Positions 1 through 64,000 of a DNA stretch of 64,000 bases are shown here, one piece after another; positions within the stretch are counted from its first letter, which is position 1, and each line of letters starts with the position of its first letter. A program made the translations under genes and the position numbers. The notes under the pieces were generated by a model. That model saw nothing but the letters and a program-made list of their open reading frames with translations, was not told the DNA's origin and made no database searches. This stretch comes from an uncultured bacterium. Its GTDB lineage: Bacteria; Planctomycetota; SZUA-567; JAKLDR01. The DNA is taken from assembly GCA_937935355.1 (NCBI GenBank), contig CALGYR010000006.1, positions 5,608 to 69,607 on the forward strand, in the 5' to 3' direction.

Positions 1-1198
1 GCCCCAGTGCCCGCGCGGCGAGCTCCTGCCCGTGGTCCACGCTCATCAGCCCCGAGCGGACGATCTCGCTCATGTAGGCGGCGGCGCTCACCGAGAGGGT
101 CAGCACCGCCGAGGCGATGGGCGAGAGCGTCACTCCCACCTGCGGCGCTCCGAAGTATACGAAGAGCAGCTGGATGAGCACGGGCGTGCCCCGGACGAAG
201 TCCACGAAGGCCCGCACCGCCCGGCAGCCCGCGCCGCGGCCCCGGTTGAGGACCATGCCCAGCGGAATGGCCAGCACGAAGCCGATGGCCAGCGACGCGA
301 CGGCCACGCCGATGGTGATGCCGAAGCCGCGGAGCAGCAGCCGGACCACCGTCGCGGCGGACATGCCCGTCGGCCGCCTGCGGGCGAGCCCGAACCACTT
401 CTCGAAGAGCCGGTCGCGCTCGCCGGAGGCCTGCATGTCGGCCAGGGCCGCGTTGATGCCGGCGAGCAACTCCGGCCGGTCCTTGCGCACCGGGATGCCG
501 ATGCGCTCCTCGAAGAGCAGCTTCCCGGCGGGCACGAAGTCCCGCCCGGCGCTCTTGACCTGCCAGGCGCCCACCAGCTTGTCGGTGATGAAGCCGGAGA
601 GCCGGTCGTTCTCCATGTCCTGGAAGATGTCCACGGTGGACTTGTAGGTGACGGCCTCGACCTCGGGGTGCTCGCGGCGCAGGTAGTGCTCGTAGGTCTC
701 GCCCAGGCCCACCCCGACCGGCCGCCCGGCGCACGCGGCGATGCCGTCGAGGTCGCCCCGATCGGACCGGCGCACGAAGAGCTGGGCCCCCGAGACGTAG
801 TAGGGCTCGGAGAAGTCCACCTGCCGGGCGCGCTCCGGGGTGATGGCCATCGATCCGATGATGGCGTCGTACTTGCCGGAGAGCAGCCCGGCGAGGATGC
901 CGTCCCACTCGGTGGCCACGATCTCGAGCCGGCGGCCGAGGCGCCCGGCCACCGCGCGGGAGACGTCCACGTCGAAGCCAGCGAGCTCCCCATTCTCGTC
1001 GTAGAAGCTGAAGGGCGGGTACTTGCCGGTGAGCGCCACGGTGAGGGGCGCCTGATCGGCCTCCGCGCCGGCGGCGGGACCGGTGCCTGCCTCCGGCTCG
1101 GCGGCCGCCGCCGGGCGGGCCGCCGCCGCCAGCGCGAAGACCGCGGCCAGCGCCAGTGCTGCTCCGGGCCGGAGCGGCCAACCGGCCTGGAGGCTCAC
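1..1198 (-). CDS. Amino-acid ABC transporter with fused periplasmic substrate-binding domain and permease (PAAT-type); the 3' end runs off the window start
   Basis: Reverse-strand translation from a GTG start (complement of 1196-1198) gives an Ala-rich signal peptide, then '[28 protein letters not shown]...[32 protein letters not shown]' (family-3 solute-binding fold). It continues without a stop into '[25 protein letters not shown]...[20 protein letters not shown]' (polar amino-acid permease TM region). The GTGA overlaps the kamA stop. The frame is absent from the ORF track because it has no stop inside the window; it was translated by eye. Confidence 0.65.
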
Positions 1199-2523
1199 GC
1201 CTCCTCCCTCCGGCGCAGGCGCTCGTTGTTCTCGGGCACCAGGGTCATGTCCTCCTCGTGGTCGCACAACAGCCGGGCCACGCCGACCACCGCGTCCTCC
1301 GAAGCGTCGGCGGTGTTGAGCTGCAGGTGGCACTCGGCGCAGCGCCGGTTGCACTCGCGGATCGGGTAGCTGTCCGGCTCGATGTAGGTGCTGATCACGC
1401 CCTCGTAGTTCCGGAGGATGGCCTTGTGCGTCGACCAGGAGACCAGGTAGTTTGGCAGGATGGGGATCTTGCCGGCTCCGCCCGGCGCGTCGATCACGTA
1501 GGTGGGCACGGCCAGCCCGCTGGTGTGGCCGACCAGGTTCTCGATGATCTCGATGCCCTTGCCGATGGGCGTGCGGAAGTGCGAGAGCCCCTCGGAAAGG
1601 TCGCACTGGAAGAGGTAATAGGGCCGGACCCGGTTGACCACCAGCTTGTGCACCAGCGCCTTCATGATCCGCGGGCAGTCGTTGACCCCGGCCAGCAGCA
1701 CGGTCTGGTTGCCGAGCGGGAAGCCCCCGTCGGCCAGCCGCGAGAGCGCCCGCCGGGAGCCCGGGGTGAACTCCCGCGGATGGTTGAAGTGGGTGTTGAT
1801 CCAGAGCGGCTGGTGCTTCCGGAGCATGGCCACGAGCCCGTCGGTGATGCGCATGGGCAGCACCACCGGAGTGCGCGTGCCGATGCGGATGATCTCCACG
1901 TGGGGGATGCGCCGGAGCTCGCCGAGGATGCGGTCGAGCCGCTCGTCGGAGAGCAGCAGCGGGTCGCCGCCGGAGAGCAGCACGTCGCGCACCGCCGGCG
2001 TGCGCCGGACGTAGTCGATGCCCGCGGCGATCTGCTCCTCGCCGGGGATGGAGTCGACGTCGCCGACCTTGCGCTTGCGCGTGCAGTGCCGGCAGTACAT
2101 GGCGCAGACGTTGGAGACGTGGAAGAGCACCCGGTCGCCGTAGCGGTGGGTGATGCCCGGCACCGGCGAGTCCTCGTCCTCGTGGAGCGGATCGGCCATG
2201 TCGCAGGAGGCGACCTCCAGCTCCTGGGGCGAGGGGAAGGCCTGCTTGAAGACCGGGTCGTTGCGGAAGTCGCGGGCGTCGATCAGCGAGAGGTAGTACG
2301 GCGTGATCGAGAGCGGGAAGCGCTCGAGGGTGCGCAGCAGGACGGCGCGCTCCTCTTCCGGGAAGCGGATCCCCAGCAGGCGCTCGAATGTGTCGATGTC
2401 CCGGACGGCGTGGCGCACCTGCCAGCGCCAGTCGTTCCAGTGCTCCAGGGCCGCCTCGGGGGCGATGCCCCCGGCGATGCGCTTCTGCCGCGAGGCCAGT
2501 TCGGTCTGGTTTATGTTTTCCAT
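1195..2523 (-). CDS. kamA: KamA-family radical SAM lysine 2,3-aminomutase
   Basis: 442-aa ORF with the radical-SAM CxxxCxxC motif 'CAMYCRHC' and the KamA-family pattern '[11 protein letters not shown]', 'RIGTRTPVV', '[16 protein letters not shown]'; the C-terminus has an additional Cys cluster 'CNRRCAEC'. The length matches KamA rather than the shorter EpmB. Confidence 0.9.
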
Positions 2524-2842
2524 GGAAACGATCCTCCCTGGGCCTTGCCGGCCCGGATCACGGGGTTTCGAGATGTCTGATCCCGTTTTTCAACCCCGGC
2601 GCCCGGCGCAGTTGCCGACCGGAGTAAGATGGAGGCCGCGTCGTCGTTCGGCCTCGAGGGGAGCGAGTCCCCAGCCAACGAAAGGATTCACCGTGGCCGC
2701 CAGACGCAGGACGACGCAGCGCTGAGCGGCCGTAGCGAAACCATGGTATCACCTGAACCCGTGCAGTTCAACTTCGATTCCGGCATCAATCCCACGAACA
2801 AGCAGTGCCCGTCGGTGTATAGGCATGCAGATGGGAGGCAGC

Positions 2843-3946
2843 ATGTCCAGCAGACAGAGAGCAGTTTGCGAGAGCGTTCCCACACGGTCTTCGGCGCAGC
2901 TCGCGGATCAACTCCGCGCCAGGATTTCCAAGGGAACTCTGGCCGGCGGCAGCTTCCTGCCCAGCGAGCGCGAGTTGGCCCGGGAGCAGAAAGTCAGCAG
3001 CAAGACCGCCCGGCGGGCGCTGAAGCTGCTCGAGTCCGAGGCGCTCATCGTCTCGGAAAGCCGCCGCGGCTACCGGGTGCTCTCGCGCGCCAACGACCCG
3101 GACCGGGGCTGCCCGATCGCCATGGTGATCGCCAATCCGCCCGAGTCCGGAGACCGCAGCTTCTACGGCAGCCTGCTGGGCGCGCTCCAGGACGCCGCCG
3201 GGCGCAGGGGCTGGTCGCTCTTGGGCGTGCAGCGCGAGGGGCGCCCGATTGGCGAGGTCGTCGAGCGCCTGCGTGCGGCCCGGGCTTGCGGCGCGGTGGT
3301 CGACTCGCTCGATACGGAACTGCTCGAGGCGGTCAGGCGCCTGGGCGTCCCGGTGGTGCTGGCCGACGCCTGGTTCGCCGACTCGCCCTGCGATGCGGTC
3401 GTCCAGGACGGCTTCGCCGGCGGGGTGCTGGCCGCGGAGTGGCTCGCCGGGCGCGGCCACCGGCGGATCGCCTTCCTGGGTCCGGACCCGCGGGGAGCGG
3501 ACATGCTGGTCGTCGAGCGCTTCTCCGGAGCGGTCGGTGGCCTGGCCCGCTCGGGCCTGGCGCTCGACCCGGGCCTGACCGCAGTGACGCGGCAGGGCGA
3601 TCCGGATGCGGCCGCCAGGTGCGCCCGGGAGTTGCTCTCCCGGGCGGACCGTCCCACCGCGGTGCTGGCCCTCTGGCAGGGCTTCGCCCGGGAGGCGGCC
3701 CGCGCCGCGCGCGAGCTGGGACTGGCCGTGGGCCGCGACCTGGACCTGGTCGGCTGGACGACGAGCCCGGCCCCCGGTGCGCCGGAGGCTACGGGCGCGG
3801 CCGGGCCGGAGCTCTCCGCGGAGGTGGTCTGGAGCCCCGCGGATCTCGCCGAGCTCTGCATTCTGCGCCTGATGCAGCGGCGGGCCGACCCGCGCATGCC
3901 GGCCTCGCTGACCCGCGTTCCGGTGCGGCTCGAAGTTCGCGGATAG
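2843..3946 (+). CDS. AraR-type transcriptional regulator (GntR-family HTH N-terminus + LacI/GalR-type periplasmic-binding-like effector domain), paralog 1
   Basis: GntR HTH 'LPSERELAREQKVSSKTARRALKLLESEALIVSESRRGYRV' followed by a LacI-type sugar-binding fold ('VVLADAWFAD...DAVVQDGFAGGVLAAEWLAGRGHRRIAFLG'). ATG 2843 is preceded by GGGAGG; alternative ATGs at 2825 and 2831. The stop TAG lies directly upstream of the next gene's RBS. Confidence 0.8.
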   Translation: MSSRQRAVCESVPTRSSAQLADQLRARISKGTLAGGSFLPSERELAREQKVSSKTARRALKLLESEALIVSESRRGYRVLSRANDPDRGCPIAMVIANPPESGDRSFYGSLLGALQDAAGRRGWSLLGVQREGRPIGEVVERLRAARACGAVVDSLDTELLEAVRRLGVPVVLADAWFADSPCDAVVQDGFAGGVLAAEWLAGRGHRRIAFLGPDPRGADMLVVERFSGAVGGLARSGLALDPGLTAVTRQGDPDAAARCARELLSRADRPTAVLALWQGFAREAARAARELGLAVGRDLDLVGWTTSPAPGAPEATGAAGPELSAEVVWSPADLAELCILRLMQRRADPRMPASLTRVPVRLEVRG

Positions 3947-3957
3947 GGAGGACGAAG

Positions 3958-5190
3958 ATGATCGTGAGAAGTCTGCCGATGCTTCCGGCTCTGTTGCTCG
4001 TTGGCCTCGTGGGCGCGCTCGCGGCAGAGCCCCCGGCCAAGGGCCCTCTGGCCGACCGGCCCTCGAAGCCGGGGCCGCACCTCGAGAAGGTGAAGGCCCT
4101 CGGCGACAACGCCTGGGTGAACCTGGGCAAGCCCGCGCCCGACCCCAAGTACGGCCCGGCCCAGGGGCGCTCATGGAGCCGCAAGATGGCCTTTGCGCCG
4201 GACCTGCGCGGGGCCTTCATCTACGGCGAGGGCGTCCACGGCGGCGCCTCGACGCGCGGCGGGAAGCGCTTCTACAACGACGACCTCTTCTTCTACGACA
4301 TCAACGCCAACGCCTGGGTCTGCTGCCATCCGGGCACGCCGCTGGACGACCCGGGGCTGACCTACGACAAGGAGCTCGGCTGCGAGAGGGATAAGAACGG
4401 GGACATCATCCCGGTGGCGGTCAGCGTCCACGCCTACTGGACGCCGGACTACGACACCGACCGGAAGATGTTCACGATGATGCCCTCGCCGGCCTCGCTC
4501 TACTGGCGCAAGGAGCTCGAGAAGTTCCGCCCCTATTTCAAGGAGAAGGGCAACTCCGACCCGCGCTGGGGCGGCTACGGCAGCCCCTGGTACTGGGACC
4601 CGCGCACCGGCAAGTGGGAGTTCCGGCGCGTCAAGGGCCCGGCCCCGGTCTGCAACGTGGACAACGTCTACTTCTACTCGCGCAAGCTCAAGAAGGGCGT
4701 GAACCTCTTCCGCGGCGTCTGGCTCTACGACCACGCGGAGAACTCCTGGAAGAAGGTGAACGAGGCCGGCGGCGGCAACGGGGCCTACTGCTATGATCCC
4801 AAACGCGAGTGGATCTACGCGGTCGGCGCCGACCGCAACGACGGCGGGAGGAACAAGCTCTCGGTCCTGGACATCGCCAGCGGAAAGTGGACGAAGATCG
4901 AGGCCGAGGGCGACGCCGGCACCGGAATGGAGTCGAATCAGGCCTTCTTCGCCTACGACTCGGTCAACGACGTCGTGGTCTTCCACATCCATGACCGGCA
5001 CCACATCTACGTTCCGGACGCGAGGAAGTGGACCGTGCTGCCCTCGACGCTCCCCGAGAAGGTGCGCTGGGTCTCCGGCAGCGGCTTCTACGACCCGGAG
5101 ACCAACGCCCACTTCTACTTCAACGCCGGCGACAGCAACATCGGCCCCGGCAACATGTGGGCCTGGCGGTACGCCGGCGGCGGGCGCTGA
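3958..5190 (+). CDS. Secreted Kelch-like beta-propeller protein (paralog family member 1)
   Basis: ATG 3958 with RBS GGGAGGACGAAG; signal peptide 'MIVRSLPMLPALLLVGLVGALAA'. Family-specific N-terminal motif 'GPHLEKVKALGDNAWVNLGKPAPDPKYG' and C-terminal 'NAGDSNIGPGNMWAWRY' shared with the paralogs at 36361, 37811 and other paralogs. The supplied ORF 2629..5190 has a spurious 443-aa Arg/Gly-rich N-extension. Confidence 0.8.
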   Translation: MIVRSLPMLPALLLVGLVGALAAEPPAKGPLADRPSKPGPHLEKVKALGDNAWVNLGKPAPDPKYGPAQGRSWSRKMAFAPDLRGAFIYGEGVHGGASTRGGKRFYNDDLFFYDINANAWVCCHPGTPLDDPGLTYDKELGCERDKNGDIIPVAVSVHAYWTPDYDTDRKMFTMMPSPASLYWRKELEKFRPYFKEKGNSDPRWGGYGSPWYWDPRTGKWEFRRVKGPAPVCNVDNVYFYSRKLKKGVNLFRGVWLYDHAENSWKKVNEAGGGNGAYCYDPKREWIYAVGADRNDGGRNKLSVLDIASGKWTKIEAEGDAGTGMESNQAFFAYDSVNDVVVFHIHDRHHIYVPDARKWTVLPSTLPEKVRWVSGSGFYDPETNAHFYFNAGDSNIGPGNMWAWRYAGGGR

Positions 5191-5207
5191 GACGGGAGGA
5201 GTCCACG

Positions 5208-7871
5208 ATGAAGACCGCCTGCATCATCGGCATCCTGGCGCTCGCGGCCTGCGCCGTCCCCGCGGCCGAGCCCGCGGCGCCCTCCGGGGCCGTGATCCTC
5301 GACGAGAACAGCCACTGGCGCCTGGAGCGCACCTGGGTGCCGGGCCTGGCCAGGACCTCCGACGGGCGGCTGGTGCCGCTGGTCCCCGGCGCCGGCCTCA
5401 AGGGTCCGGCCCACGCCCTGGTCTTCAAACCGGCGCCCGGCGAGAAGTACGAGATGCCCAGTTGGCCGGCGCTGCCCGGGGACTGGGCTGCCCCGGGCTT
5501 CGACGACTCGCACTACGCGCTCCACCGCGGCCCGGTCAGCGTCAACGACTGCTACTCCATGCGGAGGGCCTTCACGCCACGCTGGGGCTTCAGCCTGGCC
5601 CGGATGCGCGGGCGCTTCGCGGTCGATGATCCTGCCGCGGTCGGGGACCTCAAGCTCGACCTGGTCTACCAGGGGGGTGCCGCCGTCTACCTCAACGGCG
5701 CCGAAGTGGCCCGCGGCGGACTTCCCGAGGGCGAGGTCGCGCCCGAGGCTCCGGCGGCGGACTACTCCGACGCCGAGACCGCCCGCCATAACGAGTGGGT
5801 GCGCTGCGACAAGATGGACCGGAAGCTGAGCGGGGTCGTCATCCCGGCGGCCAGGCTGGTCAAGGGCGTCAACGTCCTGGCCATCGAGGTCCACCGCGCG
5901 CCCATGCCCGAGAAGATGCTCAAGGACAAGAACAACTGGATTCCGCTGGAGCTCGTCTCGGTCCGGCTGAGCGCGGCTTCCGGCGCAGGGCTGGTGCCCA
6001 ACGGGGGCAAGCCCGCGGGCCTCTCCGTGTGGACCGGCGAGCCGACCTACTGCGTGCGGGTCGACGACCCCGGAGACCGGAGCCAGGCCGAGCCGCGGCC
6101 GATCCGGATCGCCGCCTGCCGGAACAGCACGTTCTCCGGGCAGGCGGTGATCTTCAACGACCAGCCCCTGGGCGCGGTCAGAGCGACGGTCGGAGAACTT
6201 GCGACCGCCGACGGCGCCAAGCTTCCGGCCTCGGCCTGCCAGGTGCGCTACTCCAAGCCCGACCGCCGGGGCGGCGGTGTGGAGACCGGGGTCTACGGAC
6301 CCTACAACGACATGAACTGGTTCGACGCGCTCGAGGAGGATCCGCCCGCCGAGGTCCCGCTGCGCTTCTTCCAGCCAAAGCCGCACCTGCCCAAGCAGAT
6401 GCACCTGGCCGTTCAGCCGGTTTGGCTCACCGTGCGTGTGCCGGCCGACGCCAAGCTTGGAGAGTACAAAGGACAGCTGGCCCTCGAGATAGCCGGGCAG
6501 AGCACCGTGAAGGTGCCCGTCGAGGTCAAGGTCCACGGCTTCCAGCTGCCGGACCCGAAGGAGTTCGCCACGTTCCTGGAGATGCACCACTCGCCGGAGA
6601 CGCTGGCCTACTACTACAAGGTCCCGATCTGGAGCGAGGAGCACTGGAAGCTCCTGGAGCGGTCCTTCGAACTTTCGGCGCGCGCCGGCAACAAGCTGAT
6701 CTTCATCCCGCTCTTCGCCCGCGCGCGCTTCGGCAACGATCACGGCATGCTGCGCTTCGTCAAGAAGGGAGACGACTGGGACTACGACTTCTCGATCGTC
6801 GAGCGCTACCTCGACCTGGCCATGAAGCACTTCGACCGCAACATGGTGGTAGTCTGGCACATCACCGAGCCGGCCCACGAGGACAACTACTGGAAGATCC
6901 GCCACGGGGGCAAGGTCGAGCCGCAGAAACATCCCCAGGTGACGGTAGTCGACCCCAAGGACGGGAGCCTCTCGCTCTTCAAGGCTCCGCTCTTCGGCAC
7001 GCAGGAGTCCCGCGACTTCTGGAAGCCGGTCTGCGCGCGGATCGCCGAGCTCGTCAAGAAGAAGGGCCTGACCAGGCGGGCGCTGGTCCTCGGCACCGAG
7101 CAGGACCTGGGCGTGAGCAAGGGCTTCCTCGACGACCTCAGGAACATCGCCCCCGGCTTCAAGTGGTCCCGGTGCACGCACCCGGCGCCGCCGCCGAGCC
7201 TGAAGTACCCCAACGGACTGGAGCTGGGCTACGCCAGCGACGTCTACGGCGGTGCGCTCCACCGCCCGCCCGAGCAGCAGCGCTGCTACGGCTGGATGTG
7301 GCGCGACGACGAGAACCTGGGCGTCCACGCCCACTGGCCGCGGAACTCCATGACCGACCATGCCTCCCTGTCGAAGATCCACCAGGTCATGGAGACGCAC
7401 CTGGTCAGCAGCCCCTACGCCATCGAGGAGTACGCCTACGCGGGGCTGTCCTACCAGGGGGCTGACTTCTGGGTCATTCCCGGCGTGAAGTCCAGGATGG
7501 ACAACGGCCGGGTCGGCACGCTCATCGACCGCTTCCCGGAGGCGATCTGGGGCTCGATCTCGATCGGCAACGGAGCGGTCTCCTGGCTGGCCCCCGGCCC
7601 CAACGGGACGATCTCCACGGCCCGCTTCGAGGTCCTCTGCGAGGGCATCCAGGAGGCCAACGTCCGGGTGTTCATCGAGCGGGCGCTGACCGACCCCGCC
7701 GCGCGCGCCAAGCTCGGCGAAGATCTGGCCGCGAAGGCGCAGGCGGTCCTCGACGAGCGCTTCCGGTTGCTCTATCCCCACCGGTTCATGGAGACCGCCT
7801 CCGGCGTCGGCGCGCGGCGGGAGAAGCTGCTCGCCGCCGCCGACGAGGTGGCCGCCCGGCTGGGGAAGTAG
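5208..7871 (+). CDS. Secreted DUF4091-like glycoside-hydrolase-like protein (paralog of 34370..36331)
   Basis: ATG 5208 after GGGAGGAG; signal peptide 'MKTACIIGILALAACAVPAAEP'. Conserved block 'QPVWLTVRVPADAKLGEYKGQLALEIAGQSTVKVPVEVKVHGFQLPD' matches 'QPVWLTVLVPADAAPGVYRAEVTVSAEGLAATKVPLGIKVYGWTMPD' in the paralog. The DUF4091/GH-like assignment is from memory of that family motif. The N-terminal extension in the ORF track is rejected. Confidence 0.7.
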   Translation: MKTACIIGILALAACAVPAAEPAAPSGAVILDENSHWRLERTWVPGLARTSDGRLVPLVPGAGLKGPAHALVFKPAPGEKYEMPSWPALPGDWAAPGFDDSHYALHRGPVSVNDCYSMRRAFTPRWGFSLARMRGRFAVDDPAAVGDLKLDLVYQGGAAVYLNGAEVARGGLPEGEVAPEAPAADYSDAETARHNEWVRCDKMDRKLSGVVIPAARLVKGVNVLAIEVHRAPMPEKMLKDKNNWIPLELVSVRLSAASGAGLVPNGGKPAGLSVWTGEPTYCVRVDDPGDRSQAEPRPIRIAACRNSTFSGQAVIFNDQPLGAVRATVGELATADGAKLPASACQVRYSKPDRRGGGVETGVYGPYNDMNWFDALEEDPPAEVPLRFFQPKPHLPKQMHLAVQPVWLTVRVPADAKLGEYKGQLALEIAGQSTVKVPVEVKVHGFQLPDPKEFATFLEMHHSPETLAYYYKVPIWSEEHWKLLERSFELSARAGNKLIFIPLFARARFGNDHGMLRFVKKGDDWDYDFSIVERYLDLAMKHFDRNMVVVWHITEPAHEDNYWKIRHGGKVEPQKHPQVTVVDPKDGSLSLFKAPLFGTQESRDFWKPVCARIAELVKKKGLTRRALVLGTEQDLGVSKGFLDDLRNIAPGFKWSRCTHPAPPPSLKYPNGLELGYASDVYGGALHRPPEQQRCYGWMWRDDENLGVHAHWPRNSMTDHASLSKIHQVMETHLVSSPYAIEEYAYAGLSYQGADFWVIPGVKSRMDNGRVGTLIDRFPEAIWGSISIGNGAVSWLAPGPNGTISTARFEVLCEGIQEANVRVFIERALTDPAARAKLGEDLAAKAQAVLDERFRLLYPHRFMETASGVGARREKLLAAADEVAARLGK

Positions 7872-7963
7872 CCCGGCCGACGGCCTGGAATCCGCCGCCG
7901 GCCCGGCCTAGAATCCTTCCGGCCGCGGCGACCGGCGGCGGCCATGAGGAGGCGCGCCCAGCC

Positions 7964-9301
7964 ATGCCCGGACCAAACCTGCTCTTCGTCTTCGGCGACC
8001 AGTGGAGGGCGCAGGCCCTCTCCCACGCCGGCGACCCGAACCTGGCCACGCCGAATCTCGACGCCTTCGCGGCCTCGGGCGTGCGCTTCACCAACGCGGT
8101 GAGCAACTCGCCGGTCTGCAGCCCGCACCGGGCTACGCTGATGACCGGGCTCTACCCGCACCTCAACGGCATGGTGGCCAACGACCAGTGCCTGGCCGCC
8201 AACTGCCCCGGACCGTACCTGGCCGAGTGCCTGGCGGCCGGCGGCCATCAGACTGCCTACATCGGCAAGTGGCACATCGATGGCCGCGGCCGCCGGCGCT
8301 TCGTGCCGCCCGAGCGCCGGCTGGGCTTCGGGCTGTGGCGGGGCTTCGAGTGCAACCACGACTACTGGGACGCGCCGTGCTACGGCGACTCGCCCGAGCC
8401 CGAAACCCTTCCCGGCTACGAGAGCTTCGCCCAGGTGGAGCTCGCCCGCCGCTTTCTGGCCGGGCAGGCCCGCGAGCCCTTCGCGCTCTTCCTGTCCTGG
8501 GGGCCGCCGCACGACCCCTATGGCACGGCGCCCGAGGAGTTCCGCTCGCGGCACCGGCCGGAGGACGTGCTTCTGCGCCCCAACGTCCCGGCCGCGGCCG
8601 AGGCCGTCGCGCGCAAGGAACTGGCCGGCTACTACGCGCACTGCGAGGCGCTGGACCTGGCCTTCGGCCGGCTGCTGGCCGCACTCGAGGAGACCGGGCA
8701 CGCGCGCGACACGGTGGTGATCTTCACCGCCGACCATGGCGACATGCTCGGCAGCCAGGGCTTCTTCCGGAAGCAGCGGCACTACGACGAGTCGGTCCTG
8801 GTGCCCATGCTGGTCCGCGACCCGCGGCGCACTCTCGGGCCGGCCGCCGTGGAGGCGCCCATCTCCACGATCGACCTGATGCCCACGCTGCTGGGCCTTG
8901 CCGGCTGCGAGGTCCCCGAGCGGTGCCAGGGGCGCGACTGGACGCCGGCGATCCGCGAGGGCGCCGCGCCGCCGGTCGACGCGGCGCTCCTGGCCTGCCA
9001 CGCGCCCTTCCATCAGTACACGGCGGCGAAGGGCGGCCGGGCCTACCGGGGGGTGCGCACAGCGCGGCACACCTACGTGCGCTTCATCGACGGAGTCCGG
9101 CAGCTCTTCGACAACGCCGCCGACCCGTACCAGATGCGCGACCTGGCGGCCTCGCCGGAGCACGCCGGTACGATGGCGGAGCTCGAGTCGCGCCTGGCCG
9201 CGCTTCTCAAGGAAGCCCGCGACCCGTTCGAGCCGCCCGAGGAGCTCTTCCGGCGCTGGTCGGTGCGGCTCAACGCCAGGGGCGAAGTCTACTACGACTG
9301 A
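7964..9301 (+). CDS. Sulfatase (arylsulfatase family, Cys-type formylglycine motif), no signal peptide
   Basis: 'SPVCSPHRATLMTGLYP' (C-x-P-x-R sulfatase signature), 'IGKWHI', 'VIFTADHGDMLG'. Starts 'MPGPNLLFVFGDQ' without a signal peptide. Confidence 0.9.
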   Translation: MPGPNLLFVFGDQWRAQALSHAGDPNLATPNLDAFAASGVRFTNAVSNSPVCSPHRATLMTGLYPHLNGMVANDQCLAANCPGPYLAECLAAGGHQTAYIGKWHIDGRGRRRFVPPERRLGFGLWRGFECNHDYWDAPCYGDSPEPETLPGYESFAQVELARRFLAGQAREPFALFLSWGPPHDPYGTAPEEFRSRHRPEDVLLRPNVPAAAEAVARKELAGYYAHCEALDLAFGRLLAALEETGHARDTVVIFTADHGDMLGSQGFFRKQRHYDESVLVPMLVRDPRRTLGPAAVEAPISTIDLMPTLLGLAGCEVPERCQGRDWTPAIREGAAPPVDAALLACHAPFHQYTAAKGGRAYRGVRTARHTYVRFIDGVRQLFDNAADPYQMRDLAASPEHAGTMAELESRLAALLKEARDPFEPPEELFRRWSVRLNARGEVYYD

Positions 9302-9349
9302 GCGCCGCGCGTTCGTGATGGCGGATGACTGGCGGCGCCGCCCGGGCGC

Positions 9350-10096
9350 TCAGCCCGGGGCCTGTCCGTCGGCCGGCCGGCGGTACCAGAAGCCGCAGCA
9401 GCGCCGCGACATGAGCGCCAGCGGGCACAGCAGCAGCACGCCCTGGGACAGGATCACCCGCGCCGTGGAGTGCCAGCGCAACTTGCGGCTGGAGGTCACC
9501 ACCGGGTGCGCGGTGACCACCCGGAACTCGAGGCCGTGCCTGCGGCCCCAGAGCCGCAGCGAGCGCGAGAAGGCCAGCTCCTCGGCGGCGAAGAGCCTCT
9601 GGCTGAAACCGCCGACCGCCTCGAAGCCCTCGCGCAGGCAGTAGACGAAGGCCCCGGCGGCCAGTCCGCGCAGGACCATCAGCCGGTTGAAGAGGCGCAC
9701 GAAGGAGCGCACCCAGCGCCGGGGATAGGCGTCGAGCTCGACGACCGCGCCGCCGCCCGCGCAGCGGCCGGACTCCAGGTTGGCGAGCGCCGCGGCCAGG
9801 AGCCCGGGGCTCACCGCCGTGTCGGCGTCGACGAAGACCAGGTGCCGGCCGGCGGCGGCACGCGCCCCGGCGTTGCGGGCCCGCGATATCTGGTTGACCG
9901 GCTCGAAGACCACCCGGGCCCCGAGCCCCCGGGCGACCTCCGCCGTGCGGTCGTTCGAGTTGTTGTCGACGACGATGAGCTCGCCCGGCCGGCCGGAGCG
10001 TTCCATGGCGCGCTGCAGGAGAGGCAGGTTGCGTGCCAGTTCCACCTCCTCGTTGAAGGCGGGCACGATCACCGAGTAGGCAAGGGAGTCGCTCAC
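9350..10096 (-). CDS. Family 2 glycosyltransferase
   Basis: 'YSVIVPAFNEE...LIVVDNNSNDRTAEVAR...VFVDADT' GT2 DxD-type signature. GTG start at compl. 10094-10096 preceded by AGGAG; the ORF track starts it 25 codons earlier, at 10171. Confidence 0.75.
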   Translation of the reverse strand: MSDSLAYSVIVPAFNEEVELARNLPLLQRAMERSGRPGELIVVDNNSNDRTAEVARGLGARVVFEPVNQISRARNAGARAAAGRHLVFVDADTAVSPGLLAAALANLESGRCAGGGAVVELDAYPRRWVRSFVRLFNRLMVLRGLAAGAFVYCLREGFEAVGGFSQRLFAAEELAFSRSLRLWGRRHGLEFRVVTAHPVVTSSRKLRWHSTARVILSQGVLLLCPLALMSRRCCGFWYRRPADGQAPG

Positions 10097-10169
10097 GGTT
10101 GGCTCCTGGAGGCGAGGGCCCGGCCGGAGCCGGGCGTGCGGACATTGTAGGCTGGGAAGCGACCACTGC

Positions 10170-10355
10170 AAGCCTGCCGCCCTTCGCGCGGGGCCGTTTC
10201 AAGAAGACGGTTTTTTTGCCGCGGAGAAGCGGAGGCACAGAGCAGGCTCGGGAACGCGGCGGACAGCTCCTGCAGTGAAGAGCCCCGGCCGCGGACACGA
10301 TCCTGTCTCGGCGCCTCCGCGCCTCGGCGGTGAGCATCGGTTCCTGAAATGGCCC
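10170..10355 (+). ncRNA. Conserved non-coding element, copy A (terminator-like hairpin + ~140-nt conserved block)
   Basis: CCGTTTCaagaaGACGG followed by TTTTTTT (10187-10210), then 'GCCGCGGAGAAGCGGAGGCACAGAG...CCGCGGACACGATCCTGTCTCGGCGCCTCCGCGCCTCGGCGGTGAGCATCGGTTCCTG'. Function unknown; copy B is at 46205-46360. Confidence 0.3.
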
Positions 10356-10375
10356 TGACCCGGCTCATCGCATCC

Positions 10376-10403
10376 TTGACAGTCCGGCCCTCCGGCATAC
10401 AAT
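10376..10403 (+). promoter_or_regulatory. Near-consensus sigma-70 promoter for rpsJ (TTGACA-16-TACAAT)
   Basis: TTGACA at 10376-10381 and TACAAT at 10398-10403 with a 16-nt spacer, ~75 nt upstream of the rpsJ ATG. Confidence 0.5.
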
Positions 10404-10476
10404 ACCCCCCGCGACGCCCGAAGACGGTCTGCGGGCGCAGAAGCAACCCAAAGAGGTAGGTTCGTTCGGAGGCATC

Positions 10477-10785
10477 ATGGCGCAGAATCGGATTCGCATT
10501 CGCATGGAGGCGTACGACCACAAGCTGCTGGACCAGTCCGCCCAGACGATCGTCGAGGCGGCCAAGCGCACCGGCGCGCAGATCCACGGGCCCATCCCGC
10601 TGCCCACCAAGATCGAGCGCTACACCGTGCTGAGGAGTCCCCTGGCCGACAAGAAGAGCCGGGAGCAGTTCGAGATCCGCACGCACAAGCGCATCCTGGA
10701 CATCAGCGAGCCCAACGCCAAGACCATCGGCGCCCTGGGCAAGCTCACCGTCCCGGTCGGCGTGGACATCCGCATCAAGGCGTAG
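10477..10785 (+). CDS. rpsJ: 30S ribosomal protein S10
   Basis: '[76 protein letters not shown]' is near-identical in pattern to bacterial S10. RBS GGAGG upstream. It is not followed by rplC. Confidence 0.95.
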
Positions 10786-10821
10786 CCGGTCGTACCCAGG
10801 TCCCTTCAGGAGGGTCGAGAC

Positions 10822-10911
10822 ATGTGCGGAAGCTGCGGCTGCAAGCCCAGGAAGAAGGCGGCCAAAAAGGCCGTCAAGAAGACCGCCAAGAAGGGCAAAA
10901 AGAAGAAGTAA
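10822..10911 (+). CDS. Candidate 29-aa Cys-x2-Cys-x-Cys / poly-Lys peptide (MCGSCGCKPRKKAAKKAVKKTAKKGKKKK)
   Basis: ATG 10822 is 7 nt after AGGAGG (10809-10814). GC3 is ~90% in this frame versus clearly lower in the overlapping 67-aa track ORF 10824..11027. No homolog recalled. Confidence 0.35.
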   Translation: MCGSCGCKPRKKAAKKAVKKTAKKGKKKK

Positions 10912-10993
10912 CAGCCCGACGCGGTCGGCAAACTGCGTTCAGGCGCGGTCTCATCCCCCGGGTGAGGCCGCGCTGTCTTAGGAGCCCAGATTG

Positions 10994-11086
10994 GCCACAG
11001 ATGCACACAGATAAACGCAGATCTTGAGCCTGGGATTGAGGCCGTCTGTCGGCCCCAATCTGTGTGCATCTGTGTTCATCTGTGGC
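10994..11086. repeat. CACAGATG decamer-repeat locus 1 (inverted pair of 10-bp-phased direct repeats) abutting the LarA-like RBS
   Basis: 10994-11023 GCCACAGATGCACACAGATAAACGCAGATC; 11058-11086 ATCTGTGTGCATCTGTGTTCATCTGTGGC in opposite orientation. Confidence 0.6.
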
Positions 11087-11102
11087 TACCAGGAGAGATG
11101 CC

Positions 11103-12332
11103 ATGGTTGATGCCGCCCCGATGAAGCCGCTCACCGAGGAACAGGTCCGCGCCGCGCTCGAGAAGGGCCTGCGGCCCGAGCAGTTCGCCGGCAAGACCGT
11201 CCTGGTGGTCATCCCCGACTCGACCCGCACCGCGCCGGTGGCGCAGTTCTACCGGCTGCTCTGCGAGATGGTCGGCCCGCGCGCGAAGAAGCTCGACTTC
11301 CTGGTGGCCCTGGGCACGCACATGGCCATGTCCGAGGAGGCCATCATGAAGCTGGTCGGGGCCACCCGCGAGCAGCTCGCGCGGCACCCGGTCTTCAACC
11401 ACGAGTTCCGGGACCCCAAGGAGCTCGTGCAGGTCGGCACCTTCAGCAACGCGGACGTCGAGGAGATCTCCGGCGGGCTGATGAGCTGCTCGGTGCCGGT
11501 GGAGGTCAACCGCCGGGTCAACGAGTACGACCAGCTCGTCCTGGTCGGCCCGGTCTTCCCCCACGAGGTGGTCGGCTTCTCCGGCGGCAACAAGTACCTC
11601 TTCCCGGGCATCGCCGGCGCCCGGATCATCGACATGTTCCACTGGCTGGGCGCGCTGATCACCAACGTCTGCATCATCGGCACGGCCGAGACCCCCGTCC
11701 GGAAGGTCGTGGAGCGCGCCGCGGCGATGGTCAAGACCCCCAAGCTCGCCTGCTGCATGGTGGTCGACCACGGCGAGCTCGTCGGCCTGGAGGTCGACGA
11801 GCCCTACGCGGCCTGGAAGCGCGCCGCGGAGCTGAGCGACCGGCTGCACATCGTCTACCACGAGAAGCCGTACAAGAGCGTGCTCTCCTGCGCACCGCAC
11901 ATGTACGACGACATCTGGACGGCCGGCAAGTGCATGTACAAGCTCGAGCCGGTGGTGGCCGACGGCGGCGAGCTCATCATCTACGCCCCGCACGTCACCG
12001 AGATCAGCTACACCCACGGGAAGGTCATCGACGAGGTCGGCTACCACTGCCGCGACTTCTTCGCCAGGCAGTGGGACAAGTACAGCCGGTACCCGTGGGG
12101 GGTGCTGGCCCACTCGACGCACGTCAAGGGCGCCGGGATGTTCGATGGCGGCCAGGAATGCCCGCGCGTGAACGTGGTGCTGGCCACCGCCATCCCCGAG
12201 GAGCGCTGCCGGAAGGTCAACCTCGGCTACCGCGATCCGAAGTCCATCGACCCCAAGCAGTGGATGAACCGCGAGGCCGAGGGCTACCTCTACGTCCAGA
12301 AGGCCGGGGAGATGCTCTACCGGCTGAAGTAG
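11103..12332 (+). CDS. LarA-like (lactate racemase family, DUF2088) protein
   Basis: 'LVVIPDSTRTAP', 'ALGTHMAM' and 'FPHEVVGFSGGNKYLFPGI' resemble the LarA N-terminal domain and nickel-pincer site region. ATG 11103 is preceded by AGGAGA; the track start 11064 lies inside a repeat. Confidence 0.75.
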   Translation: MVDAAPMKPLTEEQVRAALEKGLRPEQFAGKTVLVVIPDSTRTAPVAQFYRLLCEMVGPRAKKLDFLVALGTHMAMSEEAIMKLVGATREQLARHPVFNHEFRDPKELVQVGTFSNADVEEISGGLMSCSVPVEVNRRVNEYDQLVLVGPVFPHEVVGFSGGNKYLFPGIAGARIIDMFHWLGALITNVCIIGTAETPVRKVVERAAAMVKTPKLACCMVVDHGELVGLEVDEPYAAWKRAAELSDRLHIVYHEKPYKSVLSCAPHMYDDIWTAGKCMYKLEPVVADGGELIIYAPHVTEISYTHGKVIDEVGYHCRDFFARQWDKYSRYPWGVLAHSTHVKGAGMFDGGQECPRVNVVLATAIPEERCRKVNLGYRDPKSIDPKQWMNREAEGYLYVQKAGEMLYRLK

Positions 12333-12430
12333 CCGCGCCGGACGCGAAGGGAAGCATCTTCAGAGCTGCCGTAAAGAACTCCTGGGACAGGGTGTTCGAC
12401 GAATAGGCGCCTCATGCAGGCGAATGCCCG

Positions 12431-12470
12431 GCGGCCGCGGGCTCGATCGAAGAGCCCGCGGCCGCTTTGG
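12431..12470 (+). terminator. GC-rich perfect hairpin (13-bp stem, 7-nt loop) followed by CTTTGGGGG between convergent genes
   Basis: CGGCCGCGGGCTC-gatcgaa-GAGCCCGCGGCCG then cttTggggg; sits between the LarA-like (+) and ECF-fusion (-) 3' ends. Confidence 0.4.
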
Positions 12471-12507
12471 GGGTCCTGGATTTACGCGGTGCTCGTGCCG
12501 CTGTGCG

Positions 12508-14871
12508 TCACGGGTTCGATGCCATCCAGGCCGCCTTGTCGCCGGGCTGGATCTCGCCGGTGACTCGAACCAGTTCCGCCATGGCGCTGTTCGGCTGGAC
12601 GCCGACCACTCTGGCGGTGGCGATCTTGTTGCCGGCGCGCTCGATCTCGAACTCGAAGCCGGTCTTCACGCCCTGCTCGAAGCCGGCGTCGAGAATCGCC
12701 TTGCCGTCCGGGACGAGGTCGGCCACCGCGCAGGTGATGCCCTTGCCCGCCGCCGCCCCGCCTTTGTCGTCACGCGCAGGATCTGGCTTGTAGAGCCACA
12801 CCTTGCTGCCCGCCCACATGGTTACGCCGTACTCCGGGATGAACGTTACCACCTCGAACTTGACATTGACATCGTCGGTGATCGGCCGGTACTCGTCCAT
12901 TTTGCTGTCGAACTCCACCAGCCGTTTCCCCGAGTGGAACAGGTAGCGGCCCGAGAGCGGGTCCACCGTCAGAGAGTCGTTCCGGATGGTCAGACTGTCC
13001 GTAGACGGGAAATCCTTCATCTTCCTGAACTTGCCGTCCTTGTCTATTACGGCGACGGCGTGCGAGTCGTTCCCGCCGGCGAAGAGCACCTCCTGGCGGA
13101 AAGGATTGTGCCGGGCCAGGCTGTGGTAGCCGTGAACGGGGAACTTCCCCAGATTCTGCCAGGCCTTTTTCTCCTCGCTGTACGCCGAGAGACCTTCGCC
13201 CCTCTCCAGGGAGAGAAGGCAGTCCATGGCCGAGAAGTATTCCCAGGTCATGCCGCCGCCGCCGCTGGGAACATTGGACCACTTGCCGGTGCGGATGTCG
13301 TAGCACGCGCCGCTGGTGAAGAAACGGCTTCTCTCGGAGTCCAGGGAGTTTTGCGAGTACTGATGGCCGAACTTCTGCAGAATCGCCGGCGCGTTCGGCT
13401 CCCCATCGAAGGGGATGTTCCGCCAGGCGTTCTTCTCCTCGGAGTAGGCCACCAGCTTGCGCGACTGGCGCACCCCGAAGTACAGGCACTGCCCCGTATG
13501 GCTGTCCCAGTGGGCGTCGTCCGACCAGGTCGCGATGCTCAGCCCCTTGGAGGGGCCGACCTTGGGGGCGCCCCAAAGCCCCGCGGGCATCTCGGTCTTG
13601 AGCTCGGCCCAGTCGCCGGGCTTCATCGAGGCGGCCAGCTTGGAAAGCTCGGTCTTGCCGCGCCGGGCCTCCGACGCCTTCCTGGCGGCCTCGTTACCGG
13701 GAATCCAGGCGCCGCCGCCGGGCTGGGCCGATCCCGCCTGTGACGCCGGTTGAGCCACTACGCGGAACCGCGTCGCAGCCCTGTCGCCGACCTGGACTTG
13801 GCCCGTGGCGCTGACCAACTCGGCGATGGCGGTCTTGGGCTCGACGGCGGTGACTCTGACTATGCCGACCTTCTGGCCATCGCGATCGACGTCCAGCTCG
13901 AAGTCCGGCCTGAGTCCCTGGTCCGCGCCGGCCGAGAGTTCCACCCTGCCGCCGCCAAGCAGGGCGGTCACCCGGCACTCGAGGACATCGTCTTTCGCCG
14001 CCGTCCCGACCTTTTGGATCGTGGATTCGGCCGCCAGAAGTCTGGTCGCCAACGCCCCGCCCCCGCCGACGACGGCCAACACCGCCGCGCAGACGGCTGC
14101 CGCCACCTTGATCTTCGTCCAGAACATCATCCTCAGCACTCCTTCCGCCAATTGCACGGGCACGGCATACTGTGCCCCCGCGATCCCTGCCGCCCCCGTC
14201 GCGACGCCGGTCGCCGCGAGCTTCGAGGTCGCCAGGATGGATGGAAGGAGCGCGGCGGGCATCGCTGCGCCGGCCTCGGCGTCGAGGACTGCGATGAGCC
14301 CCGCAGCCGAAAGCACCGCACCGTGCTGCGCCAGCCGCTCGCGCAGGCGGTCCAGGCCGATCTGCGCCCGGCGGGCCAGTGTCCCCTGCGGGCAGCCCGC
14401 CAACCGCGCGGCCTCCTCCTGGGAATGGCCCTCGAGGTAGCGGAGGAGCACCGCCTGGCGCTGGGCGGACGGCAGGGCGTCGATCTCGCGGTCGAGCATG
14501 GCCAACGCCTCGTTCCTGCCCGACTCGCCTCCCGCCTCCCGCCCCCCGTCCCCGCCCTGCACCGGCCTGATCATGGCCGCCTCCTCTTCGTGCCGGATGC
14601 GGCGGGCACGGCTCCGGACAGCCATGCGCCCAACGTTGCCGGCCACTCCGTGGAGCCATCCTGCCAGGCTCGCCACTGGGCGGAACGCACGGGGCTCTCT
14701 GGCCAGGGCCAGGAAGACGGCCTGCGTGGCCTCCTCGGCGTCGTGTCCGTTGCCGAGCAGGCGCAGGCAGGTCCGGTAGACCATCCGGCTGTGGCGGGAG
14801 ACGAGCTCGGCGAAGGCCGCCTCGCTCCCGCCGGACGCGTAGTCCGCCAGCAGTTCCTGGTCCGTACGCAT
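12508..14871 (-). CDS. ECF sigma-70 factor fused to a transmembrane helix and an extracytoplasmic Kelch-like beta-propeller flanked by two copies of a ~65-aa domain
   Basis: N-terminus 'MRTDQELLADYASGGSEAAFAELVSRHSRMVYRTCLRLL...QAVFLALAREP' (sigma-70 region 2) and '...LPSAQRQAVLLRYLEGHSQEEAARLAGCPQGTLARRAQIGLDRLRERL' (region 4). Then TM 'IKVAAAVCAAVLAVVGGGGAL', then a propeller ('...GVTMWAGSKVWLYKPD'), in one uninterrupted 788-799-aa frame. Start is uncertain: ATG 14871 chosen; TTG 14907 and ATG 14901 are alternatives. Confidence 0.75.
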   Translation of the reverse strand: MRTDQELLADYASGGSEAAFAELVSRHSRMVYRTCLRLLGNGHDAEEATQAVFLALAREPRAFRPVASLAGWLHGVAGNVGRMAVRSRARRIRHEEEAAMIRPVQGGDGGREAGGESGRNEALAMLDREIDALPSAQRQAVLLRYLEGHSQEEAARLAGCPQGTLARRAQIGLDRLRERLAQHGAVLSAAGLIAVLDAEAGAAMPAALLPSILATSKLAATGVATGAAGIAGAQYAVPVQLAEGVLRMMFWTKIKVAAAVCAAVLAVVGGGGALATRLLAAESTIQKVGTAAKDDVLECRVTALLGGGRVELSAGADQGLRPDFELDVDRDGQKVGIVRVTAVEPKTAIAELVSATGQVQVGDRAATRFRVVAQPASQAGSAQPGGGAWIPGNEAARKASEARRGKTELSKLAASMKPGDWAELKTEMPAGLWGAPKVGPSKGLSIATWSDDAHWDSHTGQCLYFGVRQSRKLVAYSEEKNAWRNIPFDGEPNAPAILQKFGHQYSQNSLDSERSRFFTSGACYDIRTGKWSNVPSGGGGMTWEYFSAMDCLLSLERGEGLSAYSEEKKAWQNLGKFPVHGYHSLARHNPFRQEVLFAGGNDSHAVAVIDKDGKFRKMKDFPSTDSLTIRNDSLTVDPLSGRYLFHSGKRLVEFDSKMDEYRPITDDVNVKFEVVTFIPEYGVTMWAGSKVWLYKPDPARDDKGGAAAGKGITCAVADLVPDGKAILDAGFEQGVKTGFEFEIERAGNKIATARVVGVQPNSAMAELVRVTGEIQPGDKAAWMASNP

Positions 14872-14994
14872 GGCCACAAAGTTACCCACCGCTCCCTCCA
14901 TCCGCAATGAAGTTGCCGGAGGGGGAGGCCGTGTTCAACGAAAGGCGGCGAATCCTGGAACCGCAACGGCCACGGACCATGCCGGGGAGACACC

Positions 14995-17778
14995 CTACCG
15001 GCCGAAGCAGGCCGGCGCGGCCCGCTCCGCCGCCCGGCGCGATTCCTCCTTCTCTCCCGCGTTCCAGGCGGTCTTGGCGAGCGTGTCCCAGTTCTCCCGG
15101 CAGCGGTCGTCGAGCCGCACGGCCTGGCGCGAGCGCTCCAGCGCCTCCCGGGGGCGGTCGAGCGCCGAGAGCGCCGCAGCCAGGTCGCGCAGCAGGTAGT
15201 CGCGCGCCGGGCCCAGGGCGAGCGCTTCCTCGATCAGTTCCCGGGCCAGGTCCGGGCGCCCGGAGCGCAGGGCCTCCCCGCCCATCCAGCCCAGCAGTGT
15301 CCAGAGCGCGTAGGACGGCTCCGGCGCCGCCGGATCGAGGTCGCGCGCCTGGCGCAGCTTACGGAGGGAGGTCTGCGCATCGCCGGCCGAGGCGGCCGAG
15401 AGCAGCCCCTCGGCCAGCAGCCGGCGGGACATGCGCAGCTTGGACTCCGGGCCGTCGGGGATCGCGCCCGGTCCCGGCTCCCAGAGCCGGGTGACCACCG
15501 TCTCAAGGTTGCGCACGCCCCACTCGCCGCTTCGCGCCAGGCGTCCCTGCGAGAGCAGTTCGGCCAGAGGCAGGTCGTCGCTCGAGGGCCGCGCGCCGTG
15601 GGCCAGTTCCCGGAGCTGCTCCGGCCCGGCCACGCGGTGGGCGAGGACCGCCCCGGGCGAGCCCAGGCCCAGATCGGCGAGCTCCGCGGGCTTGAGCCTT
15701 GAGGACCGGATGCGCGCGGCGAGCTCCCCGGGCTCGGTCGCCACGGCCGCCGGGCCGCGCGAGCCCAGCAGCATGACCACCGGGCGATAGGCGTCCAGGC
15801 ATCCGACCCAGAGGGTCGCGTCCGGGAAGACCTCCAGGAAGGAGCGCACTACCGCGCTGAAAGCCTCCGGCGGCAACTGGAAGAGCGGGATCCACTGGGC
15901 GAAGAGGCCGTCCCCGGCCAGCCGGCTCCGCGCCAGCCGGAAGTACTCCAGCGAGAAGAGGCCGCCGGCCCCCGCGTCCTCCGGGAAGACTATGTCGGTG
16001 ACGATGAGCTCGAACCGGCCGCGCTCGGCGAGCAGCCGCGAGCGGCCGTCGGCGACGCTCACGGCGAAGGTCGCGACCGAATTGTGCGGCCGGAAGGCCC
16101 CGGCGGCGCGCGCCACCGCCGGGGAGAGCTCGGCGCACTCCACCGGGCGGCCCGGCGCCGCGGCGGCGCTCCAGGCGGCGGTTACGCCCGAGCCCAGGCC
16201 GACGTGCAGCGTGCGACCCCGCGCAGCCGGACAGAGCAGGGCCGGCAGCGCGCCCATCCGCTTCTCGACGCGCAGCCACGGCGTCGTGTCCTCGGCCTGC
16301 ATCTTGGGGCCGATGTACAGGCGCCGGACCCGGCGGCCCTCGCTGGGCTCGCGTTCCGCGACGAGGGAGACGACCGCCTCGAGGTCCTCGGTCTGCGACT
16401 CGAGCACGGGCTCGGCCTCCGGGGCGGTCCCCAGGGCACGGAGGCCGTATAGCTCCGTCTGCGCCGCCGGCAGCACCGCCGCGGGCAGCGCCAGGATGAT
16501 CAGCCAGCGCCCGGCCGCGCCGAGCCGGCTGCCCCGGCGAGCCGACCAGAAGGCCAGGACCAGAGCGGCGAGGACGGCTGCGCCGCCGAGGGCGGCCAGG
16601 GTCCACCTGGTGCCCAGGAGGGGCAGGAGGACCAGCGCCCCGACGACCGGACCGGCCACCGAGCCGAGGTCGAGCGCCGCGGCCGCGCCGCCGACCGAGC
16701 GGCCCACGCGGCCGGCCGAGGGGGAGAGCAGGTGGACGAGGAGCGGGAAGGCCGCGCCGAGCGCCAGCATGGCCGGCGCGCAGGCGGCGAAGGCGATGGT
16801 CAGGCTTCCGGAGCCGCGCCCCATGGCCGCGAGCGTCGGCACGGAGAGCCCGGCGAACGCCCCCCCGAGGGCCAGGAGCACCGCGAGCGCCGGCGCCGCC
16901 GACAGGGCCGAGGGCTTGCGGATCAGCCAGCCGCCCAGAAAGGAGCCGGCGCCGAGGGCCAGGATGCAGACCGCCGAGACCGCGGCGAAGGCCCGGATGG
17001 TGCTCGACGAGCCGAAGAGCACCGCACGCAACTGGGCGAGCTCGACGCACAGGACCAGCGCGCCGGCCAGACCGGCGAGGACCAGAGCCGCGGCGCGCGG
17101 CAGGGCCCGGGCTTCCTGTTGCCGGGCCGGCCCGGCGGTGTGCCTGGCGCGCTTCTCGTCGGGCGTGGTCGGATCGCGGGCCAGGAAGAAGCCGGCCGCC
17201 GCCGCGGCGAGGCTGAGCCCGGCGGCCAGGACCACGCTCAGCCGCAGGCCCAGGGCCGGGATGAGCAGCCAGGCCGCCGCGAGCGCGCCGGCCGCGGCCC
17301 CCAGGCAGTTGGCGGCGTGCAGCCGCCCGGCGATGCGCGCGGCGGCGCCCTCGCGACCGGCGGCCGCCCAGCGCGCGACCACGGGAAACGCCCCGCCCAT
17401 CAGACCGGCAGGCAGGAAGAGGAAGAGCGCGGCCAGGGCGAAGCGGGCCGCGCCCGCGGTCAGGGCGCCCGAACCGGCCGGGACCAGGGCGGAGTAGACG
17501 GGCGGCAGCGCCGCGGGCACGGCGAGCAGCGCCGCCCCGCAGAGCGCCGCGCCTAGTTGCAGCAGAGCGAAGAGCCTTCGCGGAGACGCGGAGCGGTCGC
17601 CGATCCGTCCGAACCAGGCCGCCCCGGCGGCCAGCCCGCCCAGGTAGGCGGCCAGCACCGCGGCGGCCGCCGGCGCCGTGCCGCCATAGCTCAGTGCAAA
17701 CCAGCGCGCCCAGACCACCTCGTGGACTAGGCCGGCGAAGCCGGTCAGGAAGAGCAGCAGCGCGAACACGGGCCCCAT
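14995..17778 (-). CDS. Spermidine-synthase-like fused membrane protein (N-terminal multi-TM domain, SpeE-like SAM-dependent domain, C-terminal TPR-like tail)
   Basis: About 12 predicted TM segments (Ala/Leu-rich). Then 'LHVGLGSGVTAAW' (SAM-binding GxGxG) and 'DIVFPEDAGAGGLFSLEYFRLARSRLAGDGLFAQW' (SpeE-like). Start set at the internal ATG 17778 because a MITE-like element overlaps the track start 17835. Confidence 0.7.
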   Translation of the reverse strand: MGPVFALLLFLTGFAGLVHEVVWARWFALSYGGTAPAAAAVLAAYLGGLAAGAAWFGRIGDRSASPRRLFALLQLGAALCGAALLAVPAALPPVYSALVPAGSGALTAGAARFALAALFLFLPAGLMGGAFPVVARWAAAGREGAAARIAGRLHAANCLGAAAGALAAAWLLIPALGLRLSVVLAAGLSLAAAAAGFFLARDPTTPDEKRARHTAGPARQQEARALPRAAALVLAGLAGALVLCVELAQLRAVLFGSSSTIRAFAAVSAVCILALGAGSFLGGWLIRKPSALSAAPALAVLLALGGAFAGLSVPTLAAMGRGSGSLTIAFAACAPAMLALGAAFPLLVHLLSPSAGRVGRSVGGAAAALDLGSVAGPVVGALVLLPLLGTRWTLAALGGAAVLAALVLAFWSARRGSRLGAAGRWLIILALPAAVLPAAQTELYGLRALGTAPEAEPVLESQTEDLEAVVSLVAEREPSEGRRVRRLYIGPKMQAEDTTPWLRVEKRMGALPALLCPAARGRTLHVGLGSGVTAAWSAAAAPGRPVECAELSPAVARAAGAFRPHNSVATFAVSVADGRSRLLAERGRFELIVTDIVFPEDAGAGGLFSLEYFRLARSRLAGDGLFAQWIPLFQLPPEAFSAVVRSFLEVFPDATLWVGCLDAYRPVVMLLGSRGPAAVATEPGELAARIRSSRLKPAELADLGLGSPGAVLAHRVAGPEQLRELAHGARPSSDDLPLAELLSQGRLARSGEWGVRNLETVVTRLWEPGPGAIPDGPESKLRMSRRLLAEGLLSAASAGDAQTSLRKLRQARDLDPAAPEPSYALWTLLGWMGGEALRSGRPDLARELIEEALALGPARDYLLRDLAAALSALDRPREALERSRQAVRLDDRCRENWDTLAKTAWNAGEKEESRRAAERAAPACFGR

Positions 17779-17815
17779 TCTACACCGGGCGGGCGGGAAG
17801 TCACGCCGGTCCGGG

Positions 17816-18009
17816 CGTTCCCCAGGGTCTTTCAATTTTGCCCAACGGGCCTACAACTTGGGGCCGGCGGTGCTATCGCCGCCGGCCCCAAGTTCCCTCC
17901 AGAGCCGATCCTCGCTCGAGAGCAGGGGACCGAAAGCCAAGTCCTGACAGCAGGACTTGGCTTTCAGGTAGGCCCGTTGGGCAGAATTAAGAGACCCTGG
18001 GGCGTTCCC
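17816..18009. mobile_element. MITE-like structured element: 39/42-bp terminal inverted repeats enclosing two perfect hairpins
   Basis: Left arm 17816-17854 (CGTTCCCCAGGGTCTTTCAATTTTGCCCAACGGGCCTAC) is the near-exact reverse complement of right arm 17968-18009. Internal palindromes: 17855-17894 (AACTTGGGGCCGGCGG...CCGCCGGCCCCAAGTT) and 17932-17965 (GAAAGCCAAGTCCTG...CAGGACTTGGCTTTC). Confidence 0.5.
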
Positions 18010-18029
18010 GCCCGAGCCGCAGAGCGCCG

Positions 18030-18110
18030 CTACCTGCCGGCCGCAGCCTTCTTGTACCGGTAGGCCCACATCGTCCCGTTGTCGCGGCCGTCGCAGGCGG
18101 TGTGCAGGTT
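18030..18110 (-). pseudogene. Out-of-frame 3' fragment of a Kelch-family gene ('NLHTACDGRDNGTMWAYRYKKAAAGR*') directly after the HEAT/Kelch gene stop
   Basis: 56 of 58 nt identical to the 3' end of the paralog at 37811..39169 (…GGTAGGCCCACATCGT[C/A]CCGTTGTCGCGGCCGTCGCAGGCGGTGTGCAGG), shifted +1 relative to the 18109..20781 reading frame. Confidence 0.45.
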
Positions 18111-20781
18111 ACTTGTCCGCCGACGGCCGCCTTCCTCCGTCCGCCCCGAAAAACGCCTTTGTGCCAACGGGCACGTTCTTCAGCCGGAAGGCGACCATCT
18201 TGCCTGATCTGAGGCCGATGAAGACGTTGTGCTGCGGATCGAAGTCGAAGACGACCATTTGGAAATTGCCGTCGGCAGCCTTGCGCCATGTGTCGGTTTC
18301 CCTGTCATAGGCATAGGCCCCGGTCGAGCGGAGCACTGTCAGGTCGCGGTTCAACGAGTCGAAGACCATCTGCATGCCCTGGCTGCCGCGCTCCCCTTCG
18401 GGCAGCGGACTTTTCGACTTGCGGGCCGTGCCCGTCCCAGGACCCATCAGCCACACGCCGAAATCCTCCGGCGTCTGACCGGCGCGCTTCTTGTGGTTCC
18501 TGACCTCGCGCAGCACCAGGTCGGCAACCGGGTCGTACCCGGCGGCTTCGAATACATAGAATGCGTGCAGACGTGGCAAGCCCGCAAACGGAAGTTTGAC
18601 CAGGTTTTTCGTCCGGGTATCTATAGCGTCGGTGACCGGTCCCATGAACTCGTTGTAGACGTGTCCACGTCGAGAGTCGGCGATGTACCACTTCGGTCCC
18701 TCGCCGGTCGTGACCGTGGTTTGGGGGTAATGACCGTCGAAACGGTCCAGGGTCAAGTCGTAGGTGGCCGCGTCGGTGCGGCGGGTCATGTCCGTGGGAA
18801 ATCCGGTCGAATTGTTCATCCAGAACAGGCGCGATTGCCAGCAGTAGACCAGCCCCCTAGAACACCCGCGGCCGGCCCTGACTTCGTTGAAGAACAAACC
18901 GGACACCTCGTTGGGACGGATGACGAACTGCTTGCCGCTGGCCGGGTCGTAGCCGATGCACTCGTTCGAATAGCACATGTCACAGCCGCCGTAACGCAAC
19001 CACACTCCCGCACGGGCATCCACTGCGCAACGGGTCTCACCGTACGAGGCGACGGTCACCGCTTTGTCGAGGACGACCACTTTCCCGATCGGGAAATCGG
19101 CGCCGAATTGAGGGTTGACCGGGTTGTAGGCGGGAATAAACCCATCCAATTCCTTCCCGACGCGCGCGAGCAGTTCCGCATGTTCCTGTCCTCCCGCTTC
19201 GACTTCCCTGAGCATCGCCCAGGCGGAACGTCTGGGCAGGTACTCCTTCTCGCCTTCGAGAAGTGCGGCCAGCGCGCGGGCGGCCTCCGGTCCGCCTATG
19301 CGGCCAAGAGCCAGTGCCGCGCGGCTCCTTGTCACGCGGTTCGAGGACGAGAGTGCCCGGACCAGCGGCTGGACCGCCGCCAGCTGGGCGCTCTCGCCCA
19401 GGCCCCGTGCAGCGGCCGTCGCCGCGGAGAGATTCTCCGAGTCCAGCAGGGGGGCGATCCTGTCTATGGCGTCCGGCCCACCGATATAGCCGACGACCAA
19501 CGGCACCGAAAAGCCGCGAACAGTCAGAAACTTCTCCAGATATGGCAGGGCCGGCGGTCCGGAAAAGCGTGCCAGCAGAAACTCCGAATGGAGCATCCAG
19601 CGCTCGACGCCCAGCCGCGGGCCGAGTTCTTCGGCCAGAGCCTTGCCGTCGCACACCGCCGCCAGCGCGCGCTTGCCGACATCGGCGGAACTCCCCGATT
19701 GATTGCTTGCTGGCCAAGGCTGGCCGCGCCCGGCCAACTCGCGGAAGAATGCCGTCGCCGCGGAGCCGCCGGAGTAGTCCGCCAGGGCGGCTTTTGCCCG
19801 GATCTGGATGTGTTCGCTCTTGGTGGTTTTGCATAGCTCGATCAGCTTCACGATATCCTCCTCCGTCCCGAACGCCGCTATGAACGGGCCCGAATCCCGG
19901 GTGCCGATTTCATCGCGAACTGCGGCATCCCAATGTTTGGCCAGATCCGGTTTCTGGACGGGTCGCGGGACGGCCGTTGGGCTTTCCCAGCGACGCAGCG
20001 CCCTGGCAGCCGCCTGGCGCACCAGCAGGCTGGGGTCGCCCGAGAGTTTCTTCGCCACCGCCTGCCCCGAGCCGCAACCGGCCGCGAGCCGGGCCGCCGC
20101 CTCCCGCAGGGGCACATAAGACGAGCCGGCCAAGGCTTCGAGGGCCGCCGCCGTGATCGGGTCAGCGAAGGCCGCGCCCAGCGGTGCTTGCCACAGGCCG
20201 GCATCGCGAGGGGAGGCCCGCGAGTAGAGCTTGTCGCCGGCGACCCACCGGACAATGTTGAAGTCCTCCTCGCCGTCGAGCCGGCGCAGTGCGTGCGCAG
20301 CCGAAAGTGCCACAGCCGGGTCGCCCCCCGCCGCCGCCTTTGCCAGCGCCGGCCAGGCGCGCGCGTCCTTGAGCCAGCCCAGCAGCCACGCCGCGCGGAT
20401 CGCCTCCGCCCCGCCTGCCGACAGCTTTGCCTCGAGTTCCTTCCGCTTCGCTTCGTCCGGCCGGTGCGCCACCAACACCCCGCCGATCACCTCCACGCGG
20501 ATGCCCGTGCCTTTCTCGAAGTCAGCGGCTGGCTTCGATGCGGAGACGTTCTCGCCGCCGACACGACCGCGTCCGGAGATCCCGTCGACGGTCGCCCAGC
20601 GCAGCCCCGCTGCCTCCCCCAACCGCCAGGCGAACTCATGCTCGTTCCACCAGCGGGTCTCCAGCGAGACAGTGGTGGACAGCGATGGCTCCCCGGTCCG
20701 ACCGAACTTCGGGGCTGCGCACAGCCCGCTCAGCACGGCGAGGATGACGGCCGCAGTGTATCTCATCCCATGACGTTTCAT
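18109..20781 (-). CDS. Secreted HEAT-repeat protein with a C-terminal Kelch-family beta-propeller
   Basis: Signal peptide 'MRYTAAVILAVLSGLCAAP'. Repeated 'A...ALG.LG...A...L..LL.D....VR..AA.AL' HEAT/PBS-lyase-like units. C-terminal region homologous to the paralogs ('YDRETDTWRKAADGNFQMVVFDFDPQHNVF'). Start overlaps the regulator stop (ATGA). Confidence 0.7.
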   Translation of the reverse strand: MKRHGMRYTAAVILAVLSGLCAAPKFGRTGEPSLSTTVSLETRWWNEHEFAWRLGEAAGLRWATVDGISGRGRVGGENVSASKPAADFEKGTGIRVEVIGGVLVAHRPDEAKRKELEAKLSAGGAEAIRAAWLLGWLKDARAWPALAKAAAGGDPAVALSAAHALRRLDGEEDFNIVRWVAGDKLYSRASPRDAGLWQAPLGAAFADPITAAALEALAGSSYVPLREAAARLAAGCGSGQAVAKKLSGDPSLLVRQAAARALRRWESPTAVPRPVQKPDLAKHWDAAVRDEIGTRDSGPFIAAFGTEEDIVKLIELCKTTKSEHIQIRAKAALADYSGGSAATAFFRELAGRGQPWPASNQSGSSADVGKRALAAVCDGKALAEELGPRLGVERWMLHSEFLLARFSGPPALPYLEKFLTVRGFSVPLVVGYIGGPDAIDRIAPLLDSENLSAATAAARGLGESAQLAAVQPLVRALSSSNRVTRSRAALALGRIGGPEAARALAALLEGEKEYLPRRSAWAMLREVEAGGQEHAELLARVGKELDGFIPAYNPVNPQFGADFPIGKVVVLDKAVTVASYGETRCAVDARAGVWLRYGGCDMCYSNECIGYDPASGKQFVIRPNEVSGLFFNEVRAGRGCSRGLVYCWQSRLFWMNNSTGFPTDMTRRTDAATYDLTLDRFDGHYPQTTVTTGEGPKWYIADSRRGHVYNEFMGPVTDAIDTRTKNLVKLPFAGLPRLHAFYVFEAAGYDPVADLVLREVRNHKKRAGQTPEDFGVWLMGPGTGTARKSKSPLPEGERGSQGMQMVFDSLNRDLTVLRSTGAYAYDRETDTWRKAADGNFQMVVFDFDPQHNVFIGLRSGKMVAFRLKNVPVGTKAFFGADGGRRPSADK

Positions 20782-21935
20782 GACTGTGCCCCCCCTCTGT
20801 CCTGTCCCGCAACGCTTCTTGTCCCACCGTTCCCGAGGACGGCTCCAGCCTGTTCATCCGGCAGCCTCAGCCCGGCGGGAATCCTCAGCCGGACCGGCGG
20901 CAGCCCCGGCTGGGCGCGGCGCTGCTCGAGCCGGGCGATGGCCGCCTGGGCCATCCCGGTTAGGCTCCACGTCATCGCTGGCGCGATAGGCCCACCGCCG
21001 AACATAGGGCGGTATTCGCTTTCGTAGGACTCCTCGTCGCTCCATCCAACCATCTCGAAGTCCCGGCCCGGGACCAACCCCTCCTCGGCGGCGGCGCGGA
21101 CCAATCCGGCGGCGGGCACCTGCCAGAGCGCCAGGATACCCGTGGGGCGGTTCGGCGCGCGCAGCAGCCGCCGGGCGCACTCCAGCGCAGCGGCGCTGTC
21201 TTCCAGGGGCATCTCCATGCGAAGCTCCGGCTCCAGGCGCAGTCCGAGGGATGCCAGCCCGCCGATCGCCCCCAGCGTCCTTTCGATGATCTCTCGCGCG
21301 CCCCCAGCCAGTGCGTAGCCCAGCCAGCCGATGCGCCGGTGGCCACGGGCTGCAAGATGCGCGGCTGCGGCCATCGCCCCGGCGAAACCGTCCTGCGACA
21401 CCGAGTCGATATCCGGGCGTTCGTGCCAGGTGCCGACCAGCACGGCCGGTATGCCGTCTCGTTTCAGTTGGTCGAATAGCCTGGGATCGGAAACGTTGAG
21501 CAGCGCGCCCCAGGCCCGGGCCGACCGGAACTTGGCCACCAGTTCCTTCGGGGCCCCGTCACCGCGGGAAACCGCCAGCACCGACCGGCCCAGCTTGGTG
21601 GCCGCCTGCTGCAGCGCAGCCATGAGCTTGCGCTCGAATGGATCCCAGTCCTTCTCGTAGAACACCAGACCCAGCGGGCAGCCGCGGTCTGGATCGTTGG
21701 CTCGGGCCAGCACGCGGTAGCCCCGGCGGGGTTCACTACGGACCAAGCCCTCAGCCTCGAGGTGATGTAGCGCGCGCCCTACCGTTTCGGACGGCAGTCG
21801 GTATCTTGCACAGAGATCCCGCATCGTGGGCAGATACTCTCCGGAGCCGACCTTGCCTGACACAATCAGTTCCTTCATGACAGAAGAAAGCTCCCCCGAC
21901 CTTCTGCCTACGCCTGAGCCATGTGACCTGGTCAT
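20778..21935 (-). CDS. AraR-type GntR/LacI-hybrid transcriptional regulator, paralog 2
   Basis: 'MKELIVSGKVGSGEYLPTMRDLCARYRLPSETVGRALHHLEAEGLVRSEPRRGYRV' HTH plus a LacI-type domain ('GIPAVLVGTWHERPDIDSVSQDGFAGAMAAAAHLAARGHRRIGWLG'). ATG 21935 is preceded by AGGAGG; alternative ATG 21878. The stop overlaps the start of the downstream HEAT/Kelch gene. Confidence 0.8.
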   Translation of the reverse strand: MTRSHGSGVGRRSGELSSVMKELIVSGKVGSGEYLPTMRDLCARYRLPSETVGRALHHLEAEGLVRSEPRRGYRVLARANDPDRGCPLGLVFYEKDWDPFERKLMAALQQAATKLGRSVLAVSRGDGAPKELVAKFRSARAWGALLNVSDPRLFDQLKRDGIPAVLVGTWHERPDIDSVSQDGFAGAMAAAAHLAARGHRRIGWLGYALAGGAREIIERTLGAIGGLASLGLRLEPELRMEMPLEDSAAALECARRLLRAPNRPTGILALWQVPAAGLVRAAAEEGLVPGRDFEMVGWSDEESYESEYRPMFGGGPIAPAMTWSLTGMAQAAIARLEQRRAQPGLPPVRLRIPAGLRLPDEQAGAVLGNGGTRSVAGQDRGGAQS

Positions 21936-22180
21936 GTCCTGCCTCCTGACGTGGTAGTGAGCTATACACGTTGTTGACGATGTTGTTGCTGGCAAAACCG
22001 TGGATAACTCCAAAGGAGCCGGGGGATGGGGGCCAAGAGCAGTAGAAGCTCACGAGCAGAGGATCCTAGAGCAAAGCCTCTGCCATATATCCGGACAACA
22101 GGGCCGCGTGAGTTTCCAGGTCTGCCCCTCCCTGCACAGGCATCTCGTGCAGGTCTGGGGTGCGCCTACTTTGTCTAAAA

Positions 22181-24562
22181 CTAAAAACCTGTCGTGGCCT
22201 CGGGCAACGCCTTGATTCGGAAATAGTGTGTTCGTGGTGCGGCATTGGGCTCGACCCGCTCTACAAAGCTCTCGACCGTCAGTTGTTGGAGGTATTTGGT
22301 GGCGGTGTTGGGGGAGATCCCGAGTGTGGCAGCCACCTCTGCGCGGGTCATGCTCCGGTGCGCCCGAAAGAGTTCGCGAAGCCGGGCCAACCGACGCATT
22401 GGCGAACGCCCGCAGCGCAGTTCATCATCACCAGGCTTGTCGGCAGAAGGAATCGAAACGGCACTTGGGGTTGCCCAGCCTCTCCCGTCGGTCTTGTTGG
22501 CCTGCGTGGCCAGTGTGGATGCAGTCGTGGGTTGATCCGAACTGGCAGCCATTCCGGCCCCGGCTGCGATTCGGGGATCCAAGTGCATTAGCTCGTAAGC
22601 CGGCTGGTCCGAGTTCATCAGCCGCATGCGTTCCATCTCGTTGCGCAGCTCCCGGACGTTGCCTGGCCAGGAATAGGCCACCAGCGCGGCCCGCAACTCC
22701 GGGCTCATCGTCAGAAGTGCCCCGTCGGTGCGGTGCTCGCCCAAAAAGTGTCCGGCCAGGTTCAGGATGTCCTCGGCACGCTCCCGCAGCGGTGGCACGA
22801 CGATCTCCAGCCGCCTGAGCCGGTAGAGCAGATCCTGGCGGAAGCGCTCTTCGCCGACCATTCGCTCCAGGGGGGCGTTGGTCGCCGCCAAGACCCGGCA
22901 GGACACCTTGCGGCTCGTGGTGCTGCCCACCCGCCGGATCTCGCCAGTTTCGAGCACTCTAAGGAGCGTCACTTGCAGGCGCGGAGATATCTCGCCGATC
23001 TCGTCGAGCAACACTGTACCGGTTCCGGCTGCCTCGAAGAATCCCTGGTGGGCCTTGTCCGCGCCGGTGAAGGCTCCGCGCTCATAGCCGAAGAGCTCGC
23101 TCTCCAACAGCGAGTCGGTGAGCGCCCCGCAGTTGACAGCCACGAAGGGTTCAGCGGCGCGGGGGCCCTCCTCGTGGATGGCCCTGGCCACCAGTTCCTT
23201 ACCGGTGCCGGTTTCGCCGGTGATGAGCACGGGCATGTCGAGCTTCGCGGCGCGGCTGACGGTCTCGCGCAGAGCGACCATGGCGAGGCCTGCACCGATG
23301 AGCCGCGCTGCACCGGACGGCTGTGTCTTGACCGGTTCTGCCGGGACGGGAACCAGGACCGCAACGGAGGCGGCTGGGCTTGGTGTGGTGCCGGCTGGGT
23401 GGGGGGGGAGGGCTGCGCGCATTAGCCTGGCCGAGTCGGCCGCGGACATCTCGCAGGCCATGCGCAGCTCGATGTCCAGTCTTTCCAGGGCGTGGTAGCG
23501 TTCGCAGGCGTGGTAAGCGGTTGAGAAGAGCCTGCCGGCCTCATCACCCCGCCCGGCCAGCAGTTCCGCTCTGGCCAGGTAGAAATCGTCCAGGTAGTGC
23601 GTGTTGCCGCGCTCCCGCCGCAGGCGCAGCAGGCGGCGGGCGGCCTCCCCGCGACGCATGGCTAGCTCGCAACGGACCAGATTGAAGGCTTGGAAGTTCT
23701 GGCCGTACAGAAAGTCGGCGTTGGTCTTGACTGACTCCCGAGCCAACTGCAGGGCGTGCTCGGGCCGGCCGGCCAGCAATTCCCGGGTGGCCGCCAGGCT
23801 CGAGGAGAGGTTCTCGCCTGGCCGGCCCGCCAGCACGTCGGCCAAGGCAAGAAAATCCCGGATCGCCGGCTGGTCCCGGGGCGGCATCTTCTTCAGGCGC
23901 TCCCGGTCGACTTCTCGCAACCTGCCGACCTGTCCGGTATGGACGAAGTGAATAAGATAGATGGCCTCGCGTGTATTGTGTATGTCTTCGTGTTGGGGGC
24001 TGCGAAGGATCCGACAGTACTCGATCTCGATCTCGGCAAAGGTGCCAAAGTTGGCGAACAAGATGGCGAAGTCGCTATAGAACATCTGGTAACGAGGCGA
24101 ATCCTGCGGCACGATTTCGAGGGCCCGGCGGCGGAGTTCCAGGGACTGCTCCTTCTTGCCCACTGTGGCCGCCAACTGCGCCTCGGGAAGGAGCAACATG
24201 GCGATCAGTTCTGCCGGGGTATCGTCCGCAATCAGCAGTTTGGCCCGGTCACTGAGCACAGACGCTTGCGCCAAGCGGTTCCTGTTTATGGAGGTCATGA
24301 GCCAGTAGTGGAAGAAGAGAATCAGGAGGTTCGGGTCGCAGCCTTTGAGATCAAGTGAATCTGCAGTTTTCAGCGCCTCGTCATGCGCCTTCTCGTTACC
24401 GGTTATGGCGCCCGCCATCTCGAGGATGGCGCTGGCAATCGCTCCGTCGTTGCCAGCCTGTGGAGACTCGATTGCTTCACGGAATTCTTTGCGGCCCTTG
24501 AGGAAAGCCGCAACCAAGGGATGCAAAGGACGCGTAGGGTGTTTCTTTCTTGACAATGCCAT
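22181..24562 (-). CDS. Sigma-54-dependent transcriptional activator (enhancer-binding protein) with a ~400-aa N-terminal TPR-like sensory region and no receiver domain
   Basis: AAA+ sigma-54 interaction domain with 'ESELFGYERGAFTGA' (GAFTGA), Walker A 'ITGETGTGKE', 'VLLDEIGEIS'. C-terminal HTH 'TRAEVAATLGISPNTATKYLQQL'. RBS GGGAGG 5 nt before the ATG. Confidence 0.9.
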   Translation of the reverse strand: MALSRKKHPTRPLHPLVAAFLKGRKEFREAIESPQAGNDGAIASAILEMAGAITGNEKAHDEALKTADSLDLKGCDPNLLILFFHYWLMTSINRNRLAQASVLSDRAKLLIADDTPAELIAMLLLPEAQLAATVGKKEQSLELRRRALEIVPQDSPRYQMFYSDFAILFANFGTFAEIEIEYCRILRSPQHEDIHNTREAIYLIHFVHTGQVGRLREVDRERLKKMPPRDQPAIRDFLALADVLAGRPGENLSSSLAATRELLAGRPEHALQLARESVKTNADFLYGQNFQAFNLVRCELAMRRGEAARRLLRLRRERGNTHYLDDFYLARAELLAGRGDEAGRLFSTAYHACERYHALERLDIELRMACEMSAADSARLMRAALPPHPAGTTPSPAASVAVLVPVPAEPVKTQPSGAARLIGAGLAMVALRETVSRAAKLDMPVLITGETGTGKELVARAIHEEGPRAAEPFVAVNCGALTDSLLESELFGYERGAFTGADKAHQGFFEAAGTGTVLLDEIGEISPRLQVTLLRVLETGEIRRVGSTTSRKVSCRVLAATNAPLERMVGEERFRQDLLYRLRRLEIVVPPLRERAEDILNLAGHFLGEHRTDGALLTMSPELRAALVAYSWPGNVRELRNEMERMRLMNSDQPAYELMHLDPRIAAGAGMAASSDQPTTASTLATQANKTDGRGWATPSAVSIPSADKPGDDELRCGRSPMRRLARLRELFRAHRSMTRAEVAATLGISPNTATKYLQQLTVESFVERVEPNAAPRTHYFRIKALPEATTGF

Positions 24563-24719
24563 TTTCCTCCCGGAAACACGTCCTTTGACGCACTCCTATA
24601 GCACAGAATACACCCAATGCGTGCCATTGCAATGCCATAATTCCTAAGATGGCAGTTGAGTTCGACGAGATGTCTATCGTAAGCCACTGTGATTCTGGGT
24701 GATGGGCATTTGCTGGTCT

Positions 24720-24735
24720 TGGAACACCTATTGCT
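24720..24735 (+). promoter_or_regulatory. Sigma-54 (-24/-12) promoter TGGAAC-N5-TTGCT upstream of the radical-SAM gene
   Basis: TGGaaCacctaTTGCt has GG and GC separated by exactly 10 nt (consensus TGGCAC-N5-TTGCW). It lies in a low-GC stretch 22 nt upstream of RBS AGGAGG (24757-24762), divergent from the sigma-54 activator gene. A perfect palindrome CATTGCAATG (24625-24634) lies ~90 bp upstream and is a candidate upstream activator sequence. Confidence 0.55.
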
Positions 24736-24768
24736 TTGTCAAGAACGCTTCGGCCCAGGAGGTGACCG

Positions 24769-26127
24769 TTGAACAGTAAGCTTAACTGCGGAGGGCCAGT
24801 GATGCGCAGCCGCCGCCCGCTGTCCGTGAACAACAGTCTGGTTCACGGCATCTGCAACTGCAACTGCCTGACCTGTGGGGTGAACAAGGCGAGCTACCGC
24901 GGTCCGCGAGAGTATCAGCCCCGGGAGGTCACCGAGCGGCTGATTTCTCGCGTGGAGGAGGCCGCGGCGGCTGGGATCCGGGTGCGCTACATCGCCAACT
25001 CCGGCGACGGCGAGCCGACGTTGCACCCGGAGTTTCGCAGGCGGATGGATCTGTTCGGGGCCATGCTCCGCAACTGGTCAGCGTCGGTACCCGCCCCCGA
25101 GGTCTCGGTGGTCACCAACGGCCAGCGGCTGCTCTCGCCCGGCGTGCTCGATGCCGTGGCCGGGAACCGCCTGACGCTGATCGTCTCCTTCCCGACGACC
25201 GTCGCGGCCGACTACGGGCAGCTGATGTTCTGCCGGCCGGAGCGCGGGGTGGTGACCCTCGAGACGGTCAAGGCTGGCATCCGCCGGGCGATGGAGCTGC
25301 GCGCGGTCGGATCCATCCCGAGGCTGTGCTTCCATCTCTCTCCGCCGGAGCGGGAACTCCTGCGCCGCGGATTCCCGGCGACAATGCAGTTTCTGACCTC
25401 CGAGGCAGCGCGCGCCGGGCTCGGCGAGGTCGAACTGGTGCTCTTCCCGGCGACCTCCAACCGCTCGGGGCTGATCCGCAGCCGCGGCAGTTCGGTCGAC
25501 TTCTACCCGGACCTCTTCCGGGCGTTCAACGGCCGGGCGGTCAACGGCGTGCGCTTGAACATGAGCATCTCCTACCGGCGGTTCTTCCCGGAGGTTTGGG
25601 AGGTGCTCGACCTGGTGCGCAGCTTCAGCCTGCCCTGCATGTGGAACGCCCACCTCTTCATCACCGCCGGCGGCGACTCGATCTGCTGCAACGACCAGGC
25701 GGTGCGCGCCCCGCGCGGCAACGTGCTGACCGATTCGATCGCAAGTCTGATGGTCCGGAAGGAAGCGCACCTGCCCGGCGCGGTCTGCGCCGCGTGTGAT
25801 CAGCGCCCCGACCGGATGCGGGGTGGGCTTGCGGTGACGGTTTTCTCGCTGCTTGCCCGTGCCCGGCTGACCCTGGCGATGATGCGGGCCAGGGCTGGGG
25901 AGGCCCCCACGGGAGAACCGATCCCGGCGGACGCGAAGGAGAACGCCCATGCTCAGGAAAATCTGGTGCTGGATGTTACGGCTCTGCGGATTGCCGCGCG
26001 CCTTGGCAACCAGCCGGCAGCTTTTCTTCCCCGCCGGAACGGTTCACTGAGCGGGGAGCCGGTCGCGCTCCTGCCTGTCGGGGGCACGGGCAGAAAGAGC
26101 CGACTGGGCGTGGCTGACAGCGAGTGA
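24769..26127 (+). CDS. Radical SAM protein with C-terminal auxiliary Cys cluster (SPASM/twitch-like)
   Basis: 'HGICNCNCLTCGVN' (Cx3Cx2C), 'SGDGEPTLHPEF' (GGE-like motif), C-terminal 'LPCMWNAH...SICCNDQ...AVCAACDQRP'. TTG start at 24769 is 6 nt after AGGAGG; alternative ATG 24802 after GGAGGG. Confidence 0.8.
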   Translation: MNSKLNCGGPVMRSRRPLSVNNSLVHGICNCNCLTCGVNKASYRGPREYQPREVTERLISRVEEAAAAGIRVRYIANSGDGEPTLHPEFRRRMDLFGAMLRNWSASVPAPEVSVVTNGQRLLSPGVLDAVAGNRLTLIVSFPTTVAADYGQLMFCRPERGVVTLETVKAGIRRAMELRAVGSIPRLCFHLSPPERELLRRGFPATMQFLTSEAARAGLGEVELVLFPATSNRSGLIRSRGSSVDFYPDLFRAFNGRAVNGVRLNMSISYRRFFPEVWEVLDLVRSFSLPCMWNAHLFITAGGDSICCNDQAVRAPRGNVLTDSIASLMVRKEAHLPGAVCAACDQRPDRMRGGLAVTVFSLLARARLTLAMMRARAGEAPTGEPIPADAKENAHAQENLVLDVTALRIAARLGNQPAAFLPRRNGSLSGEPVALLPVGGTGRKSRLGVADSE

Positions 26128-26157
26128 AGTGCAGGGCTCCACTCAGGAGGGCGGAAA

Positions 26158-26361
26158 ATGATGATCAGCGCGGTGCAGATTGGCATGGTCCCTGCTCTGC
26201 GGAGGATCCTCAGCCTGACGCGGTTTCCGCTGAGGGGCCGAGCAAGGTGGACCGGGAGGCCCAGCGTCGGGGAGGGGCCGCAATGGTCACCCGGCCGGTC
26301 CAAGCGGAGCGAGCTGGCCGCCTGCCTGCCGTGCTACACCTGCGGAGGCAGCCGCAGATGA
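26158..26361 (+). CDS. Candidate 67-aa precursor-like peptide with C-terminal 'AACLPCYTCGGSRR' (Cys-x2-Cys-x2-Cys)
   Basis: ATG 26158 is 7 nt after AGGAGGG. GC3 is ~85% in this frame against ~68% in the overlapping N-extension frame of the next gene. The stop overlaps the ATG of the acyltransferase (ATGA). Same frame and strand as the radical-SAM gene, 30 nt downstream of its stop. Confidence 0.35.
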   Translation: MMISAVQIGMVPALRRILSLTRFPLRGRARWTGRPSVGEGPQWSPGRSKRSELAACLPCYTCGGSRR

Positions 26362-27272
26362 GGACGCTGGAAGAGAAGGTCGGGGCTGTGCCCGGCGAGT
26401 ACCGCTTCGGGGCCGCCGGCGACTACAGCATCCGGGTGGCCGCCTCAATCGAAGACCGGATCAGGGCGTGGAGCTTAGTCTACCGGGTCTACCGGGAGAA
26501 GGAATACGCTGTGCCCAACGAGCAGAGGCTCTGGTACGGTCTGCACGATGCCCTGCCGGGGACGACCACGTTCCTGGTCGAAAAGCGGGCTCAAGACACA
26601 ACGGCGGTCTCTGCCGCACCTTCGACCCTCGGTCTTCAGGCTGCAGCCGCAGTCGTCCCGGTGGCCACCTTGACGCTGGTCTTCGACTCGCCCCTGGGGC
26701 TTCCCGCCGAGGAGGTCTACGGGCCGGAGCTTGGGTCGCTGCGCGCCTGCGGGCGCCGTCCCTGCGAGATCGTCAGCCTGGTGAGCGTTGAGGGCGACCT
26801 CCGGTGCGGCATGGAGATCATGAAGCGCCTCTTCAAGCTCGCCTACCTGGTCGCCAGGCGGCTGACCGACGCCACTGACTTCCTGATCACCGTCAACCCC
26901 CGGCACGTCTCCTTCTACAAACGAATCCTGTTGATGAGCGAGCTTGGCCCCGAGCGGCCCTACGGCAAGGTGGGCGGCGCCCCCGCAGTGCTCCTGGGCC
27001 TGGATCTGCTCGGCGCCGAGGAACTCTACCGGGCGCGCTACGGCGAGGAACAGGGGAGCTTCTTCCGCTTCTTCGTCGACCAGGTCACCGAGCCGGAGAT
27101 CGTCAGCAGACTCTCCCGGAGCCGGCGGCCGCTCGGCGAGGCGGACCTGCGCCGATTCTTCGTCGAGGAGCGGCCGCTGCTCTTCGGGGCGGGTGGCCGG
27201 CACGGTCCAAATGCGCCCGCCGCGGCCCTGTCGGGCACAGCTGTGCGCACCTCGGATTACGCGCAGGTCTAG
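26358..27272 (+). CDS. FeeM/N-acyl amino-acid-synthase-like GNAT-fold acyltransferase (Acetyltransf_5; resembles PEP-CTERM/exosortase-associated acyltransferase family)
   Basis: 'IRAWSLVYRVYREKEYAVPNEQRLWYGLHDALPGTTTFLV' and 'CEIVSLVSVEGDLR...LFKLAYLVARRLTDATDFLITVNPRHVSFYKRILLMSELG' match the long-chain N-acyl amino acid synthase pattern (R.RY.VF.EE..W…E.DE.D…H.LV…EI.RF.V…L…HG..Y.L…P.H..FY.R). ATG 26358 is preceded by GGAGG; the track's 78-aa N-extension is rejected. Confidence 0.6.
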   Translation: MRTLEEKVGAVPGEYRFGAAGDYSIRVAASIEDRIRAWSLVYRVYREKEYAVPNEQRLWYGLHDALPGTTTFLVEKRAQDTTAVSAAPSTLGLQAAAAVVPVATLTLVFDSPLGLPAEEVYGPELGSLRACGRRPCEIVSLVSVEGDLRCGMEIMKRLFKLAYLVARRLTDATDFLITVNPRHVSFYKRILLMSELGPERPYGKVGGAPAVLLGLDLLGAEELYRARYGEEQGSFFRFFVDQVTEPEIVSRLSRSRRPLGEADLRRFFVEERPLLFGAGGRHGPNAPAAALSGTAVRTSDYAQV

Positions 27273-27387
27273 AGCGCGTAGCGCTGCCGTTCCGCAGGCT
27301 GCGTTGGGGGGCGAAGCAGCCAACCGAGGATCGAGGGGCGGGCAATCTTGCTGGCACCGCTAACGGTTACGAAGGGAGCGCAGTCTC

Positions 27388-30300
27388 ATGCACATCCATT
27401 TCGGAGGCAATGTGGGACATACATTCGTGGCGCTTTTGGCCGCTCTGTGGATTGCAGCCTCCTCGGCGTCTTCGCAGGAAGCCACAGATGTGCCCTCCGG
27501 CCCTGTGCGCGTGGTGGCGCTGAAGATGGACGCCGAGAACACGGGGCTGGACCGAAGGGCGCTCTTGCGAGAGAAGCTGGCTGCAGTACTCGCCGGGATG
27601 GGTGCTGGCAGTGTGGACTTGGTGGTGGTTCCCGAATACACCTTCTATCGGGGATACGAGAGCGATCCGGTTAAGATCCTGCCGGACGGCGCCAACTTTC
27701 GGGTGGTGTCGACCGGGACGGCCAAGAGCAACGAGATCGCGGCCGCCGTGTCGGAAGCGCAAGCCTGGGCGCAGGCCAATAACGCGAATATGATACTGGG
27801 GACCGTAGCTGATCTGGTAACCCCGCAGGACGATCCCGCGCTGCCGGCAAGCGTGACCTTCAACACCCAACTGGTTATCGATCGCCTCGGGCGAATTGTG
27901 GGCTACCGAAGAAAAGTGACTGAATGGATATCCAGTCTTGGTTTGAGTTCAACGGTCGCCAAGCAGAAGGCCCTGCAGTCCCTGCGCACATGGACGCTAT
28001 CCACCAGGGGCGGCATGGATTTCGTGGTATTCCCGATCATCTGCGATGAGGAGGCCGATTGCGATCTGCTGGCCAGATCCGCGGCCTTCAACGCGGATCT
28101 GGTGATCAATTCCGAATGCGTTCTGGAGACCTGGGTTTCTCGCGAGATCGAAAAGATCACCAAGAGCGTTCAGGACGGCGCTTGGACCCCAACCGTGCCG
28201 GGGGCCAGATTCTTCAGGGATGTGTATGTCAAGAGGTACGTGGTAAGCCGTAATGCGGTCAAACCCGGCGGTTGGCTGGTGGCGGCCAACAGCTATGGCA
28301 GCACAGGGGGGATGATCGAACTGAACGTTCCGCCCGGACCGTTGGCGTCTCTCAATATTACCGATCACTATGTGCACGGCGTGATCCAATTCGCCAGCCG
28401 AAGCGAACCGACCAACAAGATGCCGATAATCACGGCTGCTCCCTCGGCCGTCCCGAGTACGGTTGTTCTGCCGTCTCATGCGACAGTGAACGTGGCGATC
28501 AGCGACCCGGACAACGGCCCATGGCCTCTTTACGTCACGTGGTCCAAGGTGAGCGGCCTAGGATCTGTTACCTTCTCTCCGAACGGGACGGCCAGCGCAG
28601 CTTCCAGCTCAGCCGTCTTCAGCCTGGCAGGCCCCTACATTCTTCGAGCCGAAATCTCGGACGGCATGGACGAGGTGAGCCAGGATCTTGCCGTGCTCGT
28701 AACCGATGACAATCGGTCCGTCAATAAAGCGCCCGCCGTGAGCGCGGGGCCCGATTGTACGGTAACCTCGCCGTCGAAGGCCAGTCTGAAGGGCATGGTT
28801 ATTGATGACGGTCTGCCCAATCCGCCTGGGACGGTTACGGTCAAGTGGAGCCACGTCTACAACCCAAGCACACTGATCCTAAGCAGTCCTAATACTTTGG
28901 CCACGTTGGTGACGGCCAGCAAACCTGGCACCTATATTGTGCGACTGACGGCAAGCGACGGGGCCTTGTCTGCCTCCGAGACTGTGGCTGTCACGTTCGA
29001 CCCGATACCCGAGAACCAACCGCCGCTGGCCAACGCCCAGAGCGTGACGACCGTCGAGGATGTCGCCAAGGCGATCACGCTGGTCGGCACGGATGCCGAT
29101 GGCGACGCGCTGACCTATACGGTAGTGACAAACCCCGCGCACGGAAAGCTTTCGGAGGCGGGCGCGGTCCGGACCTACACGCCGGCAGCGGACTGGAGCG
29201 GCACTGACAGCTTCACATTCAAGGTCAACGACGGGAAGGCCGACTCCAACGTCGCGACGGTCTCCATCGCGGTAACGGCGGCGAACGACCAGCCCATCGT
29301 CTCCTCCTTCTCGCCGGGCAGCTTGGTGACGGTGCCGGCGGGCACCACGCAGGCCTTCAGCGTGGATGCCTGGGACGTCGACGGCGACGCGCTCTCCTAC
29401 GCCTGGAAGCTCGACGGCGTCGCCGTGCCGGTGACGCTGAGTTCCATGAACTACAGCCCCGTTGCCGCCGACGCCGGGGCGCACGTCATCGCCGTGACCG
29501 TCTCCGATGGCAAGGGCGGCGCGGCCAGCAAGAGCTGGGACGTGAACGTGATTGCCGGCAGCCAGGCCCCGGCGGTGGCGCTCACCGCCCCGGCCGCGGG
29601 GGCCGTCTATGCGGCCGGCTCCTCGATCGTCCTCGCCGCCACGGCCTCGGACGCGGACGGGAAGGTCGTCAAGGTCGAGTTCTACCAGGGCGCGACCAAG
29701 CTCGGGGAGGACCTGGCCGCCTCCTACGGCCTCACCTGGAAGAGCGTGCCAACGGGCAGCTACACGCTCACGGCCAAGGCCTTTGACGACCAGGGGCTCT
29801 CGACGGTCTCGGCGCCGGTAACGGTCAAGGTGATCCCGACGGTAACCGTGGCGGTCTCCGACTCGGTCGGCTCGGAGCCCGGCACCGACACCATGAAGTT
29901 CAAAGTCTCGCGCGCGAGCTCCACGGCCTCGGCGCTGACCGTCTACTACACCGTAGGCGGCACGGCCACTAGCGGCACCGATTACGCCGCGCTCCCCGGC
30001 TCGGTCTCGATCCCGGCCGGCGCGAGCTACGCCTACGTGACGGTGACGCCGAAGGACGACGCGGCCATCGAGGGCAAGGAGACGGTGACTTTCACCGTCT
30101 CGGCCAACTCCGCCTACAAGCTCGGCTCGACGGTCACCGGCACGGCCTGGCTGCTCGACAACGAGCTGCCGGTGGTGACGACCTCGGCCTACGACGCCTA
30201 CGCCTTCGAGGGCAGCGCCACCGACACGGCCAGGTTCAAGGTCTCGCGCACGGGCTCGACCGCCGCGGCGCTGACGGTGAAGTACGCCATGTCGGGCACG

Positions 30301-31518
30301 GCGACCAACGGCACCGACTACGCGGGCCTCTCCGGGTCGGCGGTGATCCCGGCCGGCTCGAGCTACCTCTACGTCACCGTCGCATCCAAGGCCGACAGCC
30401 TGGTCGAGGGCCGCGAGTACTTGAAGCTCTCGCTGGCCGCCTCGAGCGCCTACCAGATCCACAGCTCGACCGCCGCGACGGCCTACATTGTGGACGACGA
30501 CTTCCCGGCGGTGAAGATCGCGGCGACCGACGCGGTGGCGGCCGAGGGCGGCTCGGACACCGGCACATTCACGATCACCCGGACCGGTCCGCTCTCGAGC
30601 GCGCTGGTCGTCTACCTCAAGACCGGGGGCTCGGCCGTCAAGGGCGCCGACTACGTCGCGCCGCCGGCCTCGGTGACGATACCCGCCGGGGCGGCCTCGG
30701 TCACGGTGAAGCTGACCGCCATCAACGACTCCCTCGCCGAGGGCAAGGAGACGGCGACGCTCTACCTCGTCGCCAACGCCGCCTACCAGCTCTCGACGAG
30801 CACGTACGCGACGGTGACGATCTACGACGACGAGAAGCCGGAGGTGACGCTCAAGGTCACCGACAGCCGGGCCTACGAGCAGGGGTGTGACCCGGCGGTC
30901 TTCACGGCCAGCTGCTTCCCGGCGGCCAAGGCGAACCTTTCCGTGGCCTACACGGTCTCGGGCACGGCCACCAACGGCACGGACTACCAGAAGCTCTCCG
31001 GCACGGCCACCATCCCGGCCGGCGGCACCTCGGCGACGATCACGGTCAAGCCGATAGACGACGCCGTGGCCGAGGCCGGCAGCTACGAGACGGTGGGGGT
31101 GGCACTGGCGGCCGGGAGCGGCTACGCGCTGGGCTACTACAAGTCGGGCACGGCCTACCTCTACGACAACGAGCCGACGATGAGCGTCTCGGTCTACGAC
31201 TCCTCGGCGGCGGAGACCCTGTCCGGGGCCGTGGCCGAGACCGGGCGGTTCAAGCTCTATCGCTCGGGCGGGGACGTGACCAAGTCCCTGACCGTGGGCT
31301 ACACGATGAGCGGCACGGCGACGAACGGCACCGACTACGCGAAGCTCTCCGGCTCGGCGGCCATCCCCGCCGGCTCGACCTACGTGTACGTCTACGTCAC
31401 GCCGGTGAACGACGCGCTCAAGGAGGGCAGCGAGACGGCCACCCTCACCATCGCGGCGAGCACCGCCTACAAGATCGGCACGGCCAGCGCGACGGTGACC
31501 ATCGCGGATAACGATTAG
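27388..31518 (+). CDS. Large secreted protein (1376 aa): N-terminal carbon-nitrogen hydrolase (nitrilase-superfamily) domain, Ig/cadherin-like domains, 7 Calx-beta repeats
   Basis: Signal peptide 'VALLAALWIAASSASS'. CN-hydrolase catalytic-triad context 'LVVVPEYTF' (Glu), 'VGYRRKVTEW' (Lys), 'VVFPIICDEEADCDL' (Cys). Repeated 'GTATNGTDY..LSG...IPAG.S...V.V.P..D...EG.ET' (Calx-beta) x7; 'ANDQPIVSSFSP...YAWKLDG' cadherin-like. Confidence 0.8.
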   Translation: MHIHFGGNVGHTFVALLAALWIAASSASSQEATDVPSGPVRVVALKMDAENTGLDRRALLREKLAAVLAGMGAGSVDLVVVPEYTFYRGYESDPVKILPDGANFRVVSTGTAKSNEIAAAVSEAQAWAQANNANMILGTVADLVTPQDDPALPASVTFNTQLVIDRLGRIVGYRRKVTEWISSLGLSSTVAKQKALQSLRTWTLSTRGGMDFVVFPIICDEEADCDLLARSAAFNADLVINSECVLETWVSREIEKITKSVQDGAWTPTVPGARFFRDVYVKRYVVSRNAVKPGGWLVAANSYGSTGGMIELNVPPGPLASLNITDHYVHGVIQFASRSEPTNKMPIITAAPSAVPSTVVLPSHATVNVAISDPDNGPWPLYVTWSKVSGLGSVTFSPNGTASAASSSAVFSLAGPYILRAEISDGMDEVSQDLAVLVTDDNRSVNKAPAVSAGPDCTVTSPSKASLKGMVIDDGLPNPPGTVTVKWSHVYNPSTLILSSPNTLATLVTASKPGTYIVRLTASDGALSASETVAVTFDPIPENQPPLANAQSVTTVEDVAKAITLVGTDADGDALTYTVVTNPAHGKLSEAGAVRTYTPAADWSGTDSFTFKVNDGKADSNVATVSIAVTAANDQPIVSSFSPGSLVTVPAGTTQAFSVDAWDVDGDALSYAWKLDGVAVPVTLSSMNYSPVAADAGAHVIAVTVSDGKGGAASKSWDVNVIAGSQAPAVALTAPAAGAVYAAGSSIVLAATASDADGKVVKVEFYQGATKLGEDLAASYGLTWKSVPTGSYTLTAKAFDDQGLSTVSAPVTVKVIPTVTVAVSDSVGSEPGTDTMKFKVSRASSTASALTVYYTVGGTATSGTDYAALPGSVSIPAGASYAYVTVTPKDDAAIEGKETVTFTVSANSAYKLGSTVTGTAWLLDNELPVVTTSAYDAYAFEGSATDTARFKVSRTGSTAAALTVKYAMSGTATNGTDYAGLSGSAVIPAGSSYLYVTVASKADSLVEGREYLKLSLAASSAYQIHSSTAATAYIVDDDFPAVKIAATDAVAAEGGSDTGTFTITRTGPLSSALVVYLKTGGSAVKGADYVAPPASVTIPAGAASVTVKLTAINDSLAEGKETATLYLVANAAYQLSTSTYATVTIYDDEKPEVTLKVTDSRAYEQGCDPAVFTASCFPAAKANLSVAYTVSGTATNGTDYQKLSGTATIPAGGTSATITVKPIDDAVAEAGSYETVGVALAAGSGYALGYYKSGTAYLYDNEPTMSVSVYDSSAAETLSGAVAETGRFKLYRSGGDVTKSLTVGYTMSGTATNGTDYAKLSGSAAIPAGSTYVYVYVTPVNDALKEGSETATLTIAASTAYKIGTASATVTIADND

Positions 31519-31679
31519 AAGACCTCTGATTCATCGGCGGGGAGCGGGCCGAGAATGGCTCGCCTCCGCTGTTTATGAAGAGTGCAACCGGTCCGGTCCG
31601 CCACGACCCTATGTAGCCTGTGCCGCCGCTGAAGGGATCCGTGTGTCACTCCCTGGGTCACGTCATGCCCTGCCGGATA

Positions 31680-34319
31680 TCACTGCCCGTCCTTCATCTC
31701 CTCCATTATCGCGGTCGCGCGGTCGAACCGGAGCGCCCAGACCTTGCGCGCGCTGGAGTTGTTGAGCAGCACCAGCTTCAGCTTCGGGTCGTAGGCCAGG
31801 GCGTCGGAGTAGCTGAACGGTTTGTCCTTATGCTCGACCTCCTTGCCGCCGTCGACCCACTTGAGATCCAGCCAGTAGAACTTGCCGTCGTTGAGGTCCC
31901 ATGCGTAGCTGCGGACCTTGCCATCCGGGCGCTTGAGCGGGCACATGCCGAGAACCAGATCGGCCTCCGGCAGATATACGGCCTCGCCGCCGCGGAAGAT
32001 CCACTTGTCCAAGGCCTTGGGCTTGGCGAAGGCGATCTTCTCGCTGGTGCCCTTGGCGATGTCGTACCGGAAGATCTCCTCGGCGTAGGTCATCCACAGG
32101 CAGTCGCGCTTGGAGTCGTGGATCACGCAGGGCCCGTCGCACCAGCCGACGTCGCCCTTGGGCCTGGGCCCGTTCCAGGGCAGCTTCCGCCAGGCGCCGG
32201 CCCTGGCGTCGAAGCGGAAGAGCCCCTTGTCCGACCAGGTGACCGCGCCGGCCGGCGTGGCCTTGATGTGGCTGTGCATCACCCCGCGATGCTCCAGCCC
32301 GGGCATGGGCACCGGCTCCCACTCGCGGACCAGCGGGTCGTAGACGCGCTCGAAGTAGAACATCTTGCGGGCGGTCGGGTCGTAGCTGTAGCCCTTGTAG
32401 GCGTGCATGGGCACGTGGGCGCGGTCGTGGAACGACAGCGGCACCGGCTGGCTGGCGTAGACGTTCTCGATGGGATCGTCGGGGTGATAGCCGATGGTCC
32501 AGAAGCCGCCGAGCACGCTGAAGTGGGCCACGTCGTTCTCGTGGCTGGTGGCGTGCCCGCCGCCCCAGAGCAGGAACTGGTGGCGGTCGGTGTCGTAGGC
32601 GCTGGTGCCCCAGCGGTTGGTGGCGCCCGGCGCGTACCTGGGGAACTTGAACGCGGTCCACTGGTTGGCGGGCAGGCCGTCGATGAACTGCCTGGCCGTC
32701 GCAGCCGCGTCGGCCGGGGCGGCCGCCTCCCAGGCGGCCGGATCGATCCGGTTGAAGTCGTACGCCCCGGCAGACGCGCCGCGCTCGGCGGTGCCGGCGG
32801 CATCGGCCCTGGCCGCGTCCACCCGGCAGGCCCAGGTCTGGAGGGCGTCGTGGCCGACGGTGGTCACGCAGACCAGAACGTCGTCCGGCCCCACCGCGCC
32901 TGGCTGGATGCCCATGCGGTCCGCCGCCGGGCCGGCCCCGCCGGAGGGCAGGTGAGCCAGCAGCTGCCAGGCGTTGGCGTCCGGGTCGTAGGTCCAGATC
33001 TCCTGGTCGAGCGGCCCGCGGCTGTAGCCGCCGGCCAGCACCACCCTGCCGGCCGTGGGCAGCCAGCCCAGGACGTGGCCCGCGCGCGGCGAGGGGCATT
33101 TCTCCGGGAACTTCTGCTCCCAGGTGCGCGTAGCGCAGTCGTAGAGCCAGGTGTCGGACAGCGTCCGGTCGAGCCCGTCGCCGCCGAAGAGCACGATCTT
33201 TTTCCGGACCGGGTCGAAGACGGTCTGCGACCGCGCCCGGCCGGGCGGCTCGGGCGAGAGCGCGTCGACGGCCTGCTCGAAGATGACCCGGGCGGCGCGG
33301 ACCGCGGCGATCTTTTCCGGGGTTATCGCACCGGAGAGCGTCGGGCCGGCCGCCTTGACCGCGGAAGAGGCGGCGGTCAGACGCTTGGCGGCCATCTCCC
33401 CGGCCGGCTTCTCGCTCCCGGCCAGACCCGCAGCCGCCACCTCGCCGGCGAACTTCCCGGTTGCAGCGGCCAGCTTGGCGGCCTCGGCGACGAGGTCCAC
33501 CTTGGCCTCCTCCTCGGTCTCGGCCACGGCGTGGCGGCTGGAGCAGCGGCCGAGCAGCCTCTTGGCCTCCCAGCGCAGGTCCTTCGATTTCGCGAAGAGC
33601 TCCTTGAGCTTGGCCGAGCCGAATTCGAGCTTCCGCCACTCGTTCTTCTCGATGCTGTAAGTCCAGGTGGAGACGTCGGCGCTGCCGCCGCCCCCGCCGG
33701 TGTGGAGGATCTCCTTGTTCACCGGGTCGTGGCACATCGAGCCCCAGACCAGGCAATTCCCGCGCGGCGCGGTCTTGCGCTCACCCCAGGTCCGCCTGGC
33801 GGTGTCGTAGACGAACATCTCCTTGCCGGGCGACAGGTAGATCCGGCCGTCGTCCGGGACATGACACCAGGCGTAGCTGTTGGTGACCACGGGCGCCCAC
33901 TGTCCGCCGGCGACCAGGCGCAGGTGCTCGCCGTCCTTGTAGAACGGGCCGCCGCCCAGGCCGTTGCCGTGCCTCTCGCGGTCCTTGGCATACTGCTCGC
34001 CCAGCGGTCCGGACTCCGGGCGGTCCTGTTCCAGGCCTGCCGGGTAGGCGTTGAACCACCGGCCGGAGGCCAGGTCGAACTCCTCGGTGTCGTAGTGGCG
34101 GGCGATCCCGCCGTAGCCCCGGCCCTGCGTGCCGCCGGTCAATACGAACCGTTTGATCCCGGAGGCGTAGACGAACAGCGGCTGCTTGCGGCCGCCGGTC
34201 TTCGACTCGGCCAGCTTCACCCAGGCGTTGGCCGGGGCATCCTTGAGCGCGGACGGCTCGGCAGCGGTCAGAGGACTGCCAAGCCAGAGCGCAATCGAAA
34301 TGCCGATCATCAGACGCAT
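31680..34319 (-). CDS. Large secreted Kelch-like beta-propeller protein (family member; two propeller-like halves)
   Basis: ATG 34319 with GGGAGGACGAAG RBS; signal peptide 'MRLMIGISIALWLGSPLTAAEP'. Repeated 'W.YD....W' Kelch-like blades. Confidence 0.75.
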   Translation of the reverse strand: MRLMIGISIALWLGSPLTAAEPSALKDAPANAWVKLAESKTGGRKQPLFVYASGIKRFVLTGGTQGRGYGGIARHYDTEEFDLASGRWFNAYPAGLEQDRPESGPLGEQYAKDRERHGNGLGGGPFYKDGEHLRLVAGGQWAPVVTNSYAWCHVPDDGRIYLSPGKEMFVYDTARRTWGERKTAPRGNCLVWGSMCHDPVNKEILHTGGGGGSADVSTWTYSIEKNEWRKLEFGSAKLKELFAKSKDLRWEAKRLLGRCSSRHAVAETEEEAKVDLVAEAAKLAAATGKFAGEVAAAGLAGSEKPAGEMAAKRLTAASSAVKAAGPTLSGAITPEKIAAVRAARVIFEQAVDALSPEPPGRARSQTVFDPVRKKIVLFGGDGLDRTLSDTWLYDCATRTWEQKFPEKCPSPRAGHVLGWLPTAGRVVLAGGYSRGPLDQEIWTYDPDANAWQLLAHLPSGGAGPAADRMGIQPGAVGPDDVLVCVTTVGHDALQTWACRVDAARADAAGTAERGASAGAYDFNRIDPAAWEAAAPADAAATARQFIDGLPANQWTAFKFPRYAPGATNRWGTSAYDTDRHQFLLWGGGHATSHENDVAHFSVLGGFWTIGYHPDDPIENVYASQPVPLSFHDRAHVPMHAYKGYSYDPTARKMFYFERVYDPLVREWEPVPMPGLEHRGVMHSHIKATPAGAVTWSDKGLFRFDARAGAWRKLPWNGPRPKGDVGWCDGPCVIHDSKRDCLWMTYAEEIFRYDIAKGTSEKIAFAKPKALDKWIFRGGEAVYLPEADLVLGMCPLKRPDGKVRSYAWDLNDGKFYWLDLKWVDGGKEVEHKDKPFSYSDALAYDPKLKLVLLNNSSARKVWALRFDRATAIMEEMKDGQ

Positions 34320-34369
34320 CTTCGTCCTCCCTCGAGTTGACATGGCAGCCCTCTTCTCTTGCGTCTCAT

Positions 34370-36331
34370 CTACCTTGCGCCCGCACCCGGCCCGGCGCCT
34401 ATCTCGGCGCAGAGCGAAAACAGTTTGTCGTCATCCTCCTGCCAGGAGGGGAGGAAGGCCGCCGCCCTTCCGGGCCCGGGGGCGTTCCCGCCACTGGCGC
34501 CAGGCATGATCTTGAGATTCCGGGCTGCACGCTTCGCCAGGAAGTCCTGGCACCTGGCGGCCAGCGCCGCGTCGAGCTTTCCCCCATCGACGGCCTTGAG
34601 CAGGCAGACCAGGGCCTCGACGACCTGCATGCCCTCCGCGAACGCCTCCAGCCTCTCGGTGCCCAGCGGCCCGCCGGGCCCCGGGGCGACGAAGCTCACG
34701 ATGCTCTCGTTCATGCCCCCGCCTTCGTCAGAAAAGTTGATGGGCCGCTTCGTGTCCGGCATGAACCAGTAATCGGCGCCGCTCTGGCCGAGCCCGGCCC
34801 AGCCGGTGTGGAGGATGATCTCGGGATTGAAGCGATGGCCGAAGAGGCCGTCGTGCTGGCGCAGGATGCAGGCCCCGGCGCCGTAACGCGACCACACCCA
34901 GACGTTGCGCCCGCCCGTCTTCCAGGGCATGGCGTACTCCGGCTTGCGCGGGCTGCCCACCCCCCAGACGTGCTCACGGAAGGCGACCGGGACCGATTGG
35001 CCATCGACAGTCTTGTAGCTGGAGGGGTTCTTGTGGGACGTGCTAAACCAAGGCAGTTTGGGCGCCGCCTTCAGGAAGGCTGTCGCCGTCTCCTTGGTGG
35101 GATAGGCGTCCCCGGCGGTTCCGATCGCGGCCACATCCAGCCAGCCGCGTTTCTCGAGCCGTTTCGAGACCTCGGCCAGGACCGGCCGCCAGAAATCCGC
35201 GCTCGCGTCCGTGCCGTAGAACGGCTGGCTCATCGGCTCGACTCTGCCGGTGGCCGGGTCGAGCCGGCTCACCTTCACCGGGTTCTCCCCCGGGGCCTTG
35301 ACCAGAGGCGCCCCCGGCCCGATGCCACCATCGGCCTTGGGACGGAAGACGTTCAGAAGGAGCGCCCGGGGCTTGCCGAGCTTCTTCTCGTAGAGGTCCA
35401 GGTACCTGTCGAAGGGCGCGAAGTCGTGTTCGTACTTGCCGTTACCCTTGTCGATCCACCTGACCATCGACTCGGCGTTGCCCGCATTGAAGGCATTGGC
35501 GATCAGGTGCACCGGGCACAGACCGTTGCCCGTCGGCCTGATGAGGTCGAGGACCTGGCCCATCAGTTCGAAGTGCCGCTCCGACCACAGGGGTGCGCCG
35601 TAGCGCCGGGCGCTTGACTCCTGCGACTGCCAGATCTGGGGCCGGCAGGTCAGGTCCTTGAGGTCCGGCATGGTCCAGCCGTAGACCTTGATGCCCAGCG
35701 GCACCTTGGTGGCGGCCAGCCCCTCGGCGGAAACGGTCACCTCGGCGCGATAGACGCCGGGAGCGGCATCGGCCGGCACCAGCACGGTGAGCCAGACCGG
35801 CTGCATGGCGCCCACCGGCACCGGCGGGTCGCTGTACTTCTGGCTGGGGAACCCGGGACGCACGCTGCGAACCGGGACCTCGGCCGGCGCCTCGGTCAGC
35901 AGGACATCGAAGCGGTTGTCGGGGACGAAGCGCGAGCTCTTGCTGGACGACTCGGCCACTGCTGGGAAGCGCACCAACACCCGCCCGGACGGGATCGTGC
36001 CCTTGCCGTCTTCCCGCGCCAGATCGCCGACCGTGGTCCTGATGTTCCGGATCGCCTTGGCCGAAGCCAGAACCACCTGGCCGCTGGCGCGGCCGTTGCG
36101 CGGGGCGATCAGGTCGATCTCCAGCTTCTTTTCGCCCTGCGCCGGAGTGTCGAAGACGGTCAGGTCCCGCGGCGGCTGGCAGACCCAGACCTGCACGCCG
36201 TCCGGGCGCTGCGGCGCCGCGCTCGGCATCTCCGGAGCCGGAGCCGGCGGGCGTTCGCCGGCCTGAGCTGCGCCGAACGACGCCAGGCTGCAGATCAGAA
36301 CGCTTGCGGTAAGGCTGCTCGTCAGACGCAT
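34370..36331 (-). CDS. Secreted DUF4091-like glycoside-hydrolase-like protein (paralog of 5208..7871)
   Basis: ATG 36331 with GGGAGGACGAAG; signal peptide 'MRLTSSLTASVLICSLASFGAAQA'. Shares the 'QPVWLTV.VPADA.PG.Y...' block and 'FDRYLDL' with the 5208 gene. The 104-aa N-extension in the track is rejected. Confidence 0.7.
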   Translation of the reverse strand: MRLTSSLTASVLICSLASFGAAQAGERPPAPAPEMPSAAPQRPDGVQVWVCQPPRDLTVFDTPAQGEKKLEIDLIAPRNGRASGQVVLASAKAIRNIRTTVGDLAREDGKGTIPSGRVLVRFPAVAESSSKSSRFVPDNRFDVLLTEAPAEVPVRSVRPGFPSQKYSDPPVPVGAMQPVWLTVLVPADAAPGVYRAEVTVSAEGLAATKVPLGIKVYGWTMPDLKDLTCRPQIWQSQESSARRYGAPLWSERHFELMGQVLDLIRPTGNGLCPVHLIANAFNAGNAESMVRWIDKGNGKYEHDFAPFDRYLDLYEKKLGKPRALLLNVFRPKADGGIGPGAPLVKAPGENPVKVSRLDPATGRVEPMSQPFYGTDASADFWRPVLAEVSKRLEKRGWLDVAAIGTAGDAYPTKETATAFLKAAPKLPWFSTSHKNPSSYKTVDGQSVPVAFREHVWGVGSPRKPEYAMPWKTGGRNVWVWSRYGAGACILRQHDGLFGHRFNPEIILHTGWAGLGQSGADYWFMPDTKRPINFSDEGGGMNESIVSFVAPGPGGPLGTERLEAFAEGMQVVEALVCLLKAVDGGKLDAALAARCQDFLAKRAARNLKIMPGASGGNAPGPGRAAAFLPSWQEDDDKLFSLCAEIGAGPGAGAR

Positions 36332-36360
36332 CTTCGTCCTCCCGTCAGAACCCTCGGATC

Positions 36361-37722
36361 CTACTTGCCGGCCTTCTTGTGCCGGTAGACCCACATGACG
36401 CCGTTGTCCACGCTGTCGCCGGCGAAGAACACGAAGTGGACGTTGAGTTCCGGATCGTAGAAGGCGTGTCCGCAGTCCGAAGGTCTCTTCGTCCCGTCGG
36501 GCAGCGGAACGGGACTGGCCCAGGTGCCGGTTTCGGGATCGTAGGCGTGCAGCGTCCTGTCCGGGTAGTTGAGAAACAGCACCACATCGCCCGCGGAATC
36601 GTAGTGAACCGAGCAACGGTTGGTCGACCAAGCCTGCGGGCACTCGCCCCTGGCGTCAGGCCTGGACCATGTCTCCGTCTTGATGTCGAAAGCCAGGATG
36701 GCGTTCCGATCGCCCTTCTTCATGGCCATGGGTCCGATCGCCCCGCTCCAGATGCGGTCGCGCTTCGAATCGTAGCAGGCCCCGATGTCGCCCCCGGACG
36801 GGCCCGCGCCCTTGACCTCCACCGTCGTCCAGGACTTCCGGTCGGGATCGAAATAGGCGGCCTTCTTCTCGCTGAAGAGGAGCGGCTGCTTCCTGGATGG
36901 GATGTACATGAACTGCGGATGGCTGTTGAATCCCTGGATCGCGCGGGACGCGGCTGACAGGGCGTAGCGCTCGAACTCGCCCCTGGCCGTGTCGTAGAAC
37001 CAGGGCGACAGGGTCTGCGCGGCTTTGTCCTTCATCTGCTCCTGGAGGAGCCCCAGGCCTTCCGCGACGTCCTTGGCGTCGCGGGAGTTGTAGCTCGTGC
37101 CGGGAAAGTAGTACTTGTTGTAGCCGCAATCCGCCATCACCGCGAACTTCTTCCGGTCCGTGTCATACGTCAGGAATCCCCACGCGTGAATCAGGTGGCC
37201 GGGCATCGACCGGCCGTCCTTGTCCGTCACCAGGCCGTGCTCGTTGACCTTGAGGTCGCCGTTCCTGACCTGTTGGGTCAGAGTCTTGGTGTTTGTGCCG
37301 GGATAGATGCAGATCCAGCGGTGCGCGTTGATGTCGTAGACCCAGTAGTCGTTCATGCCGTAGCCGTCCGGCTTGACGTAAGCATGAATCCCCTCTCCGG
37401 TGAAGTAGGCGCCGCGGATATCTGGGGCCAGGGCGAACGCCTTGCCGCCCCAGGCCCGCCCCCGGGCCCGACCCCACTTGGGATCGGCGGCGGGAGGTCC
37501 CAGGTTCAGCCACTGGTTGTCGCCCAGCGCCCTGACCTTCTCCAAGTGCGGCCCTGGCGCACTCGGCAGCGCGGCCAGCGGTCCCTTGCGCTCGGCCTTG
37601 TCGGAAGTCCCGGTGGCCCCCGGCTCCCCGGCGCCGGCCGTCAGCCTGGCCGCGCGCGACCCGACACCGCCCATCAAAACCGCGGTGACCACCGCCGCCG
37701 CCAGCTTCGTTCTGATGCTCAT
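36361..37722 (-). CDS. Secreted Kelch-like beta-propeller protein (tandem array member)
   Basis: ATG 37722 after AGGAGAAGGG; signal peptide 'MSIRTKLAAAVVTAVLMGGVGS'. 'GPHLEKVRALGDNQWLNLGPPAADPKWG...GMNDYWVYDINAHRWICIYPG...GDSVDNGVMWVYRHKK'. Confidence 0.8.
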   Translation of the reverse strand: MSIRTKLAAAVVTAVLMGGVGSRAARLTAGAGEPGATGTSDKAERKGPLAALPSAPGPHLEKVRALGDNQWLNLGPPAADPKWGRARGRAWGGKAFALAPDIRGAYFTGEGIHAYVKPDGYGMNDYWVYDINAHRWICIYPGTNTKTLTQQVRNGDLKVNEHGLVTDKDGRSMPGHLIHAWGFLTYDTDRKKFAVMADCGYNKYYFPGTSYNSRDAKDVAEGLGLLQEQMKDKAAQTLSPWFYDTARGEFERYALSAASRAIQGFNSHPQFMYIPSRKQPLLFSEKKAAYFDPDRKSWTTVEVKGAGPSGGDIGACYDSKRDRIWSGAIGPMAMKKGDRNAILAFDIKTETWSRPDARGECPQAWSTNRCSVHYDSAGDVVLFLNYPDRTLHAYDPETGTWASPVPLPDGTKRPSDCGHAFYDPELNVHFVFFAGDSVDNGVMWVYRHKKAGK

Positions 37723-37810
37723 CTTTCCCTTCTCCTTGCTTTGGCAAAAGCACATCCCCTGCCTCCAGCAGGCCGCTTTTAACGGCCTGCCAGTTCTTCT
37801 GGCGCCTTCT

Positions 37811-39169
37811 CTACTTCTTCTCCGCCGCCCGCTTGTAGCGGTAGGCCCACATCGTACCGTTGTCGCGGCCGTCGCAGGCGGTGTGCAGGATGTGGGCGTT
37901 GAGCTCCGGGTCGTAGAAGCCGGTCCAGGTGGGGTTGCCCTGGCGCTTGAGCTCAGGCGGATCCTTTGCAGCCACCTCCCACTCGTTCTTCTCCGGGTGA
38001 TAGACGTAGACGCCGGGCGCCTCGTCGCCCTTGGAGCGGTGGAAGAACAGTACCACCGCGTCGTTGACGCTGTCGTAGAAGAGCATGGCGCGGTTGGTCG
38101 CGTAGCTCGTGGGGGTCGGATTCACCTTCGGCTCCAGGCGCGAGAAGGTCTCGGTCTTGACGTCAAACATCCACAGGGCGCTCTCGCCAGGCTTGATCTC
38201 CAGGCCCTTGGCCGGGTAGATGCCGCCGGCCAGATAGATCCGGTCGCGCTTGCTGTCGTAGCAGCTGTTCGGGTCAATTTGCCAGGGAGGAGGGGTTCCT
38301 TTGCGTTTGATCTCCACCCAGTCCTGAGCCCCGGGATCGTACCAGGCGATATGGGAACTGCGGTTCTTGTAGCCGAAAGCCTTCTTAACGGTGGGAACGT
38401 AGACAAGAGTGGCGCCGAAACCGCCCGGTGAGTTTGGATTGGCGGTGCGATAGCGTTCGAAGCGACCGGTCCTGGAGTTGTAGATGTACGGGCTGGAGCC
38501 CTTGCTTGCAGCCCACACCGGCTCTTTGCCCGCCGCCCGGGCCTTGTCCGTGGACTCCTTGTGCGCCTTCAGGGCTGCGACTCTTCCGATGATGCCCTTG
38601 TGAAAGTCGCCCTCCTTCCAGTACGCCCCCGGGCACCCCATGTTCATGAAGAGCCCGCGGTCGGTGTCGTATGTCACCATGCCGTAGGCGTGCACCATTG
38701 ACGCGATGGGCAGGGGCTGGCCGTCCGGGGCCACTTCGAAGCCGGTCTTCTCGTCGAAGCCGATCTGCCCGTAACCCTCCTTGGCGTGAATGCCCGGATA
38801 CACGCAGATCCACCTGTGCTGGTTGAGGTCGTAGAACCAGAGGTCGTCGTGGTAGTGCCCGTCGGGCTTGACCATCCCGTGCGGGCCCTCGCCGAAGACG
38901 AACGCCCCCCGCAGGTCCGGGGCGAAGGGCGCCACCGGCGACCAGCTTCGCCCCCGGGCCTTGCCCCACTTGGGATCGGGAGCAGGAGAGCCGAGATCTA
39001 CCCACTGGTTGTCGCCGAGCGCCTTGATCTTCGCCAAGTGCTCGCCCTTCGGCTCGCTCGGCAGCGCGGCCAGCGGGCCCTTGCGCTCGGCCTCGGCAGG
39101 CTCTCCTGCCCCGAGAGCCCCGGCGGTCAGGGCCAGAACCAGAGCCACTGCACAGACATGCCTTGCCAT
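37811..39169 (-). CDS. Secreted Kelch-like beta-propeller protein (tandem array member)
   Basis: ATG 39169; signal peptide 'MARHVCAVALVLALTAGALGAGEP'. 'HLAKIKALGDNQWVDLGSPAPDPKWG...HYHDDLWFYDLNQHRWICVYPG...CDGRDNGTMWAYRYK'. Confidence 0.8.
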   Translation of the reverse strand: MARHVCAVALVLALTAGALGAGEPAEAERKGPLAALPSEPKGEHLAKIKALGDNQWVDLGSPAPDPKWGKARGRSWSPVAPFAPDLRGAFVFGEGPHGMVKPDGHYHDDLWFYDLNQHRWICVYPGIHAKEGYGQIGFDEKTGFEVAPDGQPLPIASMVHAYGMVTYDTDRGLFMNMGCPGAYWKEGDFHKGIIGRVAALKAHKESTDKARAAGKEPVWAASKGSSPYIYNSRTGRFERYRTANPNSPGGFGATLVYVPTVKKAFGYKNRSSHIAWYDPGAQDWVEIKRKGTPPPWQIDPNSCYDSKRDRIYLAGGIYPAKGLEIKPGESALWMFDVKTETFSRLEPKVNPTPTSYATNRAMLFYDSVNDAVVLFFHRSKGDEAPGVYVYHPEKNEWEVAAKDPPELKRQGNPTWTGFYDPELNAHILHTACDGRDNGTMWAYRYKRAAEKK

Positions 39170-39191
39170 GAGTCTTTCTCCCCTCTCTGGT

Positions 39192-40328
39192 TCAGTTCGT
39201 CTCGGCGGCGGGTTTGCCGCCCGCATCGCCCTTGAAACTGAACTCCTTCGGCGGCTGGTAGGCCCAGACGCCCGATCCGCTCACCAGCAGGGCAACCTTG
39301 TCGACGGGGTCGTACCGGAACCGGCTCCAGACCGTGCCTTTCAACTCCGGGACCTGGGAGTCGACGTCGCGCCACTTCCCGGTCGCGCAGTCGAAGAGCG
39401 CCAGACGGCTGGGGCTGGGAGGATCCCCGCGCGGCACGTGGAGATAGAGGGCCGCGTCGTGCTCTGGCAGGTAGGTCAGCCCGGCGCCGCCGCTGGCCCC
39501 CTCCAGGGGATGGGCCTCGACGGACATGTCCTCCAGGTTCACCGTGCAGGCGGCGTCCGCGGGCGTGCTGCCGACGATCATGACGCGGTCGCTCTTGGGC
39601 AGGTACTCCATCTGGACGTTGATGCCAACCGGAACGATCTTCGACTTCACTGGGTGCCGCTTCCAGGTCTTCGCCTTGAGGTCGAACTGCTGAAGCTCCG
39701 TGCGCTCCTTGCCGTAGGCCCAGACGGTGTCGCGCTTGGAATCGTAGCAGCAGGCCTTGGCGTAACCGAACCCCCTGGCGTTGTCCGACAGCTGCGTCCA
39801 CTTGTTGTCTTTGAACGAGTAGCTCCAGGCATCGGACGGCACCATGCATGTGGGCTTGATGTCCCCCCAGCCCGGCCCGCAGCCGCCGAATATGAACATG
39901 GCCCCCGAGCTCTTCAGGAAGCACAGCTGGTTGTAGCTGTGCCGGGTGTAGGGCTTGTCGGAGTCCTTGAGCTTGCCGTTCTTGTGGTCGAGGTTGTCGT
40001 TGGTGTACCGCGCCCGGGCATCGGGCTCGTACATCTTCTGCCAGGTGAGCGTCGCCGGCGAGAAGGCGCAGACCTCGTTGCCCCAGTAGTCGGCGTGGCC
40101 GCCACCGAAGATCAGGAACCGATGGTTGACCGAATCGTAGACCCCGCCCGAATAGGCGAGGATCCCCCGGGGCGCCGGGGCGAAGCCGGCCACCTTCTCC
40201 CAGGAGTTCTCGGCGATGGCCGTCAGCTTGGGATTCGGCTCATGTCCGGGCTCCCCGGCCGAGGCGACTCCCAGGCTGCCGGCCAGAACGACCGTCGCGA
40301 GACTGCCCGTTGCCCAGCGCATGCTCAT
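39192..40328 (-). CDS. Secreted Kelch-like beta-propeller protein (tandem array member, divergent)
   Basis: Signal peptide 'MSMRWATGSLATVVLAGSLGVASAGEP'. Kelch-like 'FIFGGCGPGWGD...WSYSF..NKWTQL' blades. The ATG overlaps the regulator stop (ATGA). Confidence 0.75.
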   Translation of the reverse strand: MSMRWATGSLATVVLAGSLGVASAGEPGHEPNPKLTAIAENSWEKVAGFAPAPRGILAYSGGVYDSVNHRFLIFGGGHADYWGNEVCAFSPATLTWQKMYEPDARARYTNDNLDHKNGKLKDSDKPYTRHSYNQLCFLKSSGAMFIFGGCGPGWGDIKPTCMVPSDAWSYSFKDNKWTQLSDNARGFGYAKACCYDSKRDTVWAYGKERTELQQFDLKAKTWKRHPVKSKIVPVGINVQMEYLPKSDRVMIVGSTPADAACTVNLEDMSVEAHPLEGASGGAGLTYLPEHDAALYLHVPRGDPPSPSRLALFDCATGKWRDVDSQVPELKGTVWSRFRYDPVDKVALLVSGSGVWAYQPPKEFSFKGDAGGKPAAETN

Positions 40329-41473
40329 CCTCCCGTGAGAACCTTGTCTTCACGCTTCACGCCCGCCGTGCTCGACCTGACCACCAGCCTGTCCGGCACA
40401 AGAACGAATCGTCCCTCTGCCGGCTCGGCCGGCCGCAGGGCGGCGCGCACCGCCTCGCGGCCCATCCGCCGGAAATCGATCCGGCAGCTGGTCAGCGAGT
40501 CGCAGATCCCCAGCCGCGAGGCGGTGTCGCCGAAGCCGGCCACGGCGACGTCCCGGCCGGGCTCGAGCCCGCGGCGCCGAAGGCTCTCCATGACCAGGAG
40601 CGCCCGGCGGTCGTCGTAGGCGAAGATGGCCGTGGGCGGCTCGGCGAGGGCCAGCAGTTCGCCGACCGCCGCGTCCACCAGGGCCGGGGCCTTCGAGTAG
40701 TCGGCGGGCACGCCCAGCGCCGGCGCGACCGTTAGCCGCGCGTCGACCGGGGCGCCGGCATCCTCCAGCGCCGCCACGTAGCCGGCATGCTTGTCCGGGT
40801 TCCACTGCTGCCGGTCGCCGACGTCCAGGAAGGCGATGCGGCGGTGGCCCAGCCCCAGGAGGTGGCGGGCCACCGCGCGCGCGCCGGTGAAGCTGTCGTC
40901 GCCGACCAGGACCGCGGGCAGGCCGCGGGTGGGCTCGTCGACCATCACGACCGGACCGGCCCGGAGCGCCAGGAGCCGCGAGACCAGCCGGGGCGGGCCG
41001 AAGCGCACCAGCAGGAACCCGGCGTGGGCGCGCATCTCGCGGTTGTCCAGCAGGCGCCCGGCGTCGCCGGCGTCCTCCCAGGCCAGCAGCTCGCAGCGGG
41101 TGCCCGCCCGTCCGGCCTGGGCCCGGATGCCGGCGACCATGTCGGCGACCTGGCTCCAGCCTTCCGCCTCGCGGGGCCGCGTGCGGACCACCAGGGCCAG
41201 GCTCCTGGCCGCCGCCCGGGCCCGACGCTGCCCGTCGTCGAGCACGTAGGTCCCCGAGCCGTGCCGTCGCTCGATGAGCCCGTCGGCCTCCATGGCGGCC
41301 AGGGCGCGCTGGAGGGTCTGCTGACACACCCCCATCTTGGCGGCGAGCTGCCGGTAGCCGAGCAGGCGTCGGCCGGCCAGCTTCTGCTCGCGGATCATCC
41401 GTTCGAGTTGCTCGCGGGTATCGGCGAACCTCGGGGCGCTGTGTATCTTCTCGGGCATGCCGGGCTCCATCAT
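40325..41473 (-). CDS. AraR-type GntR/LacI-hybrid transcriptional regulator, paralog 3
   Basis: 'LLGYRQLAAKMGVCQQTLQRALAAMEADGLIERRHGSGTYV' HTH plus a LacI-type domain ('PAVLVGDDSFTGARAVARHLLGLGHRRIAFLD'). First gene of a minus-strand operon with four Kelch genes and a GH-like gene. Confidence 0.8.
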   Translation of the reverse strand: MMEPGMPEKIHSAPRFADTREQLERMIREQKLAGRRLLGYRQLAAKMGVCQQTLQRALAAMEADGLIERRHGSGTYVLDDGQRRARAAARSLALVVRTRPREAEGWSQVADMVAGIRAQAGRAGTRCELLAWEDAGDAGRLLDNREMRAHAGFLLVRFGPPRLVSRLLALRAGPVVMVDEPTRGLPAVLVGDDSFTGARAVARHLLGLGHRRIAFLDVGDRQQWNPDKHAGYVAALEDAGAPVDARLTVAPALGVPADYSKAPALVDAAVGELLALAEPPTAIFAYDDRRALLVMESLRRRGLEPGRDVAVAGFGDTASRLGICDSLTSCRIDFRRMGREAVRAALRPAEPAEGRFVLVPDRLVVRSSTAGVKREDKVLTGG

Positions 41474-41712
41474 GTCACTTTCAGCACACTGCGAAATACA
41501 CCGGACTGAGCTCGGAGTTGTCGAAATTCCTTGAAACTCGCCGGCGGCAGTTCCACTAACCGAGCTGTTGAATCACACTTAGACAGTGCATATCAAGCAA
41601 TTGGCGCTTCCCATTGGCGCGGAGCCGGTGTATTCTGCCCCAGTCGTCTCCGCAGCTGCACACAGATGTGCAATCTGCGCGACGGGGATGAGTTGAGGAA
41701 CTGGAGACAACC

Positions 41713-43047
41713 ATGGCCAAGATCGCCTTCGTCGGTGCCGGAAGCCTGGGCTTCACCCGCGGGCTGGTCCGCGACCTGCTGACCTTCCCGACCATGCGCG
41801 ACGCGACCATCGCGCTCATGGACGTGGACCGGGAGCGCCTGGACTTCGCGACCCGCGCTGTCCGGACCATCGTCGAGCGCGGCAAGTACCCGGCGAAGGT
41901 CGTCCCCACCATGGACCGTAAGACGGCGCTCAAAGGGGCCGACTTCGTGGTCTGCACGATCCTGGCCGGCGGCGTGCAGGTCTGGCGCCACGACATCGAG
42001 ATCCCCAGGAAATACGGCGTGGATATCAACGTGGGCGACACCCGCGGCGTCGCCGGGATCTTCCGGGCGTTGCGCACCATCCCGGTGATGGTCTCCATCT
42101 GCCGGGACATGGAGCGGCTCTGTCCGAACGCGCTGCTCCTCAACTACACGAACCCGATGGCCATGCTCTGCCGGGCCATGCAGCGCTCCTCGTCGATCCA
42201 GCTAACCGGCCTGTGCCACAGCGTGCAGGGCACGGCCGGGATGCTCGCCAGGTGGCTGGGCGCGCCGATGAGCGAGATCGACTACGTCTGCGCCGGCATC
42301 AACCACCAGGCCTGGTATGTGAAGTTCCAGCGCAAGGGCCGGGACGTGATCCCGCTGCTTCGCCGCAAGGTGGCGGCCGACCGGAAGATCTACCGCGAGG
42401 AACTGGTGCGCAACGAGATGTTCCTGCACCTGGGCTACTACGTGACCGAGTCGAGCGGCCACAACTCCGAGTACAGCTGGTGGTTCCGCAAGCGCCCGGA
42501 TCTGGTCCGGAAATACTGCAGGAACCACCCGGGTGCCGGCTGGAACCCGGGCGAGCATGCCTACATCCTCAAGCGCTACCTCCACGCCGAGAAGAACTGG
42601 AAGAGGGAGATCCGCGACTGGTTCGCCAAGGGCGCGCCCATCAAGCTGGAGCGCGGCCACGAGTACGCCGCCTCGATCATGCACGCGCTATTGGGCGGCG
42701 AGACCTTCGAGTTCAACGGCAACGTCCCGAACACCGGGCTGATCGACAACCTGCCCCGGGGGGTCTGCGTGGAGGTGCCGGTGCTGGCAAACCGCCGGGG
42801 CCTGAACCCCATGCACGTCGGCGCGCTCCCGCCGCAGTGCGCGGCGCTCAACAACGTGAGCGTCGCCTCCGAGGAGATGGCCGTGGAGGCCGCGCTCACC
42901 GGCGACCCGGACCTGGTCTTCCAGTCGATCGCCATCGACCCGCTGACCGCGGCGATGCTGTCGCTGGCCGAGATCAGGAAGATGGTCGGGGAGATGCTCG
43001 CGAAGAACCGCGCCCACCTGCCGCAGTTCAGGTCGGTGAAGCTCTGA
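41713..43047 (+). CDS. Glycoside hydrolase family 4 (NAD/Mn-dependent alpha-galactosidase/alpha-glucosidase-like)
   Basis: '[14 protein letters not shown]' Rossmann N-terminus, '[14 protein letters not shown]', '[16 protein letters not shown]', 'GINHQAW' typical of GH4. Confidence 0.85.
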
Positions 43048-43108
43048 CTTGGAGTGCGTCCGGGGCGCCTTCGGTTCCCGCCACACGCGCATTGCCATCA
43101 AGCGGCCG

Positions 43109-43221
43109 GTTAACCACGAAGTCACAAAGCCACGAAGAAACACGAAGCGGCCTTTTCCAATGGATGGGCCAATGCTCATCTTAGTGTTTCGCTTTGTGCC
43201 TTGGTGACTTTGCGGTTGACC
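43109..43221. repeat. Palindromic CACGAAG-repeat element, copy A (imperfect ~40-bp inverted arms around a 30-bp spacer)
   Basis: Left 'GGTTAACCACGAAGTCACAAAGCCACGAAGAAACACGAAGCGG' (43109-43150); the right arm (43181-43221) is its imperfect reverse complement. Related to the element at 50614-50790. Confidence 0.5.
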
Positions 43222-43314
43222 GGCCGTTTCCGACGCCGGGGCAGCTTGATAAGCCCGCGGCCGCACTTAAAATCTTCCGCATTCGCCGTTGGAAGCCGAC
43301 CGAAAGGACGCCCC

Positions 43315-44583
43315 ATGCTCTCCCTCGAGTTCATCCGCGAGAACCCCGACCTGGTCCGCCGCGCGGTCGTCGACAAGCACGACGCCGCCGACGTGGATCG
43401 GATCCTGGCGCTCGACTCCGCGCGCCGTGCGAAGCTCACCGAGATCGAGGTCCTGAAGGCCGAGCGCAACGCCGGCTCGAAGGAAGTCGGCCGGCTCATG
43501 AAGGAGAATCGCGAGGAGGCCGAGAAGCTCAAGCTCCGCATGAAGGAGCTCGGCGAGAAGGTCGCGGCCCTCGAGAAGGAGTTCGCCGGCACCCAGGAGG
43601 AGCTCGACGGGCTCCTCCTGCGCGTCCCCAACGTCCCGGACGAGACCGTCCCGGCCGGCGCCGGCGCCGAGGGCAACGTCGAAGTCCGCTCCTGGGGGAA
43701 GAAGCCCGAGTTCGGCTTCGAGCCCAAGGCCCACTGGGACCTGGGCGAGAAGCTCGGCATCCTCGACTTCCCGCGGGCCACGAAGATCTCGGGGCACGGG
43801 TTCATCGTCTTCAAAGGGCTCGGCGCCCGGCTCGAGCGGGCCTTGATCGCCTACATGCTGGACATGGCGGCGAAGGCCGGCTACACCGAGGTGGCCGTGC
43901 CGTATCTCGTCAACCGCTCCTCGATGACCGGGACGGGGCAGCTCCCCAAGCTCGAGGAGGACATGTACCGGCTCAAGGACGACGAGCTTTTCCTGATCCC
44001 CACGGCCGAAGTCCCGGTCACGAACCTCCACGCCGGCGAGACGCTGCGGGCCGAGGGGCTGCCCCTCAAGTACTGCTGCCACTCGGCGTGCTTCCGGCGC
44101 GAGGCCGGCTCCTACGGCAAGGATACCCGCGGAATGATCCGCGTCCACCAGTTCGACAAGGTCGAGCTCGTCAAGATCGTCCCCGAGGAGGCCAGCCCCG
44201 CCGAGCACGAGGCGCTCACCGCCGACGCCGAGCGCGTGCTCCAGAGCCTCGGGCTCCACTACCGGACGATGCTGCTGTGCCGCGGGGACCTGTCTTTCGC
44301 GGCGGCGCGCTGCTACGACATCGAGGTCTGGGCGCCGGGGCAGGGCAGATTCCTGGAGGTCTCGAGCTGCTCGAACTTCCGCGACTTCCAGGCCCGGCGG
44401 ATGGGCCTCAAGTACAAGGATGGGCAGTCGAAGCCGAAGTTCTGCCACACCTTGAACGGCTCGGGCACGGCCCTGCCGCGGCTGGTGATCGCCCTGATGG
44501 AGACCTACCAGCAGGCCGACGGGAGCATCCTGCTGCCGGAGGTCATCCGGCCCTACATGGGCGGGGTGGAGAAGATCGACTAG
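43315..44583 (+). CDS. serS: Seryl-tRNA synthetase
   Basis: 'MLSLEFIRENPDLVRRAVVDKH' N-terminal coiled-coil, then class II motifs 'FRREAGSYGKDTRGMIRVHQFDKVE' and 'GSGTALPRLVIALMETYQ'. ATG 43315; the track's 38-aa extension is rejected. Confidence 0.95.
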   Translation: MLSLEFIRENPDLVRRAVVDKHDAADVDRILALDSARRAKLTEIEVLKAERNAGSKEVGRLMKENREEAEKLKLRMKELGEKVAALEKEFAGTQEELDGLLLRVPNVPDETVPAGAGAEGNVEVRSWGKKPEFGFEPKAHWDLGEKLGILDFPRATKISGHGFIVFKGLGARLERALIAYMLDMAAKAGYTEVAVPYLVNRSSMTGTGQLPKLEEDMYRLKDDELFLIPTAEVPVTNLHAGETLRAEGLPLKYCCHSACFRREAGSYGKDTRGMIRVHQFDKVELVKIVPEEASPAEHEALTADAERVLQSLGLHYRTMLLCRGDLSFAAARCYDIEVWAPGQGRFLEVSSCSNFRDFQARRMGLKYKDGQSKPKFCHTLNGSGTALPRLVIALMETYQQADGSILLPEVIRPYMGGVEKID

Positions 44584-44589
44584 GGGCTC

Positions 44590-46230
44590 TTACAGCGTCG
44601 ACATCTTCATGATGCCGTAGAGCCGCATGTTGCAGTCGGTCATGCGGCTCTGCAGCTGGTCGTTGTCGGGGTCGGCCTTGACGGCCGCCTCGTAGAGCTC
44701 CTGGGCCTTGCGGAGCAGCTTGCGCGCCTCGGACTGGTGCTGCTTGCAGTCCGGCATGTTGGGCATGGCCTTATAGTAGTGGGTGATCCCTTCCTCGAAG
44801 AGGCGGTTGGCCTCGGAGAGGTCCACCTTGGCGGTGACCCTGCTGACCGTCACCTTGACCGGGGCCTTGGGGGGATCGACGCGACTGACGCTGGAAGCTC
44901 CGTTGGGTTCCTTGATTTCCTGAGGAGGCTTGACCTCGACGCCGCTGACCTGCACCGTGGACTTGTAGTTGATGCCCTTGCGCTTGTCCATCAGGGCCAG
45001 CATCTGCTCGGAGGCCTCGAAGAAGCTGGTCTTGCGGTACATGACGTTGTCGCGGATCTTCTCGCAATAGCGCCGGGCCCAGATCTCCTGGCCGACCGAG
45101 TCGGACCAGTTGGCCTGGGCGAAGAGCCGGCTGGCCTGGTCCTCGGCGACGAGCAGCACCAGATCCTTGCCGCCGGTCTCGGCAGCGGCCCAAGCCTTCT
45201 CGAGGATGGGCAGCGACTCCTCGCGCAGTCCGTTCTCGACGGCGAAGAAGGCCGCGTCGCAGAGCTCGGGCGGAGTCGCCGCGGCGCCCAGCTTGGACAG
45301 CCGGGTATTGAGCGCCTTCTTGAGCTCGGCCCGGCGCTCGGCGGGGTCGATCTGCTGGACGTTCCGGACGTCGTCGGCCGTCAGCGTGTAGGTCATCTGG
45401 CCGCCGCCGGACGTGCCGGCCAGCACCGAGTAGCCGCCATCGGGCTTCCTGGTCACCACGCCCTTGATCTTGGTGCCGTTGACCAGCTCGACGATGGAGA
45501 TGAGCTGGTCGGCGTCGGCGCGGACCTTGATGTCCCTGGTGAGGCGGTCGAAGGCCTCGGCCTTGCGCTTGAGCGCCGCGGCCTCCTTGGCGACCTCCGG
45601 GGAGACCTTCATGATCTCGACGCTGCCGAAGGCCTTGAGCGCGCCGGGATAGTTGATCTTGGCGAGCAGGTCCCTGCCGTCGGCGATGGCCTTGGCCGCC
45701 GCGCCGTTGTCGGGGGTCGACGGTGGCGGGGGCGGAGGGGGCGGAGGCGGCGGCGGGGGATTCGTACCGGTGTTCACCGGCGTCACCGGAGTCACGGGGG
45801 TGACCGGCGTGACCGGGGTCACCGGTCGGACCGGCGTGGTTTCCGTGCGGTCCGGCCCGGTCTTCTTGCCGAGGAGTTCGTCCTTAAAGGCCAGCCCCGC
45901 CCCCACCGCCCCCGCCAGGACCATGAACATGATCAGCATGGTCATGCGGCTGCCGCCGGAACCTCTGGACGGACGGTAGCTGGCGGTGCCTACTGCCCCG
46001 CGCTTGCCAGTGCCCACCGCGGACCGGCCGCCCGTTCCCACCTTGGGGGTCTTGCCGGTTCCGGCCGCTTTGCCGTTGCCGTTACTGGGGGTTGGTTCTG
46101 GCACGAAGACTCCCTTCCGCCTCCCAAATGTCGTGCACCCAACGACATAGATATATACACCACCGCGGGGCGTCTTGTCAACGAACTGCGAAGCGGGCTT
46201 CCCGGGCCATTGCAGGAAAGGTAGTTTCAC
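44590..46230 (-). CDS. Hypothetical membrane-anchored protein with (PVT)n repeat and 13-residue poly-Pro linker
   Basis: TM 'MTMLIMFMVLAGAVGAGLAF', then 'RPVTPVTPVTPVTPVTPVNTGTNPPPPPPPPPPPPPSTPD' encoded by 9-bp GTCACCGGn tandem repeats (45770-45840) and a G/C run (45718-45757). C-terminal globular region without recognised motifs. Confidence 0.55.
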   Translation of the reverse strand: MKLPFLQWPGKPASQFVDKTPRGGVYIYVVGCTTFGRRKGVFVPEPTPSNGNGKAAGTGKTPKVGTGGRSAVGTGKRGAVGTASYRPSRGSGGSRMTMLIMFMVLAGAVGAGLAFKDELLGKKTGPDRTETTPVRPVTPVTPVTPVTPVTPVNTGTNPPPPPPPPPPPPPSTPDNGAAAKAIADGRDLLAKINYPGALKAFGSVEIMKVSPEVAKEAAALKRKAEAFDRLTRDIKVRADADQLISIVELVNGTKIKGVVTRKPDGGYSVLAGTSGGGQMTYTLTADDVRNVQQIDPAERRAELKKALNTRLSKLGAAATPPELCDAAFFAVENGLREESLPILEKAWAAAETGGKDLVLLVAEDQASRLFAQANWSDSVGQEIWARRYCEKIRDNVMYRKTSFFEASEQMLALMDKRKGINYKSTVQVSGVEVKPPQEIKEPNGASSVSRVDPPKAPVKVTVSRVTAKVDLSEANRLFEEGITHYYKAMPNMPDCKQHQSEARKLLRKAQELYEAAVKADPDNDQLQSRMTDCNMRLYGIMKMSTL

Positions 46231-46360
46231 TGCGGAGACGCTGAGAAGCAGAGATTGCTTGTGAGCGCGGCCAACGGTCGTTGACGGGAAAGGCTCCCGC
46301 CGCGGACCGGATTCGGCCTCTGCGCCTCCGCGTCTCGGCGGTAAGTATCGTTTCTTGCGT
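46205..46360 (+). ncRNA. Conserved non-coding element, copy B
   Basis: 'CACTGCGGAGACGCTGAGAAGCAGAG...CCGCGGACCGGATTCGGCCTCTGCGCCTCCGCGTCTCGGCGGTAAGTATCGTTTCTTG': ~50/62 identity to copy A in the 3' block and similarity in the 5' block. The hairpin is degenerate here. Confidence 0.3.
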
Positions 46361-46377
46361 TGGCTCCAGAGGAGTCG

Positions 46378-48420
46378 CTATTGCTGCGGACTGGCCGTCG
46401 CCCGGCGGAAGGCCCAGACCTCGGCGGAGCCGATGCCCTCCTGCCCGAAGGCGTCCACGGCCAGCACGCAGTAGCGGCGCATGGCGTCGCCGGGCAGCGA
46501 CTCGTCGGCGAACCCGGTCTCCTTGACCGGCTCGGCGTTGAGGCGCTTGGGCTTCTCGTAGGTCGCGGCGATCCGGTAGACGTTGTAGCCGACCACCGAC
46601 GGCGAGGGGTGCTTCGCCCACTTGAGCGTCACCTTGCCGGTCTCCGGCTCGGCCGCGGCGACCTCCGGGGCGTCCATCTGCTCCGGGATGGTCAGGGCGA
46701 AGGCCGAGGGGCCGCTCTCGACGCCGAGCCGGTTCACCGCCCGGACGTGGTAGGCCCAGAGGGCGTGGATCGCGCCGGACGGCTCGGGCGCGGCCAGGTC
46801 CACGGTCTTGTCCGTGAAGCGCGGCTCGGAGATCGGCTCGGCGTTGAGCTTCATGAAAGCCTCGGCGCCGCCCAGGCGCGAGACCTGGCCGCCAGAGACC
46901 GAGAGCACCCGTACGCGGGCGCGGTAGACGTTGTAGCCGATCACGTCCTTCTCGGAATTGACTGCCCAGGAGACCTCGGTCTCTTTCTCGTTCCTGAGGA
47001 CCACGAGAGGGCAGGCCGGGACGGCCGGTTGTGCCCTGAGCGGCGCGCTGAGGCGCTCGCCGACCTTCAGGCGATACCAGTAGACCCGGCCGCGCTCGAC
47101 TTTTTCGTCGCGGAAGGTCCCGGTGAACTTCGGCTCGATTTCGGCCCAGGCGAGCTTCCAGGGCTGCTCCCCTTCAGCGCGCAGGAGCGGACAGGCCAGT
47201 TCGGTCTTTTGTGGAACGGTCACGACCACGGCCTTGTCTTCGGCGGTGACCACCAGAGAGGAGTTCGCCAATATGCCCTCCGGGGCCTTGCCTTCCCTGT
47301 ACCGGTAGGTCCATGTCTCCCGGGTCGTGGGGTGGCCGGTGTGCCAGTCGGCGTGCCCGGGCCCGATCACGTGGACGTTGAGCTCGGGGACGTAGACGGC
47401 GCAGTGGTTGAAGTAGGCCGGTCCCGGCTCGGCCGGGGTGACTTCGGTCCAGTCGGGCTTGTCGAGGTCGAGCGTCCAGACGCGCATGCGCCACTTGCCG
47501 CTGCCAGGGCTGCCCTCCGCCGGGAAGCAGAGTGTCTGTCCGGCCGCCTCGTCGAAGGACAGGGGCGAATTGGTGCCGGCCGGCGGCGAGTGCTCCGGCC
47601 GGTGTTCCTTCCAGGCGTTGGCCGCCGGGTCGTAGGTCCAGAGGCCGGTCCTCCGGGGCGGCTCGCCCACCTCGGGCCCGGCGGCCGCGAGCATGACGAA
47701 GGTCTTGCGCTTGCGGTCGTAGCACAGGCTCCCGCCCAGGAAGGCCGGCGGCCTGGCCGGCGGGTTCATCTCGAACCAGCGGTTGGCCCCGCTGTCGTAA
47801 GCCCAGGTGTCGTTCTCCTGGCCCTCGCCGGAGAACATCAGGGTGATGAAGTGGTCGGGGCTCCAGGCCAGCGCCTTGTAGGGCCGGTTGGAGGGCCCGA
47901 AGGCCGGCCGCATGGGAGCCCACCGGTCGGCGGCCGCGTCGTAGAGCCACGGGGAGCTGGCGCGCAGGCCCCAGCCCTTCTGGCGGGTGAACTGCCAGCC
48001 GTGGCCGCCGGAGTGCCCCTCCATCTGCACCACCCGGCCGGCGACCTCGTCGTAGGTCGAGTCGCGCACGCAGCACGAGCCCATCGGACGGCGCGGCGGG
48101 TGGCCCTCCTTCCAGGCGTTGGCCGCCGGATCGTAGAGCCAGGTCTCGTCGAGCTGGGGCGAGTCGCACTGCAGGCCGTGGCCGCCCCACATCACCACCT
48201 TGTGGTTGCGGCGGTCATAAGCCAGCGAGGACTCGTAGCTCAGCCGCGGCAGGAGGCCCACGTCCTCCATCGGCCGGGCGGCCAGCCGGCGGACCCAGGT
48301 GCCCGGCTTCTGCTCGGCGACCGAGGGGACAGGCTGCGGCTGCTCCGCGGCTGGCGCGGGCTCTCCTTCAGCAGTCGCCGCCGCCGCCGCCGCCAGGAAC
48401 ATGCCGAGCACGAAGTTCAT
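46378..48420 (-). CDS. Secreted Kelch-like beta-propeller protein with two C-terminal fibronectin type III domains
   Basis: ATG 48420; signal peptide 'MNFVLGMFLAAAAAATAEG'. Kelch-like blades ('WLYDPAANAWKE', 'WAYDSGANRWFEM', 'WTYDPAANAWKEH'). FN3 'EVSWAVNSEKDVIGYNVYRA' and 'VTLKWAKHPSPSVVGYNVYRIA'. The 297-aa Arg-rich N-extension in the track is rejected. Confidence 0.8.
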   Translation of the reverse strand: MNFVLGMFLAAAAAATAEGEPAPAAEQPQPVPSVAEQKPGTWVRRLAARPMEDVGLLPRLSYESSLAYDRRNHKVVMWGGHGLQCDSPQLDETWLYDPAANAWKEGHPPRRPMGSCCVRDSTYDEVAGRVVQMEGHSGGHGWQFTRQKGWGLRASSPWLYDAAADRWAPMRPAFGPSNRPYKALAWSPDHFITLMFSGEGQENDTWAYDSGANRWFEMNPPARPPAFLGGSLCYDRKRKTFVMLAAAGPEVGEPPRRTGLWTYDPAANAWKEHRPEHSPPAGTNSPLSFDEAAGQTLCFPAEGSPGSGKWRMRVWTLDLDKPDWTEVTPAEPGPAYFNHCAVYVPELNVHVIGPGHADWHTGHPTTRETWTYRYREGKAPEGILANSSLVVTAEDKAVVVTVPQKTELACPLLRAEGEQPWKLAWAEIEPKFTGTFRDEKVERGRVYWYRLKVGERLSAPLRAQPAVPACPLVVLRNEKETEVSWAVNSEKDVIGYNVYRARVRVLSVSGGQVSRLGGAEAFMKLNAEPISEPRFTDKTVDLAAPEPSGAIHALWAYHVRAVNRLGVESGPSAFALTIPEQMDAPEVAAAEPETGKVTLKWAKHPSPSVVGYNVYRIAATYEKPKRLNAEPVKETGFADESLPGDAMRRYCVLAVDAFGQEGIGSAEVWAFRRATASPQQ

Positions 48421-48503
48421 GTGCGTTCCCGCCTCTTTCCCAGCTCCGGCTCCAGCCCCCGGACCCCAGACCCGAGCCCCGAGACCCGAGACCCTTCTCG
48501 CCG

Positions 48504-50528
48504 CTACTTCTCGTACGCCTCCAGCTCCGCCAGCCCCGGGCCGAAGGAGTCCTGGCGGGCGGTCTCGTAGCGCTCGACTTCCAGGACCAGTCTGCGCGCC
48601 CTGGCCGGCGGGAAGGCGACGTCCAGCGTCCGGAACATGTCCGGCGCTCGGACCGAGCCCTCCGCCAGCGTGGTCGCGGTTCCGGAGGCATCGAAGGCCA
48701 GCAGCCGGTACTGGGTGATCGGCCGCTCCGACGTCCCCAGGAAGCGGACCCGTCCGACCGCGAGCTCCTTTCCGAAGTCGACGGCGAAGCGCCCGCCGGG
48801 GCCGGCCGAGAGGACCGTGGCGGTCCCGGGCTGGCCGTCGGCGAAGCTGCCGGCCAGGTTGCCGCCGACCTCGGGGGCGAGCGGTTCGGCCGCGACCTTG
48901 CCGCCGCCCTCCCTGGCAAGCGCCGCGGCCACCAGGCCGGCGGGCGCGGCGCCATCGAGGGCCAGCAGCGCCGTTCGGGCGGCGGAGAGCGCTTCGAGCT
49001 CGCCCTCGAGCTCCGGCTGCCGGCCGGCCCCGTCGCGGAAGCCGTAGGCGTCGTCGGGGTCCAGGTCGAAGAGCCGCGGCTCCTTCCGGCGGTTGTAGTC
49101 CCAGGCGAGCTTGATGACTTCGAGCAGCAGCCCGTGCTTCTCCCGCGGGTCGGCGGCGGCCCCGGCCCGTTTCGCGAGCCGCGCCGCGCCGGCCACGGAT
49201 TGATAGTGGTCGAGCACCGCCCGGTGGTGCAGGGCGATGCGCTTCCTGGGCGGCGTGTTGGCCGGGGACTTGGTCCGGGCGGCGCGGAACCGGTCGGCCA
49301 GCGCCTTCCACTTACCGCAGGTGGTGTCGCTGGCGAGCGGATCGGGAGAGGCCAGTTCCGCGTCCATGGCCTCGAGCCCCAGGAAGTATCCGGCGATTTC
49401 GTCGCCGGCCTCGCCGCCGCCGTAGTAGAGCCGGCAGTAGTCCCTGACGAAGCCCTCGACCGGCTGCGGCCCCTTCCAGGCCGAGAGCGCGAAGTAGTCC
49501 GCGGCGATGCTGAACTCGTCGAGGAAGAAGCGCCGGGGGGAGCAGTCCATGCTGATATAGGCTGGCCTGTCGGAGGCAAGGAACTGGAAGGCCTGGATGT
49601 CGCCGAGCGGCCCTCGAGGTCCCGAAAAAGGCGTGCCCAGACACTTGATGGCCGAACTCGCGATCGACTGTTCGAGGGCGCTGGCCTGGACCCCGGGAAG
49701 CTTCTCGGTCGTCTTCTTTCGAGCCTCGGCCACTTTGACGGCGGCCTCCTCCGGCTTCTCGTCGCCCTTGAGGCCGGCCTGTGCTCGCCACCATGCATCG
49801 GGCGCGGTCAGTTCCAGCTCCAGCCCGCGGCGCAGGACCTCACGGGCTGCGGCCGAGGTCGAGCCGATGCCGGCTCGGTCCACCCGGACCACCAGCCGGT
49901 TAAGGCCGTTGGCGGCCATCCAGTCGAGGTAGCGCGGGGCCACCGCCCCGAGCGAGTCGGTCACCAGAGCCCTTATCGCGTGGACCGGGGCGTCCTTGAT
50001 CGGCTCCCGCGGCCAGGCGGTCTTCGCGTCCATCGGCACTTCGCCGAGGTCGTGCAGCGAGCAGAAGCGCCAGCCGCGCTCACGCAACAGCCGGGCCGCG
50101 GCGTAGACCACCGCCCGGGGGCTCGCGCCGGCCAGCACCGTCGCGCCGCCGTCGGTGGTTATCAGGAAGCCTTCGGGATTGGGCTGATCCTTCTGCCCCG
50201 GCAGGACTGGCAGGTCGGCCTTGAACTTGGCCAGCGCCGGGTTCGAGTCCGGAGTGCCCATGATGATAGCCGCCGCGTCGCCGGCGGCCGGGGCCGAGGC
50301 GCCCACCGCTGCCTCCGCGCCCAGGTCGCGGCGCAGCCGCTCGGCCAGGAACTCGGCGGCGTACTTCTCGGGATCGGTGGCCTTCTCGCCCAGGGCGATG
50401 ACGAAGCGCGGCCGGGCCGGCGGCTCCTTCCGGGCCGGCTCTCCGCTCATCGCTCGCGCGCTCAGGCACAACAAGAGCCCGGCGGCGGCCAGCGCCGCCC
50501 CGGACCTGACATTCGGTTTCATCGCCAA
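48504..50528 (-). CDS. Secreted glycoside-hydrolase-like protein with C-terminal discoidin (F5/8 type C) domain
   Basis: Signal peptide 'AALAAAGLLLCLSARAMSGEP'. N-terminal alpha/beta domain resembling GH20b/GH67-N ('IIMGTPDSNPALAKF...GFLITTDGGATVLAGASPRAVVYAAARLLRERGW'). C-terminus '...RVRFLG...YRLLAFDASG...GPGLAELEAYEK' is discoidin-like. Confidence 0.6.
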   Translation of the reverse strand: MAMKPNVRSGAALAAAGLLLCLSARAMSGEPARKEPPARPRFVIALGEKATDPEKYAAEFLAERLRRDLGAEAAVGASAPAAGDAAAIIMGTPDSNPALAKFKADLPVLPGQKDQPNPEGFLITTDGGATVLAGASPRAVVYAAARLLRERGWRFCSLHDLGEVPMDAKTAWPREPIKDAPVHAIRALVTDSLGAVAPRYLDWMAANGLNRLVVRVDRAGIGSTSAAAREVLRRGLELELTAPDAWWRAQAGLKGDEKPEEAAVKVAEARKKTTEKLPGVQASALEQSIASSAIKCLGTPFSGPRGPLGDIQAFQFLASDRPAYISMDCSPRRFFLDEFSIAADYFALSAWKGPQPVEGFVRDYCRLYYGGGEAGDEIAGYFLGLEAMDAELASPDPLASDTTCGKWKALADRFRAARTKSPANTPPRKRIALHHRAVLDHYQSVAGAARLAKRAGAAADPREKHGLLLEVIKLAWDYNRRKEPRLFDLDPDDAYGFRDGAGRQPELEGELEALSAARTALLALDGAAPAGLVAAALAREGGGKVAAEPLAPEVGGNLAGSFADGQPGTATVLSAGPGGRFAVDFGKELAVGRVRFLGTSERPITQYRLLAFDASGTATTLAEGSVRAPDMFRTLDVAFPPARARRLVLEVERYETARQDSFGPGLAELEAYEK

Positions 50529-50613
50529 TGACTATTCCGAAGGCGGCGGAAAGTTCAAGAAGAAAACGGCCGGCGAGGCCGCGTCCTTACCCTCCTTCGT
50601 GTTCGAGCGGGTG

Positions 50614-50790
50614 CTTTCACCACGAAGTCACGAAGACACGAAGAAGTCACCGAGAACGACATGGGATGTCGTGCGCGGCCATGGCCCCGGGAGTCCGGGC
50701 GTTATCGCCGCGGATTTCGAACCATCGCCGTTCTTCGTGTCTTCTTCGTGCCTTGGTGGCTTTGTGGTTCGTATGCCACGAATCGGAGAG
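50614..50790. repeat. Palindromic CACGAAG-repeat element, copy B (~45-bp inverted arms around a ~70-bp spacer containing CGACATgggATGTCG)
   Basis: Left 'CACCACGAAGTCACGAAGACACGAAGAAGTCAC' (50618-50650); right 'TTCTTCGTGTCTTCTTCGTGCCTTGGTGG' (50741-50769) is its reverse complement. Sits in the divergent promoter region between the 48504 gene and the DJ-1 gene. Confidence 0.5.
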
Positions 50791-50877
50791 AGAGATGGAG
50801 TCGTTAAGCCATGCGTCCTGCCGGGGCGGAATCTCCCCGCTTCGCCGCCGGTTTGATGTCCGAAAGGAGAGTGCGCC

Positions 50878-51402
50878 ATGAAGGCTCTGATACTGGCCGC
50901 CGACGGATTCGAGGACAGCGAGTTGCTCGTGCCCATGTACCGCCTGAAGGAGGAGGGCTTCGAGGTGGACGTGGCCACGCCCACCGGGAGCAGGATCACC
51001 GGCAAGCACGGCTACGAGGTGCCGGGCACGGCCGACCTGTCCCAGGTCCGTCCCGACGAGTACGACCTGCTGGTCATCCCCGGCGGGCGCGCCCCGGAGA
51101 CCGTGCGTCTCGAGGAACAGGCCGTGGCCGCGACCCGCGCGATGATCGACAAGAACAAGATCGTCTGCGTCATCTGCCACGGCGCCCAGGTGCTGGTTTC
51201 CGCCGGCGCGGTCAAGGGCCGGAAGCTCACCTGCTGGATGGGCATCCGCGACGACGTCAAGGCCGCCGGCGGAGAGTTCCGCGACGAGGAGGTGGTGGTC
51301 GACCGCAACCTGGTCACCAGCCGCTTCCCCGGGGACCTGCCGGCCTTCTGCCGCGAGATGATGAAGCTGGTCCGGCAGCGGAAGCTTTCTCCCAACCGAT
51401 GA
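50878..51402 (+). CDS. DJ-1/PfpI family protein (intracellular protease/glyoxalase-like)
   Basis: 'MKALILAADGFEDSELLVP...YDLLVIPGG...KIVCVICHGAQVL' with the nucleophile-elbow Cys-His typical of PfpI/DJ-1. Confidence 0.85.
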   Translation: MKALILAADGFEDSELLVPMYRLKEEGFEVDVATPTGSRITGKHGYEVPGTADLSQVRPDEYDLLVIPGGRAPETVRLEEQAVAATRAMIDKNKIVCVICHGAQVLVSAGAVKGRKLTCWMGIRDDVKAAGGEFRDEEVVVDRNLVTSRFPGDLPAFCREMMKLVRQRKLSPNR

Positions 51403-51433
51403 GGCGCGGGGAGGAGGGCTACGGTCCTTCTTG

Positions 51434-52240
51434 CTACGGCTTCCCTGCCGGGGCGCTTCCGTCTGCCGGCTTGCCGGCCATCGAGGCCGGGGCATCAGCA
51501 CTCCGCCTGATGGCTCCCGCGGCTCCCAGGAGGGCCGCGGCGAGAAGATAGCCGGAGAGATATCGCCAGGCGGAGGGCACGGCCATCGGGTAGTCCGTCC
51601 CCACCCAGTGTTCGTAGAACCACGGCGAGGAGTGCGGCACGTACTCCCAGCCGACCGGCCGCGACGCCCCGACGAGCGTGTAGGCGGCAGCCAGGGGCGG
51701 CGAGCGCAGCCCCATCGAGATCAGCCGGTCGCGCGCGGCCGGCCGTCCCTCCGCGGACAAAGCCTTGATGGCCGTCAAGGAGTAGAGCGGCAGGAGCAGG
51801 AAGGCGAGGATCAGCGTGGCGGCAAGTCCCGCCGCGGCGCGCGGCCGGCGCGTCAGTCGCGTCAGCGCCAGCGTCAGCCCGGCGGAGGCGAGCCCCGCGC
51901 CGGCGGCCGCCAGCTTGGCGAGCAGCACGCCGCCGAGCGCTCCCCGGTCGAGCCCCGTGGCCAGCACCAGTTCTCCGGGCAGCGGGGCCACGAAAACCCA
52001 TCCGACCGGCGCGGCGACGGCCAGGGCCGCGCGCCAGAAACCCCCGCGCGCCGCGCTCCCGGCGGCGAAGAGCGGCGCCAGACAGGCGGCCAGCGCCTCC
52101 GCGATCACCGCGAAGGTCAGGACCTTCCGAGCTCTAACGGTAGCGTCGCCGCCGGTCGCGGCCGTCAGGATAAGGAGCAGACCGGCCGCGGCGGCTGCCG
52201 AGGCGAGCAGTACCGGCGCTCGGCGGGCGGCGGGGGTCAC
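51434..52240 (-). CDS. Hypothetical integral membrane protein (~6 TM, 268 aa), last gene of the MlaF-like operon
   Basis: GTG start at compl. 52238-52240 overlaps the lipoprotein stop (GTGA). Hydrophobic Ala/Leu-rich segments 'VLLASAAAAAGLLLILTAATGG', 'LTFAVIAEALAACLAPLFAAG', 'LAATLILAFLLLPLYSLTAI'. Its size is similar to MlaE-type permeases, but no motif was verified. Confidence 0.45.
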   Translation of the reverse strand: MTPAARRAPVLLASAAAAAGLLLILTAATGGDATVRARKVLTFAVIAEALAACLAPLFAAGSAARGGFWRAALAVAAPVGWVFVAPLPGELVLATGLDRGALGGVLLAKLAAAGAGLASAGLTLALTRLTRRPRAAAGLAATLILAFLLLPLYSLTAIKALSAEGRPAARDRLISMGLRSPPLAAAYTLVGASRPVGWEYVPHSSPWFYEHWVGTDYPMAVPSAWRYLSGYLLAAALLGAAGAIRRSADAPASMAGKPADGSAPAGKP

Positions 52241-54285
52241 TGGGGCTCCAGCCGGGATTCGGGGGTTGGGGACTGGGGGCCAGGGGCAGGCGACGAGGTG
52301 GAGGGCGCGGCCTCTTCCGTTCCCGTTCCCCGCCCCTCGTCCCCCGCCCCCGGCATCACGGGCAGCAACTCCCGGAAGGCCGACGAGCCCCACACCGGGG
52401 CCGGCGGCATGGACACGGGATCCCGGCTCGGCGCGGCCACGACCGGCGAGGGCAGTTCGTCCCAGCCCTCGGGCTTGCGTCCGATGGGAATCCAGAGGAT
52501 GCGCACGCGCCTGGCCTGCGCGCGCCGCTCGTAGCCGAAGAGGCCGCCGAGGATGCGGAAGCGCCTGGCGCTCTCCCCCGCGGTCTGGCGGGTCTCCCCG
52601 GGCGGAGGGGCGGCCGCCGGGCCGCCCGTCGAGCCGCGCCGCGAGTAGTCGAATAGCGGGAAGAAGCGCACGTTCCTGCCCTCCGGCGTGCGCACGTGCT
52701 TGAAGAGGTTGAAGAGCGCGTGGTCGCGCAGCGTGCCGTCGGCGAAGCACTCGTGGCGGTAGAGCGTGAAGAATGGGCCGTAGACCCGGTCGAAGGCCAG
52801 CCGGTTGCGGAACCACCAGGGCTCCAGGGTCGTGAAGAACCTCTCGCCGCTCGGCCCGCGGTCATAGCGGAAGAGCGGCCAGAAGAGCGCGTTCACGTCG
52901 CTCCTCATGTCCCCGGGGTCGATCGGGCGTTCGGCGCGGCCGGGCGGCTCCGGATAGGCGCCGGGTTCCCGGATGGCCGCGAGCCTCCGGCGCTCGGGGG
53001 GCAGCGGCGGCAGGACCCGCACCCGCCGCCCGTCGAGCGTCTTCTCCACCCACTCCCGGCGCACGTAGCGGAAAACGAACGCCGAGGTCACCGTGGTCAC
53101 GCGCATGGGCGGCTCGTCGCCCGTCTCCCGGATGTAGAACGGCCAGAGCACCTGGCGACTCTCCCCGTAGGCGCCCACCCGGTGGCCGTAGAACGGGAAG
53201 ATCTTGAAGCCGTGGACGCTCTCTCCCGTGATCCAGGATACGAAGGGCCATGGCGCGTGCCACTCGACGAACTCGTTGTTCTTGTGCCAGGCGTGCTTGC
53301 GGCCGAAGAGCGGCCAGAGCACGCTGTAGTAACTGATCTGGTCGCCACGGTAGCTCATCCAGAACGGGAAGAAGACCCAGGTCTCGGAGGGGTGCGGCGT
53401 GTCCAGGGCCAGCTGCCAGTGGTGGAAGAAGGGCCAGAGCGCGAAGACCCGGCGGTAGCGCCCGTCGCGCGCGTCGATCCCGTAGAGCGGCCAGACCCGC
53501 CAGCCGCGAACGTCGGGTCCGCGCCACACGCCGAAGACCGGCCAGAGCACGTTCCACGAATGGTAGAACTCGCTCTGGTAGTCCACCCATAGCGGGAAGG
53601 CCGCGAAGCGGATCCACCTGGTCCCGAGCTTGCCCTTGAGCAGTCCGGCGACCGGGAAGACCGCGAAGTAACTCCCGCGGGCGGTGTCGGAGCCGCCCCA
53701 CAGCACGGGCATGACCGCCCAGTCGGTCTTCGCGGCCGGCTCTCCGCCGGAGCGGTCGACGCGCTTGTCCCACCAGACGATCGGGAAGACGTGCAGGCGG
53801 TTCGACTCGCCGTTGCGCGTGGCCCACACGATGGGCCAGAGCGCGCGGAAGTCCCAGCGGATCGAGCCCGGGCCCTCGTCCTCGAGATAGCCGAGCGGTC
53901 GGACGATGGTCACGCGGTTGCCCGGCTGCGACCACCCCGTGGCCAGGGGCAGCAGCGCCCCCCAGTCGAGCCGGCCGGCGGGCGTCTCCTGCCAGAAGAA
54001 GAACGGCCCGGATCCCTCGCTGAGCCCCCGGGCAGCCGCGGCCTGTGCCGCCTCTTCGGCCGGTGGCGCCGGGCGGAGGGCCGCGGCCCGGAGCGGCTCG
54101 TTGCGCTCCGGAACCTTCGGCCGGCCGCATCCCGCAACGGACGCCAGCAGCAAGCCACAGATGCACACAGATGCACACAGATGCCGAATACCGCCTGGAA
54201 CGACCGGAGACCGGCTCCGCCTGCTCCGGCCATCTTCGCAAATCCGGAACCCGGAACCCGGAACCCGGAACATCCCGTTATTCAT
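52237..54285 (-). CDS. Lipoprotein with ~20 short aromatic 'WP(L/F/I)(F/Y/W)' repeats (682 aa), translationally coupled to the MlaF-like ATPase
   Basis: ATG 54285 overlaps the ATPase stop (ATGAATAA). Lipobox 'LLLASVAGC'. Repeats 'FPIVWW', 'MPVLWG', 'WPVFGVW', 'WPLYG', 'WPFFHHW', 'FPFWMSY', 'WPLFGRK', 'WPFVSW', 'FPFYGH', 'WPFYIRE', 'FWPLFRYD'. The 5' end contains (CCGGAAC)x4 and CACAGATGCA x3 repeats. Confidence 0.6.
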   Translation of the reverse strand: MNNGMFRVPGSGFRICEDGRSRRSRSPVVPGGIRHLCASVCICGLLLASVAGCGRPKVPERNEPLRAAALRPAPPAEEAAQAAAARGLSEGSGPFFFWQETPAGRLDWGALLPLATGWSQPGNRVTIVRPLGYLEDEGPGSIRWDFRALWPIVWATRNGESNRLHVFPIVWWDKRVDRSGGEPAAKTDWAVMPVLWGGSDTARGSYFAVFPVAGLLKGKLGTRWIRFAAFPLWVDYQSEFYHSWNVLWPVFGVWRGPDVRGWRVWPLYGIDARDGRYRRVFALWPFFHHWQLALDTPHPSETWVFFPFWMSYRGDQISYYSVLWPLFGRKHAWHKNNEFVEWHAPWPFVSWITGESVHGFKIFPFYGHRVGAYGESRQVLWPFYIRETGDEPPMRVTTVTSAFVFRYVRREWVEKTLDGRRVRVLPPLPPERRRLAAIREPGAYPEPPGRAERPIDPGDMRSDVNALFWPLFRYDRGPSGERFFTTLEPWWFRNRLAFDRVYGPFFTLYRHECFADGTLRDHALFNLFKHVRTPEGRNVRFFPLFDYSRRGSTGGPAAAPPPGETRQTAGESARRFRILGGLFGYERRAQARRVRILWIPIGRKPEGWDELPSPVVAAPSRDPVSMPPAPVWGSSAFRELLPVMPGAGDEGRGTGTEEAAPSTSSPAPGPQSPTPESRLEPQ
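54154..54185. repeat. CACAGATG decamer-repeat locus 3 (GCCACAGATGCACACAGATGCACACAGATGCC)
   Basis: Three exact 10-bp-phased copies; lies within codons ~34-43 of the lipoprotein gene. Confidence 0.6.
54244..54271. repeat. (CCGGAAC)x4 heptanucleotide tandem repeat inside the 5' end of the lipoprotein CDS
   Basis: ccggaac|ccggaac|ccggaac|ccggaac exact; encodes 'FRVPGSGFR' (codons 6-14 on the minus strand). Confidence 0.7.
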
Positions 54286-55033
54286 CCGTCAGCGGCCCGG
54301 TGGTGTGGCCTTCGAGGAACTGGCGGACGGCGGGATCGCGCGTATTGCGCATCTCCTCGACGGTGCCCTCGGCGATGATCTTGCCGCGGAAGAGCATGGC
54401 CGCGCGGTCGGCCACCCGGAAGACGGTGTGGATGTCGTGGGTGATGATGATGGAGGTTGCTCCGGTCTTCTCGCGCATCTCGCCGGCCAGGTCCACGGTG
54501 GCGTTGGCCATGATCGGGTCCAGGCCGGCGGTGGGCTCGTCGTAGAGTATGACCCGCGGCTCGCGCACCAGCGCCCGGGCCAGCCCCACGCGCTTCCTCA
54601 TGCCGCCGGAGAGGTCGGCGGGCATGTAGTCTTCGAAGCCCTCGAGGTGGACCAGTCCCAGCTTTTCCTCCGCGATCTCGCGGATGCGCTCCTTGGGCAG
54701 CTTGGTATGCTCGGCGAGCGGCAGGCCCACGTTTTCCGCGACGGTCAGGCTGTTGAGCAGCGCCGCGCCCTGGAAGACCAGGCCGATGGACTCGCGGATC
54801 CTGCCGAGTTCCCTGCGCCGGGCCTTGACCACCGAACGGCCCTCGACGAGCACGTCGCCCTTGTCGGGCCGCATCAGCCCCACGATGTGCTTGATGAGCG
54901 TGGACTTGCCCACGCCGGAGGGGCCCACCACCGCGAGGATCTGCCCGGCCTCGACGGAAAGGCTAACGTCGTCGAGGACCTGGCGGGTCCCGAGCCTCTT
55001 GGAGACGTGGACGATCTCGATTGCAGCGGCCAA
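54278..55033 (-). CDS. MlaF/Ttg2A-like ABC transporter ATP-binding protein
   Basis: Walker A 'GPSGVGKST', 'LSGGMRKRVGLARALVREPRVILYDEPTAGLDPI', C-terminal 'RNTRDPAVRQFLEG' as in MlaF. TTG start at 55033 is 8 nt after GGGAG. Confidence 0.85.
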   Translation of the reverse strand: MAAAIEIVHVSKRLGTRQVLDDVSLSVEAGQILAVVGPSGVGKSTLIKHIVGLMRPDKGDVLVEGRSVVKARRRELGRIRESIGLVFQGAALLNSLTVAENVGLPLAEHTKLPKERIREIAEEKLGLVHLEGFEDYMPADLSGGMRKRVGLARALVREPRVILYDEPTAGLDPIMANATVDLAGEMREKTGATSIIITHDIHTVFRVADRAAMLFRGKIIAEGTVEEMRNTRDPAVRQFLEGHTTGPLTDE

Positions 55034-55132
55034 GCGAATCGCTCCCGGCTGTTCCGAAGGGAAGGTTAGCCGGGGGCGGTGCGGGAGTCAAGTGGCCCTG
55101 CCGGGCCATCCGGTTGCCACAGTCCGAGCCGG

Positions 55133-56038
55133 TCAGGACACGCCTTCCGCTGCCGGATCCTTGTCCGGAGCGGATGGCGGGGCGGTGGTCTTGGGAAGCT
55201 GGCGCTGTCCGCCGCGCGTCGGGTCCCAGGTGAGCCCCTGCGGCTCGGACTTGTCGGGCTCGGTCAGCCGCAGACAGACCCCCCAGCCGCCGGCGAACTG
55301 GGCCACCTTGACGAGGATGTCGTTCCATCCCGGCTCCAGGGTCACCTCCACGGCGTCCTGATCGGGAGTGACCCCGCGGGCGGTCGGGTTGGTATGGACG
55401 ACCTTGCCGTTGACGCGCACCTGGACGTGGTCGTCGCTGCCCAGCAGCAGGCGCAGCCTTCTCGGTTCGTCGCCGTCGACCCGCACCGAGGCCAGCGTGT
55501 AGGCCACCGCATATTCGCGGTGTCCGAAGACCGCGTCGAAGTCCACGGCCCCGCGCGCCCCCGGCTTGAATGGGCGGACCCAGCGGGCCTCGGCGTCCGA
55601 GGCCTTGTAGGCGGCCTCGACGCGGACCTCGCCGTCCGGAGGCAGAGCGAGGTCCAACGGCTTGACTTCCTTCCGGTCGAACGGAAAAGGACCGCAGAAG
55701 AAGAGGTCCTTGATAAGCCGGCGTTCGCCGATTTCCCTGCGGGCATTGGCCCGGACGGCGTCGACCAGGGCGGATGCGCGCGTGGCGACCTCGACGTCCT
55801 TGCTCTTGAGCGCCGCCTCCACCAGGGGCAGTGCGGCCTCCCCCATGGTGGCCAGCTCCTTGCTGGCGGCATCGCGCTTGTGCCAGTCGTCATCCCCCAG
55901 TTGAGCCACCAGGAGGCGGGCGCGGGCCGCGTCCGGGTCCCCGGCGACGCCTTCGCCGACGGACTCGGCGGCGCCGCCCGCCCCGGCCAGAAGCAGTGTG
56001 AAGATCGCTGCGCCCAGGGTCACGGACGGTCTCTGCAC
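55133..56038 (-). CDS. Secreted protein with HEAT-like N-terminus and beta-sandwich C-terminal domain
   Basis: GTG 56038 after GAGGGGG; signal peptide 'VTLGAAIFTLLLAGAGGAAES'. 'WHKRDAASKELATMGEAALPLVEAALKSKDVEVATRA' HEAT-like. C-terminal 'LRLLLGSDDHVQVRVNGKVV...GWNDILVKVAQFAGGWGVCLRL' jelly-roll-like. Confidence 0.55.
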   Translation of the reverse strand: MQRPSVTLGAAIFTLLLAGAGGAAESVGEGVAGDPDAARARLLVAQLGDDDWHKRDAASKELATMGEAALPLVEAALKSKDVEVATRASALVDAVRANARREIGERRLIKDLFFCGPFPFDRKEVKPLDLALPPDGEVRVEAAYKASDAEARWVRPFKPGARGAVDFDAVFGHREYAVAYTLASVRVDGDEPRRLRLLLGSDDHVQVRVNGKVVHTNPTARGVTPDQDAVEVTLEPGWNDILVKVAQFAGGWGVCLRLTEPDKSEPQGLTWDPTRGGQRQLPKTTAPPSAPDKDPAAEGVS

Positions 56039-56158
56039 GGAGCACCCCCTCTGATGGGGATACACCACCGCGAAGTCAGCGGGCGCGATCAAATGCCCGG
56101 CTCCCGGGGACTGCGTCAAAGCTCGGGTCCGGTTGCGCTGCCTGTCGCGGATGCTGCG

Positions 56159-57010
56159 CTAGCGGACCGCCCTGGCGCCGGCCGCGAGCCGTTGCCGGAC
56201 CCCGGCGCTCTCGAACACCGCCAATACCGGGAGGTGGTCGGAGGCCCCGGCCTTCACGACTGCCGCGCGGCAGCAGAAAAGTTCCGGCGAATAGAGGACG
56301 TGGTCGAGGCGGTCCTCGAAGGTCCAGAAGCGCGTGGGCCAGCGCCAGGTGTCGCTCTTGGGATCGAACTCCCTGAGCGCGTCGGTGAAGCCCCGCCCGA
56401 CCAGCCATTCCACGGCCGAACCGCCGTCGCTCTCGTTGAAGTCGCCGAGGACAAGCGTTGGCTTGCCCGGCTCGAGCAGCCCGTTGAGGAACTTGATCTC
56501 CTCGAGTCGCCGGCCGGACGCGGCGAAGTACGCGCCGATGCTCACGCCGCCCGTGTCGCTCAACGAGGGCCTCAGGTGGACGGAGAGCACCTGGATCTCG
56601 CCGGCCGGGGTTCCGACGGCGAGCACCCAACCGAAGAACCAGCCGGCCGGCGGAGTGGCCCGGGCCACCTCCCTGACCGGCCAGCGCGAGAAGACGGCCA
56701 TGCCGCCGGCGCCGCGCCCATGCCGGAAGAGCGCGTGCGGATAGCGCGCCGCCAGGAGCGGCCGGAGATATCCCTCCCACGCCGGGGTGGTCTCCTGCAG
56801 GCAGATCACGTCCGCTCCGGATTCGAGGATCGCCCGGGCGGACAGGTCGGCGCGATAGCCACCCCAGTTGATGTTGAAGGTCATGGCCGTGAAGCTCGGC
56901 CCGACCGGCGCGACCGGCTCCCGCGGTCGGGTGCAGGAGGAGCAAAGCACCGCCGCAACCAGGGCCAAGCCGCCGGGAACCAGCCTGCGCATAGGCAGTC
57001 TCATGTCCAA
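56159..57010 (-). CDS. Endonuclease/exonuclease/phosphatase (EEP) family lipoprotein
   Basis: 'MTFNINWGGYRADLSARAILESGADVICLQET...QVLSVHL...LVLGDFNESD...SDHLPVLAVF' EEP catalytic motifs. Lipobox 'AAVLCSSC'. Confidence 0.8.
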   Translation of the reverse strand: MDMRLPMRRLVPGGLALVAAVLCSSCTRPREPVAPVGPSFTAMTFNINWGGYRADLSARAILESGADVICLQETTPAWEGYLRPLLAARYPHALFRHGRGAGGMAVFSRWPVREVARATPPAGWFFGWVLAVGTPAGEIQVLSVHLRPSLSDTGGVSIGAYFAASGRRLEEIKFLNGLLEPGKPTLVLGDFNESDGGSAVEWLVGRGFTDALREFDPKSDTWRWPTRFWTFEDRLDHVLYSPELFCCRAAVVKAGASDHLPVLAVFESAGVRQRLAAGARAVR

Positions 57011-57070
57011 TCGCCTCCGAAGCCGGGGGGATTATAGCCGCGCCGGCCGGGGCGCGAGGGGAAAACGGGA

Positions 57071-57164
57071 GGACGCGGGGACATGGGGACACGGTGACGC
57101 GGTGACACGGTGACACGGTGACACGGGGACGCGGTGACACGGGGACAGGGGGACGCGGAGACAG
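57071..57164. repeat. Tandem array of ~11 octamers GG(G/T)GAC(A/G)N
   Basis: ggggacat|ggggacac|ggtgacgc|ggtgacac|ggtgacac|ggtgacac|ggggacgc|ggtgacac|ggggacag|ggggacgc|ggagacag; the 8-bp period is incompatible with coding. Confidence 0.7.
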
Positions 57165-57398
57165 AAGAAAATACGAAATATCGTCGCGTGGTGGCGACTC
57201 CGCGCCAGCCCTCTTCTTTCCTCCCGGAAGAAGACACAGCCAAGAAGAGCCAACTGATGTACCAGCCACTCGGGAAATGAAAACCATCACGGCAGTCCCC
57301 TCACGGGGACTCATGATACGAGGGAGACAAGGGGACGGTGACAAGGAGATGCGGAGGATACCGGAAACAGGGACTCTGCCGGAAGGCTCTTGCCTCCT

Positions 57399-57550
57399 GT
57401 CCCCGCGTCTCCGCGTCTCCGCGTCCCCGCGTCCCCGCGTCCCCGTGTCCCCATGCCCCCTTGTCCCCTTGTCCCCGTGTCCCCGTGTCACCATGTCCCC
57501 GTGTCACCATGTCCCCGCGTCCCCCCGTCGCCGCGTAACCGCGTCATCCC
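57399..57550. repeat. Tandem array of ~19 octamers GTCCCCGY, the reverse complement of the 57071 array
   Basis: gtccccgc|gtctccgc|gtctccgc|gtccccgc|gtccccgc|gtccccgt|gtccccat|gccccctt|gtcccctt|gtccccgt|gtccccgt|gtcaccat|gtccccgt|gtcaccat|gtccccgc... The two arrays flank a 230-bp lower-GC segment containing the unit palindrome GTCCCCTCACGGGGAC (57297-57312). Confidence 0.7.
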
Positions 57551-57615
57551 GTAGAGACCGGCCGTCCTTGAACGCCTGGCCGGCGCGGCTATCCTCTCCG
57601 GCGAAGGAGACTGCC

Positions 57616-58602
57616 ATGATCCGCCTGGCGATAGTCGGCTGCGGCGTCCACTCGGAGTTCTGCCACGCCGTCCCTCTGGCCCGGTACGTTCGCGAGCATC
57701 CGGGCGAGGTCGAGCTGGCCGCAGCCTGCGACCTGGACCCGGCCAAGGCCGCCGAGTTTCAGATCAAGTACGGCTTCGCCCGCGCCTACTCCGAGATGCG
57801 TGCGATGCTCGCCGCCGAGAAGCCCGACGGCGTCGTCTGCGTGGTGCCGGTCGGGCTCATCTCCCGGGTCAACGCCGAGCTGCTCCGCGCCGGGGTGCCC
57901 TGCACGGTCGAGAAGCCGCCGGGCGCCACCCGAGAGCAGGTGCGAGAGCTCGCGCGCCTGGCTCGCGAGACGGGCACTCCGCACATGGTCTCGGTCAACC
58001 GGCGCTTCACCCCGCTCCTGGTCCGCGCGCTCGAATGGGCGCGCGCCCAGGGGCCGCTCCACTACGTGCGGGCCACCATGGTCCGCCACGCCCGGAGCGA
58101 GCCCGGTTTCATCTGGAGCACGGCCATCCACGGCGCCGATGCCCTGCGCTACATCGCCGGCGAGATGGAGGGATTCGGCCTGAGCGTCAGCGACACACCG
58201 GGGCTCTCTGCCAGGTGGTACGACGTCTCGCTGACCTTCGCCGGCGGCTGCCGCGGGCGGCTCGAGGTGCTGGTCACCGCGGGGATGGCCGAGGAGAGCT
58301 ACGACCTCTTCGGCGAGGGCTTTCGCGCGCGCCTGGCCGGCCCCATCCGCCAGGGCATGTTCCAGCCGGGGACCCGCCTGGAGTGCTGGCGCGACAACCG
58401 GCTGGAGGTCTCGGAGGAGGCCCCGGCCGACGCGCCGGTCGACGTGGTCGGCGGCCCCTACGGAGAGGTCGAGGAGTTCGTCTCCGCCCTGCGCGAGGGC
58501 CGCAGCCCGCGGCCCACGCTGGATGACGTCCTGCCTTCGGCCGAGCTGTGCTTCAGCCTGGCCGAGGCGGCTGGAGTCACGCCGGGAACCGGAGAAGACT
58601 GA
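57616..58602 (+). CDS. Gfo/Idh/MocA family oxidoreductase
   Basis: 'MIRLAIVGCGVHSEFCHAVPLARYV...GFARAYSEMRAMLAAEKPDGVVCVVP...VEKPPGATREQVREL' Rossmann NAD(P)-binding N-terminus and the conserved EKP motif. ATG 57616 after GAAGGAGA. The track's 166-aa extension through the octamer array is rejected. Confidence 0.85.
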   Translation: MIRLAIVGCGVHSEFCHAVPLARYVREHPGEVELAAACDLDPAKAAEFQIKYGFARAYSEMRAMLAAEKPDGVVCVVPVGLISRVNAELLRAGVPCTVEKPPGATREQVRELARLARETGTPHMVSVNRRFTPLLVRALEWARAQGPLHYVRATMVRHARSEPGFIWSTAIHGADALRYIAGEMEGFGLSVSDTPGLSARWYDVSLTFAGGCRGRLEVLVTAGMAEESYDLFGEGFRARLAGPIRQGMFQPGTRLECWRDNRLEVSEEAPADAPVDVVGGPYGEVEEFVSALREGRSPRPTLDDVLPSAELCFSLAEAAGVTPGTGED

Positions 58603-58705
58603 GCGACGGTCCGCCGGGGCCGGTTCCCGCAGGAAACGAGAGTCCCGGGCCGGCGCGCCGGCCCGGGACTCTTCCTTATCTCGTCAGCGGCGTTATCGAA
58701 GGTGC

Positions 58706-59440
58706 TTACTTGGGCTCGCCCCCGCCGACCTGGCCCCGGCGCTCGCCGCGGTGTTCCCGCACGGCGGCCATGACGGCCTTGAGGTCGGCGCGGAGACCGC
58801 CACGGTCGTCCTTCATCTCGTCGCGGTCGGCCTCGATGGCGTCCTTGTTGCCGGCCTCGATGTCCGCGATCAGCTTGGTCAGGTCGGCCTTGCGCTCCTT
58901 CATGTCGGCGACGAGCTTCTCGACGGCGGCCTTGACGTCGGCCGGCGCGTCCGGGTGCTCTGCCAGCCGGGCCTCGACCTTGGCGATGCGGGCGTCGACG
59001 AGCGCCAGGCGGTCCTTCAGGAGCTGGAGGACGGCTGCGCGCAGCGCGGTGCGGTCGCCCTCGATGGCATCCTTGTTGCCGGCCTTGAAGTCGGCGGCCA
59101 GCTTCTCGACGGCGGCCTGCTTGACCTTCAGGTCGGCCACAATCTTCTCGAGGGCGGCCTTGACGTCAGCGGGCATGTCGGTACGGTTGGCGATGAGCTG
59201 CTCGATGCGCTTGATGTGGTTCTCGATGTGCTGGCCGGGGTTGCCGTTGGCCAGCATCTGCCCGCGACCCTGGCCCTGCCCCTGGCGCTCGCCCAGCCTC
59301 TGGCCGAGAGCCTTGCCCGGGCGCCCCTGCTCGCCGGCCCCCGCGGTCACGCCCAGCGCCACCACCGCAACCGCCAGCCCCAGAGCCGAGATCAGCCGTA
59401 TCTTCAAGGTAGTCATCGCCCGTCCTCCTCGCCTTCGCAT
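58706..59440 (-). CDS. Secreted/periplasmic coiled-coil protein with internal tandem duplication
   Basis: Signal peptide 'MTTLKIRLISALGLAVAVVALG' (probable start 59416). Duplicated block 'PADVKAALEKIVADLKVKQAAVEKLAADFKAGNKDAIEGDRTALR' / 'PADVKAAVEKLVADMKERKADLTKLIADIEAGNKDAIEADRDEMK'. Confidence 0.55.
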   Translation of the reverse strand: MRRRGGRAMTTLKIRLISALGLAVAVVALGVTAGAGEQGRPGKALGQRLGERQGQGQGRGQMLANGNPGQHIENHIKRIEQLIANRTDMPADVKAALEKIVADLKVKQAAVEKLAADFKAGNKDAIEGDRTALRAAVLQLLKDRLALVDARIAKVEARLAEHPDAPADVKAAVEKLVADMKERKADLTKLIADIEAGNKDAIEADRDEMKDDRGGLRADLKAVMAAVREHRGERRGQVGGGEPK

Positions 59441-59824
59441 CCTTCTTCAGTGTGCCCCCTGCACGCTGCGCCCGGGGCTAAGCAACGGCGGGGCCAAAGA
59501 CGGGGTGGACGGCTGCCTGCGCTAAGGCGCCCAAATGCGCCACTTGTCAATACGCGGGCATCTTCCCGGGCGGCTCATGTCCTGATGTGGATTCCCACAC
59601 CAGCCGACGTTCGTCGGGGACAACAACGGTTTGGGGGGAAGCTATCAGCCGCGGATGAACGCCGACAAACGCGGACGGGCTCTTCACCGCAGAGGACGCT
59701 GAGGCGCGCAGAGGACGGCCATTGCCTGCATGAGCCGGAGCGCGGCGGAGTACGTTGCGTATTCGAAAGCCCCAGCCGCGAACCGGAGGACGCCTCCGCG
59801 CCCCCTCTGGTGGAATCCTCGTAT

Positions 59825-59853
59825 CCGTGTCCATCTGTGTCCATCTGTGGCTG
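59825..59853. repeat. CACAGATG decamer-repeat locus 4 (CCGTGTCCATCTGTGTCCATCTGTGGCTG) ~130 nt upstream of tyrS
   Basis: Reverse complement GCCACAGATGGACACAGATGGACAC; same motif family. Confidence 0.55.
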
Positions 59854-59981
59854 ATTGCGATGCGCCTGTTGCAGCCGGCGCCCTTGATTTTACCCGACCG
59901 CTGGCAAGAATCTCCCCGTCCGGAGCGACGCGGCTCCTCAGATCGAAACGCACGGGCGAGTCCGGGAAAGTCGAGGGTCAC

Positions 59982-61175
59982 TTGGAAACCGACGTCACGA
60001 AGCAGCTCGAGCTCATCCGCCGCGGGGCGGTCGAGATCCACACCGGGGCGGAGCTCGAAGCCAAGGTGAAGCGCGCGGTCAAGGAAAGCCGACCGCTGCG
60101 CGTCAAGCTCGGCCTCGACCCGACGAGCCCGGACATCCACCTCGGCCACACCGTGGTGCTCGCGAAGCTCCGGCAGTTCCAGGACCTCGGCCACCAGGCG
60201 GTGCTGATCATCGGCGACTACACCGCGATGGTCGGCGACCCCTCGGGCCAGAGCAAGACCCGCCCGCAGCTCACCCGCGAGCAGATCGAGGCCAACCTCC
60301 AGACCTACCTCGAGCAGGTCAAGGCCGTGCTCGACGTAGAGAAGCTCGAGATCCGCCGGAACGGCGAGTGGCTCGGCAAGATGGGCTTCGCCGACGTCTT
60401 GAAGCTCGCCGGGAGCTCGACCGTCGCGAGGATGCTCGAGCGCGACGACTTCTCGAAGCGCTACGCGGCCGGAGCGCCCATCGGCGTCCACGAACTCCTC
60501 TACCCCCTGATGCAGGCCAAGGACTCCGTCGAGGTCCGCGCCGACGTGGAGCTCGGCGGCACCGACCAGACCTTCAACCTGCTCGCCGGACGCGACCTGC
60601 AGCGCGACGCCGGACAGGAGCCGCAGGTGACGCTGTCCATGCCGCTCTTGGTCGGCCTCGACGGCGTCAAGAAGATGTCCAAGTCCCTCGGCAACTACGT
60701 GGGCATCCAGGACCCGCCCAACGAAAAGTTCGGCAAGCTCATGAGCCTGCCAGACGCGCTCATGAAGGACTACTTCACGCTGCTCACGGCGCTGCCCGAG
60801 GCCGAGATCGCGAAGCTCCTGGCCGGCCACCCCAGAGAGGCCAAGGAGCGCCTGGGCGTCGAGATCGTGACGCGCTACCACGGCGCGGATGCCGCGCGCG
60901 CGGCGGCCGAGGAGTTCCGGAAGGTCTTCAGCCAGAAGCAGGCGCCGACGGAGATGCCCGAGCTGAAGCTCGCGGCGGTCAAAATCACCGTGCTCGACCT
61001 GATCATGCAGGCCGGCCACGCGACGAGCAAATCCGAGGCCCGGCGGCTCGTCGAGGGCGGCGGTGTGTCGCTCGACGGCCAGAAGCTCGCCGACTGGAAG
61101 GCCGAGGTGGAGCCCGCCGACGGGGCGGTGTTGCAGACGGGGAAGAGAAGGTTCGCCAAGATCCGGTGCGGATAG
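59982..61175 (+). CDS. tyrS: Tyrosyl-tRNA synthetase
   Basis: 'LGLDPTSPDIHLGHTVVL' (HIGH), 'KMSKSLGN' (KMSKS), C-terminal S4-like 'KSEARRLVEGGGVSLDGQKL'. Start placed at TTG 59982 after GAGGGT. The 84-aa upstream extension in the track has low GC3 and overlaps a repeat. Confidence 0.85.
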   Translation: METDVTKQLELIRRGAVEIHTGAELEAKVKRAVKESRPLRVKLGLDPTSPDIHLGHTVVLAKLRQFQDLGHQAVLIIGDYTAMVGDPSGQSKTRPQLTREQIEANLQTYLEQVKAVLDVEKLEIRRNGEWLGKMGFADVLKLAGSSTVARMLERDDFSKRYAAGAPIGVHELLYPLMQAKDSVEVRADVELGGTDQTFNLLAGRDLQRDAGQEPQVTLSMPLLVGLDGVKKMSKSLGNYVGIQDPPNEKFGKLMSLPDALMKDYFTLLTALPEAEIAKLLAGHPREAKERLGVEIVTRYHGADAARAAAEEFRKVFSQKQAPTEMPELKLAAVKITVLDLIMQAGHATSKSEARRLVEGGGVSLDGQKLADWKAEVEPADGAVLQTGKRRFAKIRCG

Positions 61176-61306
61176 AACGCTCACGGGAATTGCCGCAAAG
61201 AAGCGCGCAATTTCATGCCAGGCCGACTCTCGATTTGGATGACCGCGGATATCTGCTCGGCAGTATAGAGCCTTGTCTGCCACGTCTCCTCGGTCATGAC
61301 CACCGA

Positions 61307-62440
61307 CTACCGAGCCAAGCACCCGACCTCCTCCAGCAGCGCCGGCAGCGGGAGGACTTCCACCTTCGGGTGAACCCGGTAGCGTTCCTGGCCCGGATAG
61401 GCGATCCAGGCCCGTTCGAGCTTCAGGTCCTCCAGTGCTATGTGCAATGACTTGGTCATCTGCGGGGCGTCGGCGTACTTGAACTCGACCCCGTAGCGTT
61501 TTCCGGCGAGGAACAACAGAAGGTCCAGTTCGGCCCCGGCGTGGGTGCCCCAGTAGAAAGCCTCGCCGGACCCGGCCCCGGCCAGCGCCAGCACCTGCTC
61601 GATCGCGAAGCCCTCCCATGAGGCGCCGAGTTTGGGATGGGCCGCCAAGTCGTCCATCTTGCCAATGCCCAGCAGGGCGTGGAGCAGCCCGCTGTCCCGC
61701 ACGTAGACCTTCGGCGCACGGTACTGCCGCTTGGAGATGTTCTCGAACCAGGGCTGGAGCTGCCGGAGCACGAAGGCGCCGCTGAGCAGGTCCAGGTAGC
61801 CGCGCACGCTCTTCTCGGCCACCCCCAGGCTCCTGGCCAGCTCCGCCCCGGACCATATCTGGCCGTGGTAGTGGGCAACCATCATCCAGAAGCGGCGGAG
61901 CACCTCGGAAGGGACGCCGATGCCCAGCTGGGGCAGGTCCCGCTCCAGAAAGGTGCGGACGAAGTTCCGTCGCCAGCGCAGGCTGGCGGCGTCGTTCGGC
62001 GCCAGAAAGGAGCGCGGAAACCCGCCACGCAGCCACAGCGAGCGCAGGCTCTCCGGCCCGGTCTCCTGGAGATCGAAGCCGCCCAAGTCGACGAAGCCCA
62101 CCCGCCCGGCCAGCGATTCGGAGGCGCCGCGCACCAACTGCGGCGAGGCGCTGCCCAGGATGAGGAACTTCGCGCGCTGTTCCGGACGGTCCACAACGGG
62201 CCTCAAGGCGGCGAAGAGGGCGGGCATGCGCTGGATCTCGTCGATGATCGCCAGCCCCTCCGGCTCGGAAAGCGTCAGCTCCGGATTGGCAAGCCGCGCG
62301 CGCGCCGAGGCCGTTTTCAAGTCGAAGAAGACCGCGGGCCTGCCCTCAGCCACCTGGCGGGCCAGCGTCGTCTTGCCGCACTGGGGGCTCTCGGGGTCGG
62401 ACCACGGCAACCATTTGGCACAACTGGACTTAGCTATCAC
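61307..62440 (-). CDS. DUF4143-type AAA+ ATPase (possibly N-terminally truncated)
   Basis: 'CGKTTLARQ' P-loop remnant only 22 aa from the GTG start (full-length family members have ~35 aa and a GxxxxGKT Walker A). 'LAIIDEIQRMP' Walker B. C-terminal DUF4143-like 'RAPKVYVRDSGLLHALLG'. Confidence 0.65.
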   Translation of the reverse strand: MIAKSSCAKWLPWSDPESPQCGKTTLARQVAEGRPAVFFDLKTASARARLANPELTLSEPEGLAIIDEIQRMPALFAALRPVVDRPEQRAKFLILGSASPQLVRGASESLAGRVGFVDLGGFDLQETGPESLRSLWLRGGFPRSFLAPNDAASLRWRRNFVRTFLERDLPQLGIGVPSEVLRRFWMMVAHYHGQIWSGAELARSLGVAEKSVRGYLDLLSGAFVLRQLQPWFENISKRQYRAPKVYVRDSGLLHALLGIGKMDDLAAHPKLGASWEGFAIEQVLALAGAGSGEAFYWGTHAGAELDLLLFLAGKRYGVEFKYADAPQMTKSLHIALEDLKLERAWIAYPGQERYRVHPKVEVLPLPALLEEVGCLAR

Positions 62441-62582
62441 TGGAGGCCGATTTTGACCTCTTACAGGCGCCTTTTCGGCCTCAAAAGCCCGCTGTAAGGC
62501 GTGGCCGGAAGCACTCCGGCCGTGGTTTCGCAGTCCAGCAACACCTCAACCTTGAGCTCCTGCATGCCGCCCGACCTTCGAA

Positions 62583-62625
62583 CCTCCTCGCATTTCTGTA
62601 CTCACGGTTCAGAAATGCAAGGAGG
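62583..62625. repeat. Strong hairpin (16-bp stem with one mismatch, 11-nt loop)
   Basis: CCTCCTCGCATTTCTG-tactcacggtt-CAGAAATGCAAGGAGG; between the dsRBD-protein gene and the DUF4143 gene; no downstream U-tract on either strand. Confidence 0.5.
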
Positions 62626-62700
62626 TGTTGACGGAGCCCTTTGAGATAAGCCGCTTCCTCTCGGCACATGGGGAACAGGCTCAGATCCTGGCCTCGGCCT

Positions 62701-64000
62701 TCATGCCGACTCGGAAGCCCCGCCCGCCAGCAAGCCCCGTTCCCTCAGCCGCTCCACCAGCCGCACCGCGGCGGCCAGCTGCGCGGCCTTCTTCGAAGCC
62801 GCCTCGGCCGGCTCGCCCTCCAGGCGCTCGCCGTCGGCGGTGACGGCCCAGGCCGAGAGGCGGAAGACCGGCCGGTGCGCCGGGCCCTCGCTCGAGGCCG
62901 GGCCGTAGCCGAAATCGCGGAGCAGCCCGGCCTGGCGCATTTCGTTGAGGAGCGCGCGGGGCTCGGTGCCGCCCGCGACTGCGGGAGGCTCACCCGCCGG
63001 GCCCGGGGCCGCCTCGCCGGCGCTTTCTGCCGGTGCCTCCGCCTGTGCCTCCAGCCTCGCCAGCAGCTCCTCGGCCGCGGCGTGCTCGGCGACGGCACGA
63101 GAGAGAGACGCGTGCCAGCCGGAGCAGAGCGGTTCCCTGCCCCCGGCATCCAGGGTTACCCGGCAAGCGTAGCCGGCCAGCGCCGAGCGACGCTCGAATG
63201 TCGGAGCGGACAGGCCCAGCGCCGTGCAGCGCTCGAGCAGCCTTCCCTTGAAGTTGACAGCGCGGAGCTCCCCGCCGCGCTCCTCGGAAACGAGCGCGGG
63301 GGCGAAGCCCGAGCGGCTCGCCTCCTCCTCGACGGCCGCGAGCAGCGCCTCGGCGGCCAGCTGCTCGGCCGTGAGGCGCTCGGCCGCGCGGTGCACGCCG
63401 CTCTCCAGCCGGCGGCCCTCCCAGTCGAGGGCCATCCGGGCCGAATGGAAGGCGCCCTCCACCGAAAACTCGATGGCCGGCGGCGGCGAGCCCGCGCGCA
63501 TGCAGAGTTCGAGCAGCCGCCCCTTGGGGTTCGAAGCCTTGAGCCGCGCCTCGAGCGCCGCCTCCTCCGGAAACGCGCCGCTCTCCGAGGGGGCCAGGAC
63601 GAAGAGCCGCTCGCGCCGCGCGTCGTCCCGGCGCGCCAGGCCCAGGCGTTCGAGCTCGGCGAGGAGCGCCGCGGTCTCCTCGCGGCCGGTCGGCCGGCCG
63701 AACCAGGCGCGGGCCACGTCGCGGGCCCGGAGCGGCGCCTCGCCCGGCGGCCCGAGGAGCGCCCGGGCGCGGGCAACGTCGGCCTCCTCGATGCGAAGCG
63801 GCGCCGCAGGCGACGTGGAAACCGTCGCGGCGCGCCGCGGCCAGCCGCGCACCAGCATTTCGCCGTCGGCGGGCCGGACCACGTCCCGGCAGCCGAGCGC
63901 GCGGGCGAGCGACTCCCGCGCTCCGGCATCGCCGTGGACGAGCGCCACCGTCCGGGGCGAGAGCGCCTCGAGGAACCCGGCCATCTGCAGGCGGTCGGCG
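62701..64000 (-). CDS. Protein with three double-stranded-RNA-binding-motif-like repeats (5' end off window; N-terminal remnant resembles a beta-CASP/MBL C-terminal motif)
   Basis: 'NPKGRLLELCMRAG...', 'NFKGRLLERCTALGLS...', and 'ALLNEMRQAGLLRDFGYGPASSEGPAHRPVFRLSAWAVTADGERLEGEPAEAASKKAAQLAAAVRLVERL' (the last a good dsRBM: G..H...F...V.....G...G.G.SKK.A...AA). The reading frame is open upstream of ATG 63984 to the window end; 'TVALVHGDAG' resembles the beta-CASP motif C region. Confidence 0.5.
   Translation of the reverse strand, partial: ADRLQMAGFLEALSPRTVALVHGDAGARESLARALGCRDVVRPADGEMLVRGWPRRAATVSTSPAAPLRIEEADVARARALLGPPGEAPLRARDVARAWFGRPTGREETAALLAELERLGLARRDDARRERLFVLAPSESGAFPEEAALEARLKASNPKGRLLELCMRAGSPPPAIEFSVEGAFHSARMALDWEGRRLESGVHRAAERLTAEQLAAEALLAAVEEEASRSGFAPALVSEERGGELRAVNFKGRLLERCTALGLSAPTFERRSALAGYACRVTLDAGGREPLCSGWHASLSRAVAEHAAAEELLARLEAQAEAPAESAGEAAPGPAGEPPAVAGGTEPRALLNEMRQAGLLRDFGYGPASSEGPAHRPVFRLSAWAVTADGERLEGEPAEAASKKAAQLAAAVRLVERLRERGLLAGGASESA

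Follow-up and report, generated by a model that had tools for sequence, protein, structure and literature searches.

Exported Kelch propeller genes behind AraR-type regulators in a Planctomycetota genome

Three modules headed by AraR-type regulators

The window, a 64,000-nt stretch of a Planctomycetota MAG, has three operon-like modules, each with an AraR-type regulator at its head, and eight genes with a Kelch-type propeller, including fusions to an ECF sigma factor, to HEAT repeats and probably to FN3-like repeats (Table 1). Exported Kelch genes stand behind a sugar-type repressor together with an atypical GH123-like protein, and the same parts are seen again in relatives. The junctions within each module are ATGA overlaps or gaps of 11–29 nt. 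As originally predicted, the regulator stop overlaps the propeller start in modules II and III, with ATGA in the junction sequence at both 20781/20778 and 40328/40325; the junction from 3946 to 3958 is a gap of 11 nt with an RBS. The starts of several ORFs were corrected (39169, 37722, 36331, 5208 and ~48420), after which signal-peptide-like N-termini were present on all cargo proteins of the modules. The sulfatase 7964 runs in the same direction as the GH123-like gene 5208, 92 nt downstream, and is possibly the last gene of module I. A GH4 gene (41713-43047) is near the module III regulator. The earlier statement that a sulfatase and other GHs lie alongside agrees with the Pfam assignments of sulfatase 7964-9301 and of the GH4 gene.

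Table 1. Coordinates of the regulators, propellers, partner genes and DNA elements in the window
Feature	Coordinates	Strand	Details
Module I regulator, AraR-type	2843..3946	+	Pfam GntR 1.4e-15, Peripla_BP_3 8e-17; GGGAGG precedes start 2843
Module I Kelch propeller, trio family, 410 aa	3958..5190	+	Kelch_4 31.6 bits; signal peptide
Module I GH123-like (ex-DUF4091), 887 aa, extra N-terminal domain	5208..7871	+	PF13320 2.2e-19, PF22680 2.1e-9; signal peptide
Sulfatase	7964..9301	+	PF00884 1e-48; CSPHR formylglycine motif visible in N-terminus
ECF sigma-TM helix-small beta domain-Kelch-type propeller-small beta domain fusion, 799 aa	12508..14907	-	Sigma70_r2 4e-12
68-nt relic of 37811-type Kelch 3' end	18041..18108	-	Directly after 18109 stop; 93% DNA identity to 37822-37889
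HEAT-repeat + divergent propeller, 890 aa, module II, exported	18109..20781	-	HEAT_2 1e-19; regulator stop overlaps start
Module II regulator, AraR-type	20778..21935	-	GntR 6e-11 (6.2e-11), Peripla_BP_3 2e-12, Peripla_BP_1 4e-8
Multi-Kelch protein, 887 aa, module III, exported	31680..34343	-	Kelch Pfam matches down to 1e-20
Module III GH123-like, 653 aa	34370..36331	-	PF13320 1.2e-17, PF22680 8e-10
Module III Kelch propeller, trio family, 453 aa	36361..37722	-	Kelch_3 28.6 vs 22
Module III Kelch propeller, trio family, 452 aa	37811..39169	-	Pfam Kelch match; aligns with trio
Kelch propeller, separate branch, ~376 aa, module III	39192..40328	-	Kelch_4 2e-10; start overlaps regulator stop (ATGA), or 40322
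Module III regulator, AraR-type	40325..41473	-	Peripla_BP_3 2.5e-25, GntR 1.2e-10; start 41473 or 41458
Promoter/operator-like block GGTGTAT-N5-AGTGTGCTGAAAGTGAC, 30 bp	41474..41503	-	Upstream of regulator 40325
Kelch propeller + FN3-like C-terminal repeats, ~680 aa, exported	46378..48420	-	Kelch Pfam 1e-12; outside 2843-41473

All three regulators carry an N-terminal GntR winged helix (PF00392) and a C-terminal LacI-type domain (PF13377), and PF00532 was matched in two of the three. NCBIfam gave partial LacI/RbsR/CytR matches. Regulators 2843 and 20778 are 42% identical, and both share ~29% identity with 40325. The predicted set of three paralogous GntR-HTH/LacI-effector regulators is thereby confirmed, the LacI-type effector domain being kept in every one. 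This is the domain order of B. subtilis AraR, a chimeric GntR/LacI-type arabinose repressor (PMC1950556), with an N-terminal GntR winged helix and a C-terminal GalR/LacI-type effector domain. The regulators here also head a carbohydrate-type operon, and by analogy their place and the conserved upstream block would be compatible with autoregulation. In contrast to AraR, whose cargo is arabinose catabolic enzymes, the cargo here is exported propellers.

The upstream DNA also differs from the AraR system. The 30-bp block upstream of 40325 is almost unchanged across four orthologous loci although its flanks have diverged, occurs once in the window and consists of direct RGTGW repeats without a palindrome. 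The B. subtilis AraR box consensus ATTTGTACGTACAAAT gave no match at up to 3 mismatches, and none of the conserved upstream blocks is palindromic. A motif search of the upstream regions found no AraR-type operator common to the three modules, so that the check proposed in the original prediction turned out negative.

Kelch propellers of several branches and their fusions

Kelch membership was defined by a Pfam Kelch-clan model above the gathering score. Six proteins reached it, 3958 (Kelch_4 31.6 vs 21.6), 36361, 37811, 39192, 31680 and 46378, and the Kelch propellers show six blades of four strands. The C-termini of 12508 (17.4 vs 20.1) and 18109 (16.3 vs 20.1) stayed below the gathering score. 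Every propeller belongs to the Kelch clan or fold, and none to an unrelated Pfam family. The original prediction of a single family of eight did not hold in the all-vs-all comparison, in which only 3958, 36361 and 37811 (the trio) align over their full length, with a mutual identity of 35–38% (35–36% for 3958 against the other two). Beyond the trio, BLAST matches were at motif level or absent. The trio HMM matched 39192, 46378 and 31680 with E values of 1e-14, 1e-15 and 7e-8, a kinship at the level of the Kelch repeat only. Pairwise hhalign probabilities among the propeller regions were mostly below 90%, and the 12508 and 18109 profiles gave 2.9%. The C-terminal 345 aa of 18109 matched the trio profile at 95.7% (E 8e-9, 259 collinear columns), a kinship seen with hhalign only.

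The proposed eightfold expansion likewise gives way to at least five or six anciently diverged Kelch branches. The closest trio orthologs in other genomes share 74–80% identity, well above the local paralogs, which argues against a recent local expansion. The 3958 ortholog in L063 (74%) is followed by an ortholog of the GH123-like 5208, and 37811 has orthologs at 76% in L065 and 68% in L053. These comparisons indicate that the propellers are several old families rather than a single recent eightfold expansion. The relic at 18041 encodes LHTACDGRDNGTMWAYRYKK.

The trio family comprises 282 clusters at 50% identity, none of which has an annotation, and it has no match at all in NCBIfam. Its alignment has 45 invariant columns, including E110, H113, D125, H179, E251, D318, R321 and D436, concentrated in blade 1, the blade 1-2 connection and blade 6. 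Judged from the alignment, this pattern resembles that of an enzyme or metal site more than that of a typical lectin.

Of the three predicted fusions, those to an ECF sigma factor and to HEAT repeats were confirmed. The sigma part of 12508 matches Sigma70_r2 (4e-12), r4_2 (5e-10) and TIGR02937 (8e-20), a hydrophobic 19-mer at aa ~267 is a predicted TM helix, and the ORF is continuous over 799 aa with coding GC3. The propeller domain of 18109 belongs to a rare family with 3 homologs, all HEAT-fused, and an ortholog at 61% in L053 lies near a 37811-type Kelch gene. The FN3 fusion of 46378 is weakly supported: the true start is the internal Met 298, where a signal peptide is found, and the C-terminal matches to the RGI_lyase beta-domain (8e-5) and fibronectin (E 0.06) are both sub-threshold. 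Sigma-TM-Kelch fusions recur in P0023 and in 6/6 tested representatives; the sigma-TM scaffold of 12508 bears a different propeller family from the trio-type fusions. This recurrence favours, indirectly, a recognition or sensor role for the trio propellers.

GH123-like partners and gene order in relatives

Two modules carry paralogous DUF4091-like genes, as predicted; the name hydrolase is doubtful because the canonical catalytic Glu is missing. The two proteins (5208 and 34370) are 30% identical and match BvGH123 (5l7v) with 2e-13 and 1e-18, respectively, and a profile of their clade matches 5l7v with E 5e-31. They share the beta-sandwich PF22680 and the PF13320 region with the GH123 enzymes BvGH123 (5l7v), CpNga123 (5fqe) and the NgaDssm-type 8k2j; the Pfam match covers about half of the catalytic-domain model, and NCBIfam gave no match. 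The catalytic Asp-Glu pair was not found, since MDERP of BvGH123 and ADEPV of 8k2j align to GDAYP in 34370 and QDLGV in 5208, in a low-scoring local segment. Of DUF4091 proteins, 94% retain Asp-Glu (Sumida et al. 2024, PMC11087588), whereas D-A or D-L stands here. The orthologs have D-A or D-K, and a distant relative in L072 keeps D-E.

The order of regulator, propeller gene(s) and sometimes a GH123-like gene, which the original prediction described, is also kept in relatives. In one relative, the series from regulator through Kelch and GH123-like genes to the ~880-aa Kelch gene is retained at 76–80% identity, and the number of Kelch genes varies within the conserved order. Regulator 40325 has orthologs at 77% in L006, L087 and L089, and 31680 has orthologs at 79–91% in L006 and L089, in the same place in the module. 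The suggested co-occurrence of regulator and propeller was recovered as direct adjacency in about 8 of 79 genome loci (including L006, L062, L068, L070, L081, L083 and L084). Elsewhere, neither a regulator nor a GH123/CAZyme-like gene lies beside about 85% of the trio-family genes, and most stand alone. Beside trio genes, 31680-type genes occur in 6–7 loci, 39192-type in 5, 12508-type in 3 and 18109-type in L053. Recurrent carbohydrate-type neighbours in relatives are PcRGLX/GH127-like proteins, NHL/SGL propellers, GH123-like proteins and sulfatases. Between modules I and III, the regulators are 29%, the Kelch proteins 35–36% and the GH123-like proteins 30% identical, and this similar divergence of three components suggests an old en-bloc duplication.

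Possible roles of the exported propellers

We propose with moderate confidence, on the basis of sequence comparisons, that the modules are sugar-responsive, autoregulated operons exporting ligand-recognising propellers. Translation of the regulator would be coupled, or almost coupled, to that of exported Kelch propellers with six blades; a GH123-like protein comes next in two modules and a sulfatase in one. The regulator probably acts as repressor of its own operon at a site beside the promoter, and repression is probably released when a sugar-like effector appears. Outside the cytoplasm, the propellers would recognise a complex glycan as their ligand, binding rather than catalysing. The same propeller types, joined to membrane-anchored ECF sigma factors (12508 and the sigma-TM-Kelch proteins), may serve as the extracytoplasmic sensor. 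The unit of regulator, Kelch and GH123-like genes would have arisen by the old duplication, with later gain, loss and swapping of propeller genes.

Bacteroidota PULs co-regulate exported glycan-handling proteins and use periplasmic propeller sensors in hybrid two-component systems. The likeness is one of concept, a beta-propeller as a putative extracytoplasmic glycan sensor coupled to transcription; the modules here differ in having no SusC/SusD genes, another regulator class and Kelch-type propellers as the main cargo. The 12508 and sigma-TM-Kelch proteins share sigma2/sigma4 and a long extension with planctomycete ECF sigma factors, and here too a common scaffold carries unrelated extensions (Pinto & da Fonseca 2020, PMC7671368). 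In contrast to the factors of that study, in which no mention of Kelch was found, the extension here is a Kelch-type propeller after a TM helix. Some planctomycete ECF C-terminal extensions are argued to stem from fortuitous insertion (PMC7671368), and the presence of a fusion is therefore no proof of a sensor; the layout is kept across several divergent clusters, which favours selection over accident.

A tentative alternative, to which we give a minor but real share of belief, is that the exported propellers, at least the trio, are enzymes, either a new carbohydrate-active family or NanM-like mutarotases/epimerases, with the Glu-less GH123-like protein as accessory or binding partner. It is consistent with the very high conservation across phyla, the invariant acidic, His and Arg residues of the trio, and tandem paralogous arrays that resemble CAZyme diversification. 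Since the canonical acid/base is missing from the GH123-like partners, catalysis may come from another protein; none of the module III proteins was found both to match a characterised glycosidase and to keep its catalytic residues intact, which leaves room for the propeller as the enzyme. However, no enzyme family was matched above threshold. The weak NanM-family matches of 39192 and 31680 (TIGR03547 and NF010730) score 18–23 bits against cutoffs of 256–416, these HMMs did not match the trio or 46378, and the conserved residues and insertions of the periplasmic Kelch mutarotase NanM/YjhT differ from those of the propellers here. In the structural comparison, Kelch domains that bind proteins rank highest, and the recurrent ECF sigma fusion as an extracytoplasmic part fits a sensor better.

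Those structural matches (LZTR1, KLHDC3 and Keap1) bind protein or peptide, and HEAT repeats are protein-interaction modules. ECF sigma factors, moreover, often respond to envelope signals. The propellers could recognise something other than a glycan, for example a small molecule, peptides or envelope proteins, in modules serving envelope or cell-surface functions rather than the use of nutrient glycans. We consider this improbable, because LacI-type effector domains usually sense sugars, with AraR as precedent (PMC1950556), and because GH123-like, sulfatase, GH4 and PcRGLX/GH127-like genes lie nearby.

It is equally unlikely that Kelch and other propeller paralogs, many in Planctomycetota, lie by chance near ordinary sugar regulators without a shared function: the eight propellers in at least five distinct families, the housekeeping genes (S10 and SerRS) between the modules, which also count against our proposal, the mostly solitary trio genes elsewhere and the ATGA overlaps, common in GC-rich operons, would fit it, but different Kelch branches co-locate repeatedly in unrelated genomes, whole-module order is conserved, and regulator, Kelch and GH123-like genes diverge in parallel.

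A bolder and rather doubtful extension of the glycan-recognition proposal is that the trio family would represent, in PVC bacteria and Myxococcota, a novel class of propellers that recognise or process glycans outside the cytoplasm. With the Glu-less GH123-like partner and with sigma-TM-Kelch proteins as single-polypeptide glycan-sensing ECF sigma factors, these might form a SusC/D-independent system for perceiving and processing glycans. PVC bacteria play a major part in the degradation of complex and sulfated glycans, with poorly understood loci that lack the SusC/D logic of Bacteroidota. The window offers three entry points. One is the recurring unit in which exported Kelch propellers and an atypical GH123-like protein accompany a sugar-type repressor, another is the joining of these same propellers to ECF sigma factors, and the third is the conserved DNA block upstream, on which binding of the regulator can be assayed. 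If the propellers neither bind nor cut glycans, this would be an ordinary cluster of hypothetical propeller genes. If they do, they would represent new binding-module or CAZyme families, and the Glu-less GH123-like clade would be a pseudo-enzyme or have a new mechanism.

Gene organisation of the modules

Genes were chosen by codon-position GC and then annotated with Pfam (see table; genes are named by window start coordinates). The G+C content is 64–77%, about 69% overall, and the nearest relatives of the window are Planctomycetota MAGs. In several long ORFs the start was moved inward, to a position supported by a ribosome-binding site and a signal peptide. In 46378, the 297 codons before the corrected start are an Arg-rich out-of-frame artefact. 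The intergenic gaps are 11, 17 and 92 nt in module I and 22–88 nt after the first Kelch gene in module III.

Much of the original prediction about this map was confirmed. ATGA overlaps are present at 20778/18109 and 40325/39192, two modules carry paralogous DUF4091-like, here GH123-like, genes (5208 and 34370, 30% identity), and the propeller is fused to an ECF sigma factor in 12508 and to HEAT repeats in 18109. Because S10 and SerRS genes lie between the modules and a TyrRS gene beyond the last one, the modules sit in ordinary chromosome rather than an island. The gene set from the sigma54-dependent activator to the surface protein is unrelated to them. Rfam and tRNA scans gave no match. Within the modules, sigma70 promoters and intrinsic terminators were predicted no more often than in shuffles, so these counts are uninformative.

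Coordinates of genes and DNA elements in the window
Feature	Coordinates	Strand	Remark
Regulator 2843 (module I)	2843–3946	+	
Kelch 3958 (module I)	3958–5190	+	
GH123-like 5208 (module I)	5208–7871	+	corrected start
Sulfatase (module I)	7964–9301	+	
Regulator 20778 (module II)	21935–20778	-	
HEAT-propeller 18109 (module II)	20781–18109	-	
MFS/TPR gene (downstream in module II region)	14995–17835	-	
ECF sigma-propeller fusion 12508 (next downstream)	14907–12508	-	
Regulator 40325 (module III)	41473–40325	-	
Kelch 39192 (module III)	40328–39192	-	
Kelch 37811 (module III)	39169–37811	-	corrected start
Kelch 36361 (module III)	37722–36361	-	corrected start
GH123-like 34370 (module III)	36331–34370	-	corrected start
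Kelch 31680, 887 aa (module III)	34343–31680	-	
Kelch/FN3-like 46378	48420–46378		start corrected to about 48420; after gene with weak GH20b-like N-terminus
Sigma54-dependent activator	22181–24562	-	divergent from radical-SAM gene 24769, the FeeM-like gene and the surface-protein gene
FeeM-like N-acyl amino acid synthase	26124		divergent from sigma54-dependent activator
Calx-beta/cadherin/PKD surface protein	27388–31518		1376 aa; weak CN-hydrolase N-terminus
GGTGTAT sites	2814, 24608(-), 41496(-), 41627, 46155(-), 56060(-)		
AAGTGTGAT site	41572–41579		upstream of regulator 40325
30-bp block	41474–41503		upstream of regulator 40325
Second block (GCCAATTGCTTGATATGCACTGTCTAAGTGTGAT)	41565–41605	-	between 40325 and divergent GH4 gene
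68-nt relic	18041–18108	-	matches 37822–37889
35-nt inverted repeat	17820–17854 / 17968–18002		
Hairpin (GCAGGCCG...CGGCCTGC)	37768–37790		
~75-nt intergenic repeat	10278–10350 and 46290–46362	+	

Relationships of the propellers

The eight propellers had been predicted to represent an eightfold expansion of one family. All-vs-all BLAST, a trio HMM and pairwise hhalign did not bear this out, since only 3958, 36361 and 37811 (the trio) form a family, with 35–38% identity over the full length (BLAST). Kelch assignments were obtained by Pfam for 39192, 46378 and 31680, which are tied to the trio through the repeat only (trio HMM E 1e-14 to 7e-8). For the C-terminal part of 12508, the one Pfam match (Kelch_1) is below threshold. 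This region falls within a large family of exported proteins of ~360 aa that Pfam does not assign, and profile-profile comparison aligns that family with the trio (93.5%, E 2e-7). Only three homologs of the 18109 C-terminal part exist among 5.8 billion proteins, all HEAT-fused. The profile of this part is collinear with the trio over 259 columns, including a shared C-terminal strand (95.7%, E 8e-9), and gave no alignment with the 12508 family. By these comparisons, all eight genes bear propellers of Kelch type or related to it, which fall into at least 5–6 branches. The trio members are far closer to their orthologs in other genomes (74% in locus L063, 80% in L006 and 76% in L065), indicating that the paralogs are old and not the product of a recent burst.

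Protein homology search returned more than 500 trio homologs, every one 'hypothetical', and an exhaustive profile search of 1.84 billion representatives (E <= 1e-30) gave 282 clusters at 50% identity. The family ranges over Planctomycetota, Kiritimatiellae/Victivallales, Verrucomicrobiota, Myxococcota and Fibrobacteres MAGs. When 32 diverse sequences were aligned, 45 columns were invariant (including E110, H113, D125, H179, E251, D318, R321 and D436), concentrated in a conserved N-terminal segment, blade 1, the blade 1–2 connection and blade 6. NCBIfam assigns neither the trio nor 46378 nor the GH123-like proteins to a named family.

The signal peptides of the exported module proteins (3958, 5208, 18109, 31680, 34370, 36361, 37811, 39192, 46378 and 48504) end in [AG]-[AGE]-[AG]-E-[PR], such as AAEP, GAGEP or SAGEP. 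This ending is common to the orthologs of close relatives, whereas Gemmataceae orthologs have FAQDKK. A special sorting signal ([AG][AG]EP) was rejected because of this lineage confinement, and the ending is probably a lineage-specific cleavage-site preference.

Regulators and upstream DNA

GntR wHTH and Peripla_BP_3/LacI-type domains were found in all three regulators (Pfam, NCBIfam), so that the LacI-type effector domain claimed for them is kept throughout. The same chimeric organisation is found in B. subtilis AraR (PMC1950556). Identity is 42% between 2843 and 20778, and about 29% between 40325 and each of these. A metagenome scan with the regulator profile yielded only 9 loci.

GTGTAT lies ~22–26 nt ahead of the start in all three regulator genes. 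GGTGTAT has seven sites in the window versus 2.3 expected, and six of them are gene-oriented and at or just upstream of gene 5' ends. Unrelated genes (the sigma54 activator, GH4, 44590 and 55133) are included, and GGTGTAT is therefore probably a promoter element, possibly a general one of this organism. The suggested search for an AraR-type operator upstream of the modules found no motif common to them. GGTGTAT was rejected as such an operator for its occurrence before unrelated genes, and GTGTATAG for its lack of enrichment in the window at one mismatch; exact GTGTATAG is restricted to the regions before 2843 and 20778. The B. subtilis AraR box was absent from the window.

The 30-bp block upstream of 40325 contains three RGTGW repeats spaced one helical turn and is nearly invariant across four orthologous loci with diverged flanks; the window has no second copy of it. 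This conservation makes it a good candidate promoter/operator. The clade-A block AGTGTGNTGAAAGTGAC was rejected as a regulon-wide motif, with a single occurrence in the window. The second block has been conserved in both the window and L006 and includes another AGTGTGAT repeat.

Genomic context and possible function

The window proteins served to score the ORFs of 79 loci in other genomes, and neighbouring genes were also clustered without bias. The trio genes are mostly solitary. A recurrent minority lies directly behind an AraR-type regulator (L006, L062, L068, L070, L081, L083 and L084), often together with tandem Kelch arrays, and L035 has such a regulator nearby. Other recurrent neighbours are 31680-type (7 loci) and 39192-type Kelch (5), 12508-type propellers (L031, L047 and L069), the 18109 ortholog (L053), NHL/SGL propeller proteins (10), PcRGLX/GH127-like proteins (5), GH123-like proteins (L006, L063 and L072) and ECF sigma genes (L008, L023 and L026). 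Of six loci with an apparent ECF sigma gene next to Kelch, three have sigma matches and three have 12508-type propeller matches instead.

The closest relatives keep the order regulator, Kelch, GH123-like, NHL protein, Kelch880 (the ~880-aa 31680 type), Kelch, which upholds the claimed regulator-propeller-GH organisation. L089 has regulator, GH123-like and Kelch880 without an intervening trio gene. The core is thus stable, and what varies is how many propeller genes are present. Between modules I and III, identity is 29% for the regulators, 35–36% for Kelch and 30% for the GH123-like proteins. This parallel divergence fits an old whole-unit duplication and argues for functional coupling; coincidental clustering of the propeller genes is less likely.

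Right after the 18109 stop lies a 68-nt relic with 93% DNA identity to the 37811 3' end, and L053 still has a 37811-type gene near its 18109 ortholog. These similarities suggest that a 37811-type gene was formerly present after 18109, and the relic points to recent recombination between modules. Short regulator-like and 37811-type Kelch fragments before the intact regulator in a related MAG (L087, 783–1383; L088, 2123–2723) are a further sign of rearrangement around the modules. The 273-nt gap from the relic to the MFS/TPR gene contains the inverted repeat (91%). The perfect 8-bp-stem hairpin in the 88-nt gap between 37811 and 36361 has no T-tract and may have a role in processing or stability within the operon. 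The two copies of the ~75-nt repeat (about 80% identical), upstream of the S10 gene and between 44590 and 46378, matched nothing in Rfam, and no significant RNA structure was predicted for the repeat.

P0023, a homologous protein, consists of sigma2/sigma4, a linker, a TM helix and a trio Kelch propeller. Its linker/TM is homologous to that of 12508, which bears the other propeller family. All six of the ~650–700-aa representatives tested from the exhaustive trio search are likewise ECF sigma-Kelch fusions. Unrelated C-terminal extensions have already been described for planctomycete ECF factors (PMC7671368). The repeated and conserved placement of Kelch propellers after a TM helix suggests that these propellers are extracytoplasmic sensors.

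Both GH123-like proteins have a GH123 N-terminal sandwich and a DUF4091/GH123_cat region and match solved GH123 structures. The catalytic Asp-Glu pair is retained in 94% of DUF4091 proteins (PMC11087588). In the present clade the Asp is invariant and the Glu is replaced by Ala (34370, L006), Leu (5208) or Lys (L063), and the distant relative in L072 keeps the pair; the alignment at this site is locally weak and agrees over three methods and two templates. With these residues, activity as beta-N-acetylgalactosaminidases should not be taken for granted, and the substitutions point to a pseudo-enzyme or altered chemistry in the regulator/Kelch-linked clade.

The main rival explanation, that the propellers are themselves enzymes, draws on their strong conservation and on this crippled partner. 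The best-supported reading of the sequence evidence is that the modules are sugar-responsive, probably autoregulated operons with exported Kelch propellers as main cargo. The ligand recognised by the propellers would lie outside the cell or in the periplasm and would most likely be a complex glycan, non-glycan targets being less likely. The same propeller types would serve a second time as the sensor part of ECF sigma factors. Literature searches on Kelch with Planctomycetes GHs, GH123 and sulfatase/PUL/Verrucomicrobia found no linking paper. The regulator type, the fold and the GH-like scaffold are already known; their recurrent combination, built from uncharacterised families, is undescribed.

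Follow-up and report, generated by a model that had tools for sequence, protein, structure and literature searches.

We found that two conserved non-coding segments of the window (the whole stretch of DNA that was analysed, 64,000 nucleotides long) are copies of one repeat of about 165 nt, and that the unit of this repeat is a hairpin. Together with a diverged third member, these copies appear to form a genome-specific subfamily of palindromic repeats that are dispersed through intergenic DNA, resemble REP and REPIN elements and would act as an RNA hairpin at the 3' end of a transcript or between cistrons, a reading that we favour with moderate confidence. The copies are probably neither a small-RNA gene nor an rpsJ leader. 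Repeats of this kind are poorly understood, are met in many bacterial phyla and have been seen, unnamed, in Geobacter metallireducens and Xanthomonas. The features that we refer to are as follows, none of them assigned to a strand:

10189-10357: copy A, whole palindromic element (folds, alignments, BLAST, gene context)
10217-10242: copy A core 5' arm, purine-rich, about three 8-nt units, GCCGCGGAG AAGCGGAG GCACAGAG (inverted repeat, lag-8 periodicity)
10243-10306: copy A central domain, with inner stem CGCGGC...GCCGCG (three-copy alignment and consensus fold)
10307-10335: copy A core 3' arm, pyrimidine-rich, CTCGGCGCCTCCGCGCCTCGGCGGT (canonical arm common to other phyla)
46204-46365: copy B, whole palindromic element (folds, BLAST, alignment, gene context)
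46229-46253: copy B core 5' arm, ACTGCGGAGACGCTGAGAAGCAGAG (inverted repeat, lag-8 periodicity)
46318-46342: copy B core 3' arm, CTCTGCGCCTCCGCGTCTCGGCGGT (block match, inverted repeat, BLAST)
59675-59815: copy C, diverged third member (nhmmer E 5e-5, alignment, sequence)
10973-11097, 43100-43229, 50619-50768, 57050-57560 and 59645-59852: further hairpins of like construction (inverted-repeat scan, TRF)
54156-54184: solo unit array (tandem- and inverted-repeat scan)

As the original prediction had held, the two segments are related: BLASTN aligned 10191-10346 (A) with 46204-46357 (B), almost without gaps, at 69.9% identity over 156 nt (E 2e-13). A 36-nt block, GCGCCTCCGCGYCTCGGCGGTRAGYATCGKTTCYTG, occurred in copies A and B only, with none expected from 100 shuffles. 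The limits first proposed (10170-10355 and 46205-46360) have been corrected to those listed above, since the similarity stops at the hairpin ends, which read GGGGCC.../...GGCCC in both copies, and the flanking DNA cannot be aligned. On the + strand each copy folded into a single long imperfect hairpin (A, -100.1 kcal/mol, z -5.2; B, -85.8 kcal/mol, z -4.5), and the stem in elements of this type measures about 60-80 bp. The reverse strands folded nearly as stably (A, -94.7 kcal/mol; B, -79.0 kcal/mol), G.U counts in A and B were the same for both strands, and each copy matched its own reverse complement in BLAST at 68.5% over 143 nt. The covariance check yielded some compensatory changes: the A+B consensus contained 50 pairs on the + strand (42 on the - strand), of which none was broken and four were compensated, and the alignment of A, B and C contained 44 pairs, seven of them with double changes, with the hairpin retained in all three copies.

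Copy A had been described as beginning with an intrinsic-terminator-like hairpin; this was the outer stem of the palindrome, misread. The letters themselves (CCGTTTC..GACGG followed by T7) are present, at 10194-10220, but they do not make up a separate terminator: in the fold of copy A, CCGTTTCaagaaGACGG pairs with CCGGTTCCTGAAATGGCCC at the opposite end of the element, the T7 lies inside the stem, and the T-run is missing from copy B. The terminator scan left CCGTTTCaagaaGACGG plus T7 unflagged and found in neither A nor B the short GC-rich hairpin with a U-tract that defines an intrinsic terminator.

Within the outer stem, roughly three 8-nt units make up each core arm (ACCGCCGAGrCGCGGAGGCGCnGAG in one, its complement in the other), on the scheme ACC-GCnGAGrC x3; the canonical arm reads GCCGAGrC GCGGAGGC GCnGAG, and the core ends in A and B read ACCGC.../...GCGGT(G/A)AG. 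The inverted-repeat pair of copy A lies at 10219-10242 and 10307-10330, and the core loop is 64 nt in both A and B. Lag-8 self-match in the arms was 0.46-0.62, and TRF called none of these arms, each of which has only about three imperfect units. Copy C shares the core arms and central domain of A and B, with a 17-nt insertion and a 7-nt deletion, which brings the subfamily to three copies in 64 kb; the CGCGGC...GCCGCG inner stem is invariant in all three. Copy C itself occupies the loop of another hairpin (59645-59852), of the CACAGATG type, and elements nested within another hairpin were also found at L016 and L050. The outer stem of the A/B type was not found outside the source genome. Counting all types, about ten tandem-unit hairpins lie in approximately 70 kb (the window together with 5.6 kb of adjoining contig); the sister hairpins in the window have TRF periods of 8-10, and two more lie immediately beyond it (in L059), where one hairpin stands between convergent genes.

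Copy A is located between a glycosyltransferase gene (9350-10096, - strand) and the divergent rpsJ (10477-10785, + strand). The predicted rpsJ promoter is indeed there (TTGACA-16-TACAAT, 10376-10403, 11 of 12 matches), but it starts 18 nt past the hairpin end rather than at a spacing of about 60 nt. Because copy A is upstream of the -35 hexamer, it falls outside the rpsJ transcript, which argues against its being an rpsJ leader. Copy B does lie between two minus-strand genes, as proposed, 13 nt past the stop of a Kelch-like gene (46378-48420) and about 100 nt ahead of the start of the next gene (44590-46104); the minus strand just past it reads GGGAAGCCCGCTTCGCAG. Whereas the rpsJ promoter, on the + strand, adjoins the pyrimidine-arm end of copy A, the promoter of the minus-strand gene adjoins the other end of copy B. 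Both promoters are outside the repeated unit and at opposite ends of it, so the suggestion of a promoter-proximal module is not supported. In the window, four of seven divergent intergenic regions carry such hairpins, against none of eight convergent ones, and four of the eight elements, copy A included, are flanked by divergent genes and are not known to be crossed by any transcript; the hairpin at 43100-43229 ends 16 nt ahead of a promoter-like site. The hairpins are not followed by a U-tract, and their flanks tend to be T-rich on the 5' side and A-rich on the 3' side, the reverse of the arrangement in intrinsic terminators. Canonical terminator-like sites showed no enrichment (8 observed, 7.7 expected in 20 kb).

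When genomes were scanned with a core pattern of 20 bases, the core arm was matched at 28 loci in at least six phyla. Near-identical arms were found in Acidobacteriota, Verrucomicrobiota, Chloroflexota, Planctomycetota, Nitrospirota, Myxococcota and viral contigs (12 loci), and the arms in a Pirellulales MAG and one viral contig were identical. Further relatives of the segments exist, in copy C and in these core arms. The loop and flank variant is particular to each genome, as in the three copies of one Terriglobia MAG. A complementary purine arm was present in 16 of the 28 loci, upstream of the pyrimidine arm in every one (loops of 6-288 nt), and arm cells were paired in 91.7% of cases, as against 33-52% with a slid partner. 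About ten partnerless (solo) arms hold the same position and orientation, which suggests that pairing may not be the whole story. At nine loci the element lies in the CTnACCGCCGAGnCGCGGAGGC orientation 6-26 nt past a same-strand stop codon, and many foreign copies occupy short intercistronic gaps straight after stop codons. With gene calls made heuristically for this analysis, flanking genes were on the CTnACCGCCGAGnCGCGGAGGC strand in 12 cases and on the opposite strand in 3 (binomial p ~0.035). Copy B obeys this orientation rule. On the strand that the rule selects, GGAGGC has its G paired with U; on the other strand this pair would become a C.A mismatch. For A and B the rule predicts the - strand, and the + strand is nonetheless slightly more stable.

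We also compared the site after the Kelch-like gene in relatives of about 72% identity. The orthologous site holds an unrelated hairpin of 7-mer units in L055, unit arrays and a GC hairpin in L057, and, in L056, an ordinary terminator, a simple GC hairpin whose tail is T-rich. Such non-homologous unit hairpins at one orthologous site fit growth in situ by slippage as well as they fit insertion.

On the favoured reading, the element would consist of unit arms around a central domain of about 65 nt, set within a lineage-specific outer stem. Transcribed at the end of the upstream gene (for copy B, after the Kelch-like gene on the - strand), it would form a very stable RNA stem that may mark the 3' end, shield it or keep cistrons apart, by analogy with REP elements and RNase III-type intercistronic hairpins. 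It may stand in for the canonical terminator, which the source genome seemingly lacks. Copy A, between two divergent promoters, would most likely be a tolerated insertion with no role at the transcript level.

The same positions could reflect an element that acts as DNA, in which the 8-nt units would be putative sites for an IHF- or HU-like nucleoid or regulatory protein, or a cruciform would buffer or insulate supercoiling near promoters. The excess in divergent regions, the short distances from copy A and from 43100-43229 to a promoter, the near-equal folding of the two strands with symmetric G.U counts, the persistence of solo arms and the IHF/HU binding proposed for Geobacter sites of like unit type (PMC2700814) are consistent with this explanation, which we nevertheless consider unlikely. 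In A and B the promoters adjoin opposite ends of the element, at no constant distance, a purely duplex-DNA site does not predict the post-stop position with its gene-relative orientation bias, one hairpin beyond the window lies between convergent genes, and no candidate binding protein was found. A non-autonomous transposable element with no host function (MITE-like or of the IS200/RAYT type), mobilised in trans through the ACCRC...GYGGT hairpin base and spread between phyla by phages, seems rather improbable, even though the repeat unit coincides with the hairpin, insertions are nested in hairpin loops, arms are shared with viral contigs, genomes carry their own loop and flank variants, and Geobacter IS elements lie at a fixed distance from similar sites (PMC2700814). 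By eye, the ends of A, B and the foreign copies showed no target-site duplication or conserved target (A flanks ..TTCGCGC and TGACCCG.., B flanks ..GGCTTCC and CAGAGGA.., with no direct repeat), and no transposase gene was seen adjoining any copy in about 70 kb of the genome and in the foreign loci, which leaves dispersal and nesting as the signs of mobility. Slippage accounts equally well for the hairpins at the orthologous site, and the many unit types would each require a cognate enzyme.

An independently transcribed small RNA family (a long-hairpin, 6S-like or antisense RNA), or the rpsJ leader, would explain the stable conserved structure, the compensatory changes and the central domain kept in three copies. 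We regard it as very unlikely, as the Rfam 15 covariance scan, which included 6S RNA and ribosomal-protein leaders, gave no match in the window at gathering score, and no family, 6S included, matched the copies at gathering score or at E <10 apart from generic long-hairpin noise. The sub-threshold matches were to plant and animal miRNA-precursor models, on both strands, and are thus generic for a long hairpin; no Rfam model matched the canonical foreign hairpins. Promoter and terminator scans found no promoter-like or terminator-like sites bracketing A or B. Moreover, copy A precedes the rpsJ promoter, another hairpin encloses copy C, the arms are low-complexity tandem units common to hundreds of unrelated intergenic hairpins, and the outer stem is confined to the source genome. 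Chance similarity or decay from a coding gene, for which the GC-rich, low-complexity composition alone speaks, is barely credible given the BLAST E value, the 36-nt block and the palindromic symmetry; open reading frames spanning the elements had no Pfam match, and decayed coding-gene fragments were ruled out on these grounds. ARAGORN found no tRNA or tmRNA gene in the window. The description of the element as non-coding, repeated and structured stands.

Several described systems resemble the elements that we take to be REP-like RNA hairpins. In G. metallireducens, class 2 sites comprise three tandem TCTCCGTS[Y] units and occur as 21 opposite-strand pairs, class 1 sites are GTTGCTYN x4 and class 3 sites are MTYCTGA x5; the authors proposed that the paired sites bind global regulators of the IHF/HU kind (Aklujkar et al. 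2009, PMC2700814). Like the elements here, these sites are intergenic and multicopy, with 3-5 tandem units of 7-9 nt and opposite-strand pairs at variable distance, an arrangement that would yield a hairpin whose arms are tandem units. On the opposite strand the class 2 unit reads [R]SACGGAGA, the unit type of CGCGGAGA/CACGGAGA; the likeness is one of description, as the Geobacter sites are available as supplementary alignments only and have no reported long outer stem or central domain. The GGGAATC arrays of Xanthomonas and the STRR GGGGAYT arrays of Nostoc/Anabaena are intergenic tandem 7-nt units; 70-75 convergent inverted pairs in Xanthomonas can form stem-loops, near the end of a neighbouring ORF, and that study stressed G-quadruplex formation (PMC4692102). 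The elements here likewise have at least three units of 7-9 nt in each arm of an inverted pair and are intergenic and multicopy, but they differ in unit sequence and length, their arms are not prone to G-quadruplex formation, and a unique central domain is present in A, B and C. REP, BIME and REPIN sequences are dispersed extragenic palindromes whose inverted pairs form long hairpins; REPs measure 20-40 bp, have a GTAG or CGTC tag that stays unpaired, are associated with RAYT transposases, fall into genome-specific families and have been proposed to stabilise mRNA 3' ends and to act in termination (PMC3733652, PMC3116915). Unlike REPs, A and B lack such a tag, their arms are tandem units, and the arm sequence is common across phyla. 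With intrinsic terminators they share a GC-rich stem directly past a stop codon, but the terminator stem is 5-15 bp and followed by a U-tract, and some copies here lie between divergent genes. With MITEs they share short non-coding dispersed units, long terminal inverted repeats and nested insertions, but neither a target-site duplication nor a parent IS was identified, and their arms are short tandem units.

It is conceivable, although we think it doubtful, that these hairpins form one cross-phylum superfamily whose arms are maintained by shared machinery, and that, in Planctomycetota, Acidobacteriota, Verrucomicrobiota and their neighbours, they serve generally in place of canonical terminators, a role not described before. 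Its traits would be the ACCRC...GYGGT base, CRCNRAG(N) units, the purine arm first, a fixed post-stop orientation and occurrence in phage contigs too. The machinery may be a widespread enzyme by which tandem-unit palindromes are built or copied, or a conserved factor, ribosome-associated or active in RNA processing, that recognises the GGAG-rich arm. The near-identity of arms across phyla and viral contigs would be of wider interest if it is due to a shared factor or mobilisation mechanism. For annotation, the elements are best masked as dispersed palindromic repeats rather than called as small-RNA genes or leaders. They occupy the expected positions of terminators in genomes without enrichment of canonical ones, and they account for contig breaks and for puzzling conserved non-coding blocks in MAGs of Planctomycetota, Acidobacteriota and Verrucomicrobiota. 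The window also contains a separate GTAG-type REPIN-like element, at 17820-18002, which carries GTAGGCCCGTTGGGC.

The two segments that the original prediction had singled out as a conserved non-coding element of ~150 nt are real and related. In BLASTN, 10191-10346 and 46204-46357 were 69.9% identical (E 2e-13), and a MAFFT alignment of the two, ~168 columns long, contained a single 2-nt gap. The best-conserved block, of 36 nt, occurred at these two sites only, with 0 expected from shuffles, so chance similarity or coding decay is scarcely credible as their origin; a coding-remnant reading was considered and then dropped. Because the flanks beyond 10189-10357 and 46204-46365 have no alignable similarity, the repeated unit has sharp ends. 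An nhmmer profile built from the two copies found a third at 59675-59806 (E 5e-5).

Copies of the long-hairpin palindromic repeat in the window, and the layers of the element
10189-10357: copy A
46204-46365: copy B
59675-59815: copy C, limits set from the alignment
Layer 1: outer stem, found among the copies in A and B only
Layer 2: core arms (purine-rich 5' arm, complementary pyrimidine-rich 3' arm), about three 8-nt units
Layer 3: central domain, ~65 nt

Copies A and B were each predicted to fold into one long imperfect hairpin (-100.1 kcal/mol, z -5.2, and -85.8 kcal/mol, z -4.5, respectively), and each matches its own reverse complement. Their reverse strands fold nearly as well as the forward strands, and their per-strand G.U counts, 6 vs 6 in A and 7 vs 6 in B, do not discriminate between the strands. 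The A and B consensus has 50 pairs on the + strand, of which 0 are broken and 4 compensated, and 42 on the - strand. Copy C shares the core arms and central domain, including an invariant inner stem CGCGGC...GCCGCG, and differs by a 17-nt insertion and a 7-nt deletion. It is nested in the loop of another hairpin (59645-59852) whose arms, a decayed 5' arm at 59645-59676 and a 3' arm at 59823-59852, consist of CACAGATG-type units. The intrinsic terminator that had been proposed at the start of copy A (CCGTTTC..GACGG plus T7, 10194-10220) turned out to be outer stem, which pairs with CCGGTTCCTGAAATGGCCC (10336-10357). A terminator scan did not flag it, there is no plus-strand gene upstream to terminate and the T-run is missing from B. 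Canonical terminator-like sites were not enriched in 20 kb (8 found vs 7.7 expected).

Hairpins of the same build, with tandem short-unit arms, recur in other intergenic regions, including two in the 5.6 kb of contig left of the window.

Other palindromes and arrays in the window and the adjoining contig
10973-11097: unit hairpin, CACAGATG units, intergenic
43100-43229: unit hairpin, CACGAAG units, intergenic
50619-50768: unit hairpin, CACGAAG units, intergenic
54156-54184: solo array, intergenic
57050-57560: giant 8-mer palindrome, period 8, divergent genes on either side
L059 (same contig, just left of the window, own coordinates) 13515-13674: unit hairpin, CACCAAGA units, begins at an ABC ATPase gene's stop codon
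L059 14674-14797: unit hairpin, CACAGAGGA units, between convergent genes, 16 nt past a stop codon

The first of these ends 6 nt before the start codon of a larA-like gene, overlapping that gene's AGGAGAG Shine-Dalgarno-like sequence, and the hairpin at 43100 ends 16 nt ahead of a promoter-like site. In the giant palindrome, ~12 copies of GGGGACAC/GGTGACAC face ~18 copies of GTCCCCGC across a ~230-nt spacer that itself holds unit-like runs. On our own GC3-based gene map of the window, hairpins occupy 4/7 divergent, 4/~22 co-directional and 0/8 convergent intergenic regions. A (CCGGAAC)x4 run (54244-54271) adjoins the solo array.

When 185,579 species genomes were scanned with GCCTCCGCGnCTCGGCGGTnAG, 28 loci emerged; they belong to Acidobacteriota, Verrucomicrobiales, Chloroflexota, Pirellulales, Nitrospirota, Polyangiaceae and one Bifidobacteriaceae MAG. 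The complementary purine arm was present at 16 of these loci and lay upstream in all 16, the loops spanning 6-288 nt; some ten others were solo arms, and two or three were chance matches in coding sequence. Exceptions to the purine-arm-first order are a hairpin in one foreign genome (L011 3325-3399) and L055, a relative carrying an orthologue of the Kelch-like gene that precedes copy B, both of which are reversed. Of the cells in the arm alignment, 91.7% were paired, vs 33-52% with a slid partner, and the two positions free to vary do so together (G-C/A-U/G.U and A-U/G-C/C-G); these covariation statistics are weak, a fixed pattern having been used to choose the 5' arms. Loops vary between genomes and are kept within one genome, as in three copies of one Terriglobia MAG. 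The same core arms were found at 12 IMG/VR viral loci (L043-L054), nested and solo forms among them. One hairpin is nested in another in both the viral contig L050 and the Pirellulales MAG L016, and the hairpins at L050 2634-2783 and L016 6278-6447 have identical arms (CACCACGGAGACACGGAGGCACGGAGA). A metagenome scan with the outer stem specific to A and B (CTCGGCGGTnAGnATCGnTTCnTG) gave seven loci, all chance coding matches without a hairpin, so this layer is seemingly restricted to the present genome. In the Terriglobia MAG L018, a group II intron (3013-3624; D1-D4 domain score 175 bits) and a canonical core hairpin are ~0.8 kb apart, probably by coincidence.

Position relative to genes points to an action in the sense transcript. 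In nine foreign loci the element, read as CTnACCGCCGAGnCGCGGAGGC, follows a same-strand gene, 6-26 nt beyond its stop codon, and between co-directional genes the gene strand is the CTnACCGCCGAGnCGCGGAGGC strand in 12 cases vs 3 (binomial p ~0.035), both counts being based on our heuristic gene calls. Copy B conforms to this orientation: it sits between minus-strand genes, as originally described, and lies 13 nt past the stop codon of a Kelch-like gene (46378-48420, - strand), with the next minus-strand gene downstream of it. On the CTnACCGCCGAGnCGCGGAGGC strand, the G of GGAGGC makes a G.U pair with the partner arm, and on the other strand this would be a C.A mismatch, which likewise points to a sense-transcript role. 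Against such a role, however, the hairpins have no U-tract and are flanked by T-rich sequence 5' and A-rich sequence 3', solo arms hold the same position as paired arms, and the + strand of A and B folds slightly better. A DNA-level element, whether protein-binding site or cruciform, would accommodate solo arms and near-equal folding of the two strands; set against the orientation bias, we regard it as unlikely.

Relatives with Kelch-like proteins ~72% identical allowed the site of copy B to be compared.

Post-stop sites of orthologous Kelch-like genes in three relatives
L055 5010-5095: unrelated 7-mer-unit hairpin, (TCGGCnT)x4/(GCCGAnA)x4
L056 2380-2420: ordinary GC hairpin with a T-rich tail
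L057 3045-3135: CACAGATT and CAACCGA arrays around a GC hairpin

That non-homologous hairpins occupy one position suggests a shared positional role with rapid turnover. For copy A, the nearest glycosyltransferase homologues (~70% identical) had no synteny in relatives. Paralogous Kelch/beta-propeller-type genes share DNA stretches 70-93% identical across the window (4077-4336 vs 38791-39041; 18041-18108, 36366-36433 and 37822-37889; 47606-48142), a gene-family expansion with no relation to the hairpins.

Taken together, we favour a dispersed, REP-like palindromic repeat as the best-supported and reasonably probable reading of A, B and C. Copy B would then probably be a 3'-end or intercistronic RNA hairpin of its upstream gene, and A (between divergent promoters) and C (inside another hairpin) would probably be tolerated copies. 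A purely selfish, MITE-like element would fit the sharp ends and nested insertions, and a position held by unrelated hairpins would suit slippage in situ as well as insertion; we consider such an element improbable. The small RNA gene or leader that was first envisaged is very improbable. Its long, conserved hairpin notwithstanding, Rfam assigned no family to A or B: the whole window had no useful match at gathering score, nor did nine foreign loci, and at E up to 10 regions A and B matched only sub-threshold miRNA-precursor models, on both strands, because these models merely detect a long hairpin. Promoters also lie outside the repeated unit, at opposite ends of the element in A and B; copy A stops 18 nt short of the -35 hexamer in the rpsJ consensus promoter. 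6S RNA and tRNA-derived identities were considered and dropped, as was an attC site, whose R''/R' consensus was inconsistently met. In the region 10477-11103, the rpsJ gene is solitary, with its own consensus promoter and without the usual S10 operon downstream, where a 29-codon lysine-rich ORF (10822-10911) and then the larA-like gene follow.

Elements of this kind have been noticed before, uncharacterised, and are poorly understood. The literal arm sequences had no match in a literature search. The Geobacter metallireducens genome has 21 paired sites with three tandem TCTCCGTS[Y] repeats on opposite strands, alongside classes of octamers and heptamers, with a guess that they are IHF/HU sites; the complementary strand of TCTCCGTS[Y] gives the same unit type as the A and B core arms (PMC2700814). 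Convergent GGGAATC array pairs number 70-75 in Xanthomonas, and STRR heptamers are known from Nostoc (PMC4692102). A, B and C resemble REP and REPIN elements functionally but lack their defining GTAG or CGTC tag (PMC3733652), and their core arms are nearly identical across phyla. A separate palindrome at 17820-18002, with 35-nt arms 91% complementary and inner ends GCCCAACGGGCCTAC ... GTAGGCCCGTTGGGC, consists of two inverted GTAG-tagged REP-like units (REPIN-like) around a 113-nt spacer with two more small hairpins.

Follow-up and report, generated by a model that had tools for sequence, protein, structure and literature searches.

A conserved 29-codon gene with a HypB-type cysteine head and a poly-lysine tail precedes a LarA-like gene in a Planctomycetota lineage

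The CxxCGC motif at the N-terminus of HypB holds Ni(II) in a square-planar site of picomolar affinity, where the free N-terminal amine and three thiolates (Cys2, Cys5, and Cys7) act as ligands; short CxxCGC peptide models bind Ni(II) and also Zn(II) (PMC12284835). A micro-ORF located between rpsJ and a LarA-like gene in a Planctomycetota genome encodes a peptide with the same motif: residues 1 to 7 read MCGSCGC, with CxxCGC starting at Cys2. The micro-protein and its relatives share Met1-Cys2-x-(Thr/Ser)-Cys5-Gly6-Cys7 with HypB at the same position, within a region that is intrinsically disordered. They differ from HypB in having neither the GTPase domain nor the His-rich stretch, in being 13 to 60 aa long with a poly-Lys tail, and in standing alone outside any hyp neighborhood; a single HypA was found in 159 neighbors among the matches listed. 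Nothing relevant except HypB papers came up when the literature was searched for the motif strings or for micro-proteins with a Cys head and a Lys tail. We show here that this 29-codon ORF is a genuine gene and conserved, that it is operon-linked and in one relative fused to its partner, that it belongs to a large family, and that its head motif is identical to that of HypB.

The window, meaning the whole 64-kb stretch of DNA that was analyzed, contains the following features at this locus:

10376..10403, plus strand: sigma-70-type promoter TTGACA-16-TACAAT, 11 of 12 consensus matches, driving rpsJ and, in the window genome, the micro-ORF too
10477..10785, plus strand: rpsJ (ribosomal protein uS10), 102 aa; Pfam Ribosomal_S10 PF00338, E 4e-35; NCBIfam NF001861
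10808..10813, plus strand: Shine-Dalgarno sequence AGGAGG, 8 nt ahead of the micro-ORF ATG
10822..10911, plus strand: micro-protein gene, 29 aa, head MCGSCGC and poly-Lys tail with a (KKxx)n period; GC3 0.90, conserved, member of a large family
10945..10971, plus strand: 12-bp G+C-rich hairpin followed by GCUGUCUU, located between the micro-ORF and the LarA-like gene; from its fold a possible weak terminator or attenuator
10994..11086, no strand assigned: inserted dispersed palindromic repeat with 10-bp (C/A)ACAGATG units, outside the conserved operon
11103..12332, plus strand: predicted nickel-pincer-nucleotide enzyme of the LarA superfamily (GntE2-like); Lar_N PF09861, E 6e-28; PDB 4NAR, E 6e-73

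The first-pass annotation described rpsJ as having a consensus promoter and as not leading into rplC, and both observations stand. The TTGACA-16-TACAAT site is the only promoter-like site within 10000-11300, where shuffled sequences give 0.1 expected, and TTGACA-16-TA(C/G)AAT is kept 5' of rpsJ in all five related loci. Directly 3' of rpsJ, where rplC would lie in an S10 operon, are the micro-ORF and then the LarA-like (Lar_N) gene, the next protein gene on the plus strand. A search for homologues of rplC, rplD, and rplB (L3, L4, and L2), the first two of which the annotation had wished to see located, found none within the 64-kb window. The detachment had been presented as a local peculiarity, and this was not borne out: rpsJ is separated from rplC in all looked-up relatives with an S10 identity of at least 79%, and of 80 genomes examined at greater distance, the majority have rplC next to rpsJ. 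An rpsJ that stands alone is the usual state in this Planctomycetota lineage, and its separation from rplC is a lineage trait. The idea that this gene is an S10 paralogue was rejected, because the product exceeds the bacterial S10 equivalog cutoffs (150.1 bits for NF001861, cutoff 85; 144.4 bits for TIGR01049, cutoff 72.75) and because the detached layout and the promoter are the same across the clade; a second rpsJ may still lie elsewhere in the genome.

The micro-ORF begins 36 nt after rpsJ and encodes MCGSCGCKPRKKAAKKAVKKTAKKGKKKK, in which 13 of the 29 codons specify Lys and the last four residues are KKKK. Its GC3 of 0.90, where the two alternative frames have 0.32 and 0.50, and the AGGAGG upstream of its ATG agree with the first reading of the sequence; GC3 in the neighboring genes is 0.94 to 0.98. 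Shuffles give an expectation of 0.00 for the head motif ATGTGYNNNNNNTGYGGNTGY, of which the window has a single copy. The earlier suggestion of a missed small protein is half right: coding signals and conservation mark a genuine small protein gene, but it had not been missed, since gene callers already list the 29-aa product, with no name and no family, in public assemblies that include the contig. The ORF is in frame with rpsJ and follows its TAG stop codon at a distance of 12 codons; a readthrough fusion of the two was considered and judged a coincidence, as the frame relation is lost in L225.

Five relatives (L089, L090, L223, L225, and L226) keep the block containing rpsJ and the LarA-like gene; their LarA-like proteins are 70 to 76% identical to that of the window, and the G+C content of the genomes ranges from 52 to 69%. 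The first-pass annotation had named the absence of the micro-ORF or its ribosome-binding site from orthologous rpsJ loci as the observation that would count against it. The comparison came out in its favor: the ORF and a Shine-Dalgarno sequence are present in all five lineages, in one of them with the ORF fused to the LarA-like gene, and SD-like sequences lie directly 5' of the ATG in L089, L090, L223, and L225. The fusion is seen in P0131, a LarA-like protein of 416 aa that begins MCSNCGCASENQ; here an MCSNCGC head is joined to the N-terminus, and the locus has no separate micro-ORF. In the alignment of the micro-ORFs, 12 of the 16 invariant columns are in the head, where MCxxCGC is invariant, and the Cys and Gly codons of the head show synonymous differences only (TGC/TGT and GGC/GGT/GGA). 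The intergenic DNA around the micro-ORF does not align among the relatives.

The same loci indicate which neighbor the micro-ORF belongs to. It had been reported as a feature linked to rpsJ, a view that the relatives do not support: a promoter-like site falls between rpsJ and the micro-ORF in four of the five, and no such site was found between the micro-ORF and the LarA-like gene in any of them. The window lacks the spacer of about 100 nt that carries the micro-ORF's own promoter in those four relatives, so that transcription of the micro-ORF falls to the strong rpsJ promoter. The pair of micro-ORF and LarA-like gene is kept while both of its flanks have been rearranged, and rpsJ loci outside the clade gave a single, chance-like micro-ORF match in 597 kb. 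We conclude that it is the LarA-like gene, and not rpsJ, that the micro-ORF accompanies, and that the link to rpsJ is incidental. No micro-ORF precedes the closest LarA-like homologue (L220, 81% identity) or a homologue at 64% identity (L347).

The LarA-like protein carries the Lar_N domain and the conserved His, His, Lys, and His positions that bind the nickel-pincer cofactor or act in catalysis in the LarA superfamily, within GTH, PHE..GFSGGNK, and FHW motifs that align with Mar2 and GntE2. We take these positions to be equivalent to His108, His174, Lys184, and His200 of Lactiplantibacillus plantarum LarA. The protein is closest to PDB 4NAR, with similarity over the full length; 4NAR is GntE2, a homologue examined in a study of the LarA superfamily. 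The protein differs from the named members in its scores: its best NCBIfam match, NF052594 ("nickel-dependent putative hexonate epimerase"), reached 169.5 bits against a cutoff of 500, and it falls below every NCBIfam equivalog cutoff (lactate, malate, and hexonate). In the limited literature searched, we found no description of a LarA operon with a CxxCGC peptide or of an N-terminal CxxCGC extension of LarA. Between the two genes, the fold of 10905-11102 has a z-score of -6.9, and the hairpin starts 33 nt past the micro-ORF stop codon. L223, L225, and L090 have a hairpin at the corresponding position, and the window shows paired changes (GGTCTCA...TGAGGCC against GGTCCCG...CGGGACC). The repeat element, matched 9 times in the window where 0.03 would be expected, is an insertion in the window genome that separates the hairpin from the LarA-like gene; it is absent in all relatives.

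Degenerate DNA patterns were used to look for further members, since protein-level searches with the 29-mer gave no family. The pattern matched at least 120 times in metagenomes and at least 120 times in viral contigs, where a composition-matched complement control gave 0 matches. Most of the matches listed are ORFs of 13 to 60 aa with a Shine-Dalgarno sequence and a poly-Lys tail; they comprise 97 distinct peptides with a median of 22 aa, 86 of which are preceded by an SD-like sequence. Position 4, which was left free in the search pattern, is Thr or Ser in 81 of these 97 listed peptides, as in E. coli HypB. Also among the matches listed, substitutions at codon positions 1, 2, and 3 number 24, 21, and 65, and divergence is 12% in the ORFs versus about 53% in their flanks. 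The window peptide has the head of this family (a Met-Cys start, Cys5-Gly6-Cys7, and Ser at position 4) as well as its size, tail, and upstream AGGAGG; family members are about 13 to 60 aa long with tails of about 50% Lys that finish in a run of Lys. Such genes stand alone in about 100 unrelated contexts and form tandem arrays in phages. Their neighbors are diverse: among the matches listed, no Pfam family occurs more than twice in 159 neighbors, and no LarA homologue was found at 120 metagenome loci. A general association with LarA or nickel genes was not found outside the clade.

The family is widespread in bacteria, archaea, and phages, and we found no description of it. Pfam, NCBIfam, and PHROG contain no family covering these micro-proteins, and for 8 of the 10 members tested the sole database resemblance was to HypB_prefix_1/2 (E 6e-4 to 0.1). 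The window peptide scored 13.7 bits (E 0.12) against NCBIfam HypB_prefix_1 (NF053667), under the 30-bit cutoff, and other members scored 14 to 21 bits against the HypB_prefix models, also below cutoff; at 29 aa and with no Pfam match, it has no GTPase domain of the CobW/HypB/UreG type. With a 30-aa version as query, phmmer found no match among 1.84 billion representatives, an exact look-up did not find the sequence in the protein collection, one phage-type paralogue gave nothing by tblastn in cultured phages, and the large protein collections searched returned no family members under 30 aa. A 40-aa in-frame extension used as query retrieved only P0001, a head-less relative. A head-less ORF of 22 aa, a strongly signaled stand-alone gene, is identical to the window tail in its last 16 residues, which suggests that the tail may carry a function of its own. 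The MCxxCGC-type head in turn occurs on other metallocentre proteins, namely HypB (L110 has a genuine HypB, matching PF02492), a NifU-like protein, and the LarA-like protein, and also on a FAD-binding-domain oxidoreductase, a possible further case.

The first-pass annotation had proposed that the Cys triad could bind metal, and the match of the head to the high-affinity Ni(II) motif of HypB strengthens that proposal, as a prediction from sequence. The reading that we prefer, and to which we give about an even chance, is that of a two-module, metal-binding (probably Ni) polycationic micro-protein that would serve here as a nickel buffer or donor to the LarA-like enzyme. The invariant M-C-x-(T/S)-C-G-C N-terminus, as the first module, would let the mature micro-protein hold one metal ion, most likely Ni(II). 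The second module, a disordered polycationic KKxx tail, would keep the peptide on polyanions (RNA, DNA, polyphosphate, or acidic lipids) or on an acidic partner. In this lineage the micro-ORF is the first cistron of an operon whose second cistron encodes a GntE2-like LarA-superfamily enzyme, a predicted user of the nickel-pincer cofactor. From this operon and from the fusion of the head in one relative, we infer a role in buffering nickel or donating it to the nickel enzyme or its cofactor assembly, for which the micro-protein may have been recruited in this lineage. Peptide models of the motif bind Zn(II) too, which tempers any claim of nickel specificity. To our knowledge the established nickel-pincer pathway (LarB, LarC, and LarE) needs no such peptide, which counts against the preferred reading, as do the lack of a detectable link of the family to nickel genes outside the clade and the homologues L220 and L347 without a micro-ORF. 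Small nickel-storage proteins are known in Helicobacter, where the His- and Gln-rich Hpn and Hpn-like hold several Ni ions per chain. The micro-protein resembles these in its very small cytoplasmic size and in the proposed holding of nickel for nickel enzymes; it differs in having one predicted site of three Cys and an amine, no His, and a polycationic tail, and it has no sequence relation to them.

Tiny polybasic proteins without a Cys head, ribosomal or ribosome-associated, include bS22, bL37, Thx, and eL41. The micro-protein is like them in length (20 to 35 aa), in a Lys/Arg content above 40%, in strong translation signals, and, in the window, in co-transcription with a ribosomal gene; it is unlike them in its Cys head, in the absence of any sequence similarity or family match, and in a linkage to rpsJ that is not conserved. 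It could nonetheless be a polybasic micro-protein associated with ribosomes or nucleic acids (compare bS22, bL37, Thx, and the H1-like AKKA-repeat nucleoid proteins), in which the Lys tail does the work and the Cys head supplies a structural Zn site or, as in protamines, a cross-link that depends on metal or redox state. We consider this unlikely. The window micro-ORF does share a transcript with rpsJ, across a 36-nt gap with no promoter or terminator, but a promoter-like site splits the two in four of the five relatives and rpsJ loci outside the clade lack the ORF; likewise, the KKxx period and the head-less ORF with the identical 16-aa tail speak for a working tail, whereas strict invariance resides in the head, and it is the head without the tail that was fused to LarA-like, HypB, and NifU-like proteins. 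Same-strand tRNA genes directly upstream (L104, L137, and L186), an archaeal-type S10 gene nearby (L104 and L158), and phage copies adjoining structural genes fit a polybasic protein; no ribosomal or nucleoid family is enriched in the 159 neighbors among the matches listed. A further possibility, which we regard as doubtful, is that the head serves as a thiol redox buffer or binds a metal or cofactor other than nickel (Zn, Cu(I), or Fe-S), in a general metallothionein-like or stress micro-protein whose adjacency to the LarA-like gene is inherited synteny and says nothing about function. The spacing, which is exactly that of HypB down to Gly6 and Thr/Ser4, the in-frame fusion in P0131, and the retention of the gene pair despite rearrangement of both flanks argue against it; the binding of Zn(II) as well as Ni(II) by CxxCGC models (PMC12284835), the lack of a conserved nickel-related neighbor among the matches listed, the head on a NifU-like Fe-S carrier, and the micro-ORF-less L220 and L347 loci argue for it.

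The annotation's other option, a translated regulatory leader, proved weak, and we think it very improbable. Here the ribosome would stall on the Lys-rich tract (or sense metal or Lys-tRNA) and thereby govern the hairpin and, through it, expression of the LarA-like gene; the peptide as such would have no function. As in classical attenuator leaders, a short ORF with a run of codons for one amino acid (13 of 29 being Lys) and a hairpin lie just 5' of a structural gene; the hairpin is conserved, is followed by a short T-containing tract, and no separate promoter serves the LarA-like gene. The micro-protein differs from such leaders in that the peptide sequence itself is under selection, the head residues being conserved through synonymous changes, and can be fused to the enzyme. 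The hairpin is, judging from its coordinates, probably beyond masking by a ribosome terminating 33 nt upstream, and we identified no antiterminator that could pair in its stead. Among the matches listed, the downstream neighbor is co-oriented in only 47 of 81 cases and no neighbor family recurs; the phage arrays of tandem paralogues and the stand-alone genes, which occur in about 100 unrelated settings, also tell against a leader. No riboswitch or other known RNA was found in the window or beside the micro-ORFs in 60 metagenome loci scanned. That the ORF arose by chance in an intergenic spacer and is no gene might be suspected from its 29 codons, its low-complexity tail, and the lack of a protein-database match; this is scarcely credible and already contradicted by the comparative data, namely conservation over genomes of 52 to 69% G+C, at least 120 viral matches against 0 for the control scan, and the third-position substitution bias, together with the Shine-Dalgarno sequence and the GC3 of 0.90.

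Tentatively, the MCx(T/S)CGC poly-Lys peptides of bacteria, DPANN-type archaea, and phages may form an unrecognized and very widespread class of free-standing, electrostatically tethered metallochaperones or metal buffers. They would represent the nickel "hook" of HypB freed as a gene of its own, able to be fused again to clients (LarA-like, NifU-like, and HypB proteins), and would be a missing part of nickel (or zinc) trafficking to which annotation pipelines are blind, the genes having fewer than 30 codons.

Nickel delivery beyond hydrogenase and urease, including delivery to the nickel-pincer (LarA) superfamily, is poorly understood. A gene-sized copy of the picomolar nickel site of HypB, in a LarA-type operon and fused once to the enzyme, is a testable candidate for a nickel donor or buffer, and the peptide (CGSCGCKPRKKAAKKAVKKTAKKGKKKK, free N-terminus) is small enough for synthesis, so that predicted tight Ni/Zn binding could be tested quickly. 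As the family appears abundant yet is missing from Pfam, NCBIfam, PHROGs, and, below 30 aa, the large collections, it offers a concrete case of functional micro-proteins left unnamed by standard annotation.

The region from rpsJ to the LarA-like gene is organized as the first-pass annotation described it, with the following features.

10376-10403, sigma-70-type promoter TTGACA-16-TACAAT, 11 of 12 positions matched
10477-10785, rpsJ, encoding a genuine uS10 (Pfam E 4e-35; NCBIfam equivalog NF001861, 150 bits versus a cutoff of 85)
10808-10813, AGGAGG, upstream of the micro-ORF ATG at 10822
10822-10911 (+), micro-ORF of 29 codons, product MCGSCGCKPRKKAAKKAVKKTAKKGKKKK
10945-10971, G+C-rich 12-bp hairpin, then GCUGUCUU
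10994-11086, palindromic repeat element, 3' of the hairpin and 5' of the LarA-like gene
11103-12332 (+), Lar_N protein (LarA-like)
12508-14907 (-), ECF-type sigma factor convergent to the LarA-like gene, with regions 2 and 4 in the first ~190 aa and a C-terminal extension of ~600 aa

The promoter is the sole such site in 10000-11300 (shuffles give 0.1). A gap of 36 nt separates the rpsJ TAG stop from the micro-ORF ATG; GC3 of the micro-ORF is 0.90 in its own frame versus 0.32 and 0.50 in the remaining two, compared with 0.94-0.98 for the genome's genes. The 29-aa product is already present, unnamed, in the gene call of contig DAIPLX010000027.1 (GCA_036768975.1). The micro-ORF and rpsJ share a reading frame, with 12 sense codons (10786-10821) between the rpsJ TAG and the micro-ORF; this relation recurs in the clade relative L223 but not in L225, and we therefore regard it as coincidental, not as a sign of programmed readthrough. 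The repeat at 10994-11086, which has no counterpart in any of the relatives, comprises two arrays that together make up an extended inverted repeat or hairpin. Its low-G+C, 10-bp-periodic (C/A)ACAGATG(C/A/G)A units are dispersed (nine pattern matches in the window versus 0.03 expected), with further copies at 41650-41667 (+), 54155-54182 (+), and 59823-59850 (-), and resemble either an element of the REP or MITE type or an array of regulator-binding sites.

In most of 80 genomes whose S10 is 63-74% identical to that of the window (mainly Planctomycetota, Acidobacteriota, and Proteobacteria), rplC directly follows rpsJ. It was not found after rpsJ in closer relatives (S10 79-92% identical): rpsJ is followed by the micro-ORF and/or the LarA-like gene in L089, L090, and L223-L226 (89-92%), stands alone in L092 (82%), lies between MTHFR and glycosyltransferase genes in L217 (80%), and ends an rpsL-rpsG-fusA-rpsJ series, followed by DUF29, in L214 (79%). 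The rpsJ promoter is kept as TTGACA-16-TA(C/G)AAT in all six clade loci. The stand-alone rpsJ that had drawn attention is therefore present as claimed but is not peculiar to this genome; a detached rpsJ is ordinary for the group, a lineage trait. No L3, L4, or L2 homologues were found within the 64-kb window.

The proposal of a small protein is borne out by separate peptides in the rpsJ loci of relatives whose genomes range from 52 to 69% G+C.

Peptides encoded between rpsJ and the LarA-like gene in clade relatives
L223: MCGTCGCRKKKAKKKSAKKKTAKKKKVAKKKK
L225 and L226: (M)MCTKCGCGTSRKKTAKKKTAKKKVARKKK
L090: MCTNCGCRTKKKSAKKKPAKKKVAKKKK
L089: MCDKCGCLTLKKTVRKKVAKKKPAAAKTASRKK

Each of these ORFs has a Shine-Dalgarno (SD)-like sequence immediately 5' of its ATG. 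When the whole spacer was aligned, 12 of 16 invariant columns fell inside the segment ATGTG..A..TG.GG.TG, which encodes the N-terminal MCxxCGC head, while the remainder was barely alignable; the Cys and Gly codons of the head vary only synonymously. The LarA-like proteins of the relatives are 70-76% identical to that of the window. In four of five relatives a promoter-like site (TTGAAG/TTGCAA/TTGAAC, 16-17 nt, TATATT/TATTAT) lies between rpsJ and the micro-ORF, none was seen between the micro-ORF and the LarA-like gene in the five, and the hairpin 3' of the micro-ORF is positioned alike, the changes that the window shows in it being paired. This arrangement indicates an ancestral unit of promoter, micro-ORF, hairpin, and LarA-like gene, and the partner of the micro-ORF is the LarA-like gene rather than rpsJ. 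The ~100-nt promoter spacer is missing from the window, so that its micro-ORF is transcribed together with rpsJ, and a ~100-nt repeat insertion 5' of the LarA-like gene has been gained.

A separate micro-ORF is lacking in L224, whose LarA-like protein P0131 (3001-4251, 416 aa) begins MCSNCGCASENQSAAALTEDQ..., with the head MCSNCGC, and is by sequence a natural fusion of micro-protein head and LarA-like enzyme, the only one among 120 LarA-like homologues listed. The micro-ORF is thus a real gene under selection, operon-linked to the LarA-like gene and fused to it in one relative. The pairing is not obligatory: no micro-ORF lies upstream in L220, which holds the closest LarA-like homologue (81%), or in L347 (64%). 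In 597 kb covering rpsJ and LarA loci from outside the clade, the head had a single, chance-like match. Downstream of the LarA-like gene, L090 and L223-L226 carry two conserved genes (~392 and ~420 aa) without a Pfam match (L223 4406-6858; L225 4348-6797; L090 3917-6363), followed in several relatives by a DUF1570 gene; L089 has only one 394-aa Pfam-less ORF (6902-8086). These genes, of which no homologues were found in the window, may be further ancestral operon members.

For the LarA-like protein, the closest match is PDB 4NAR (E 6e-73); it keeps GTH, PHE..GFSGGNK, and FHW, aligned with Mar2 and GntE2, and scores under every NCBIfam equivalog cutoff. 4NAR is GntE2, one of the LarA homologues included in the structural comparison of the paper defining the nickel-dependent LarA superfamily (PMC7583248).

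The head is identical in motif to that of HypB. Against NCBIfam, the window peptide gave one weak match, HypB_prefix_1 (E 0.12), and 8 of 10 family members tested had HypB_prefix_1/2 as their only best match (E 6e-4 to 0.1), all below cutoff; Pfam and PHROGs gave no meaningful match. The "highly conserved CxxCGC" motif of HypB has picomolar affinity for Ni(II), forming a complex that is diamagnetic and square-planar, the ligands being the N-terminal amine, Cys2, Cys5, and Cys7, and short peptide maquettes of CxxCGC bind both Ni(II) and Zn(II) (PMC12284835). Most family members resemble E. coli HypB (CTTCGC) in having Thr or Ser at position 4. Cys at position 2 normally permits removal of the initiator Met, which in the micro-protein would expose the amine needed for the metal site. 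Literature searches on the motif and on micro-proteins of this kind returned HypB work only.

Proteins this small were absent from the large collections searched, and DNA was therefore scanned with the pattern ATGTGYNNNNNNTGYGGNTGY-N(3-15)-AARAAR-N(3-12)-AARAAR. At least 120 stretches were found in metagenome contigs and at least 120 in IMG/VR viral contigs, versus none in viral contigs with the composition-matched complement of the pattern. The family is therefore large. The metagenome loci listed (27 to 70% G+C) held 130 head-bearing ORFs, 104 of them short and Lys/Arg-rich, giving 97 distinct peptides (median 22 aa). Among these listed matches, an SD-like 4-mer lies upstream in 86 of 97, and a run of three Lys or Arg closes the peptide in 64 of 97; Lys makes up 50% of the tail, and 81 of 97 have Thr or Ser at position 4, which the pattern did not constrain. 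Fourteen independent close pairs showed 24, 21, and 65 substitutions at codon positions 1, 2, and 3, and ORF divergence of 12% versus ~53% in the flanks (ungapped; effectively unalignable). Archaea are represented (L132 carries archaeal RNase P). Among 81 downstream and 78 upstream ORFs of the listed matches, no Pfam family occurred more than twice, HypA occurred once, and LarA did not occur; no known RNA element flanked the micro-ORF in 60 metagenome loci scanned. In general, then, the micro-protein gene stands alone. Internal HemN-like pattern matches were judged false positives from sequence. Short ORFs in L107, L130, L190, and L213 join the same head to acidic, Glu-rich tails, e.g., MCDTCGCGEKEEKEEKEENEE; such relatives may be under-counted because the pattern favored Lys tails.

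Among the other matches to the pattern, an N-terminal MCxxCGC head begins a genuine HypB (L110, 237 aa, PF02492), a NifU-like Fe-S carrier domain protein (L192, 88-aa ORF), and an oxidoreductase with an FAD-binding domain (L119, at least 113 aa). The head thus behaves as a portable module, with a nickel chaperone, an Fe-S carrier protein, and an enzyme of the nickel-pincer type among its identified carriers. Phage contigs (IMG/VR L227-L346, e.g., L229 7111-7415 and L248 4945-5434; metagenome L111, L129, L164, and L185) hold tandem arrays of two to four paralogous Lys-rich proteins of 42-85 aa, all starting MCxxCGC, with overlapping TAATG junctions and nearby ORFs resembling phage tail-sheath genes. 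An EF-hand-like DxDKDGKLEGSDF loop is present in some paralogues, and an additional Cys-rich block (CGCGCKPGKPAAGCKCKCATC) in others; the paralogues matched no PHROG family, and one paralogue tested had no match in cultured phages.

The main rival reading makes the tail the working part, as a ribosome- or nucleoid-binding polybasic peptide. Cotranscription with rpsJ in the window is consistent with this, as is a head-less 22-aa ORF, MPAKKKAKKAVKKTAKKGKKKK, at L084 5057-5125 (also in L085-L088), which is equipped with a promoter-like site, the SD AAAGGAGG, and a terminator; despite synonymous codon differences, it ends in the same 16 residues as the window tail, and the poly-Lys tail may be functional by itself. 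Also consistent with the rival is a tRNA gene that, in 3 of 60 loci scanned (L104 2826-3003 [-], L137 6807-6960 [-], and L186 1437-1679 [+]), lies immediately upstream of the micro-ORF and shares its strand. In L104 the order is S10, tRNA, and micro-ORF MCGSCGCTENKKKKKK, whose head is identical to the window's; this S10, only 31% identical to that of the window, we take to be archaeal-type. In L158 an S10 gene lies within ~1.4 kb. Such proximity may be chance or a hint of a link to translation. Three observations count against the tail reading: the head is invariant, relatives have a separate promoter-like site, and the head occurs in fusions. A translated regulatory leader, the other role suggested earlier, is unlikely.

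The best-supported reading is that of a HypB-type N-terminal metal site, free-standing and carried on a polycationic tail; in this lineage its gene comes first in an operon with a nickel-pincer enzyme. By inference, the micro-protein would bind metal, nickel rather than zinc, and most probably would buffer or donate nickel, in the service of the LarA-like enzyme and with a part for the tail. The motif is an established metal-binding one, whereas for the architecture in which it occurs here, and for its distribution, we found no description in the literature.
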